A DNA stretch of 41,160 nt from assembly GCF_001194135.2 (NCBI RefSeq), contig NC_068998.1, positions 49,472,339 through 49,513,498 of the forward strand, read 5' to 3'. Positions 1-41,160 of the stretch are shown here, piece after piece. The translations under genes and the position numbers were made by a program. The number at the start of each line of letters is the position of its first letter. Positions within the stretch are counted from its first letter, which is position 1. The stretch is from Octopus bimaculoides. Its lineage: Eukaryota. The notes beneath the pieces were generated by a model. That model was not told where the DNA came from. It did no database searches and was given only the letters and a program-made list of their open reading frames with translations.

Positions 1-260
1 CCTTTATATTGAACACTCAATATTTCATCTATTCAATAAGACATATTCCATATATTCAATAAGCCATTCAATACTTTATTTCATATTATATATTGTATAT
101 TATATTATATATTGTATATTCCATATTCTATATCCCACATTGGTTTTGCAAGAATATAAATAAAACATAAAAAACAGACAGTGTTGGAACTCTTTTAAAC
201 AAAATAATATATTCCTCTATACACAATCATACAAAAAAAACCGTTTTTTGTATTTATTTT

Positions 261-262
261 TA

Positions 263-318
<56 letters not shown>
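261..318. repeat. (AC)n(AT)n microsatellite; other simple repeats at 6208-6290, 10815-10853, 14298-14345, 15590-15760, 16400-16463, 16893-16945, 18470-18630, 21965-22033, 26520-26640, 38315-38385, 38930-39005 and 40862-40912
   Basis: Read directly from the sequence. Confidence 0.95.
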
Positions 319-1020
319 CTCTCTGAATTTTTCTTAGTTTCCACTCACAAACATCTTTCGAATCAGGACCAAAGTTTCCATCCATTGGGACTGAAATTGC
401 AACCGTGCTGTTCAAATGCATATTGTTCCCACGCAATAACGTCCGTATTTGTCGTATTACCATGATTTCATAGCTTTCTCGTTTGTCACTTAAAAGTCTT
501 TCATGAAATTTTCTTCAATTTTTCCCACTCTTCGTCACTTGGTAGATTGCGCAGTAAGCGCTATTAACGTGTTGAGTAACATGGCCGTACAGACAGGACT
601 TTGAGGCATTATATCCTGTTCACACCGAAAATATAGTTGTAGAATGTTACATAAATCACGTCCATTCCTCGAGGTTCATATACAAAGCAAAACTTTATGT
701 CAGAACAATGTATTTGTGAAAACATTTAAATGGGTTCAGAATACGTCAACGTCCACATATACAAGTTGACATTAGCGCTGCAAACAATAACCTCTAGCAA
801 TCTCCTGGCGCCTACTTACGAGTAGAAATGAAAATGTAATAAAGTTCTTCTTGCTACAAAATTATTGGCTTAAATTAAAAAAACATTAACTTTCGATAGT
901 GACTCATTTCGTGACATTTCCATTCCCTTACAACTGAATTTGGGATAAAATAAGAGGAAAACAGTTTGCATGTTATATATTTCTTTATATATCATTAATA
1001 TTATTTAATAGTGAGGAAGT

Positions 1021-1061
1021 TCACTGCTCAGGTTCAGAATATTCGTCACAATTAACCAGAC
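1021..1061 (-). CDS. Candidate terminal exon of paralogue 1 (LVNCDEYSEPEQ*); homologues at 11554-11594, 22774-22829 (1-nt deletion) and 29761-29801
   Basis: Conserved strong acceptor (tttttgtcacgttacag|G or close variant) in all copies; 41-nt phase-1 frame ending TGA in copies 1, 2 and 4; needs a phase 0-to-1 exon upstream (candidate 2105-2078). Confidence 0.35.
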
Positions 1062-2278
1062 CTGTAACGTGACAAAGATGTGTTCAATAGAGTGGTTTTA
1101 GCAGAGGCATTTTTTGTTCTTTGAAGTAAACTTGTAATTCGAAAGGCAATATTTAAGGAAAAAGTATTTGTTACTGCTATCTATGCGTTTTCTTGTGTTT
1201 TAACGGTCACCTCTTGAAAATCGTTGTTTGATTACCTCCCCGTATCATGCACCGTTTGAAAATAAATAAGTTGTTGGTTTCTTCTATAGAAGAAACAAGC
1301 AAATATGAAAAGGAATGCACATTTACATAACTGTGCTAATGTTGCTGTACAGTTCTTAAATATCACTCGCATTTTTATAGCTTACTTAGTGTATATCGCA
1401 ATAAAATTGTATTGGGAAGGGACCGATGTCATAAATAAATAAGCAATAGTAAAATAGAGACATTTATATTAAAATTGCAATAATTACCTAATGTTAAACT
1501 TTTTCCATCTGTTTAATTTTTCAACCGACGCGCTGAAACGAATATTTGATATATTAGGATTGATATTAATACCCTCTATTCCAATTTCATTAATTAGCTC
1601 CAGAGATGCTGTTATGAATTGAATAGAAGTTCCTTATACAAATATTTATGTGCTAAGATTTAACTGCCTGAAATTTAATGAGGAATTAATGCAGATACCC
1701 ATCTATTTCGTTATCGCGTTTCAGTTTTGCATAATACTGTTTAAATCGAAGCTTAATATAGTTTTTCATATTGTGTGTGAAATAATAAAAATAAAACAAT
1801 TGCAAGCGAAATATCAGAAAATTTGTTACTTCGGTTAGACAGAGAATATTTGATCGATGTGGTCCTATAGCCATTATAACATCCATTAGGTAACGTTTGT
1901 GCTCTGATTTAGAGACAAGAATCTGTACTATATGAGATCTAATTGACACACGCAATCGATTTAATGGAAGACCAATATTTCAATGATAAATATTGTTTCG
2001 GATTATGGGACAAAGCTTGTAGGATAAGAATTTCTATTTTGAAATCCCATGATGCTTGTGGACACTACTTGTGTTACTAGGTCTATTGTTTCGTAGAAGG
2101 TTTCTCTTGCAAACACAAATAACCATATACACTAAAAAAATGTCATGTTATGTATTACAAATATGAATTTCAGTTGAATGAAAGAGAAAAGTTAGTACGC
2201 TATCGTCTCATTGATTAAATTAATGTAAGTATCATTTATAATGAATTATGCAGAAACAATGCAAATTAAAGTAATTAC

Positions 2279-2372
2279 CTTAGGTAGGCATTTTGAAGTG
2301 AGCATGGTGTGAAACGTGACAGCACAGTCTCTACGAACGTCTTTCAGACAAAAATAATATTCAACCCAATGT
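2279..2372 (-). CDS. Paralogue 1 exon 3 (HWVEYYFCLKDVRRDCAVTFHTMLTSKCLPK)
   Basis: Acceptor ctttatcttacag, donor gtaatt, 94 nt in all four copies, W/C/C/C/P invariant. Confidence 0.88.
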
Positions 2373-4303
2373 CTGTAAGATAAAGACAAGACGGTTTTCA
2401 TTTCGAATCTAAAGTAATCGTTTATTAACATTATTATCAAGAAATGCTAGAACCATGCTTCTCGTACTACGAGAGCCTACCATTTATTCGGTTCTTAAAT
2501 CTGTGCTTGACTGAGTGCTTACTAGCATATACTGATTTACATTGAATCGAATTCTCTTGTAACCGAAATATCTTCTGTTTCACATGCAAATTTTTAATGC
2601 TTGGGTTAATGCGTAGAAACTTCTACACTTTGTATATCTGTTAGAACACTTTTGTAGATGGCAAAGCTGCTGACTTAAAAAAGGAAGGATACAACATATG
2701 GTATATTAGATAAAGTATTTTAGACTAATATATAATGGCCATGATTTGAAAGCAATTAATCCTAACTATTCTTATCCACTGATAAGTTTTAGTATTTAAA
2801 CAATTTCGAATATTCAAAACCGTTCCTATATTTAAACATTCGATGATCAGAAGGATTTTCGAAACGATAGAACATATAGATTTACGAACGGTATAGTTAA
2901 ATTGTTTCAGTTATTTGACCGTGAGCATGCTGGGACAACGCCTTGTAATGGAAGGAATTGAAAACTGAAAGCCAAGCAGAAATGATACTTTATATTCGCT
3001 AGCTGAGTAGATCGGAGCAACATGAAAGGCCTTGCTCAAGGACACCACACTCAGCCGACTATGGCATTGCGAACCTTACGATTATGAGCCGAGTACACTA
3101 ACCATTAAGCCACGCTCCTTTCAGAGTACAAATCATTTCGTAAGTAAGCATTCCTAATAAGAATCGAATTAAAGTATTCTTATTCAATATACGGTTATAC
3201 GGTTATAATAAATGACGCTAAAAATAGTTAATCTGCAAACATAATTATTTAATAGTAATAATAAACATTTTATTTTTGCTGTCGTGAAAACAACTTTCAA
3301 GTATTTTTCTTCCACAATATCAAAAGATTTTGATTGATCCAAATCGGTGAGCGCTCCAGTCATGCCAGTTTCTTTACCCGCCCTCTCTATGATGTAACGC
3401 GTAAGGTGAACTTTGTCGTGAATAGTACTATTTGGGATGGCGAGCAGCAATTCTTACGTTTATTACGGCACAGTGGAATGATTCCTTGGCTTGTACTCCG
3501 TTGCAAATCTCACTTCCACAATGCCGAAGTGATTTCCTCTTGTCATATATATTTTGTTGGTCCAAACTTCCTTCAAGTTCATTTCCAACAGTTTTGGGGC
3601 TGCTCGTTCTACCCTTTTCTACTTTATATTTAAAATTCTGTGGATCACTGTTTTTCGATCGGTTTCCTTTATAATTTCCTGAGAGGTGTTAAGGAAAACG
3701 TTGTTTCCATCTTTCCTATTCATTTTCTTGTTTTTTTCTTCCTTCTCCTGTGCAGAAACAATAATGGTGGTTCAACCTCCCGCTCTCACACACTCGCTCA
3801 GTCGTCATTGTTGTTCTTGGTTTAAATTTTCCAAAATTTTCAGAGAAAACTTTCGGATAAAAATGGTTATTTAGTCCTCAAAATGGGGCTTTTTTCAACA
3901 AAAACTAGTTCTCTATGTGGGCAGCCAGCTGGGAACAGAAATGAAACAATACAAATAAAAGTTCGACAATTTGAGACATAGAAATTTAAAATAACTTCAG
4001 GACCTCCAAAACGTGTGACTTATAACGATAAGTAACAACAGAGATATCTACTACTAACATTGAAGTCTGAGACGTTTGCAGGAAATCCTCGCCCTGCCCC
4101 TGTCGGTGCATAGGCAGCCAGCACTCTGAAGGCACCACCGTCACTGTTGCTTACATCTAGGACCACGAGCTTACCTACTATGTCCAGGAAATCTCTCTTC
4201 ATTTTCAAAATCAGACATTTTCCAGAAAAGCACCGGGGTACCACCACTGCCCCCTTCCGGTCGACACGGAGATAGGCCGGGAGGGGGCAGTAACAACAAC
4301 AGC

Positions 4304-4347
<44 letters not shown>

Positions 4348-4362
4348 AACAACAACAACAAC

Positions 4363-4401
<39 letters not shown>

Positions 4402-5714
4402 CATACGTACACGCATTCTGCACTAAGTGTTGGGGATGGCGTGATGGAAGTCGATTTATGCAGGCAATAAGTAGTGGCCAATCTACCGCACTCGGATAGC
4501 ACATCAGCAGCAGCACCTAAAGGATTTATTTAATTACTAATAATTAGTGATACACATACTGGGTGTGTAATCATTATGTTTAAAAAAGAAAGCAAAAATG
4601 AAAGAAAAATGCTGAAGCGTTAATGTAGAGCTAAATTCGGATCCGCGTTCTCTCAGTAGGCAATTATAATATGTGTTTCATGAATGATATCACTGTTGTT
4701 CTGATTCCGTTATAACTTCACAGGTGACGATGTCGTACGATTATTTGGTGATTCTTTACTACNNNNNNNNNNCGTTATAACTTCACAGGTGACGATGTCG
4801 TACGATTATTTGGTGATTCTTTACTACAAAATATTTGGAAGGTGAACATTTTTATAATTTTGTCATAGTCTTTTATTCTTTCATTCTATTATTTGTTTCC
4901 GTTATTAGAGTGCAGCCATGCTGGAGCACCACCTTTAGTCGAACAAATCGAACCCAGGACTTACTCTTTGAAAGCTTAGTACTCATCCTATCGGTCTCTG
5001 GCCTACGGGGATGTAAAGACGCCAATATCGGTTGTCAAGCAAGAGTGGCGGTGATGCGGGGGCAAACACAAACACTCAATTATGCACACATANNNNNNNN
5101 NNNNNNNNNNNNNNNNNNNNNNNNNNNNNNNNNNNNNNNNNNNNNNNNNNNNNNNNNNNNNNNNNNNNNNNNNNNNNNNNNNNNNNNNNNNNNNNNNNNN
5201 NNNNNNNNNNNNNNNNNNNNNNNNNNNNNNNNNNNNNNNNNNNNNNNNNNNNNNNNNNNNNNNNNNNNNNNNNNNNNNNNNNNNNNNNNNNNNNNNNNNN
5301 NNNNNNNNNNNNNNNNNNNNNNNNNNNNNNNNNNNNNNNNNNNNNNNNNNNNNNNNNNNNNNNNNNNNNNNNNNNNNNNNNNNNNNNNNNNNNNNNNNNN
5401 NNNNNNNNNNNNNNNNNNNNNNNNNNNNNNNNNNNNNNNNNNNNNNNNNNNNNNNNNNNNNNNNNNNNNNNNNNNNNNNNNNNNNNNNNNNNNNNNNNNN
5501 NNNNNNNNNNNNNNNNNNNNNNNNNNNNNNNNNNNNNNNATATATATATATATATATATATATATAACATCATTTCTATGTAATCATTTAATATATGAAT
5601 ATGGATTCTGTATTTTATACACCAGATGTAAATGTTATGAAAAACTGAAAAGAAAATATTTCAATATTGCAGCTTACCTCCAAAGAGAAGAAACACGAAG
5701 AATAAAGTTTTCAT
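2279..5714 (-). CDS. Paralogue 1 of a secreted 6-Cys small-protein family; join 5714-5678, 4516-4411, 2372-2279; 3' end unresolved
   Basis: Spliced translation MKTLFFVFLLFGGAAADVLSECGRLATTYCLHKSTSITPSPTLSAECVHWVEYYFCLKDVRRDCAVTFHTMLTSKCLPK. Splice sites GAG|gtaagc, cctttag|GT, GT|gtacgt, cttacag|A, AAG|gtaatt; phases 1 and 2 match. Signal-peptide-like N-terminus ending AAA. Exon 1 is linked across a 447-N gap. Confidence 0.8.
2920..3120 (-). mobile_element. tRNA-derived CORE-like SINE remnant; orthologous copy 31720-31905, fragment 13545-13580
   Basis: Minus strand reads ggagcgtggcttaatggttagtgtactcggctc (tRNA A-box-like head) and later ccttgagcaaggcc (CORE-like). Confidence 0.6.
3250..3450 (-). 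mobile_element. L1/Tx1-clade LINE RT fragment
   Basis: IHDKVHLTRYIIE...GALTDLDQSKSFD matches the L1/Tx1 RT motif (LDQxKAFDxV); same insertion point as 32100-32330. Confidence 0.8.
4040..4285 (-). mobile_element. L1/Tx1 APE-endonuclease fragment
   Basis: FLDIVGKLVVLDVSNSDGGAFRVLAAYAPTG resembles the APE NxYAP region. Confidence 0.75.
4290..4400. repeat. (AAC)n(AAT)n microsatellite next to the exon 2 donor; orthologous tracts 14710-14920, 25081-25130 and 37277-37335
   Basis: Read directly from the sequence. Confidence 0.95.
4411..4516 (-). CDS. Paralogue 1 exon 2 (GAAADVLSECGRLATTYCLHKSTSITPSPTLSAEC-V)
   Basis: Acceptor aaatcctttag, donor gtacgt, 106 nt, open, 3 Cys. Confidence 0.85.
4865..5090 (-). 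mobile_element. Octopus-type SINE 3' half in intron 1; orthologous copies 15270-15500, 25525-25715 and 37715-37945
   Basis: Motif catgctggagcaccgcctttagtcgaacaaatcga...cggttgtcaagcga with a (TATTCTTT)-like tail, recognised from memory as a high-copy octopus SINE; same position in all four genes. Confidence 0.65.
5678..5714 (-). CDS. Paralogue 1 exon 1 (signal peptide MKTLFFVFLLFG)
   Basis: ATG at 5714, 37 nt, phase-1 donor gtaagc; same length and donor in the other three copies. Confidence 0.8.
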
Positions 5715-5923
5715 GTCTTTTCTTTTACGCGTTAAAAGAAACGAATAGTGCTATAGCAATCAATAATGTTGTATTGTTACATGTAATGACATACAGTGTA
5801 ACATATGCGAGGCAACAGTAAAACAAAACAGCGTAATTCAATTAAGTCTGTCATATTAGATTAGAGAGAGAGACAATAGTTCTTTCGCCTGAAAACGACT
5901 TATGCGTAGATACGTAAATAAAA

Positions 5924-5967
5924 ACTTACAGTTGAATATTTATTTTTTCTGTTTAGATAATTATATA
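5924..5967 (-). promoter_or_regulatory. Conserved upstream block with TATA-like TATATAA (5967-5961) and a GTAAGT (5929-5924)
   Basis: TATATAA is present about 250 nt upstream of the ATG in all B copies; function not demonstrated. Confidence 0.3.
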
Positions 5968-6205
5968 ACCTATAGTCAATAAAATGAAGCGTAATAACTT
6001 TGTGGAATACTTATCCCCTATTGTTTCATTTGTGTTTCATATTGCAGTGCAACCATGCTGGAGCATAACGAAGGTTTTACTAAACAAATCGACCTCAATA
6101 CTTACTTTTTAAGACTTGTACTGAATCTATTGTTTCTACAACTATATACTCTACTTCCTCAGATCTCTTCATAGATTAAATGAAGAAGCCAATCCCTCTT
6201 GCAAA

Positions 6206-6269
<64 letters not shown>

Positions 6270-6289
6270 ACAAATTATTATTATTATAA

Positions 6290-8150
6290 AAATCCCACAA
6301 AAACAACGTGTGACTGATGCCTGATCAACGGGGCAAGAGAACTTCTTATATTTCTTCGCAGGTGTACACTCAGAATTGATCATTTCACACTGGCCATTCT
6401 TCCAGCATTCACCCACATTTCAACAAACTTACAAGAAAGCAACACTTCCCTTTCCATCCTCAACTTTCTTTTCAAGTGAAACTTGAAAAAGTCGATGACG
6501 GCTAGGCCAAAAAGGAAAGTGCCTCCTTTAGACCTTCCAGACACGTCCGCCCTACTGCCTCTTTCGCTATAGCCACCAGAGAAATAATAACTGTCACCCG
6601 GCCAAAGGAGGGTGGTGAGGATATCCGCACTACGGATTCATCAGATAGCCGGTTCCGTTTCACATGCGACATAGGGTGTTCGACATAAACCCACATACCA
6701 GCAATACTCGGGCACTGGACGAAGTCGTGCAGAACGGTTTCATCGTTCTACACGCACCTCAGGCCGGCTCGGCTGACGGCACTTCCACGCCTGACAAGTT
6801 TATCCCAAGCAGACAGCGTCTTTCTGTTGCACCTTCCACAGAAAGCGGAAGAATAAGTGCACCTGCTTCGTCAACCAGCAAACGAAGCAAGGCATAACGG
6901 TCAAGCGGTAATAGATGACGGATACGAAGTACACATTCGCCACCTCTGCTCAACCTTACAGAGACAGCTTCGTCTCGGCCCATTTCTGTGTGTGATTGGA
7001 TAAGCTGTTCGTCACCAGATCCATCTATTTCTCCATCTGGATATCTGGACCGAAGCAGACAGTCTGTCCAGTATCCTACGATGGCTGTCCAGCGCCCTAC
7101 AACGACTTGGTGTTACAAGCCCACTGGCGTGAATTTTTGTTCTTATCACCGTTTCATATCCTTTCAGTGTGTGTCCAATGAGATCTATATGTCTCTGGCT
7201 CGATACTCTCACGGCGATATCATCAGAGTAAGCAGATACACTTCTCACACATCTTAAATCACACTGGACACCACTCAAAGCCTCCTACTTCAGCAGTAGT
7301 GATTCAAGTATCAGTTCATACCGAAGATATGAGAGAGAGAAACCTTGCCAGACCGAGCGCTAGATGCTGAATTATTCCAACCGGTGACCATTCAACCGAA
7401 CAACCGCACAGATATCAATGCAAAAAGAGATCCAACATCGGAAAGCCTGACCGAAACCGAGTATTGATTGTCGACGCCATAAACGGTTTTAGATTGATCT
7501 AAGTTGTTCAGAGTCCCACCCGTGTGAGCTTCGTTACCCACTATCTCACTCTGATGTAGCGACTGACGTAGTGGTTGTCCGGAATAGTCCTGGTTAGCAT
7601 GGCGCTTACGCCTAGCAAACGAGCTTGTCCACGACAAGAGCCAAAATCTTGGCTAATACATTGGCCAAAATCTTTAACCCTGCATGAAGCAAAGTGATGG
7701 GCCTGTAATTTTCTATAACGTGCCACCGCCTCTCGACATAGAAATATGAAAAATCTTCTATTCTGCTGCCAGTTGTAGTAGACGTCTGCAACGAGGACCG
7801 CAAATAAGTCTGGCATGGATATATAAAGCTGGTAGGGCAGACCGTCCAAACCCGTCTATATTACTCTCGTGTAACTCTTCAACGCTTCCTGTAAGACCGC
7901 GGCTGTTATTGGCCTTTCGCAGCAATCCCCTTTGCACGTAGAGAGTCACAGCAGGATGTCCAAGTGGCCACCGAAATCTACCCTGTTATCCGTTCTATCA
8001 TTCGTCCTGAACAGTCGAGAAAAGTACTGCTGAAAGCCGCATACGTCTGTTTTGCTTCGAACATCACGCGCTCGTTCTGGTCCACTAAAGACCGAATGTT
8101 GGCTTGTTGTCACGTTTTGTCTACGTCACTGGAGCACCTCGTGACGCTTC
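6290..8150 (-). mobile_element. Degraded L1/Tx1 LINE ORF2 (RT N-terminus and C-terminal CCHC region) with (TAA)n tail at 6208-6285
   Basis: DGLPYQLYISMPDLF, ENYRPITLLHAGLKILANVLAK, HDFVQCP..MWVYVE..LVAIAKEAV; frameshifts and stops. Confidence 0.88.
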
Positions 8151-9240
8151 TTTTCCTCAAACACACACACACACATGCGCGCGCGCGTGCGTTTTTGGCG
8201 ATGAATTCTAAGCGTACAAAGACGACTTAAAGAAGAAGAATTGGAGTTACTGATTTTAAATGGTTCAATATTTCGTGATCCTCTCATTTTATTGTGAATA
8301 TTCATAAATGTAAATTGTACATAAGGGTGTCCTATATTATTCTTAGGTCATATCGAACAAAATTACTAAATACATTCACTGATGTAATCTCCTCTCGCAA
8401 CCATAAATATTTTCGTTCCTTTTTGAATATATACATAAATAAATTTAAACATATGAGTTGAGCTGGATTTGAAACTGGATAGTGATCTCTGAATTCTATT
8501 CAATCATTTGATTGTGAAAAAAAAAATATGAATTTTAGAATAGGCCTTGCTGATAGAATCATGCATTTAATTATTTTTTTATTTAAAAAATCTTTTTATT
8601 TGTAGGCCCATTAAATTTATTCCGTACTCACCATATATAAGTGTTCTTTTTCCTGTTCTTTTAATAATAATGAGGGATTACCAGATCGGGGACCCACAAT
8701 GGTGGAGACAAAGTTTTGGTTTCGATAAAGGGGTCACTGCTAATTTGGTGTTTTAGTGTGTAATGGATTGTAGCATCTGCTCTTGAAACGGCCGTAGACG
8801 TGGATTTATTCTTACATTATTCTGCATTCCTTTTCCTTTTGGACTTGCCCATGGATGATATCTCGCATTCACATTGCATTTAGCAGTCTAACTATCTTAT
8901 TTTTCATCGCGTCGCTATACACAATCATATTTTCTTCATATATATATTCGTTTCTTCTTCATACACTTTCATACAGGTTTTCACAAGTTCTTTTATAGGT
9001 GAAAATATATGTATATGTTAAGCCTTCTGGCTCTGGGTGCGGTATATTAACATGCATTTATTTTCTACATTGTAAATATGTAGGTAGGATGTGAAGATGT
9101 TTCACCAATTATAGTGGTTAATTTTCAAACAAAATATATATAGATATATCACATATATAGATATATCACAATCATTTCTATGTCATCATTTAATATATGA
9201 ATATAGATTATGTATTTACACATCAGATATATATGTTATG

Positions 9241-9270
9241 AAAAACTGAAAATGAAGAATAAAGTTTTCA
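9241..9270 (-). pseudogene. Truncated duplicate of exon 1 (MKTLFF..., donor deleted)
   Basis: Same flanks as 5570-6150, but about 44 bp containing the last codons and the gtaag donor are missing. Confidence 0.7.
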
Positions 9271-9879
9271 TGTCTTTTCTTTTATGCGTTAAAATAAATG
9301 AATGGTGCTATGACAATCAACAATGTTATGTTCTTATATGTAATGCTTTACAGTGTAACACATGTCAGGCCGCAGTAAAACAAAACAACCACATACAGTT
9401 AAGACTGTCATATTAAATTTCAGAGCAACAATAGTTCTTTCGCCTGAATATTTAATTGTCGAATAACGATTTATACGTGGATGTATAAATAAAAACTTAC
9501 AGTTGAAAATTTCTTTCTTTCTTTAGAAAATTATATAACCTGTATTCAATAAACTGAAGCATAATTCCTTTCTGGAATGTTTATCCCCATTTTTTTTTCA
9601 TTCGTTTCTCATATTACAGTGCGACAATGCTGATGCACCAAAATGAAGGATTTACGAAACAAATCGGCCTGAGTACTTATTTCTTAAGATTATACCGTGT
9701 CTATTGTCTCTCCCACTATTTACCCTACGTCCTCAAATCTCTTACCGACCGAAAGAAGCATAGTTTAAATGAAGAATTTAATCCCTGTTGCAACTATTAT
9801 TATTATTATTACTATTATTATTATTTTATGTTTGACTTTTGTTTTGCATTTGTACACGTTGGATCCAAGTCTCACCCAG

Positions 9880-10720
9880 AGACCTCAAGAGACAACAAGT
9901 TAGAAGTTCATGTAGGTGTTATGCCTAGGGTACCATATATTTCGATTTGTACAGTTTTATTATTATTATTATTAATTGAATCTCAAACATACGTAACAAT
10001 CTTACATATAGAAGACAGTCTCCTCCTTACCAACTTGGGACACACGGCATGAAATGTTATGTAGGAGAGTAGAAAATTGTAAATAGTAAAGAAAAATATA
10101 AAGAATTCTCCCACAAACACAATTCAAAAACAGAGCACAGAAGCGGAACAAAAATTACACCAACATGAACTACAATATCCAGAGTACTATCCAATCCACC
10201 ATCACCAACACCAACAGCAACACCATCTCTATAACCAACATCAACATCATAACAGACAACATTCCGATCACATCCGTACATTCGTCTGCAAGAACAACAA
10301 AAGCATGCACTACAGAGCAATAACCATTCAGAACTAAACTTTACTCCACTATATGCATAAACCAAAGTATATACACAAGTTAAAGATAGAAATTGGCCGA
10401 GGCAAGAAGCTCAACCGAGGGATTCTATCGGAAATATATTCCCAGAAAAGCACCCAGAAACTGACACAAGGACTTGACACAAGAAATGAGCAACCACATC
10501 TCATCCAAAAGCAAAAGGTAAGAGGTCTTTTCCAGTTTTGCAATGACTTCACTCAGAATAGACAGTAGAAATGTATATGGACTGTAGTCGTGCTGGAAGC
10601 AGGTGCACCTCTAGAATGACCTAAGGTTGTTGAACATAGATGTGCTAGCCATCAACAAGTCCAAAATAATAATAATATCGACAGCAAGGAGAGCTAGACT
10701 GGACATGAAGCGCCTAAGCC
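9880..10720 (+). mobile_element. L1/Tx1 fragment: ORF1 end (Thr/Asn-rich) and start of ORF2 endonuclease
   Basis: NVYGL*SCWKQVHL*NDLRLLNIDVLAINKSKI at about 10570-10670 matches APE motifs I-II; GHTA zinc-knuckle remnant near 10040. Confidence 0.65.
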
Positions 10721-10811
10721 AGTGGGGATCGAAAGCGACATGAACGCTTACATTGCTCCGAACACGTCCCATAAACTCAAATTGACCACCAACCAACTTC
10801 AGTCGAAGTAA

Positions 10812-10856
<45 letters not shown>

Positions 10857-12905
10857 TGAGTTTATTTCAGTTTCCGCTGACAAGCGTCTCTCGAATCGGG
10901 ACGAAATCTTTCGTGCAATGGGACTGAAATTGTAACCAAATGTATTGTTTCCACGCACTAAAGTCCGCAGTTGTGTTGAAATTTATTTGCATTCGTCCGA
11001 TTTTAAAGTTTTGTTTTGTCCTTTGTAAACATTTCATAGGATTTTCTTAATTATCTCTCACTCCTTTGTGATTGTAACAGTATTAACGTGTTGAGTAACA
11101 TGACCGTACAGACAAGAGACTGTGGCATTATATCCTGCTCACCGAAAATATATTCGTGGAATGTTTCATAAATCAAATCGATTCTTCGAGTTTCATATAA
11201 AAAGTAAACTTTTATGTCGAGGAAAGCATTTGTGTAAACATTTAAATGGGTTCCTAATACGTCAACGGACAGGTATACATGATTTTAATACGTTTCACAC
11301 AAACATAGTATCTAACAATTTGACGGTAGCTCTGCAAACAATACCCTCTAGCAATCTCCTTGCACCCATTTGAGAGAAGAAATGAAAAGTTAATAAAGTT
11401 GTTCTTGCTACAAATTTATTGTTTAACATTTAAAAAATTAACTTACGATAGTTAATCATTTCGTGATACATGTTTTCTTTTACAGCTGAATTTGAGATAA
11501 AACAAGAAGAAAACAGTTTATATATCTTTAATATTATTTAATAATGAGGAACTTCACTGCTCAAGTTCAGAATATTCGTCAGATTTCACCAGACCTGTAA
11601 CGTTATAAAAATGTGTTCAATAGTGTTTTTAGCAAAGGCATAATTTGGTTCTATGAAATAAACATGTAATTAGAAACGTAATATTTAAGGAAAAAGTATT
11701 CGTAACTGATTTCTTTGGGAGTTCTTGTGTTTGAAATCTCACCTCTTGCAAACCGGTGTTTATTTGTTTACATCCACGTGTCATTCGCAATTTGACAAAT
11801 TGCACCGATAGAATAAATACTGGGGTCGTTTTCTTCTGCAGAACCCTTAAATGCATACCCCCAACATGACCACAGTCCTACGAAAGAAACAAGCAAATAT
11901 GAAAAAGGAAGGAACAACTACATTACTGAGCAAAATTTGCTGTACAGTTCTTAAATATCACTCGCATTTTATATAGCTCACTTCGCGTATATCATACCAG
12001 GATTGTATTGGGACTTGTTCGATGTCATAAACAAATAATATGCAATAGTAAAATAGAGACATTTATGTTAAAATTGCAATAATTACCTAATTGTTAAACT
12101 GCTTCCATCAGCTTAATTTTTCAACGGAGGCGCTGAAACAAATATTTGATATATTAGGATTCATATTAATACCCCCTATTAAAAGTTCAATTTTTATCTC
12201 CAGAGATACTTTTATCAATTGGATACAAGTTCATTATACAAATACTTATGTGCTACGTTTTAAGTAACTGAAATATAATGAGGAATTAATGCAGATTTCT
12301 ATCTATTTCGTTATTGCGTTTAAAATTTGGGTGATGCTGTTTAAATCGAAGCATAATATAGTTTTCCTTCTTTTGTGTGAAATTCAAAAAAAAATTGCAA
12401 GCGAAATATCGGAAAATTGTTGCTTCGATTACACACAGAAAATTTGATCGATGTGCTCATATTACCACTTTAACATCTATTACCTAACATTTGTGTACCG
12501 AGTTAGAAACAAGAATCGGTATTATACGAGATCTAATTGATACAACAGTATAAGTGTACAGCATTTTGTTGTCATGCGCAGTCGATTTAATGGAAGACAA
12601 ATATTTCAATGATAAATATTGTTTCGGATTATGGGACATACCTTGTAGGATACGAATTTCAATTTTGAAATACCATGATGCCCATGGACACTATACGTGT
12701 TACTAGGTCCATTGTTTTGGGGAACGTTTCTCTTGCAACAACTTATAACCACTATCATTACAAAAAATGTCATATTATGTATTACAAATATGAATTTCAG
12801 TTGAATGAGAGAGAAAAGTTAGTACGCTATCGTCTCATAGATTAAACTAATGCAAATGTCATTTAGAATTAATTACGCAGAAAGAATGGAAATTAAAATA
12901 ATTAC

Positions 12906-12999
12906 ATTAGGTTGGCAGTTTGAAGTAAACTTTTTGAGGAAATTCTGAGCACATTCTGTATTCAAGTCGGTTAGACAAAAAGAATTATAAATCCAATTT
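12906..12999 (-). CDS. Paralogue 2 exon 3 (NWIYNSFCLTDLNTECAQNFLKKFTSNCQPN)
   Basis: Acceptor ttatcttacag, donor gtaatt, 94 nt. Confidence 0.88.
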
Positions 13000-14709
13000 C
13001 TGTAAGATAAATACAAAAGAGTTTTCATTTCCGATAAAACGTAATAAACAATGATGTTTATAAACATCATTGTAAAAAAATGGTAGAACTTTGCTTCTCG
13101 GACTACGAGAGCCTACCATTCATCCGGTTCTTATATCCGGTGTTTGGCAGAGTGCTTACTAGTTCTTGCATATAAAGCATATACTGATTTACATTGAATC
13201 GAATTCTCTTGTAACCGAAAAGTCTTCTGCTTCACGTGCAAAATTTCAATACTTGGGTGAATGCATAGAAACTTCTACATTTTGTATATTTGTCAGGGCA
13301 CTTTTTCTGATTACAAAAGAGACAAAATATTGTATATTAGATAAAGTATTTTAGACTAATATCTAATGGTCATGATTTAATAGCAATTAATAGTATCTAT
13401 ACTTATCCACTGATAAGTTTTGGTGCTTAAACTAATTCGAATATTCAAAGCCATTCCTATATTTAAACATTCGGTGATCGGAAGGTTTTTCGAAACAATG
13501 GCACATATAGATTTACGAGCAGTATAGTTAAATTGTTTCAGTTATTTGACTGTGAGCATGCTTGGACAACGCCTTGTAAATGAACTGGAGGCACCTCCAT
13601 ATAGCAGCAGCAAAAACAGTTGTAGCAAATGCGGCAGAAGCTTGTGGCCATGCAAACACCAATACCATCACCTCCAGAAGAAGTAACAGTGCCTCCGCTT
13701 CCATCCGTCACCAGGGCACAAACACCACCAACAAAGACACCCGTCGGAGCACCACCACCACCACTAGCAGTAACACTACCAATAGCAGCTACTACAGCAG
13801 TAGCAGCAGTAACAGATGAAACCCAACAAAACCAATGCACATAGAAAATTCCCCTTCCGATTCAGTACCGATGTCGTGAGAGGGGAATGACAGAGAGTCC
13901 CGTCCACCACCAAATAAAAAAAATGTAAGAAAAGGAGTAAACAGACAGTAGGAGAAAAACCCGGAGGGAGGCACAGAGAAGGGTAGCTACACAACAGTGC
14001 CGAAGTGCTTTCCTTTTCTCAGATACGATTCGTTGACTCCCACGGCTTTTAGGCCCATTGGATGGCTCGTTCTACCCTTTTCTTCTTTATATCTAAAATT
14101 CTAAAGATCACTGTTTTTCGATTGGTTTCCTTCATGAATTCCTGAAGGGTATCAAGGAAAACATTGTTTACGTCCTTCCTTAACAAGGCCTTTGCATTTT
14201 TTTTATTTCCTTAGTTTTTAAATTTATTATTTCCTTAGTTTGCTTCGTCACCGATGCAAGACCGTTGCCGCTTGATCTATTGCTGCTCGTCTTTCTGGTG
14301 GTGGTGGTGGTGGTGGTGGTGGTGGATGTGTTAGTGGTGGTGTTATCAATGTCATTCATTTCTTTTTCTTTTTTTTTTCTCCCTCCTTCTCATGTACAGA
14401 AACAATAATGGTGGTGAAAGCATTGAAGTCATGGGGTTTAACTGGCTGTTCAGCCCCCTGCTCTCCCACACTCGCTTAGTCGCCATTGTTGTTATATTTA
14501 AATCTTTCAAAATTCTCAGAGAAAAGTTTCGGACAAAAGTGGTTATTTAGCCCCTAATAGGGGAACTTTTTTCAACAAAAACTAGCTCTCTGTGCGGGCA
14601 GCCAGCTGGGAACAAAAATGAAACAATACTAATAAAAGGTCGAAATATCAGACTTAGAGATTTCAAATAACTTCTGGAGCTCCAAAGCGAAAGGAACAAA
14701 AACAACATC

Positions 14710-14761
<52 letters not shown>

Positions 14762-14826
14762 GTAACAGTAATAATAATAATAATAATAATAATAGTAACA
14801 GTAATAATAATAATAATAATAGTAAC

Positions 14827-14899
<73 letters not shown>

Positions 14900-15587
14900 G
14901 TAATAATAATAATAATAATACGTACGTGCATTGTGCACTGTATAACGATGTAACGGTAGACCTCTCTTTAGTCATGCAAAGACTAGCGACCAAAAGACCG
15001 CACTTGTATGGCGCTGCAACACCTAAATGATTTACTTATTTAATTAATAATAATTAATGGTACATATAATATACTAGGTTCTACAACATTATATTTAAAA
15101 ATAGAAGCGAAAACAAAGCAAAAATAACGAAGAGCTTATATAAAGCTAAATTCGGATCTCCATGTTCTCAGTATGCAATTATATGTGTTTGATGAATGAT
15201 GTCAATCTTGTTCTGCTTCCATTATGACTTCACATGTGACGATGTGGTACAATTATTTGGTATGTCATATTCTTTAATTCTTTTATTCTTTTATTTGTTT
15301 CAGTCATTTGTGTGTAGCCATGCTGGAGCAGCGCCTCGAATCGAACAAATCGAACCCAGGACTTTTTCCTTGTAAGCCCAGTACTCATCTTTTGCAGAAC
15401 CGCTAGCTTACGGGGATGTAAACACACCAACAACGGTTGTCAGTCAATAGTGGGTGTGGGGGAACTAACACAAACACACGAACATGCACTCGCACAAACG
15501 CACACACACTGACACATACACGACTGTTTTTTTTTTCAGGTTCCGTCCATCTAATCCACTCACAAGGCTTATATATTTATACACACA

Positions 15588-15619
<32 letters not shown>

Positions 15620-15717
15620 NNNNNNNNNNNNNNNNNNNNNNNNNNNNNNNNNNNNNNNNNNNNNNNNNNNNNNNNNNNNNNNNNNNNNNNNNNNNNNNNN
15701 NNNNNNNNNNNNNNNNN

Positions 15718-15765
<48 letters not shown>

Positions 15766-16402
15766 TCAGCCTGTCTGTGCATAGATGTGAACATACATAC
15801 ATACAGGAAAACATGCTCTCAAACATACATAAACTCACATATATACTGATGACATCTGTTACCACGTGACTGAATTAATTTCTTGCAAAATGGAATAATA
15901 TTGTTTCATCATTTTTCAATCATTGCTACAGGTTATCTCAGTTCTTTGGATTTCTACTTCAGAAATCTTCCAAACGTTTTCTATAGGTTTGAGAACGGGA
16001 CCTTCAGGGCGTCTCTCACAAGCTGACATATTGACAGTTTGCTATTCCAAAATTGGAAGATCATTAGAAGTAACTCATAGCATATTTACAGACTTCTAAA
16101 CAACAAATAAGTTGGTTATTAGGTCATGCTTTCTAAACGACACTTAAGTCTTGGACGTTGCAATTAAGAAAATCGTTTGTTTAGTTCCGCATTACGAAAT
16201 ATTCCATTCGCTTGAGATTTTCCCGAAAGATAGAGTTTAGATGCCTCTAAATATAGGTAAACTATCTCGTGACAACTTTCTTTCAATGATAACTATTTCA
16301 ATACACTTGCTGTTACTGACCCGTATATTTTGGCACCTACTGTATATATATATGTATATTTATGTATATATATAGCTTATCATTACTGATATTATTATTA
16401 AA

Positions 16403-16464
<62 letters not shown>

Positions 16465-16891
16465 GTTGGTTTTTTTTTCTTCTTTCTTCAAATTTTCTTC
16501 CATTTCTCGCCGAGTGTTTTCCGTACACCAAGGGCAGAGAAACTCNNNNNNNNNNATGTATTTAAAAAATAATTTAAAAAAATTCATGAATGGATGTTGT
16601 TTCCACAGCGATAATGCTATTCTCAGTACATGAGTCGTTCCAGTTAACACGATTTTTTTCACTTCCTGTAGGGATGGTAAGCCTGGTATCATTTTCAAAT
16701 AGGCTTCAGTAACTTTTTTTAACATTCCTAGAGATCCTACAATCACTGGTACGGTAGTCGCCTTGAGGTGCCACATGTTTTCAATTTCTATTAGCAAGTC
16801 TTTATATTTACTTATCTTGTCAAATTCTTTCGCCGCTATATTATAATCACAGGGAATACTCATGTCAATTAATAAACACGTCTTCTTTCTC

Positions 16892-16931
<40 letters not shown>

Positions 16932-18469
16932 GTTATTATTATTATGACACACAACAGATTGTTCCTTGGGTTCCTTAGGCCATGGCAATTCCAGTCCTGG
17001 CGTTAGGAGTGAGACTTCATTCAGCGACATCAAAATTTCTTAGGCTTCATGACTGCACAAGAGGCTGATTAAACCTATGAGTCTGGCGGGCTTTTGAAGG
17101 ATTTTGGAAGCAGAGTGGAGGAACGCTGGTGAGTGTAACTGTGTGTAGATATACGCCATGTGTATGACCATGTGGTTAAGTGACTATGTTATTAGTTTCA
17201 TGGGTTAGTTTATATGCAAATTTTTCCTGTGAGCGAACTAATATAAGGGCCTTAGTGTTTGTTGTATACGCGTTCTCGAACGTGTTTAGAGTGTATATTT
17301 GGTGAAATGGGCTGAAGTATGTACATACCTGAATTTGTGCATAAACGTCTGAGTGCATCTTTGTCGGGAAAAACATATGCCTACTTGAGATTTGTATTGT
17401 GTGTGTGTGTGTGTGTATACAAACGTACACACACATATACATGTTTTCGGCAGATGTATGCTTAGTGTACATATACGACATGTAGTAAAATAAGAGTTAC
17501 TATCTTAAATGGTCCAATATTTCGGGGTATTCTCATTGTATTCAAAACATTTGTGAATGGAAATTGAACCTGAGTCCTATATTATTCCTTTGGCATTTGG
17601 ACAACATTTATTAAATAAATTCCCTAAATGAAATAAATTCACTAAACATAAATTTTGTCTACATTTAAAAATATATACAAAACTAAAATTAAGCCAATTA
17701 GATGACCTCGTTTTGAAACGGGGAATTCATTTCTGAATTCTAGCCGCTCATTTGATTGTGATAAAAATTATTATGAATTTGAAAAGAGACATTGCTGATA
17801 GAATCATGATTTTAATTTTTTTATATTTAAATTCTTTTTATTCTCAGACCTATTAATTTTTATTCCGTACACACCCTATATAATTATTCGTTTTTTGTTG
17901 TAATAATAATAATGATGTAACACCACAATATGATGCTAGCCACTTCTTCGTGAGTTGTAATTTACAGTGATTTTGATTGTTTTTGTCGACGCCTTGTTTT
18001 ATTTGTTACATTACCTTGCAGCATTTGTGAATGTTATTGTAGGTTTTACTGCTTAAAAGACTGTTCATTGCTTCTTTGAAGTATTTGTTTTTCATTCCCC
18101 GTTGGGAGATTAATTACTTAACAAACCTGTTGTGCGGCGATAAGCCGATAGAAAATGTTCAAAATATTATGTCAGAAACGGAAGAGATTTCAAGTGCGAC
18201 AGAGGGTTCTCCAAAGGACTCCAAAAAAGCAAATATTGTGCGAAAAAGAATTACAGACATACCAAGTCTACAAAAAGAAGATAATAAGAAAAAAAGTTTT
18301 GCGTCTGCAACCGGAAATCGAAACCGACTCATATATGCATTTCTTCTTTATACGTTTTTTATAGGATTTCACACGTTTTTTGTTTAAGATGTATTCTTAT
18401 TCTACGGTGTGAATGTATGTGTTCGATTTGAAGTTGTGTGACCAATTGTGTCGATTAATTTTTAACTAC

Positions 18470-18513
<44 letters not shown>

Positions 18514-18599
18514 NNNNNNNNNNNNNNNNNNNNNNNNNNNNNNNNNNNNNNNNNNNNNNNNNNNNNNNNNNNNNNNNNNNNNNNNNNNNNNNNNNNNNN

Positions 18600-18633
<34 letters not shown>

Positions 18634-18774
18634 AAATTCATTTCTTTGTAATCATTTAATACATGAATAAAGTTTCTGTATTTACACAGCAGATGTATAT
18701 AGGAAAAAGAGAAAGAAAAATCAGTATTGGAACTTACTTTCAAAGAGAAGACAAAGGAATAATAAAGTTTTCAT
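12906..18774 (-). CDS. Paralogue 2; join 18774-18738, 15022-14926, 12999-12906; 3' end unresolved
   Basis: Spliced translation MKTLLFLCLLFESVAAPYKCGLLVASLCMTKERSTVTSLYSAQCTNWIYNSFCLTDLNTECAQNFLKKFTSNCQPN; all introns GT-AG, phases 1 and 2. Confidence 0.85.
13570..13990 (+). other. Copy-specific low-complexity (Pro/Thr/Ala-rich) insert, possibly a LINE ORF1 remnant
   Basis: GC-richer insert absent from other A/E junctions; no diagnostic motif. Confidence 0.35.
14926..15022 (-). CDS. Paralogue 2 exon 2 (SVAAPYKCGLLVASLCMTKERSTVTSLYSAQC-T)
   Basis: Acceptor aaatcatttag, donor gtacgt, 97 nt; length differs from other copies by multiples of 3. Confidence 0.85.
15870..16300 (-). mobile_element. 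Probable Tc1-like transposase remnant
   Basis: Minus strand PVLKPIENVWKI (about 16010-15970) resembles the Tc1 SPDLNPIENxW motif; heavily degraded. Confidence 0.45.
16560..16890 (-). mobile_element. 3' end of an R4/Dong-type (RLE) non-LTR retrotransposon
   Basis: LIDMSIPCD.NIAAKEFDKISKYKDLLIEIENMWHLKATTVPVIVGSLG is the PD-(D/E)xK restriction-like endonuclease C-terminus; (TAA)n tracts on both sides. Confidence 0.85.
16960..17900. repeat. Segmental repeat block C (intron 1); copies about 8190-8620 (partial), 21580-22510, 26700-27600 and 37960-38633 with 39560-39700
   Basis: Shared motifs such as gcagagtggaggaacgctggtgagtgtaactg and atcttaaatggtccaatatttc. Confidence 0.85.
18120..18330 (+). 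mobile_element. Possible LINE ORF1 N-terminal fragment replacing most of the normal intron-1 segment in paralogue 2
   Basis: MSETEEISSATEGSPKDSKK...KKSFASAT; SFAS/SYAS-type motif is common in ORF1; no other support. Confidence 0.3.
18738..18774 (-). CDS. Paralogue 2 exon 1 (MKTLLFLCLLFE)
   Basis: 37 nt, donor gtaagt. Confidence 0.82.
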
Positions 18775-19239
18775 GACTTTTCTTTTATGCGTTAAAATAA
18801 ACGAATGGAGTTATGTCAATCATGAAAGTTATATTGTTACATGTGATGATATGTAGTTTAACATACGCCAGACACCAGTAAAACAAAACAGCGCAAATTC
18901 AATTAAGACTGTCAAAATAAATTACAATGCGACAATAGTTCTTTCGCCTGAATACATAATAGTCGAATAACGATTTATACCTGGATACATAAATAAAAAC
19001 TTACAGTTGGATATTTATTTCTCTCTTTAGATAATTATATAACCTATAGTCAATAGATCTTAAGNNNNNNNNNNNNNNNNNNNNNNNNNNNNNNNNNNNN
19101 NNNNNNNNNNNNNNNNNNNNNNNNNNNNNNNNNNNNNNNNNNNNNNNNNNNNNNNNNNNNNNNNNNNNNNNNNNNNNNNNNNNNNNNNNNNNNNNNNNNN
19201 NNNNNNNNNNNNNNNNNNNNNNNNNNNNNNNNNNNNTTG

Positions 19240-20460
19240 TCGACGACAAGAGCCAACCTTTTGGCTAATACATTGGCCAAAATCTCCAACTCTGCATTAA
19301 GCAGTATGATGGGCATGTAACTTTCTAAAACATCCTTGTTTCTGACCTCATAGCCCCTCGACATAGAAATGTAAGAAATGTTCTATTCTGCTGCCAGTGG
19401 CAGAAAACGTCTGCTAAGAAGGGCGCAAACAAGTCTGGCATGGATATATACATCTGGAAGCGCAGACCGTCCAAACCCATCCATCTTACTCTCGTGCAGC
19501 TCTTCAACACTTCCTGTAAGACTGCTGCTGTTATTGGCCTTTCGCAGTACTCCGCCTTGCAAGTAGAGAGTCGTGGTAGGATATCCAAGTGGATACCGAA
19601 GTCTGCCCTGTTATCCGTCCTACCATTCATCCTGAACATTCAAGAAAGTAGCATACATCTGTTTTATTTGGAACATCACGCGCCCGTTCTAGTCCACCGA
19701 AGACCGAATGGTGGCTTTGTGGTCAGGTTCTCTCTACGTCACAAGGGCCCATCGTGACGTGCTTTAGCCCTCACAATGCAACTTTCCATTTTGGCATCGA
19801 AAGTTTATTAGAGGTCAAACTTCGCTGCCAACATATTAACTGCGATACCTGTCCCTAGCGCCTTATCTAACATTCTAACTAGATCTCCTCTATTCTATTG
19901 TCTCTATCGCTAAAGCATTGCTAAATATACTCGATTCTTCTCTTATAGCCCTTTTAAAAGAAAATGATCAGTTGTTGTTGATGATAGCGCCCGAGATCGA
20001 CCTCTTAACTAAAATTCTAATCTGTTCTCTTTAAGATTGAAACGCAAGTAACATGATCAGTTTCCAATGACAAGGATCCTGTATAGACAGCTTATCTCAG
20101 TCAACCATAAACATCTCACACTTGTGATCTCTGTACCGACTAAGTGATTTTGTAGACAACATATACTATCTTTATCCGCTTGCTTAGAGAAGACTCTATC
20201 TAAATGCAATCTAGGTCATTCTATGCGATTTGTCCAAGTCCACACAGACAATTTAGGGCAATCTACACGGTACCTCTCAGACAACTGAAAACCTGAGCAG
20301 GTTTTTGAGGCTATTGCACCCGTCTCCTTTTCCCTACATAGGAATCTTTATCTACTCTAGCTAACTCCAAGCAGACTTCTGCTGATATTAGCACACTCTC
20401 GCCTTCCTTTCTTGGTAATTGGAACCTGGCGAATTCTGCCCTTGCATGGAGTCTTCCATT
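19240..20460 (-). mobile_element. L1/Tx1 ORF2 fragment (endonuclease end to RT start)
   Basis: RPITAAVLQEVLKSC..GLDGL..QMYISMPDLF; PIILLNAELEILANVLAKRLALVVD. Confidence 0.85.
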
Positions 20461-20619
20461 CATATGGAATTCCTTCCTAGTTCTTCACTTCAGTTTTTCT
20501 CACTCGGTTTTTGTCCGATCTACAAAAGCTGTTGCGTATCTAATAACACTGCTGCTTAGATATTTACAGCAATCGTTATGTTTGGACCATTTAGGTTTGA
20601 CTGCATTACCTCCCTCACC

Positions 20620-21470
20620 ATTTTCATGTACTCCTTAATTTTCATTACTAAAAATTGTAATACTCCTAGATATTATTAACTCTCCTGTTCATCCAAGGAT
20701 TTTAATGCTTGGACATGCGGTGATTAGACTCCTTCCATATTGACTACCTGTCCCCATTCTCATGAATAATATTGCACACTTAACTCCGCCAAATTCTATG
20801 ACTATATCGTGAAGAATCGTAGTCTGTTTTAAAGAATCTCTCTCCTTTTCATTCTTACTAAAAACATTTTGATCATCCATGTAGACTAAATGGTTAATTT
20901 TTCACTCCTATTTCTGAACGTATACACTGTCTATGAATCTTTCAGTACTAAACTAAGCGGTATCAAACATAAGACAAATATGAAAAGGGATAACGAGTCT
21001 CATTGGAAAATTCCTATCTTTCTCTAAGTCAGTGACATCTGAATAGAAATCTACCTTGCATTTCTTCATGCTAAAGATAATTAATTTGCTCATTTTGTCT
21101 GCAGCTCTCAATATACTTAAACATTCTGTTACCCATGAATGTGGGATCATACCATAGATCTTCATATAATATAGCCATGCTATTGTCACATTATCCTTTC
21201 TAGATTTTACTTAATTCAGAACTTCTTTGTGTGTGTATAATGTCTGTTCTGGTTGTAAATTCTGATTGTTAATGTGCTCGTAAATGCTTCCTGAAAGCAT
21301 TCCTGTTAACAACTTCCACACGAACGTTAAGCAAAATTTGGGTCTATAATTGCTAACTAAACTAGCATTGGTTTTATTTATCACAATGTTTTCTCTCTAT
21401 TCATCCAGTCTTGTATTATTGCTCTATGAAAGCAATCCTGAAGTTGTTCTCACAACTTCCTCATGAGATT
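20620..21470 (-). mobile_element. R4/Dong-type RT fragment
   Basis: VSNYRPKFCLTFVWKLLTG, AWLYYMKIYGMIPHSW..EC, MDDQNVFSKNEKE.DSL are degenerate RT domains; related piece at 25750-26010. Confidence 0.8.
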
Positions 21471-21962
21471 TAAAATTTCGTAGGCTTCTAACAGAATCCT
21501 AGCTTTTACTAATTCGACAATCAAGGATAGCCTGAGGAAAATGTGTTCCTTAGGTCAAAACATTCCCAGTACTAGTGTAGGAAACCAGAATGCATTTCAG
21601 CGACACCAAACTTTATTTGGCCGCATTACTGCACAAGGAACCTGGAAGCAGAGTGAAGGAACGCTTGTGAGTGTAACTGTGTCTTAAGCACCATATGTTT
21701 GAGCATGTTACTTTGTCTTGGGTTTGATGGGTGATTATATATGTAAGTTTTTTGAGTAAGTGTACCAATATGAGTGCCTTTGTTGTATACGCATGCCTGC
21801 TGGAACGTGTTTAATGTACATATATGGAGATTTGTGCAAAAGTATATACATACTTGAATTTGTGCTCAAACGTCTGAGTGCCTCTTTGTGTAGAAAAGTA
21901 TATATGGCTGAATGTGTTTCGTCTTGTGTGACCATGTCTGTACAAAAAGACAGACGGACAGA

Positions 21963-22037
<75 letters not shown>

Positions 22038-24109
22038 TTTCGGCAGGTGAATGCTTAGTTTGCATACACGACTTGAAGAAGAAGAATGGGAGTTACCATC
22101 TTAAATGGTCCAATATTTCAGGATCCACTCATTTTATTATAAATATTGATAAATGTAAATTGTACATAAGGGGATCCTACGTTATCCTTAGGTCCTATCG
22201 AACAAAATTACTAAATACATTCACTAATGTAATATCCTTTCGCAATCATAAATGTTTTCGTGGTTGTTCAATATATACATAAATAAATTTAAACATATGA
22301 GATGACCTGGATTTGAAACTGGGTAGTGATCTCGAATTCTAGTCAATCATTTGATTCTGATAACAAAATTATGAATGTTAGAATAGGCCTTGCTTATAGA
22401 ATCATGCATTTAATTAGTTTTTATTTAAAAATTCTTTTTATACTTATACCCATTAACTTTTATTCCGTACTCAGCCTATATAATTGTTCTTTTTCCCAGA
22501 TCGGGAACCCGCAATGATGGAGACATATTTTTGTCCTGAAAAAGTCGACGTTAGCACTGCAAACGACAACCTCCAGCAATCTCCTTGCACCTACTTAAGA
22601 GTAGAAATGAAAAGTTAATAAAGTTGTTCTTGCTACAAATTTATTGCCTAAAAAATTAATGTTCGATAGTTACTCATTTCGTGATACATCATTCTTCTTA
22701 CAGCTGAATTTAAGATAAAATTGGAGGAAAACATGTTGCATGCTACATACATCTTTATATGCCATTACTATTATTAATATTGAGGAAATTCACTGCTCAA
22801 GTTCAGGATATTCGTCAATACTTCCTGACCTGTAACGTGAAAAAATGCGTTCAATAGTGGTTTTAGCAGATGTATTCTTTTGTTCTGTGAAGTAAACGTA
22901 ATTAGAAACGTAATATTTCAGGAAAAAGTATTCGTAACTGATATATGTGAGAGTTCTCGTATTTTAACGCTGGCCTCCAAAAAACCGTTGTTTTGTTTGA
23001 TTACGTCACCGTATCAATCGCCTTTCGACAAAAGTCGGTGATAGAATAAATTCTGGGGTTGTGTTCTTCTGCAGAATTATTAAAAGGGGTACCCCCAAAA
23101 TGACAGCAGTCCTCCGAGAGACACATGCAATTATGATATAGGAAAGCACATCAACATTTATGTGCGAAAGTTGCTGTACAGTTCTTAAATATCAATCGCA
23201 TTTTATATAGCTTATTTAGTGTATATCGCACGCAAATTGTCCTGAGAACTGAGCGACGACATAATTAATAATAAGCAACAGTAAATTAGAGACATTTATC
23301 TTAAAATTACTGCTTCCATCTGCTTAATTTTCCAACAGACGTGCTGAAACGAATATTTGATATATTAGGATATATATTAATACTCCCTATTCCATGTTCA
23401 TTTTATATCTCCAGAGATGCTCTTATCAATTGGATACAAGTTCGTTATACGAATACTTATGTACTAAGATTTAACTGCCTGAAATATAATCAGGAATTAA
23501 TGCAGATTACTATCTATTTCATTATTGCGTTTAAAATGTGTGTGATACTGTTTAAATCGAAGCATAATATAGTTTTCCTTCTTTTGTGTGAAATTCAAAA
23601 AAAATTAACAATTGCAAGCGAAATATCGGAAAATTGTTGCTTCGATTACACAAAGAAAATTTGATCGATGTGCTCATATTACCACTTTAACATCTGTTAG
23701 CTAACATTTGTGTACCGAGTTGGGAAACAAGAATCGGTATTATACGAGATCTAATTGATACAATAGTGTACAGCATTTTGTTGTCATGCGCAGTCGATTT
23801 AATAGAAGACCAATATTTCAATGACAAATATTGTTTCGGATTATGGGACAAAGATTGTAGGATACGAATCTCAATTTTGAAATCCCAGTGGACACTACAT
23901 GTGTTACTAGGTCCTTTGTTTCGTGGAACGTTTCTCTTGCAACAACTAATAACCATTATCATTACAAAAAATGTCATGTTATATATTACAAATATGAATT
24001 TCATTTGAATGAGAAAGAAAAGTTAGTACGCTATCGTCTCATTGATTAAACTAATGCAAATGTCATTTAGAATTAATTACGCAGAAAGAATGGAAATTAA
24101 AATACTTAC

Positions 24110-24203
24110 CTCAGGTCTGCATTGAGAAAGAAACCTTTTGTGGAACATCCCAGCACAGTCATTATGCAACTTATTTAGACAAAAAAAATGATAAATCCAA
24201 CCT
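24110..24203 (-). CDS. Paralogue 3 exon 3 (GWIYHFFCLNKLHNDCAGMFHKRFLSQCRPE)
   Basis: Acceptor ttatcttacag, consensus donor GAG|gtaagt, 94 nt. Confidence 0.9.
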
Positions 24204-26530
24204 CTGTAAGATAAATACAAAAGGGTTTTCATTTCGGATATAAAGTAATCGTTAATTACATCATTGTCAAGAAATGGTAGAACATTCCTTCTCGGACTAC
24301 GAGAGCCTACCATGCATCCGGTTCTTAAATCGGTGCTTGGTAGAGTGCTTACTAGTTCTTGCATATAAAGCATATACTGATTTGCATTGAATCGAATTCT
24401 CTTGTAACCGAAAAAATCTTGTTTTACGTGCAAATTTTTGATGCTTCGGTTAAGACTTCTACACTTTGTATATTTGTCAGAGCACTTTTACTGATTGCAA
24501 AACTGTTGATTTTAAAAAGTGGAGACAACATATTGTACATTTGATGAAGTATTTTAGAACAATATCTAAAGGCCATGATTTAATAGCAATTAGTCCTAAC
24601 TATACTTATCTCCTCATAATGTTTGGTATGTAAACAATTTTGAATATTCAAAGCCATTGGTATATTTAAAAGTTCGATGATCAGAAGGATATTCCTACCG
24701 ATGGAACATAGATTTACGAGCGGTATAGTTTAATTGTCAGCGTCATTCTTTTCTTCTTTTTCTTCCTCCTTCTCCGGTGCAGAAACAATAGTGGTGTTGA
24801 GAGCTTTGATTTCCACGTTTATCTGGCTGTTCAACCTTCCGTTGACACACTCGCTCAGTCGTCACTTGTTATTTTTCTAATATTCCAACATTTTCAGAAA
24901 AAAGTTTCCCACAATAGTGGTTATTTACCCCCTAATAGGGGACATTTTTTCAACAAAACCTAGCTGTTTATGCGGGCAGCAAGCTTGCAACACATCTAAA
25001 CACTAACAGAAGTACGAGTATCTGAGACAACGAAATTTCAAATAACTTCAGGAGCTTCAAAACGTTTGATTTACCGTAAGAAGAACAACAACAACAACAA
25101 CAACAATAATAATACGAATAAGAATAATACGTACAAGCATTGTAAACTATATGTACGAACTTGAATGTTATGCTGCTCTATAGTCATGCAATTATCCGCG
25201 GCGAATTTCTCGCACGTGGATTGTTCAGCAGCACCTAAAATATTTATCAGTTTAATTATTAATAATTAGTGATACATATACTGGGTGCACAATCATTATG
25301 TTTAAAAAAGAAAGCGAAAACAAAACAATGATACCGAAGTGTTAATATAGGGCTAAATTCGGGTCCCCATGCTCTCAGTAATCAATTATAATGTGTTTGA
25401 TGAATGATATCAATGTGGTCCTGCTTCCGTTATAACTTCACAGGTGACGATGTGGTACAATTATTTGGTGATTCTTCATTACAAAATATTTTCAAGGTGA
25501 AAATTCTTAATATTTTGTCATGTTCTTTTATTCTTTTATTCTTTCTTTGTGTCAGTATTTTGAGTGCAACCCCGATGGAGCACCACCTTTAGTCGAACAG
25601 ATCGAAACCTAGACTTAATCTTTGTAAGCCTAGTACTCATCGTAGAAACGCTAGCTTACGGGGTTTTAAACACACCAACATCGGTTGTCAAACAATAGTG
25701 GGTTCGGGGGAACAACCATAAGAGTGTGTCATCTGATAAATCTAAATAATTTGCACAATGAGTGTGCAATACTGGATATACATAAACATTCAATTACACA
25801 TAAGTGTGGGATCATACCCTAGGACGTAATATAATACATCCATGGTTTTGTCACATTTTACTTTTTATATTTTACTTAATTTAGATCTGCTTTGTCTGTG
25901 TATTATAGCTCATGCATTTCTCTAGCGTTTTTCAGGAAACACCTTTCTGTTCTTCTCGCAGTAAATTCTGATTGTCAATGTCCTCGTAAATGCTTTCAGA
26001 AAGCCTCTCTTTCAACAGCTTCCACACTAATGGTAATCAATGGTAACCATCATCACTACTCACCTGAGAAATGTACACCAGGCACATTCATCACAACCCT
26101 ACGCGTGACATAGTGATCTTACATCAAGATAAACAGCACATGAATTTGCAGGAGGGGCCCACTAAGTATTTTCTCCCAGTTGAGTAGCCCATCCCCACTC
26201 AAAAAGTCTTTGAATAAAGGTTATTTAAGGATGTTGAAGGAAACACTCATGTTTCGAGTGGTGAATTATTCAAACCCGAAAAATTATTTTCAACATATGG
26301 CTATGATAGTACCACACTACATCTGCTTGTGACCAGAGATGCACATATCGTCAGCCACTAGGGAACATGCTCAACAGGTTAAGGTGAAACAACTGACAAG
26401 CGAATCTGTGGTATTGAGCACAATATTTGCTATAGACCATTTTTTATGCAAAAGCAACAAAAAAAAAAATGTTCATGATAACGCTTCCAATGAGATAAGA
26501 AGCCACGAGAGCCAAGGGCATTTATTATTA

Positions 26531-26565
<35 letters not shown>

Positions 26566-26606
26566 AATAGTAATAATATTCTTATTAATGATTATAATAA
26601 TATTTT

Positions 26607-26642
<36 letters not shown>

Positions 26643-28636
26643 AATTTGCATACACATACGAGTGGATTGTTCCTCAACATGTATAATATTATCTAAAGCA
26701 GTTTAATTCTTTCTCATGAGACTTAAGATTTGACAGGTTTCTGACTGAATCATAAGTTGTACAGATTCGACAATCAAGCATATCCACTGGAAAATGATTC
26801 CCTTAGGTCATGGCGATTCCAGTCCTGGTGTTAGGAGTGAGACTGCATTTCAGCGACATTCAACATTTCTTTGGCCGTATGATTGCACAAAAGGCTGATT
26901 ACGCCTTGGAGTTTGGCGGGCTTTTGAAGGGAATTGGATGCAGAGTGGAGGAACGCTGGTGAGTGTAACTGCGTATATATACATCCTATGTATGAGCATG
27001 TGATTAAGTAACTGTGTTATTGGTTTCATGGGTGAGTATATATGTAAATATATTCTGTGAGCATATGAACATAAGGGCCTTAGTTTTTGCTGTATACGCA
27101 TGCGTGCTCGAACGTGTTTAGGGTTTATATTTGGTGACATGGGCTGAAGCATGTACATTCTTGAATTTGTGCATAAACGTTTGGGTGCATCTTTGTCTGG
27201 AAAAACATACGCCTGCTTGTGATTTGTCTTGTGCATACACACATATGTTTTCGGCAGATTAATGCTTAGTGTACATACACTACTTGTAGAAGAATAGGGG
27301 TTACTATCTTAAATGGTCCAATATTTCGGGGTACCCACATTTTATTCAAAATATTCATAAATGTAAATTGCACCTAAATGAGTCCTATATTATTCTTAAG
27401 GCATTTGGACCAAAATTATTAAATAAATTCACTTTTGTAATCATACATTTTTCTACATTTTTAAATATTTCCAAAACAGAAATTAAGCCTTTTAGAAGAC
27501 CTCCTTTTGAAACCGGGAATTGATCTCTCAAATCTAGCTGCTTATTTGATTGTGATAAAAAATATTATGAATTTTAGAATAGATGTTACTGATACAATCA
27601 TGATTTAAAATAAAAATAGGGCTAGAGAAGAGGTGTCTGTCGGAGAAAATATTTAAACAGTTTTCTGGATGTTTAAACATTCTTCTGGATGGTGAACGTG
27701 TGTGGTCCTAACGAAAACTTAATGAAAAATGGAAATATGTAGCACGAGGGTGGCGAGTGGTTGTAAACGTGTGAATATTCCATAATGTACCTTGAAACGT
27801 ATTAGTTGTGAATTGGGGCTCGTGGGGTCGGAGCTAAACACAAACACCACTCCATTTCTTGTGTCTATTGTGGTGTATATATTCATTCGTTATATATACA
27901 TTATATGTCAATTTTTTTATAGGATTTTAATGTTAAATTCATTCGTATATCTGACCCTCAGATTGTACTGTCCCTATCTATGTTTGCCCCCCCCCCCCCC
28001 AATGGGCAATAAAGAAATCAATAATGATGGATTAGCAGAACGGGAAACATCACTGATGAAGATATATCTTTTTGACCGGATGAATTAACCTTTGCCGATT
28101 TGTTGTTTTAATGTGTAAAGGATTGTGTCACTGACTCTTGAATCGGCCATAATCGTGAATCTATTCTTGCAGTATTCTGGATTCCTTGTTGTTTTTGACT
28201 TTCTGATGGATATTATCCCGGATTCAATTTACATTTAATACTCTGACTACATTATTTTTTTATCGCCTCGCTATATACAATTATATTTTATTCATATATG
28301 CGTTACTTCTTTATAAGTGTTTTACAGTATTTCACGTTTTTGTATATTTGAAAATATACGTATATTTGTTTTACCTTCGGGCTTAGTGTGAGGTATCTTA
28401 ACATGTATTTATATTCTACGGTTTGAAAATATGCGTTAGATTTGACGTTGTGTGACCAATCATTGTGATTAATTTTTAACCACAAATGTAAATTAATTTC
28501 TATGTAATCATTTAATATATGAATGTAACTTCTGTATTTACACGGCAGATGTAAATATGAAAAACAAAAAAAAAATATTATTTCAAAATTACAACTTACC
28601 TTCAAGGAGAAGACAAAGGAATATTAAAGTTTTCAT
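24110..28636 (-). CDS. Paralogue 3; join 28636-28600, 25234-25135, 24203-24110; 3' end unresolved
   Basis: Spliced translation MKTLIFLCLLLEGAAEQSTCEKFAADNCMTIEQHNIQVRTYSLQCLGWIYHFFCLNKLHNDCAGMFHKRFLSQCRPE; donors gtaagt, gtacgt, gtaagt. Confidence 0.85.
25135..25234 (-). CDS. Paralogue 3 exon 2 (GAAEQSTCEKFAADNCMTIEQHNIQVRTYSLQC-L)
   Basis: Acceptor aaatattttag, donor gtacgt, 100 nt, open. Confidence 0.85.
25750..26010 (-). mobile_element. R4/Dong-type RT fragment
   Basis: Similar to 21140-21320 (tgtgggatcatacc...aaattctgattg...acttccacac). Confidence 0.65.
26020..26570 (+). mobile_element. Interspersed repeat 3' end with (TTA)n tail (SINE or LINE 3' UTR)
   Basis: Copy-specific insert ending in a TTA tract; gatgcacatatcgtcagccact..caactgacaag recalled as a common octopus repeat, not verified. 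Confidence 0.35.
27610..28025 (+). mobile_element. 3' end of an L1/Tx1-like LINE in intron 1 of paralogue 3
   Basis: Begins with tail-of-ORF2-like sequence (gctagagaagaggtgtctgtcggagaaaatattt), then a UTR with poly-C and AATAAA, then an aataat tail. Confidence 0.45.
28600..28636 (-). CDS. Paralogue 3 exon 1 (MKTLIFLCLLLE)
   Basis: 37 nt, donor gtaagt. Confidence 0.82.
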
Positions 28637-29112
28637 GTCTTTTCTTTTATGCGTTAAAATAAACGAATGGAGTTATGTCAATCATGAAAGTTATATTGTT
28701 ACATGTGATGATATGTAGTTTAACATACGCCAGACACCAGTAAAACAAAACAACGCAAATTCAATTAAGACTGTCAAAATAAATTACAATGCGACACTAG
28801 TTCTTTCGCCTGAATACATAATAGTCGAATAACGATTTATACCTGGATACATAAATAAAAACTTACAGTTGGATATTTATTTCTCTCTTTAGATAATTAT
28901 ATAACCTATAANNNNNNNNNNNNNNNNNNNNNNNNNNNNNNNNNNNNNNNNNNNNNNNNNNNNNNNNNNNNNNNNNNNNNNNNNNNNNNNNNNNNNNNNN
29001 NNNNNNNNNNNNNNNNNNNNNNNNNNNNNNNNNNNNNNNNNNNNNNNNNNNNNNNNNNNNNNNNNNNNNNNNNNNNNNNNNNNNNNNNNNNNNNNNNNNN
29101 NNNNNNNNNNNN

Positions 29113-29405
29113 CATAGCCCCTCGACATAGAAATGTAAGAAATGTTCTATTCTGCTGCCAGTGGCAGAAAACGTCTGCTAAGAAGGGCGCAAACAAGTCT
29201 GGCATGGATATATACATCTGGAAGCGCAGACCGTCCAAACCCATCCATCTTACTCTCGTGCAGCTCTTCAACACTTCCTGTAAGACTGCTGCTGTTATTG
29301 GCCTTTCGCAGTACTCCGCCTTGCAAGTAGAGAGTCGTGGTAGGATATCCAAGTGGATACCGAAGTCTGCCCTGTTATCCGTCCTACCATTCATCCTGAA
29401 CATTC
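29113..29405 (-). mobile_element. L1/Tx1 fragment, apparently identical to 19349-19641
   Basis: The ORF track gives the same translation at both loci. Confidence 0.85.
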
Positions 29406-31037
29406 AACTTACAGTTGGATATTTATTTCTCTCTTTAGATAATTATATAACCTATAATCAATAAACTGAAAGATAATTCCTTTGTGGAATGTTTATCCCC
29501 TTTTTTTGTTATTCGGTGTTTGATATTACAGTGCGACCAATCTGGGGCGCAATAATGAAGGCTTTATTAAACAAATCGACCTCAGTACTTAGATTTTAAG
29601 ACTTGTACTGACTCTATTGTCACTTCAACTATATACTGTACACTCATTTCGTGATATATCTTTTCACTTACAGCTGAAATTGAGATAAAACAAAAGGAAA
29701 ACAGTTTGCATGTTATATACTTCTTTATATATCTTTAATATTATTTAATAATGAGGAAGTTCACTGCTCAGGTTCAGAATATTCGTCAGATTTAACCGGA
29801 CCTGTAACGTGACAAAAATGTGTTCAATAGAGTGGTTTTAGCAGAGGTATTTTTTATTCTTTGAAATAAACATGTAATTCTGATATAAGCGTAATATTTA
29901 GTGGAAAAAGTATTTTCAACAGATTTCTGGGCGAGTTCTTGTGTTTGAAACCCCACCTCTTGAAAACAGGATTGTTTATGTTTACATCCCCGTATTATTC
30001 GCCATTTAAAAACTGGTACCGATAGAATAAATACTGGGGTTGTTTTCTTGTGCAGAACCCTTACAGTGGTACCCCCAACATGACCGCAGTCCTACGAAAG
30101 AAACAAGCAAATATGAAAAAGGAAGGAATTAAATTACTAAACAAAATTTGCTGTACAGTTCTTAAATATCACTCGCATCTTATATAGCTTACGTAGTGTA
30201 TATCGTACCAGGATTATATTGGGACTTGTTCGATGTCATAAACAAATAATAATCAATAGTAAAATAGAGACATTTATATTAAAATTGCTTTAATTACCTA
30301 ATGTTAAACTGCTTCCATCACCTTAAGTTTTTCAACGGATGTGCTGAAAAGAATATTTGATATATTAGGATTCATATTAATACCCCCAATTACAACATTT
30401 GTTTTAGCTCCAACGATACTTTCATCAATTGGATTCAAGTTTATTATACAAATATTTATGTGATAAGTTTTAACTACCTGAAATATAATGAGGAATTAAT
30501 TCAGAATCGTATCTATTTTATTATCCCGTTTAAATTTTGTTTTTTTACATAATACTGATTAAATCGAGTCATAATCTTGTTTTTCTTATTGAGTATGAAA
30601 TTATTAAAAATAACAATTCTAAGCAGAATCTCCTATTACTACTATGCTCCTGTTACTACTAAAACATCTATTAGCTAACGTTTGTGTACTGAGTTAGAAA
30701 CATTTTCTTGTCATGCGCAGTCGATTTAATGGAAGACCAATATTTCAATGACAAATATTGTTTCAGTGTATGGGTCAAAGCTTTTAGGATACGAATTTCA
30801 ATGTTGAAATACCATGATGCCAGTGGACACTGCACGTGTTACTAGCTGCATTGTTTCGTGGAAGGTTTCTCTTGCAAAAACTAATAACCAGTTAATACAA
30901 AAATGTCATGTTATGTATTACAAATATGAATTTAAGTTGAATGAGAAAGGTTAGTACGCTATCATCTCACTGATTAAACTAATGTAAGTATCATTTAGAA
31001 TGAATTATGCAGAAAAAATGTAAATTAAAATAATTAC

Positions 31038-31131
31038 CACAGGAATGCATTTAGAAGTATACAGGTTGTGGAAATAGAGAGCACATTCTATCCGCACATC
31101 TACCAGACAATCATAATAATAAATCCAATGT
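31038..31131 (-). CDS. Paralogue 4 exon 3 (HWIYYYDCLVDVRIECALYFHNLYTSKCIPV)
   Basis: Acceptor ttatcttacag, donor gtaatt, 94 nt. Confidence 0.88.
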
Positions 31132-34100
31132 CTGTAAGATAAATACAACAAAAGGATATTCATTTCGGTTAAAAGGAAATCGTTTATCAAGAATCTTGCA
31201 CACGAAATACACATACGAAGTTTATCAACATCCATGTCAAGAAATGGTAGAACCTTACTTCTCGGACTACGGGAGCCTACCATTCTTATATCGGTGCTTG
31301 GCAGTGCTTACTATTACCTGAATATAAAGCATATACTGATTTACATTGAAACGAATTCTTTTGGAACCCGAACGTTTTCTGTTTTACGTGCAATTTTTTA
31401 ATGATTGGCTTAATTTGTAGACTTGAACACTTTCTATATTTGTCAGAACACTTTTATTGATTGCATAGCTACTGACATAACAAAAACGACGAGAAACAGG
31501 TGGTACATTAGATAAAGTAATTTAGAATAATTTCTAAAGGCTATGATTTTAATAGGTATTAACCATAACTATAATTATCCACTCATAAGTTTTGGTATTT
31601 AAATAACTTCGAAATTTCAAAGCCATTCGTATATTTAAACCTTCGATGATCGGAAGAATTTTCGAACCAATGGAACAAATAAATTTACGAACGGTATAGT
31701 TAAATCGTTTCAGTGATTTGACTGTGAGTATGCTTGGACAACTGAAAGCCAAATAGAAACTATGCCTTATATTCGCTCGCTGAGTAGATTGGATCAACGG
31801 GAAAAAAAAAGTCCTGCTCAAACGCACAACGCTCTGCCGACTATAGCCTTTTGGACCTTACGATTATGAGCCGAGCATATTAACCAGTAAGCCACGCGCC
31901 TTTCTGAGTACAAACCATTTCGTAAATAAACATTCCCCAGAAGAATCCGATCATAGAAAAATACTTCAATATAGAGACGATTTAATTGTCCAGCAACACA
32001 TTTTGCTGTGTTCTGGTACCGTATGGGTATCCCCCGTATGGTGATAATAAATAACGTTATAAATAGTTAATTACAAACATCATAGTTTATCGTAATATTA
32101 AAGGTAATAACAAACATTGTGTTTGCTGCCGTGTAAACAGGTTCCAAGTATTAGTGTTCCACCCTATCAAAACATTTCGATTGATCCAAATTGGGGAGGT
32201 CACGAACCATGCCAGGTTCCTTACCAACCCACTCTATGATGTCGTGCGTGAGGTGAACTTTGTCAAGGAGAGAACTGTTTGGAGTAGCACATGGCGTCAC
32301 TAACCAACTTATTGACGACAAATGTCAACGTTTTGGCTAACACTGTATAACCTTATAAGCTACATACAGCAGAGTTATATGCCTAAAATTATCAATTTTG
32401 TCTCGCTTATTCGGCTCCTTCCTCAGCATCACAACTACTTCATGGCTTACAGCACTGGGGATCCTCCCATCCTGCTACCAGTTGTGGTAGACGTCAGCCA
32501 AGAGTCTACCCAACATGTCTGGCATATGAAAACAAAACTCGAAGGCCAGTACATCCCGCCACGGAGACTTCTCTCTTGCGCAGCCCGTCATCACATCCCA
32601 TATGTCTTTGGCTGTTATCAGTATTTCGCAGAAAACCGCATCCCTGTCTGAGAGGCGCGCCATGCTACTGAGATACGATCTGAAATCCACAACCGTCCCA
32701 CAACCACATCGCGCTCCTTACAGTTCGGTGAAATGCCACTGAAATTCCGCACAGTTTTCCTTGGTTATCATGCGCCCGTCACAGTCTCCATAGACTGAAT
32801 TGTTGCTTTGTGTCTACGTAGTACCTCTACCACCCAGGCCCATTGGCTTTCGTCCCCTCCCGTCTCAGTGAACGTGCGCTAGCTTTGACAACGTAACCGT
32901 CGTACTTGGCATTGAAGAACCGATGAAGAATCAATCTCGTAACAAGTATCGCCGGCCGGTATTCCTTTCTTAAGCTTCTCTTCTAACTCCCTAATTAGGT
33001 CTCTCTCTGTCCTAGATTCCTCTTGCGCTAACTAAAAAACTTTCTCCTCTACTCTAATAGCCACTTTCAATGCTATCAACCATCCGTTGTTGACTATTGT
33101 TCTCGCCAACTCTCTATAGACTAACTTAATAACCCTGCCCTGTCCATGAAAGCTTGGAGCGCCGGGAAAGACCCCTTCAGTTTCCATTATCCGGGGCACT
33201 GTCTATGGATCACATGTATGTCATCCGTAAAGATAAAAAAATTATGGTTCGTGTAACCAACTACTGTGAAACGGAGAAAACTTATACTACTTCTTTCTAC
33301 AAGCCTACAGAATACTCTATCGAGATATCATCTGGAAGACCATAAGCAGTTCGTCCATCTTCGCATTGGCGCAATCAGGAAATCCAGTCAACTAACTGAA
33401 AACAACTGAGCTAGACTTTCCCTATCCTGGCGTGAGTCCAAGAGGGCATTCAAATCACACACTAATATCCAAGGAAAAGCTCCAGATGTATGACGATATC
33501 TGGATGCCCCACCCCTGTGGGGGTCTAAACATCAGCTATTCTAAAGACAGCACCTTCACTGTTACTCGGGTCCACGACATATATCGTAACCTCCGAGTCG
33601 AGGAAGATCATTCGAACTTCGATATCCCGGCCTTTTCTGAACAACAGTGCCAGTGCACCTCTCGTTCTGGGCTGACTAACAGATATGTAGGTCTCACAAT
33701 CGTCGAAAATGGGTAGAAGATCGGGTGTATCCGAATTTCCGGTCTCACTGGTTGCTATCACATCGAAACCTAGTGATCTGAGGTCATTGAGCAATCTATC
33801 TTGCTTGCAGGATGATCTCAGAACGCGAACATTTATGCAGCCCACTCTGACAAACTCTATGACGGCTCGAAAGGGTTAATGAAGCAAAAAGTGTGGTGTT
33901 ACTTACTTTCTTGATGTTGTTGGCAGCCCGACGATCCGGGATCCAGATCTCCGTCCTCTGGAGAACCGGCTAAATGATTCTTCGTGGCGCGGATATTTGG
34001 CCTTCCCACCTCATGCAGGAAATTCCTCTGAATTTCTTTGTATGTTTCGAGGAGTAGGCGAATCAACATTTAATAGTCTGGAGCTCTAGAGCTACTGGTG

Positions 34101-37100
34101 TTGTAAATTGCTCCCACTCTCTCAATCACCTCGTTTCTAGCTTTGAGAACCAACAAATTTTTGTTGGCTCCCCTTCATAAGCATGTCATTCGGTGTTTCC
34201 GTATTGGTGACTGAGCTTGGGGGTTACGTGTGGTGACTACGTGTGGGCGTGAATGCATTGATGGACTTAGTTGGCGTAGTGGTGGTTGTAGGGATGTTGG
34301 TGCTTGTATTGTTTCTGTTGAGTCCATGTTCGATGTACTGGGAGTTTCTGGGTTTTGACTAGTTGGTTTAGGTTCCTCTGTTTTCTTTTTCCTATGTCGT
34401 TTACGTTTCTTTTTGCCTTGTAAGTTTCTTTCCTGCCTTCACTACGGGATGGTGAGGGTCTAGTCTCTGGAAGATCTGTCTCGAGGTGTTAATGTGTCTG
34501 TGCTAGTCTTAACGTTTTTCTGTGAGTGTATGCTTGAGCGAGGTGGGTTAGACAGATATCCTGAGTGGTGTCCTCCATTGAATGGGGTTCTCATGCCTGT
34601 ACTGTTGCTGGAGATGAGGCTTCCGTTTCATTAAAAGATTTCGGTTGTTGCTGGTGATGCGATATTGGCTGCAGATGTGTCCGCGTACCACACATCGTTT
34701 TGGGGCAGAAGGTGTCCAGGTAGTTTGTGGGGCTACAGATGTCGCATCTGAATCACCTGCTTTCCATGACGAGACTCAGTTCCAGTCCGTTCGCAAATGG
34801 ATCTGGTCCGGGTTCTTCTCGATATCTAGTTTTACATGGATTCATATTTCGAAGTTGATCCCACACCAGTTCTCCTTGCTACTCCATTTAACGTGCAGGC
34901 GGAACTTTGGATCCTTCACGGCACAGGTGCAAATCCAGCAGACGTTTATACCCATTGGCACGCCATTTACCCAAATTCTGGTAGTTATCCTTGAGAGCCA
35001 GGTGGGATATTGGACTCACTCTTCGGTCCACCGGGCTGAGACTACCTGTCTTCGCGCGAGGTCCGCGATTTTAAAGGGGATCTCAATGCTGACAAACTGC
35101 CTCTCTATCTGTATATGCGCCACATCTATGAACATTTTTCTGTGGACTTTCTCAACATGACTGATAGAATCAATTTCAGCCGTCTTACTTCTTCTCTATT
35201 GCCTCTATTATTTCGGTACGTGCACTACCTCCTTACCTCATCAAATCTAATGATGTCTTTCACTTTTGAGAGTCCACGGGTTTTTTTGTTATTGAGTGTG
35301 ATGGCAACCATTTCTCTCGTGGTGTTCGCTACATCAACAAACATATTTGTTTTGTTTTTGTTGTTGTCGTCATCGTTGCTCTTGTCATTGTTGTTACTGC
35401 TATGCTATTGTTGATGGTGGTGGAGTTGTGGCCAATTTCCCTGTTGCCACTCTCACCACAATTGCCACCGCTATATCCTTCAGCCTTCAATTCTATCATT
35501 ATTTTTCCTCTTAACATCCGTAGCATTATTAACGAAAATACTATCGCTGCTACCACTGCCAATCCCATCGCTTTTGCTGATAGCGTATGAGATAGCGTAA
35601 AAGAGAGAACAGCATGGGAAAGTGGGCTACAGGCAATATAAGCCCACTACGCATGTAAGACACTAGGAGCTCCAACAAAAATTTTGTGATAAAGAGAAAA
35701 AAAGACATAATAATAATAAGAAGAATAGTAGTAGTAGAGGTAATAATAATAATAATAACAATAATATTAATAATTCATTCTTTATTAGACACAATGCTTA
35801 CATATAACAACATAAAATGACGTGTGACACAACATAAAACACATGGCGAGACAGTGTTTCACAGTATGTAAACATTTCAAGACAAAGAAATAAACAACAA
35901 GAATCTCCTAATAGGGGAGGCTCTTTAAAGATCCTCATGGGAAACCCCACAAAAGCTATGGGTACCTCATCAACAGGGTAAGAGCCATTCCCATTTTATT
36001 TATTCGGATGTGTACGCTCAGAATTGGTCCTTTCACACTGGCCATTCTTCTAAACTTTACCCACTTTTCAACAACCTTACTAGAAGGCAACACTTCCTTC
36101 TCCACCCTCAACTTCCTTTTAAGTGAATCTTGAAAAAGTTGATGAGGGGATTGGCCAAAGAAGAAATAGTCTGACTTTTGCCTTTTCAGACATGTTCACC
36201 ATACTACATTTTTCGCTACAGCTACCAGAAAAATAAAAACTGACTTCCTTTCCCGGCCAAAGGAAGGCAGCGGGGAAATCCACACTATGGATTCAGCTGA
36301 CNNNNNNNNNNNNNNNNNNNNNNNNNNNNNNNNNNNNNNNNNNNNNNNNNNNNNNNNNNNNNNNNNNNNNNNNNNNNNNNNNNNNNNNNNNNNNNNNNNN
36401 NNNNNNNNNNNNNNNNNNNNNNNNNNNNNNNNNNNNNNNNNNNNNNNNNNNNNNNNNNNNNNNNNNNNNNNNNNNNNNNNNNNNNNNNNNNNNNNNNNNN
36501 NNNNNNNNNNNNNNNNNNNNNNNNNNNNNNNNNNNNNNNNNNNNNNNNNNNNNNNNNNNNNNNNNNNNNNNNNNNNNNNNNNNNNNNNNNNNNNNNNNNN
36601 NNNNNNNNNNNNNNNNNNNNNNNNNNNNNNNNNNNNNNNNNNNNNNNNNNNNNNNNNNNNNNNNNNNNNNNNNNNNNNNNNNNNNNNNNNNNNNNNNNNN
36701 NNNNNNNNNNNNNNNNNNNNNNNNNNNNNNNNNNNNNNNNNNNNNNNNNNNNNNNNNNNNNNNNNNNNNNNNNNNNNNNNNNNNNNNNNNNNNNNNNNNN
36801 NNNNNNNNNNNNNNNNNNNNNNNNNNNNNNNNNNNNNNNNNNNNNNNNNNNNNNNNNNNNNNNNNNNNNNNNNNNNNNNNNNNNNNNNNNNNNNNNNNNN
36901 NNNNNNNNNNNNNNNNNNNNNNNNNNNNNNNNNNNNNNNNNNNNNNNNNNNNNNNNNNNNNNNNNNNNNNNNNNNNNNNNNNNNNNNNNNNNNNNNNNNN
37001 NNNNNNNNNNNNNNNNNNNNNNNNNNNNNNNNNNNNNNNNNNNNNNNNNNNNNNNNNNNNNNNNNNNNNNNNNCAAAATTCTCAGAGGAAAATATTTGGT

Positions 37101-37284
37101 AAAACGGGGTTACCCGAAAAGGGGGCCTTATTTCAATAAAAAAATATAAAAACTAGCTCTCTATCCGAGCAGACAGCTTGAAACAAAAATTAAACAATAA
37201 AAACAAAAGTTCAACAATTTGTGACAACGAAATTTCAAACAACTTTAGGAGCGCCAAAACGTGTAACTCACCGCAAGCAGCAGC

Positions 37285-37317
<33 letters not shown>

Positions 37318-38936
37318 AATAATAATAATAATAATACGTACACGCATTGTGCATTGACTATTGGAGATTTATAGTTAGCTCTCGTTGAATTCGTGCAATA
37401 ATCAACAGCCAAATCATCACATATGGGTAGCGCAGCAGCACCTAAAAGATTTATTGTTTCATTTACTGATAATTTGTGATACAGGGTGTATAATCGATTT
37501 GTTTCATTAAGAAAGAGCTAATACCGAAGTGTTAATGTAGAGCTAAATTCGGATTCCCATTCTCACAGTAGGCAATTATAATATGTGTTTCATGAATGAT
37601 ATCACTGTTGTTCTGATTCCGTTATAACTTCACAGGTGACGATGTCGTACGATTATTTGGTGATTCTTTACGACAAAATATTTGGAAGGTGAACATTTTT
37701 ATAATTTTGTCATAGTCTTTTATTCTTTTATTTATTTCAGTCATGTGAGTGCAGCCATGCTGGAGCACCGCCTTTAGTCGAACAAATCGAACCCACGACT
37801 TATTCTTTGTAAGCTTAGTACTTACCCTATCGGTCTCTTTTGCAGATCCGCGAAGTTATGTGGATGTAAACACAGCAACATCGGTTGTCAAGCGATAGTG
37901 GGGGGACAAGCACAAATGCACAAACATACACACACACGCACACACACACGTTTATATTTATACGAGAGGCTTCTTTCAGCATTGGCGTCTGGCGGGCTTT
38001 TGACAGGATGGAAGCGGATTGAAGGAACGCTGCTGAGTGTAACTGCGTGTCTATATACACCATGTGTATGAACATGTGGTTATGTGAATGTGTTATTGGT
38101 TTCATGTGTAAGTACGAGTATAGTGAGCGTAGTAATTTGAGTGCCTTAGTGTTCGTTGTATACGCATGCATGCTCGAACGTGTCTAAAGTGCATACGTGG
38201 TGTAGTGTGTGGAAGTATGTACGCTCTTGCGTTTGTACATAAATACTTGAGTGCATGATTGTCTGGAAAAACGTATGCCTGCTTGTGTTTTGTCTTGTGT
38301 GTGCAAGTGAGTACACACACATACATACATACATACATTCATACATACATACATACATACATACACACGCACACGCACACACATATAAATGATTTGTTTT
38401 CGGCAGATGAATGCTTAGAGTACATAAACGACTTGAAAACGAATGAGAGTTACTATCCTAAATGGTGCAATATTTCGGGATCCCCTCATTTTCTTCTAAA
38501 TATTCATGAATATAAAATATGCAGAAGTGAGTTCTATATTATTCTTATGCCATACAGACCAAAATTATTAAATAAATTCACTAATATAATCCTATTTTGC
38601 AATCAATTTATTTCGTTCATCTTTGAATATATACGAGAGCATGTATCCCTGCCCCGTAAAATTCTGTTGACTATTCTTTGAGACACTTCTTCACTACAGT
38701 TTTCACTTCCTCGTCACTGGAATAATGTTTGCTTCTCAATTCCTCTCTGAAGGCACTAAATCTGGTGAGTGTGGAGGTAGGGACGAGATGTCTCAAAGAA
38801 CAGTCAACAGAATTTTACGGGGCTGGGATAAATGCTCTCATTCTAAGGCGAAACATTGCTATTGAGAAAATCGTTGAGAAGTAGGGATGTAATCCACTGA
38901 AGACCACCTTCATTTTGATATATGATACATACATAT

Positions 38937-39005
<69 letters not shown>

Positions 39006-40351
39006 NNNNNNNNNNAATTAAGAGGGTAAAGGATTATCAATTTATTAATTAATAAATTGATAATCCTTTACCCTCTTAATTTGTAATAATTATTCACTCC
39101 CAGTTAGTATACGCAGATTCTCTGCGATATCACTTGTCGCGCACATGGTAATTTCTTGAGGGAAGGACAGTTAGACTGGCTGACCGAGGTGGATTCGGTT
39201 ATGCTTTCAGACCTGTGTCGGTGTGGAATATTAATCGTCCATGCTTACACGGTTTGCTAGCATAGTCAAATCATAGTCCAGAAACGCGACTACTGTTAAA
39301 CGTCGGAATTGGTTAGTTTTTCATTGTTTTTTTCTTCTTGTTTTTGCCTTTGTGAGTTACAAGTGATGCTATCTGTGGGATTCTCAGCTTTTTTAGCTGC
39401 TATTTCTGAACTTCGGTATATGGTGAAGCAAATATTTGCTGATCCCTTAATTATATTTATAAATATATATATATATATATACATATATACTTATAATTAC
39501 CTGCGTTGGTAATTATACCTGTCCTAAACAAGATGGCATTACTTTTTGACTCACCCTTGTACAAAAATAAAATTACATGACTTCGTTCTTAAACTGGGTA
39601 GTGATTTCTGAATTCTAGCCACACATTTGATTGTTATAAAATATTATGAACTTTCCTTAGGCTTATTAATGTTTTATTCCGTACACACCCGGTATAAATG
39701 TTCCATTTTTTTGTTCTCGTAATAATAAGGATGGATTACCCGAACGGGAACCCTGATGAAGATATATTTTTTGTCCTGATGAAGGGGTCACTGTCGATTT
39801 GGTGTTTTAATGTGTAATGGTATGCGGCAGTGGCTCTTGAAACGGCCGTAGACGTGGATTTATTCTTTAATGATTCTGTATTCCTCTTTCTTTTGGACAT
39901 GCCGATGAATGTTATCCAGGATTCTCTTTCCATTTAACAGTTTAAATATCTTATTTTTCATCGCCTCGCTATATACATTCATAATTTCTTCATATATGCG
40001 TTTCTTCTTCATACAGTTTCTTACAGGTTTTCACACATATTTTTTTATATGTGAAAATAAATGGATATTTTTATACCGTCGGTTTTCGGTGCGGTATCAT
40101 CACATGTATTTATATTCTACGGTGTGAAGATATGGATACGATTTGAAGTTGTTTGACCAATTATGTTGATTAACTTTTAACCGAATATGTTATATATAAA
40201 TATAACTTCATTTGTATGTAATCATTTAGTATATAAATATAGCTTCTCTATTTACACAGCAGATGTAAATGTTATGAAAACCAGAAAATAAAATATTTCA
40301 ATATTTCAACTTACCTGCAACGAGGAGACAAAGGAAGAATACAGTTTTCAT
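31038..40351 (-). CDS. Paralogue 4; join 40351-40315, 37441-37342, 31131-31038; 3' end unresolved
   Basis: Spliced translation MKTVFFLCLLVAGAAALPICDDLAVDYCTNSTRANYKSPIVNAQCVHWIYYYDCLVDVRIECALYFHNLYTSKCIPV; intron 2 expanded to about 6.2 kb by LINE sequence and a gap. Confidence 0.83.
32100..35560 (-). mobile_element. 3'-truncated L1/Tx1 element with ORF1 (degenerate CCHC knuckle), APE endonuclease and RT start
   Basis: CDICSPTNYLDTFCP near 34710-34750; MGCINVRVLRS...DVIATSET at 33845-33740; endonuclease C-terminal remnants 33170-33340; LDGLxFE-like and LDQSKCFD; many stops. Confidence 0.85.
35760..36300 (-). mobile_element. 3' end of an L1/Tx1 element with 3' UTR, AATAAA (35786-35781) and (TTA)n tail
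   Basis: Homologous to 6350-6620 (ORF2 C-terminus); runs into a 772-N gap. Confidence 0.8.
37342..37441 (-). CDS. Paralogue 4 exon 2 (GAAALPICDDLAVDYCTNSTRANYKSPIVNAQC-V)
   Basis: Acceptor aaatcttttag, donor gtacgt, 100 nt, open. Confidence 0.85.
38639..38835. repeat. Inverted repeat (47-bp arms 38639-38685 and 38789-38835, 3 mismatches), MITE-like hairpin
   Basis: gcatgtatccctgccccgtaaaattctgttgactattctttgagaca versus the reverse complement of the right arm. Confidence 0.85.
39016..39081. repeat. Perfect 66-bp palindrome
   Basis: 33-bp arm aattaagagggtaaaggattatcaatttattaa is directly followed by its reverse complement; abuts a 10-N gap. Confidence 0.9.
40315..40351 (-). CDS. Paralogue 4 exon 1 (MKTVFFLCLLVA)
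   Basis: 37 nt, CAG|gtaagt consensus donor. Confidence 0.85.
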
Positions 40352-40861
40352 GGCTTTTCGTTTATGCGTTAAACTAAACGAATGGTGCTACGGCAATCAA
40401 CAATGTTATATTCTTACATATAATGGCATACAGTGTAACATATGTCAGGCACCAGCAAAACAAAACTAGGCAATTCAATTAAGACTGTCATATTAAATTA
40501 CAGAGCGACAGTAGTTCGTTCGCCTGAATAATTAACAGCCGAATAACGATCTATACGTGGATACAGAAGTGAAAATTTAACAGTTGAACATTTATTTCTC
40601 TTTTTAGAAAATTATATAACTTATAGTCAATAAACTGAAGCATAATTCCTTTGTCCTACTTTTATATTCATTCGGTTTCGCAATTACAGTGCGACCATGC
40701 TGGGTCACCATAAAGAAGTCTTTAGTGAAACAAATCGTTGTTAGTACTTATATTTTTAGACTTGTACTGACTCTATTGTCTCTTCATTTATATACTCTAC
40801 TTCAAATCTCTTGCTGATCAAATGAATCATAGTTTAAATGAAAAATTCAGTCCTTGTTGCA

Positions 40862-40912
<51 letters not shown>

Positions 40913-41160
40913 GTTCAGTAGTTTTATTTTTATAACGTGCTTTCACTTCACTGCCGAGCGCAGCTCTGTGCGCCTTGGGTATGTGCTGTGGTTTGCTGTG
41001 GTGCTCTTATGTTTACTGTATTGAAAGTGTTTTGCGTAAAATGTGTGCAGTACCCAGTAGTGCAATTTTCTGTATGTTATATATATTTGTAAGTCCTGGT
41101 GTTTTTGTTATGTATTTGTCTGAATATTTTTTCATTATACCTAAGGCACCTACTATGATA

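Follow-up and report, generated by a model that had tools for sequence, protein, structure and literature searches.

Molluscs commonly have families of orphan, cysteine-rich secreted proteins encoded in tandem arrays. In cone snails, the conotoxin superfamilies comprise small secreted, disulfide-rich proteins in which signal peptide and cysteine framework are conserved and the residues between the cysteines are hypervariable. Conotoxin genes have few short exons and long introns and exist as multiple paralogs, and their coding exons, including the synonymous sites, diverge faster than the surrounding non-coding DNA. The genes of snake venom PLA2 and three-finger toxins are likewise tandem paralogs whose exons have diverged further than their introns and UTRs and whose dN equals or exceeds dS, a mode described as 'accelerated evolution of exons'. 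Aplysia attractin and the Er pheromones of Euplotes are secreted, fast-evolving proteins of about 40-60 residues with two or three helices and six cysteines in three disulfides. The secretoglobin and androgen-binding protein clusters of mammals encode small helical secreted proteins in three short exons, the first of which carries most of the signal peptide, again in tandem arrays with rapid divergence of the paralogs. For cephalopod salivary glands, a preprint reports 44 superfamilies of secreted proteins with high expression, among them 27 that are short and of unknown function, many of these without homologues outside Cephalopoda; tandem arrays are described for one (10.64898/2026.02.02.703354).

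We analyse here a window of octopus DNA (the whole stretch studied, 41,160 nt) that probably holds a tandem array of genes for secreted three-helix six-cysteine mini-proteins, plus a dead remnant. The four intact genes, A to D, appear to share with conotoxin genes the traits given above, from the conserved putative signal and the cysteine framework to the rapid divergence of coding exons at synonymous sites and the few short exons separated by long introns. They differ from conotoxins in having no sequence similarity to them, a longer mature part (about 60 residues) and no obvious propeptide or dibasic site, and their predicted fold is all-helical, whereas conotoxins have knot-like or small-loop frameworks. 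With the snake toxins only the evolutionary mode is shared; folds and lineages are unrelated. Like attractin and the Er pheromones, the products of A-D would be small, helical, six-cysteine secreted proteins that evolve fast, but their cysteine spacing is another one and there is no sequence or Foldseek match. The secretoglobin clusters are similar in exon structure and array organization; however, the octopus proteins have no Pfam Uteroglobin match, they contain six cysteines where secretoglobins have two or three, their models show three helices and not four, and nothing points to dimers.

Results

The four intact genes and the remnant lie head-to-tail, all on the minus strand, with a repeat unit of about 10-11 kb. 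Pattern search and exact matching recovered in each of the four intact genes an exon of 37 nt that starts at ATG, one of 97-106 nt and one of 94 nt:

40315..40351, minus strand, gene D exon 1 (37 nt): starts at the ATG, 12 codons of the putative signal peptide, ends in phase 1
37342..37441, minus strand, gene D exon 2 (100 nt): end of the putative signal peptide, Cys1-Cys3
31038..31131, minus strand, gene D exon 3 (94 nt): Trp, Cys4-Cys6 and C-x-P, ends in phase 0 on GTAATT
28600..28636, minus strand, gene C exon 1 (37 nt)
25135..25234, minus strand, gene C exon 2 (100 nt)
24110..24203, minus strand, gene C exon 3 (94 nt)
18738..18774, minus strand, gene B exon 1 (37 nt)
14926..15022, minus strand, gene B exon 2 (97 nt)
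12906..12999, minus strand, gene B exon 3 (94 nt)
9171..9475, minus strand, psi-A, remnant of a fifth copy: broken exon 1 at about 9235-9271
5678..5714, minus strand, gene A exon 1 (37 nt)
4411..4516, minus strand, gene A exon 2 (106 nt)
2279..2372, minus strand, gene A exon 3 (94 nt)

A first-pass annotation had described a cluster of four genes; it had the intact copies right and missed psi-A. This remnant has kept its upstream block, a TATAAA and the ATG at 9271 intact, and a deletion of about 45 nt took the 3' half of exon 1 together with the donor. Neither exon 2 nor exon 3 was found downstream of it, and there are no further exon-like relics beyond A-D and psi-A within the whole window. 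The nine N runs of the assembly are all intronic or intergenic and at least 139 nt away from any exon. No reading frame crosses a gap, gene C is gap-free from exon 1 through exon 3, and what depends on scaffolding in A, B and D is confined to the lengths of introns and the linkage of exons. A 100% identical block lies beside the gaps at 19065-19236 and 28912-29112. Homology between units stops about 1.5 kb downstream of exon 3, where the upstream region of the next unit begins.

The window is rich in repeats, with LINE and SINE-like fragments and microsatellites; one SINE-like fragment seems to resemble octopus repeats. Recognisable transposable element fragments are intronic and differ from unit to unit, and a LINE fragment explains the extra 5 kb of gene D intron 2. 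Stretches of high 'divergence' in intron 1 were considered as coding exons and rejected, as they are non-homologous insertions. Rfam and tRNA scans of the window gave no match.

All 24 splice dinucleotides are canonical (AG at 12 of 12 acceptors, GT at 12 of 12 donors), which bears out the earlier description of four minus-strand, three-exon copies with GT/AG boundaries and compatible phases. The donors read GTAAG after exon 1, GTACGT after exon 2 and GTAAKT after exon 3, and the exons end in phases 1, 2 and 0, respectively. An in-frame stop is found 39 nt upstream of the ATG in each of the four genes, and the spliced frames comprise 79, 76, 77 and 77 codons for A, B, C and D. Exon 2 differs in length (106, 97, 100 and 100 nt) by multiples of three only, and non-coding indels are of arbitrary length. 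The pattern C-x7-C-x15/16-C-x2-W-x5-C-x7-C-x11-C-x-P, already claimed as invariant, is present in four of four frames, even though the mature parts of the paralogs are merely 31-48% identical. When neutral drift is simulated at the observed divergence, the probability that the open frame, the six cysteines and the tryptophan survive is 0.004-0.014 for one lineage and falls below 1e-5 for three or four independent lineages.

Exons 2 and 3 diverge between copies by 0.33-0.39 per site, compared to 0.11-0.19 for the non-coding flanks (about 930 nt), a ratio of 1.8-3.0 (Fisher p 8e-6 to 2e-13). Pairwise point values of dN/dS are 0.93-1.73 in the mature part and 0.49-1.07 in the signal part. A dN/dS near 1 is, taken alone, the neutral expectation. 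However, dN itself amounts to 0.45-0.61 and exceeds the flanking non-coding divergence, and dN above the neutral rate over a conserved scaffold is what we took as the criterion of diversifying selection. Synonymous divergence (0.29-0.49) likewise lies above that of the introns, hence the contrast may stem partly from gene conversion that homogenises introns and not from faster change of the exons. Since the exons diverge more than their flanks, carry indels of three nucleotides or multiples thereof, and would be improbable products of neutral decay, we regard them as selected, fast-diversifying coding sequence. The initial view of multi-exon genes with a signal-peptide-like N-terminus and six invariant cysteines is thereby supported at the sequence level, with selection on the coding exons added to it.

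As a signal peptide we counted an N-terminal positive charge, a hydrophobic core of at least 8 residues and small residues at -3/-1. Read by eye, the N-termini consist of MK, followed by TLFFVFLLF or TLLFLCLLF and then by G/S-A-A-A/E; B would have a proline at +1. This arrangement of MK, hydrophobic core and A-x-A is signal-peptide-like and would span 16-17 residues. AlphaFold2 predicts the same three helices and zero strands for the paralogs A and C, with a best-model pLDDT of 79.9 for A and 64.9 for C and with two of five and none of five models, respectively, above 70. With moderate confidence, the models suggest a mature protein of about 60 residues in which three alpha-helices are held by three disulfides, in agreement with the helical bundle that had been favoured over a knottin or three-finger fold.

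Knottin, Kunitz and three-finger folds, which have a beta-strand core, do not fit the all-helical models without strands and gave no Pfam match; the Kunitz spacing, C-x8-C-x15-C-x7-C-x12-C-x3-C, is also unlike the C-x7-C-x15/16-C-x8-C-x7-C-x11-C of the octopus proteins. Saposin-like (SAPLIP) proteins have four or five helices and six cysteines spaced approximately C-x2/3-C...C-x10-C...C-x5-C, and were rejected because no SapB match was found, the spacing does not fit and three helices are predicted here. Neurohormones of the CHH/ITP type (C-x16-C-x2-C-x12-C-x3-C-x8-C; Pfam Crust_neurohorm) and the helical toxins derived from them were rejected for want of a Pfam match and for their spacing. 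Attractin has about 58 residues, six cysteines, an IEECKTS motif and a helical hairpin; a pheromone of this type was dismissed, as IEECKTS is absent in all four sequences and the cysteine spacing differs.

The three-exon frames carry no stop codon, exon 3 ending in phase 0 on a GT donor. The gene models are therefore incomplete at the 3' end, and the 76-79 residues of the first-pass annotation, correct as lengths of the open frames, are a lower bound. From the DNA, either a read-through tail of 10 residues or a short fourth exon may complete them:

2246..2278, minus strand, gene A, read-through option: 10 hydrophobic codons (VITLICIVSA), then TAA
12873-12905, minus strand, gene B, read-through tail
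24077-24109, minus strand, gene C, read-through tail
31005-31037, minus strand, gene D, read-through tail
1005..1061, minus strand, gene A, candidate short terminal exon, preceded by a conserved ...GTTACAG acceptor
11594, 22829 and 29801, minus strand, equivalent starts of the candidate terminal exon in B, C and D

In phase 0, the candidate terminal exon would add 18, 2, 4 and 18 residues to A, B, C and D; a second AG within it would place TGA straight after exon 3 (1023-1021 in gene A). Position 1021, from which the cluster had originally been counted, is where this TGA ends. The TGA belongs to a conserved block, situated downstream of gene A exon 3 at a distance of 1.26 kb, which that account had left undescribed. 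Downstream of exon 3 there is also a variable block (B 11737-11878 and its equivalents), which was rejected as a coding exon on account of indels that are not multiples of three and inconsistent frames; it looks like an old SINE fragment.

Candidate signals for transcription and polyadenylation are as follows:

18949..18980, minus strand, putative core promoter of gene B: TATAAA 30 nt ahead of an initiator-like TCAGG, whose A lies at 18949; the ATG follows after 175 nt
1960..1965, minus strand, gene A, ATTAAA some 315 nt past exon 3; counterparts begin at 12591 (B), 23803 (C) and 30730 (D)

Gene C (28811), gene D (40525) and psi-A (9445) share this geometry. The box 30 nt before the TCAGG is TATAAA in B, C and psi-A, three of the five copies, and TATAGA in D. 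Gene A (5890) has CATAAG as its box and has lost 16 nt of the spacing. The core promoter is putative and is assigned from consensus; transcription would start near 18949, 28811 and 40525 in B, C and D. The 5' UTR that it implies would contain 3-4 upstream ATGs, which counts against the reading preferred below. ATTAAA is the sole polyadenylation-type hexamer retained in all four copies and a weak candidate for the signal, as the region is conserved throughout and AT-rich.

For three of the four precursors Pfam returned no family at E <= 10, and for gene C two chance-level matches only (E 0.1-0.15), far below the gathering cut-offs. A sequence-profile search of the PDB found no chain at E <= 10, and Foldseek against the PDB gave unrelated proteins (best E 3.7, probability 0.18), a weak negative given a short and moderately confident query model. 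A word-indexed search of 5.8 billion protein clusters with an alignment of the four sequences had no match. HMMER against 1.84 billion representatives retrieved a single one, P0001, a 44-residue tandem-repeat ORF of a JGI metagenome with an hhalign probability of 8%, which we discarded as spurious. As a control, the transposon ORF at 16604-16863 (minus strand) matched just two ENA metagenome ORFs among the 5.8 billion clusters. Thus, the searched collections hold almost none of the host's sequence, and their negatives say little about relatives. Scans of metagenome DNA gave 0 matches to the exon-1 pattern and 20 chance matches to the exon-3 acceptor pattern, none of which encodes the cysteine motif. 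The four signal-peptide strings had no match in the searched literature text, and a keyword literature search found no family described with this cysteine scaffold. The earlier statement that no named family could be matched thus holds across Pfam, the PDB profile search, AlphaFold2 with Foldseek and both large protein searches; we speak of a candidate unrecognised family, a status that applies to these collections, nearly empty of host sequence as they are.

Discussion

In the reading that we prefer, a tandem array of genes for secreted mini-proteins, each gene appears to use its own promoter, and its transcript would be spliced from three short coding exons, possibly with a short terminal exon. 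The product would be a precursor of about 80 residues that enters the secretory pathway, and cleavage of the signal would release a compact, disulfide-locked helical mini-protein. The scaffold seems fixed (six cysteines, the tryptophan and a few Leu, Ala, Phe, Ser and Pro), and the remaining residues appear to be driven apart between paralogs. From this combination we infer binding to varied or co-evolving partners, be they prey or pathogen targets or receptors of conspecifics. As to the role, we would guess at an extracellular ligand or effector that serves as a toxin, in host defence or as a chemosignal, in no order of preference. The initial view of a cephalopod-specific family with a venom, defence or pheromone function is likewise a conjecture.

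There is a considerable chance, if somewhat short of even, that the family is real and has already been recorded in transcriptomes or annotations of cephalopods or molluscs, but under a name that says nothing about it, for example as a short secreted family of salivary or venom gland. The 27 short salivary superfamilies of unknown function (10.64898/2026.02.02.703354) leave room for it, as does the control ORF with its two metagenome matches, by which the host proteome is evidently absent from the collection. Against this stand the empty search of 5.8 billion clusters, the lone spurious P0001 among 1.84 billion representatives and the signal-peptide strings that the literature text does not contain.

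It is unlikely that the three exons form the 5' part of a larger protein, continued by further coding exons of the unit or, in the manner of protocadherin or UGT1-type loci, by shared constant exons that lie outside the window at its low end. Exon 3 indeed ends without a stop, in phase 0 and on a good donor (GTAAKT), and the array may run on past both window ends. However, the units cease to be homologous about 1.5 kb beyond exon 3, this interval contains neither a second hypervariable island nor a long frame, and in most copies a stop follows within 0-18 codons of every conserved candidate acceptor. Splicing to shared constant exons would moreover have to bypass the acceptors of downstream units, which are phase-incompatible (1 and 2 versus 0); the protocadherin-like model was rejected on splice phase and unit boundaries.

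Quite unlikely, too, is that the units are decaying pseudogene duplicates or never-expressed sequence with residual open frames. A dN/dS close to 1, the demonstrably dead psi-A and the putative promoter of gene A, with its mutated TATA-like box and 16-nt deletion, would fit such decay, but neutral sequence should diverge at the rate of the introns and not at about twice that rate. Nor would neutral decay preserve four frames, 24 cysteine codons, four tryptophan codons, 24 splice dinucleotides and indels in multiples of three only. That the repeated exons are a transposable element or satellite and not a host gene family is very improbable even in this repeat-rich window, as the exon peptides have no Pfam match, the copies are found only once in each 10-11 kb unit, their order and orientation do not vary, they are split by spliceosomal introns, and the recognisable element fragments are intronic and unit-specific.

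Within the preferred reading of an array of secreted mini-protein genes, we put forward a bolder version tentatively and with some doubt: an unannotated, lineage-restricted three-helix, three-disulfide family with a fold absent from the PDB, whose mature-peptide exons are hyper-diversified, including synonymous sites, in a gene-converted array. If true, this would be a conotoxin-like mechanism in another molluscan lineage, built on a helical scaffold, and possibly a new class of toxin or chemosignal. Because such families are common in molluscs, current understanding is not overturned. The locus is a clean case of exons outpacing introns and bears on the diversification of venom-like and recognition gene families. 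Genes made of exons of 37-106 nt escape ORF-based scanning, and small secreted proteins are thus probably undercounted in such genomes. If expressed, the octopus array would add a small helical scaffold, locked by disulfides, whose surfaces vary naturally; it would be of use as a candidate family of toxins, antimicrobials or pheromones and as a ligand library.

Results

Structure of the gene array

The window is AT-rich (G+C ~31-37% over most of its length), abounds in microsatellites, holds nine N runs and carries a segmental repeat that recurs in tandem every ~10-11 kb. For each half of the cysteine motif, a six-frame pattern search of the whole window gave four matches and no more, all on the minus strand; gene models were obtained by reading the surrounding DNA and then locating the exon strings in the window by matching. 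The four tandem genes, A to D, are as follows:

Gene A, minus strand: exon 1 5678-5714, exon 2 4411-4516, exon 3 2279-2372
Gene B, minus strand: exon 1 18738-18774, exon 2 14926-15022, exon 3 12906-12999
Gene C, minus strand: exon 1 28600-28636, exon 2 25135-25234, exon 3 24110-24203
Gene D, minus strand: exon 1 40315-40351, exon 2 37342-37441, exon 3 31038-31131

Exon 1 measures 37 nt, exon 2 106, 97, 100 and 100 nt (A, B, C, D) and exon 3 94 nt. The tandem cluster of small split genes proposed in the first-pass annotation is thus borne out as four minus-strand three-exon copies, with its exon sizes of 37, 97-106 and 94 nt in all four. Splice donors are all GT, extended to GTAAG at exon 1, GTACGT at exon 2 and GTAAKT at exon 3, and acceptors are all AG, preceded by an AT- or pyrimidine-rich tract. 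An in-frame stop lies 39 nt 5' of each ATG, and the spliced frames comprise 79, 76, 77 and 77 codons (A, B, C, D). Invariant among them are M1, K2, T3, F6, L9, L10, A15, six Cys, one Trp and further L, A, F, S and P positions; all four match exactly the spacing C-x7-C-x15/16-C-x2-W-x5-C-x7-C-x11-C-x-P given in that annotation.

The N-terminus (MK, 9-10 hydrophobic residues, then G/S-A-A-A/E) has the layout of a putative signal peptide. For mature A, AlphaFold2 run on the four-sequence alignment predicts three helices, residues 2-14, 29-41 and 46-59 (best model pLDDT 79.9, pTM 0.62; two of five models above 75), and the same three at aligned positions for C, at lower confidence (64.9). Each predicted helix carries two cysteines, or one with another just beyond its end, a layout that would fit a disulfide-stapled three-helix bundle. 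With the signal-peptide-like N-terminus, the invariant cysteines and the predicted helices, the core of the earlier proposal of secreted helical six-cysteine proteins stands. Net charge is small (about -2 to +2, counted from the sequences), which gives no hint of a classical cationic antimicrobial peptide, and no dibasic pairs are conserved among the four sequences, hence nothing points to prohormone processing.

Divergence of exons and surrounding DNA

Length differences in exon 2 are multiples of three only; indels in aligned non-coding DNA have arbitrary lengths. Between paralogs, 33-39% of sites differ in exons 2 and 3 and 11-19% in ~930 aligned non-coding bases (the promoter, intron 1 at its two ends, intron 2 at its 3' end, and 340 nt beyond exon 3), a ratio of 1.8-3.0 (Fisher p 8e-6 to 2e-13, six paralog pairs). 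By the Nei-Gojobori method, dN/dS is 0.93-1.73 in the mature part and 0.49-1.07 in the signal part. In a simple simulation of neutral drift at comparable divergence, an open frame with six Cys and the Trp was kept with p=0.004-0.014 per lineage, and in three or four lineages with p <1e-5.

The 3' end of the genes

Exon 3 ends in phase 0 without a stop codon, and there are three candidate continuations. Without further splicing, all four copies would read V-[IS]-[IT]-L-I-x-I-x-S-A and then TAA; ATTAAA, ~315 nt past exon 3, is the only polyadenylation-type hexamer kept in all of them. Splicing to a ...GTTACAG acceptor conserved 1.2 kb further on would add 18, 2, 4 and 18 residues (A, B, C, D), and a second AG within the same acceptor block would place a TGA immediately after exon 3; in gene A this TGA ends at 1021, the lower bound that the first-pass annotation had left unexplained. 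That annotation had also considered that these might be 5' exons of a larger known protein. This is unlikely, since the predicted six-cysteine domain is complete under each option and gains at most a short tail. Homology between units, moreover, ends ~1.5 kb past exon 3, at the start of the following unit's upstream region, and a sliding-window scan of that ~1.5 kb found no second hypervariable island.

A variable block downstream of exon 3 was considered as coding sequence and rejected for its frame-breaking indels and SINE-like look. This fragment, which we take to resemble an abundant octopus SINE, varies more than the DNA around it; it is present in every unit and therefore older than the duplications:

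1205-1284: SINE-like fragment, shortened, gene A
11737-11878: SINE-like fragment
22969-23112: SINE-like fragment
29951-30092: SINE-like fragment

Upstream regions, introns and the remnant copy

A conserved block of ~250 nt precedes each ATG. In B, C and psi-A, a remnant of a fifth copy (9171-9475, minus strand), TATAAA stands 30 nt before an initiator-like TCAGG, itself 174-176 nt before the ATG; we infer a putative core promoter, whose start would imply a 5' UTR with 3-4 upstream ATGs. The box reads TATAGA in gene D and CATAAG in gene A, where 16 nt between box and TCAGG are deleted (5860-5960, minus strand). This copy, whose exon 1 is intact and which neighbours the dead psi-A, may be transcribed poorly or from an alternative start.

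Psi-A retains the upstream block, TATAAA and ATG, and a deletion of ~45 nt has removed the 3' half of exon 1 with its donor. The next ~1 kb shares homology with the 5' portion of intron 1 in the other copies (8190-8392, 8714-8904), and tBLASTn detected no additional relic of exon 2 or exon 3 in the window, whether after psi-A or elsewhere.

Intron 2 starts with GTACGTAT in all four genes, followed 8-10 nt in by an (ATT)n/(GTT)n microsatellite whose position is conserved across the duplications and whose length varies from ~50 to 210 nt:

4304-4401: intron 2 microsatellite, gene A
14710-14922: intron 2 microsatellite, gene B
25078-25131: intron 2 microsatellite, gene C
37285-37338: intron 2 microsatellite, gene D

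Intron 2 of gene D owes 5 kb of additional length to a G+C-richer insertion (43-45%, ~32000-36300), a decayed LINE whose degenerate minus-strand ORF (33525-33845) weakly matches the endonuclease/exonuclease/phosphatase family (E 0.008). Intron 1 of gene B holds a transposon-type ORF, MSIPCDYNIAAKEFDKISKYKDL... (16558-16863, minus strand), interrupted by a 10-N gap (16546-16555); an ORF on ENA metagenome contig ERZ22665968 (locus L001) shares 79% identity with it and presumably stems from host DNA in the sample. An ORF-bearing repeat (...YISMPDLFA...WQQNR.F...FLCR...) lies 5' of genes A, B and C (7541-8018, 19325-19643, 29113-29403); in one copy DUF1264 matches weakly and below threshold (E 5e-4), and the block is probably another transposon fragment within the repeat unit.

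Assembly gaps

All N runs are intronic or intergenic, the closest 139 nt from any exon, and most are embedded in (AT)n, (AC)n or (GT)n tracts. No reading frame crosses a gap, and gene C is gap-free from exon 1 to exon 3, so that one complete copy is continuous sequence; in A, B and D only intron lengths and scaffolded order depend on gaps. A direct duplication of ~55-65 nt (ggtgacgatgtcgtacgattatttg..., within 4708-4885) brackets the 10-N gap at 4763-4772, which looks like an unmerged contig overlap rather than missing sequence. A 295-nt block 5' of genes B and C is 100% identical (19349-19643 and 29113-29407) and directly adjoins gaps (19065-19236 and 28912-29112); their promoter regions (18704-19003 and 28566-28865) differ by 1.5%, the remainder of both units by 5-30%. 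Gene conversion in the very recent past would explain this near-identity, as would collapsed or copied sequence in the assembly.

Discussion

The fixed scaffold, combined with exons that outpace their own introns, indicates diversification, not decay, and this positive evidence for diversifying selection on the coding exons is new relative to the first-pass annotation. Synonymous divergence (0.29-0.49) is likewise higher than intron divergence, thus the contrast may in part stem from introns being homogenised by gene conversion while converted exons are selected against. In conotoxin genes, too, synonymous sites are more diverged than introns, and the genes described here share this elevated exon divergence.

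As in the first-pass annotation, which could match the peptides to no named family, the four peptides found no relatives in Pfam, PDB sequences or Foldseek/PDB, nor in a word-indexed search of 5.8 billion clusters, all collections poor in host sequence. The sole HMMER match among 1.84 billion representatives was a repetitive metagenome ORF (hhalign probability 8%) and was discarded, and scanning metagenome contigs for two DNA patterns yielded no real match. A transposon ORF from the window, expected to be multicopy in the host, retrieved as control query only two ORFs from ENA metagenome assemblies, hence these negatives are weak. The character of the repeats would make the cephalopod assignment of the first-pass annotation plausible. 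From cephalopod salivary glands, a recent preprint describes 44 superfamilies of secreted proteins, 27 of them short, of unknown function and largely cephalopod-only (10.64898/2026.02.02.703354).

Since repeat-unit homology extends to ~300 nt from the low end of the window (1-300) and to its high end (40600-41160), the array may continue outside with more gene copies. The type of family is already a familiar one, combining a conserved signal peptide, an unchanging cysteine framework and a hypervariable surface with duplication in tandem.

Follow-up and report, generated by a model that had tools for sequence, protein, structure and literature searches.

Four tandem units of approximately 10 kb, each with one small minus-strand gene (c1 to c4), have been identified in the window, that is, the whole 41,160-nt stretch of Octopus bimaculoides DNA analyzed here. 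The two mature-peptide exons of these genes differ among the copies more than any of the non-coding segments to which they were compared. Our preferred and, in our view, probable explanation is that the array comprises four intact paralogues and a relic of a fifth first exon, and that diversifying selection has acted together with partial homogenization of introns. Selection for new amino acids is partly supported: only part of the exon/intron contrast is attributable to it.

Each gene consists of a 37-nt signal-peptide exon, two mature-peptide exons of 97–106 and 94 nt, and a probable terminal exon with just a Leu codon and the stop. Splice sites are canonical GT/AG and conserved among c1–c4, intron 1 is a phase-1 and intron 2 a phase-2 intron, and with these compatible phases the frame is retained in all four copies. 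In c1 (this gene and all others being on the minus strand), exon 1 at 5678–5714 comprises ATG, 12 codons and one nucleotide, encodes the signal peptide MKTLFFVFLLFG- and is followed by the donor gtaagc of the phase-1 intron. [quoted passage not shown] The corresponding signal-peptide exon, exon 2 and exon 3 are located at 18738–18774, 14926–15022 (97 nt) and 12906–12999 (94 nt) in c2, at 28600–28636, 25135–25234 (100 nt) and 24110–24203 (94 nt) in c3, and at 40315–40351, 37342–37441 (100 nt) and 31038–31131 (94 nt) in c4, the first exon of the latter lying beyond the range 2161–37441 given in the initial annotation.

The terminal exon and the 3' end of the genes are probable, as judged from conservation of the candidate acceptor. 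The candidate at c1 position 933 is the only 3' acceptor conserved in all four copies, and the predicted minus-strand exon downstream of it would span 861–933 in c1 (TTG TAA, that is, Leu and stop, followed by the 3' UTR, with a polyA-like signal AATAAT at 866–861), 11415–11485 in c2 (CTG TAA; AATAAA at 11420–11415), 22640–22703 in c3 (CTG TAA; AATAAA at 22645–22640) and 29563–29673 in c4 (CTG TAA; AATAAA at 29568–29563). In c4, similarity to the other copies stops approximately 25 nt past the stop codon, at the start of the c3 upstream region. Other candidate 3' exons were discarded for their lack of coherence among the copies: acceptors at c1 ~1665 and ~1532 add three to four residues in three copies and yield read-through in the fourth, and a candidate 93-nt exon at c1 ~1283–1200 is open in c2 and c4 and has stops in c1 and c3. 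The relic of a fifth exon 1 (9253–9271, minus strand, ATGAAAACTTTATTCTTCA), from which the remainder of the exon and the donor are deleted, is located within a duplicated promoter-like block at about 9138–9829.

The mean pairwise difference among c1–c4 is 0.385 in exon 2 and 0.321 in exon 3, compared to a mean of 0.156 and a maximum of 0.277 in non-coding windows of 94 nt (n = 1422), with both exons above all 1422 of them; Fisher tests of variable vs. invariant sites give p ~ 1e-6. As a neutral comparison we used a block of approximately 2 kb of well-aligned non-coding DNA around exon 3 (940–2940, minus strand), with pairwise differences of 0.07–0.21. Divergence along the unit rises abruptly at the exon 3 splice sites, from 0.07 to 0.25–0.38 within the exon, and then falls to 0.09. 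Introns overall differ between copies by 11–29%, typically by 15–20%.

These data confirm the faster divergence of exons than introns proposed in the initial annotation, and its hand counts are reproduced: 30 of 94 nt differ in exon 3 between c1 and c2, with 19 amino-acid-changing and two synonymous-only codons, 12 of 118 nt in the intron adjoining that exon in the same pair, and 41 of 100 nt in exon 2 between c3 and c4. The direction of the contrast implied by these counts holds, but its size is about 2–2.5-fold rather than threefold, because the 118-nt flank selected there belongs to the best conserved intron sequence. Similarly, the signal-peptide exon, described as conserved, is so only relative to the mature exons: it differs by 8–19% between copies, equal to its own non-coding flanks.

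Tests for selection were performed with our own implementations of codon models, not PAML or HyPhy, and rest on four highly diverged sequences with approximately 60 codons and 39 silent sites. The numbers of changes at codon positions 1, 2 and 3 are 47, 55 and 35, compared to 18.4 expected at the intron rate, and dN is 0.45–0.61 compared to an intron K of 0.16–0.23. Measured against introns assumed to be neutral, dN/K(intron) comes to approximately 3.3 (omega 3.35, p = 2.5e-25). Within the coding sequence the signal is weaker and unevenly distributed: the gene-wide omega (M0) of 1.4–1.65 is not significantly above 1 (p = 0.06–0.23), exon 2 has omega of approximately 2.1–2.2 (p = 0.03–0.04), and exon 3 alone, approximately 0.8–1.1. 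The site model M2a is preferred over M1a (LRT 8.34, p = 0.015), assigning 27% of codons to omega of approximately 3.6, in a set of four sequences with recombination present. Recombination is known to inflate site-model tests.

Homogenization of introns in this array is real. In the block 940–2940 the best-supported grouping of copies shifts along the length from 12|34 to 14|23 and then to 13|24, and such mosaic non-coding ancestry points to gene conversion or unequal crossing-over; hence the contrast mixes diversifying selection with intron homogenization. Moreover, a promoter tract is nearly identical between c2 and c3, from c2 position 19643 to approximately 18765, with four differences in ~285 nt and a further 295 identical nt, ending at the ATG. 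The tract lies directly next to assembly gaps, and a misassembly might explain it.

Under the favored explanation, the array would have arisen by tandem duplication, and the mature exons would then have diverged around the fixed Cys/Trp scaffold. Diversifying selection would have acted on non-scaffold, presumably surface, residues, most clearly in exon 2, while the surrounding non-coding DNA would have been partly homogenized by gene conversion or unequal crossing-over among members of the array. The coding exons may have escaped homogenization, or homogenization there may have been selected against.

One could suppose that homogenization alone suffices, the duplications being older than the introns suggest and the exons evolving near-neutrally (omega ~1) outside the Cys/Trp scaffold with no positive selection; we consider this unlikely. 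It would account for the mosaic groupings and the c2/c3 promoter tract, in which conversion is evident, and agrees with the failure to reject omega = 1 gene-wide, as well as with the silent exon sites, which change at about twice the intron rate (c = 1.96; c = 1 rejected, p = 0.014). The same is seen at amino-acid-identical codons, where pS is 0.24–0.42 compared to 0.14–0.19 in introns, and in exon 3 alone, with c = 2.74 and omega 1.11. Still, approximately 14–18% of codons have omega of about 0 and the mean is 1.4–1.65, which requires omega above 1 elsewhere, in line with the M2a result and with exon 2 (omega ~2.2, p = 0.027), and changes at codon position 2 exceed those at position 3 (55 vs. 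35, p = 0.045). Moreover, the steps in divergence match splice sites in all pairs, unlike the random ends of conversion tracts, and the intron pairs with the lowest similarity still differ by only p ~0.20–0.21, well under pN of 0.34–0.42. Exclusion of conversion specifically from exons would itself imply selection for difference between the copies.

The initial annotation had inferred diversifying selection on the mature peptide and had named as the opposite outcome dN/dS not above 1, with homogenized introns and an equally high silent rate in exons. One half of that outcome is observed, as introns are homogenized and the silent exon rate is 1.96 times theirs, yet M2a is supported and omega exceeds 1 in exon 2. 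The claim is therefore partly supported, with the clearest signal in exon 2; for the gene as a whole omega is not significantly above 1, and for exon 3, the leading example of the initial annotation, it is about 1.

A mutational process raising the rate in the mature-peptide exons, at silent and replacement sites alike, seems improbable. All three codon positions are indeed above the intron rate, including position 3 (35 vs. 18.4, p = 3.5e-4), c is approximately 2–2.7, and mature exons of conotoxins also combine high dN with high dS, for which error-prone polymerases have been proposed (PMC3862624). However, no known mechanism would stop within a few nucleotides of splice sites, the rate in the signal exon, part of the same transcript, matches that of introns (c ~1.25, omega ~0.66), and the silent-site counts behind the comparison are tiny. 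The transition/transversion bias also differs, kappa being 2.2 in exon 2 and 0.6 in exon 3, and a consistent transversion bias of the kind reported for conotoxins is not observed.

The window contains nine runs of N, all intronic or intergenic and none closer than 139 nt to an exon, so that they affect no count. On either side of the 10-N gap at 4763–4772 the same 55 nt occur as an exact duplicate (4708–4762 and 4773–4827), that is, an unmerged contig overlap, and the sequence is therefore continuous at this point. Gaps fall between exons 1 and 2 in c1, c2 and c4, and between exons 2 and 3 in c4. The single copy that runs without a gap from exon 1 to its 3' end is c3. The copies differ by 15–20% in introns and carry different transposon insertions, and are therefore not collapsed alleles. 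That the genes are not functional is highly improbable, whether the exons are taken for hypervariable stretches of non-coding DNA, for pseudogenes in decay or for the result of mis-assembly near gaps: the N runs, the contig overlap, the 100% identical 295-bp segment adjoining gaps and the lack of any homologue or annotation in our searches could suggest it, but the gaps keep their distance from exons and are absent from c3, GT/AG sites are conserved with compatible intron phases, exon 2 indels are multiples of three (6 and 3 nt) and Cys, Trp and Pro are fixed, as initially described, and if the copies had drifted without constraint to their present divergence, the absence of stop codons in four copies out of four would have P = 0.0015, and the retention of all Cys and Trp, P < 5e-5. 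The coding status of the four genes and the constraint on their scaffold are solid.

The genes encode precursors of approximately 77–80 aa with a predicted signal peptide of about 16 aa (MKT-hydrophobic-AAA). All four N-termini, as read from the sequence, have MK, 9–10 hydrophobic residues and (G/S)(A/V)A(A/E), which suggests that the peptides are secreted. The mature peptide of approximately 7 kDa is near neutral in charge and is preceded by no propeptide. Invariant residues include six Cys, one Trp and one Pro together with L57, A65, F68 and S74, whereas 55–70% of mature-exon residues have changed among the copies since duplication. The cysteines, three in exon 2 and three in exon 3, are spaced by 7, 15/16, 8, 7 and 11 residues and presumably pair as three disulfides. 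The AlphaFold model of c4 has three helices (pLDDT 80, pTM 0.61), pointing to a three-helix mini-protein fold; an earlier model, of c1, was too poor for use (pLDDT 50).

None of the four precursors matches Pfam-A at E <= 10 in hmmscan, conotoxin, Attractin, ShKT, saposin-like and other helical six-Cys families included. A word-indexed protein search with c4 yielded no homologue, none of ten alternative full-length models had an exact match, and a sequence-profile search of PDB gave no hit. Foldseek searches with two models yielded no homologue either; the best PDB hit has E = 4.9, with a probability no higher than 0.13. A HMMER profile search of 1.84 billion protein representatives identified no relative. 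Its single match, P0001 (E = 7e-6), comes from a 2.4-kb JGI metagenome contig; this 40-aa tandem-repeat ORF scores via three repeated stretches, and we judged it to be due to chance. Literature searched with strings from the peptides and from the SINE-like element described below contained nothing relevant.

The four genes constitute a new, previously undescribed orphan family with an already known evolutionary pattern; this exon/intron contrast is familiar from venom and mating proteins. From the sequence comparisons we propose that the gene is lineage-restricted. The peptide may bind an external, fast-changing partner, as a putative toxin, pheromone or defense ligand. The arms-race function proposed in the initial annotation is likewise putative. 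We tentatively suggest, as a possibility, that the peptide represents an undescribed lineage-specific, probably cephalopod, family of secreted three-helix, three-disulfide peptides that is absent from current proteome annotations, with exons driven apart by diversifying selection and their surroundings homogenized by gene conversion. The family would then form a class of its own, also in fold, among peptides of venom, chemosensation or mating signals.

A parallel, in architecture and evolutionary mode only, would be conotoxins (e.g., the M, O, T and I superfamilies of Conus), which likewise are small secreted disulfide-rich peptides. Their genes have three coding exons with a phase-1 and then a phase-2 intron, conserved introns and signal region and a hypervariable mature region, as well as trinucleotide indels in the mature exon, introns rich in simple repeats, and raised dN and dS in the mature exon (PMC3862624), all of which resembles c1–c4. 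On the other hand, conotoxins have the pre-pro-mature organization with all cysteines in the last coding exon, whereas c1–c4 have no propeptide and distribute their cysteines over two exons. Moreover, c1–c4 do not match Pfam conotoxin families, their loops (7/16/8/7/11) are much longer, the predicted fold is all-helical, and the signal exon is no more conserved than neutral flanks.

The "accelerated evolution" of viperid PLA2 was reportedly described by Nakashima and Ogawa. In keeping with this class, the mature exons (0.385 and 0.321) lie above introns and the signal exon (0.08–0.19). Genes of viperid venom PLA2 isozymes change at similar rates at three codon positions, with KA close to or exceeding KS (PMC7285919); similarly, c1–c4 have 47/55/35 changes, omega of 1.4–1.65 and introns that are approximately two to three times less diverged. 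PLA2 is, however, an unrelated vertebrate enzyme with a 14-kDa fold, and its role in venom is documented.

Among molluscs, MgCRP-I of Mytilus are lineage-restricted orphans with six invariant Cys in a hypervariable mature peptide, for which M1/M2 comparisons support positive selection, and their function has resisted assays (PMC4558851). They share with c1–c4 the orphan status, the six invariant Cys and a phase-1 intron after the signal-peptide exon, but have a conserved propeptide, the mature region in a single exon, a usually cationic charge and a knottin or defensin-like Cys pattern; a profile search detected no sequence similarity between the two. Aplysia attractin and Euplotes pheromones are water-borne secreted helical peptides of 40–60 aa with six Cys in three disulfides, and the mature regions of the latter are hypervariable, whereas their pre-pro regions are conserved. 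In predicted three-helix fold and near-neutral charge, c1–c4 may be comparable to these; still, the IEECKTS motif of attractin is absent from the c1–c4 alignment, the Cys spacing differs, and there is no match to Pfam Attractin, no PDB sequence match and no Foldseek match with E below 4.9.

If our reading is true, an unannotated orphan family of disulfide-stabilized helical mini-proteins joins the short list of families in which exons outrun introns, that is, conotoxins, snake PLA2, three-finger toxins and lysin. We know of no such family reported from this lineage. The array also offers a small natural system for separating positive selection, intron homogenization and possible exon-biased mutation, which are usually confounded and are here all traceable within 40 kb. 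Screens for bioactive peptides could include the four divergent 7-kDa scaffolds, in which the cysteine frame is fixed.

The genome is AT-rich, and Rfam and tRNA scans of the window yielded no match. Intron 2 of c4 is approximately 6.2 kb long because of a LINE-bearing insertion, and includes the gap at 36302–37073. A search with a reverse-transcriptase fragment gave no match, and a LINE-tail ORF matches only two ENA metagenome proteins. A (GTT)n/(ATT)n microsatellite begins approximately 6 nt past the exon 2 donor in c1 (4292–4405, minus strand), and its counterparts are at 14710–14920 in c2, about 25084–25130 in c3 and about 37284–37336 in c4. Intron 1 of c1 contains a SINE-like element (4850–5092, minus strand), which may correspond to an abundant octopus SINE. 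It occupies the same position in the other copies (about 15263–15489 in c2, 25500–25701 in c3 and 37700–37934 in c4), and is therefore older than the duplications.

Self-comparison of the window (eukaryotic, G+C ~35%, nine N runs) reveals four tandem units of ~7–11 kb each, with patchy common blocks at 70–85% identity separated by copy-specific insertions, among them LINE fragments, simple repeats and a SINE-like element. Each unit contains one small minus-strand gene; the four paralogs are denoted c1–c4. Exon 1, encoding the signal peptide (5678–5714, 18738–18774, 28600–28636 and 40315–40351 in c1–c4, respectively), comprises 37 nt (ATG, 12 codons and 1 nt) and has the donor GTAAG, opening a phase-1 intron. 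Exon 2 (106, 97, 100 and 100 nt; 4411–4516, 14926–15022, 25135–25234, 37342–37441) has the acceptor TTTAG and the donor GTACGT, kept in all copies, and is followed by a phase-2 intron, and exon 3 (94 nt; 2279–2372, 12906–12999, 24110–24203, 31038–31131) is bounded by the acceptor CTTACAG and the donor GTAAKT. Only one downstream acceptor is common to all four copies; it contributes Leu and TAA, with AATAAA 58–105 nt further on (AATAAT in c1), and we infer that this is the terminal exon.

Gaps are located between exons 1 and 2 in c1, c2 and c4, and between exons 2 and 3 in c4, while c3 has none from exon 1 to its 3′ end and is collinear with the other copies, which supports the gene models. The 10-N gap at 4763–4772 has an exact 55-nt direct duplicate on both sides (4708–4762 equals 4773–4827), almost certainly overlapping contig ends left unmerged, so that ~65 nt there would be artefactual. 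No N run comes closer than 139 nt to an exon, all of them being in introns or intergenic DNA, hence the hand counts in the initial annotation do not depend on them.

These counts have been reproduced: between c1 and c2, exon 3 shows 30 differences in 94 nt (19 codons with a replacement and two with synonymous changes only), the adjacent 118 nt of intron differ at 12 positions, and exon 2 has 41 differences in 100 nt between c3 and c4. The exon 2 indels are 6 and 3 nt long, stops are absent, and six Cys, a Trp and a Pro do not vary. The 118-nt flank is a very well conserved choice compared to non-coding DNA overall, where pairwise differences are 0.11–0.29, typically 0.15–0.20 (~3.5 kb alignable). 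The general observation that exons diverge faster than introns is confirmed: pairwise differences are 0.36–0.41 in exon 2 and 0.29–0.36 in exon 3, among 1422 windows of 94 nt in non-coding DNA (mean 0.156, maximum 0.277) none matches either exon, and Fisher tests of variable versus invariant sites yield p~1e-6. Moreover, divergence jumps from 0.07 to 0.25–0.38 and falls back to 0.09 precisely at the two splice sites of exon 3. The signal-peptide exon, described as conserved, is so only relative to the mature exons, as its difference of 0.08–0.19 is the background rate and its flanks are equally conserved.

The copies are not pseudogenes. In simulations of unconstrained drift run to the observed divergence, an open frame persists in all four copies in 0.15% of runs, and none of 20,000 runs keeps the six Cys and Trp; therefore, the scaffold is under purifying selection.

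The verdict on diversifying selection, also proposed initially, depends on the choice of neutral sites. With introns as the neutral standard, the case is overwhelming: the minimum number of changes per site is 0.78 at codon position 1, 0.92 at position 2 and 0.58 at position 3, as opposed to 0.30–0.33 in introns, and an MG94-type codon model with branch lengths tied to flanking-intron trees gives omega (dN/dS) of 3.35, rejecting omega=1 with p=2.5e-25. When the exon silent rate is set free, it is 1.96 of the intron rate (c=1.96; the tie to introns is rejected, p=0.014), omega is 1.65, and the rejection of omega=1 is no more than marginal (p=0.062). At codons with identical amino acids pS is 0.24–0.42, compared to 0.14–0.19 in introns, in every pair. 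The Nei–Gojobori omega is 0.93–1.73, and GY94 M0 yields 1.4–1.5 (p=0.15–0.23). All selection tests rest on four sequences with ~60 codons and ~39 silent sites at high divergence, the maximum likelihood codon models being our own implementation.

The claim of diversifying selection thus stands in part. It is favored by exon 2, which alone gives omega ~2.1–2.2 (p=0.03–0.04), and by the better fit of M2a than M1a (LRT 8.34, p=0.015, a site-model test inflated by the recombination present in the array), M2a assigning omega ~0 to 14% of codons (the scaffold), neutrality to 59% and omega 3.6 to 27%. Changes at codon position 2 also outnumber those at position 3 (55 vs. 35, p=0.045). Against it, besides the raised silent rate and the marginal test with c free, is exon 3, the main initial example, which alone yields omega ~0.8–1.1 with c ~2.7.

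The strongest alternative is that introns are homogenized, so that silent exon sites exceed them in divergence, producing the contrast in the absence of positive selection. The best-supported grouping of copies at informative sites indeed shifts along the unit (in c1 coordinates), from 12|34 (c1 with c2, c3 with c4) at 2940–2700 to 14|23 at 2372–1700 and 13|24 at 1700–900, and this mosaic, together with the free estimate of c, agrees with homogenization; the free-rate omega and the site class above 1 speak against it as the complete explanation. A near-identical promoter/5′ tract is shared by c2 (19643 to ~18765) and c3 (28627–29407), with 295 nt at 100% identity and four differences in ~285 nt. 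It ends at the ATG, past which divergence is 16–30%, and adjoins gaps in both copies (19065–19236; 28912–29112), and may stem from gene conversion of very recent date or from faulty assembly or gap filling. Overall, a ~2-fold part of the exon/intron contrast reflects introns looking younger than exons, and the remaining part, ~1.4–1.65-fold on average and higher at one site in four, comes from an excess of amino-acid replacements; the initial interpretation is partly supported.

The pattern in the array matches that reported for PLA2 genes of the habu, in which introns and UTRs change little, rates are similar across the three codon positions, and KA is at least equal to KS (PMC7285919). The same evolutionary and architectural pattern is also found in conotoxin genes, with dN and dS both peaking in the mature exon, trinucleotide indels, simple-repeat-rich introns, and intron phases 1 and 2 (PMC3862624). 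The best reading would be a tandem array under birth-and-death evolution that encodes secreted helical ligands locked by disulfides, where selection may drive exposed ligand residues apart and array-wide recombination may hold promoters and introns alike. The locus is a new family in a well-known evolutionary mode.

The precursors are 77–80 aa long, and the mature peptides (61–64 aa, ~7 kDa, pI 5.3–8.4) are rich in aromatics, with one N-glycosylation sequon in c4. As they are not cationic, a classical antimicrobial peptide is disfavored. Given the alignment of the four sequences, AlphaFold yields a poor model for c1 (pLDDT 50) and a reasonable one for c4 (pLDDT 80, pTM 0.61), with helices at residues 2–12, 27–40 and 44–53. 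In their charge close to neutral and their predicted helical architecture with six Cys, the peptides are closer to helical toxins or water-borne signaling proteins than to defensin-type effectors. Candidate roles lie in venom, chemical communication or immunity. The mussel MgCRP-I, an orphan family with six Cys, positively selected and inactive in all assays tried (PMC4558851), is a cautionary parallel.

No relatives of the peptides were found in Pfam or, by sequence, in PDB, no fold relatives in PDB (best E 4.9), and none of ten candidate models had an exact match among the proteins looked up. A profile search of 1.84 billion proteins gave a single weak match, P0001 (L002, a contig of JGI metagenome 3300027377), a 178-aa ORF of 40-aa tandem repeats, which is probably a coincidence, its score being boosted by repetition. 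Its repeat unit holds C-x2-W-V-E-x6-C-L-S-D-V-H, loosely echoing C-x2-W-x5-C-L-x-D-V of the family. All homology searches being empty, the family is an orphan in the collections searched.

A (GTT)n/(ATT)n microsatellite of ~45–210 nt and variable composition lies ~6 nt past the exon 2 donor in all four copies (4292–4405, 14710–14920, ~25084–25130, ~37284–37336), and (ATT)n runs are also present upstream of promoter blocks (6207–6287, 40862–40912). The SINE-like element occupies the same relative place in intron 1 of every copy (~4850–5092, ~15263–15560, ~25500–25720, ~37700–37990) and contains a tRNA-like box (GGGTTCGATT) and a (GT)n-rich center; as it sits at the same site and differs by 12–19% between copies, it is older than the duplications. 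Presumably, it strongly resembles an abundant octopus SINE. Degenerate non-LTR retrotransposon fragments, all on the minus strand (32000–36300, 16360–16863, 20692–21396, 7544–7860, 19328–19639, 28906–29403), retain ORFs of three kinds, namely endonuclease-like, reverse-transcriptase and C-terminal tail; one fragment stretches intron 2 of c4 to ~6.2 kb and lifts the local G+C to ~44%. The only relatives of the tail ORF, 74–79% identical, come from two contigs of ENA metagenomes (L001).

Between c1 and c2, a duplicated promoter-like block (9138–9829) contains a relic fifth exon 1 at 9271–9253 (ATG at 9271), of which 19 nt are left, the remaining exon and donor being lost through a ~44-nt deletion; this block is a dead partial duplicate. 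The stretch at 1170–1290 in c1 (~11750–11842, ~22980–23075 and ~29960–30056 in c2–c4) ranks second in non-coding divergence (mean pairwise difference 0.277), and has indels; in three copies it carries a strong acceptor together with a GTG donor. Read in phase 0, it is open in c2 and c4 but interrupted by stops in c1 and c3, and may be a fourth coding exon that is used alternatively or is decaying.
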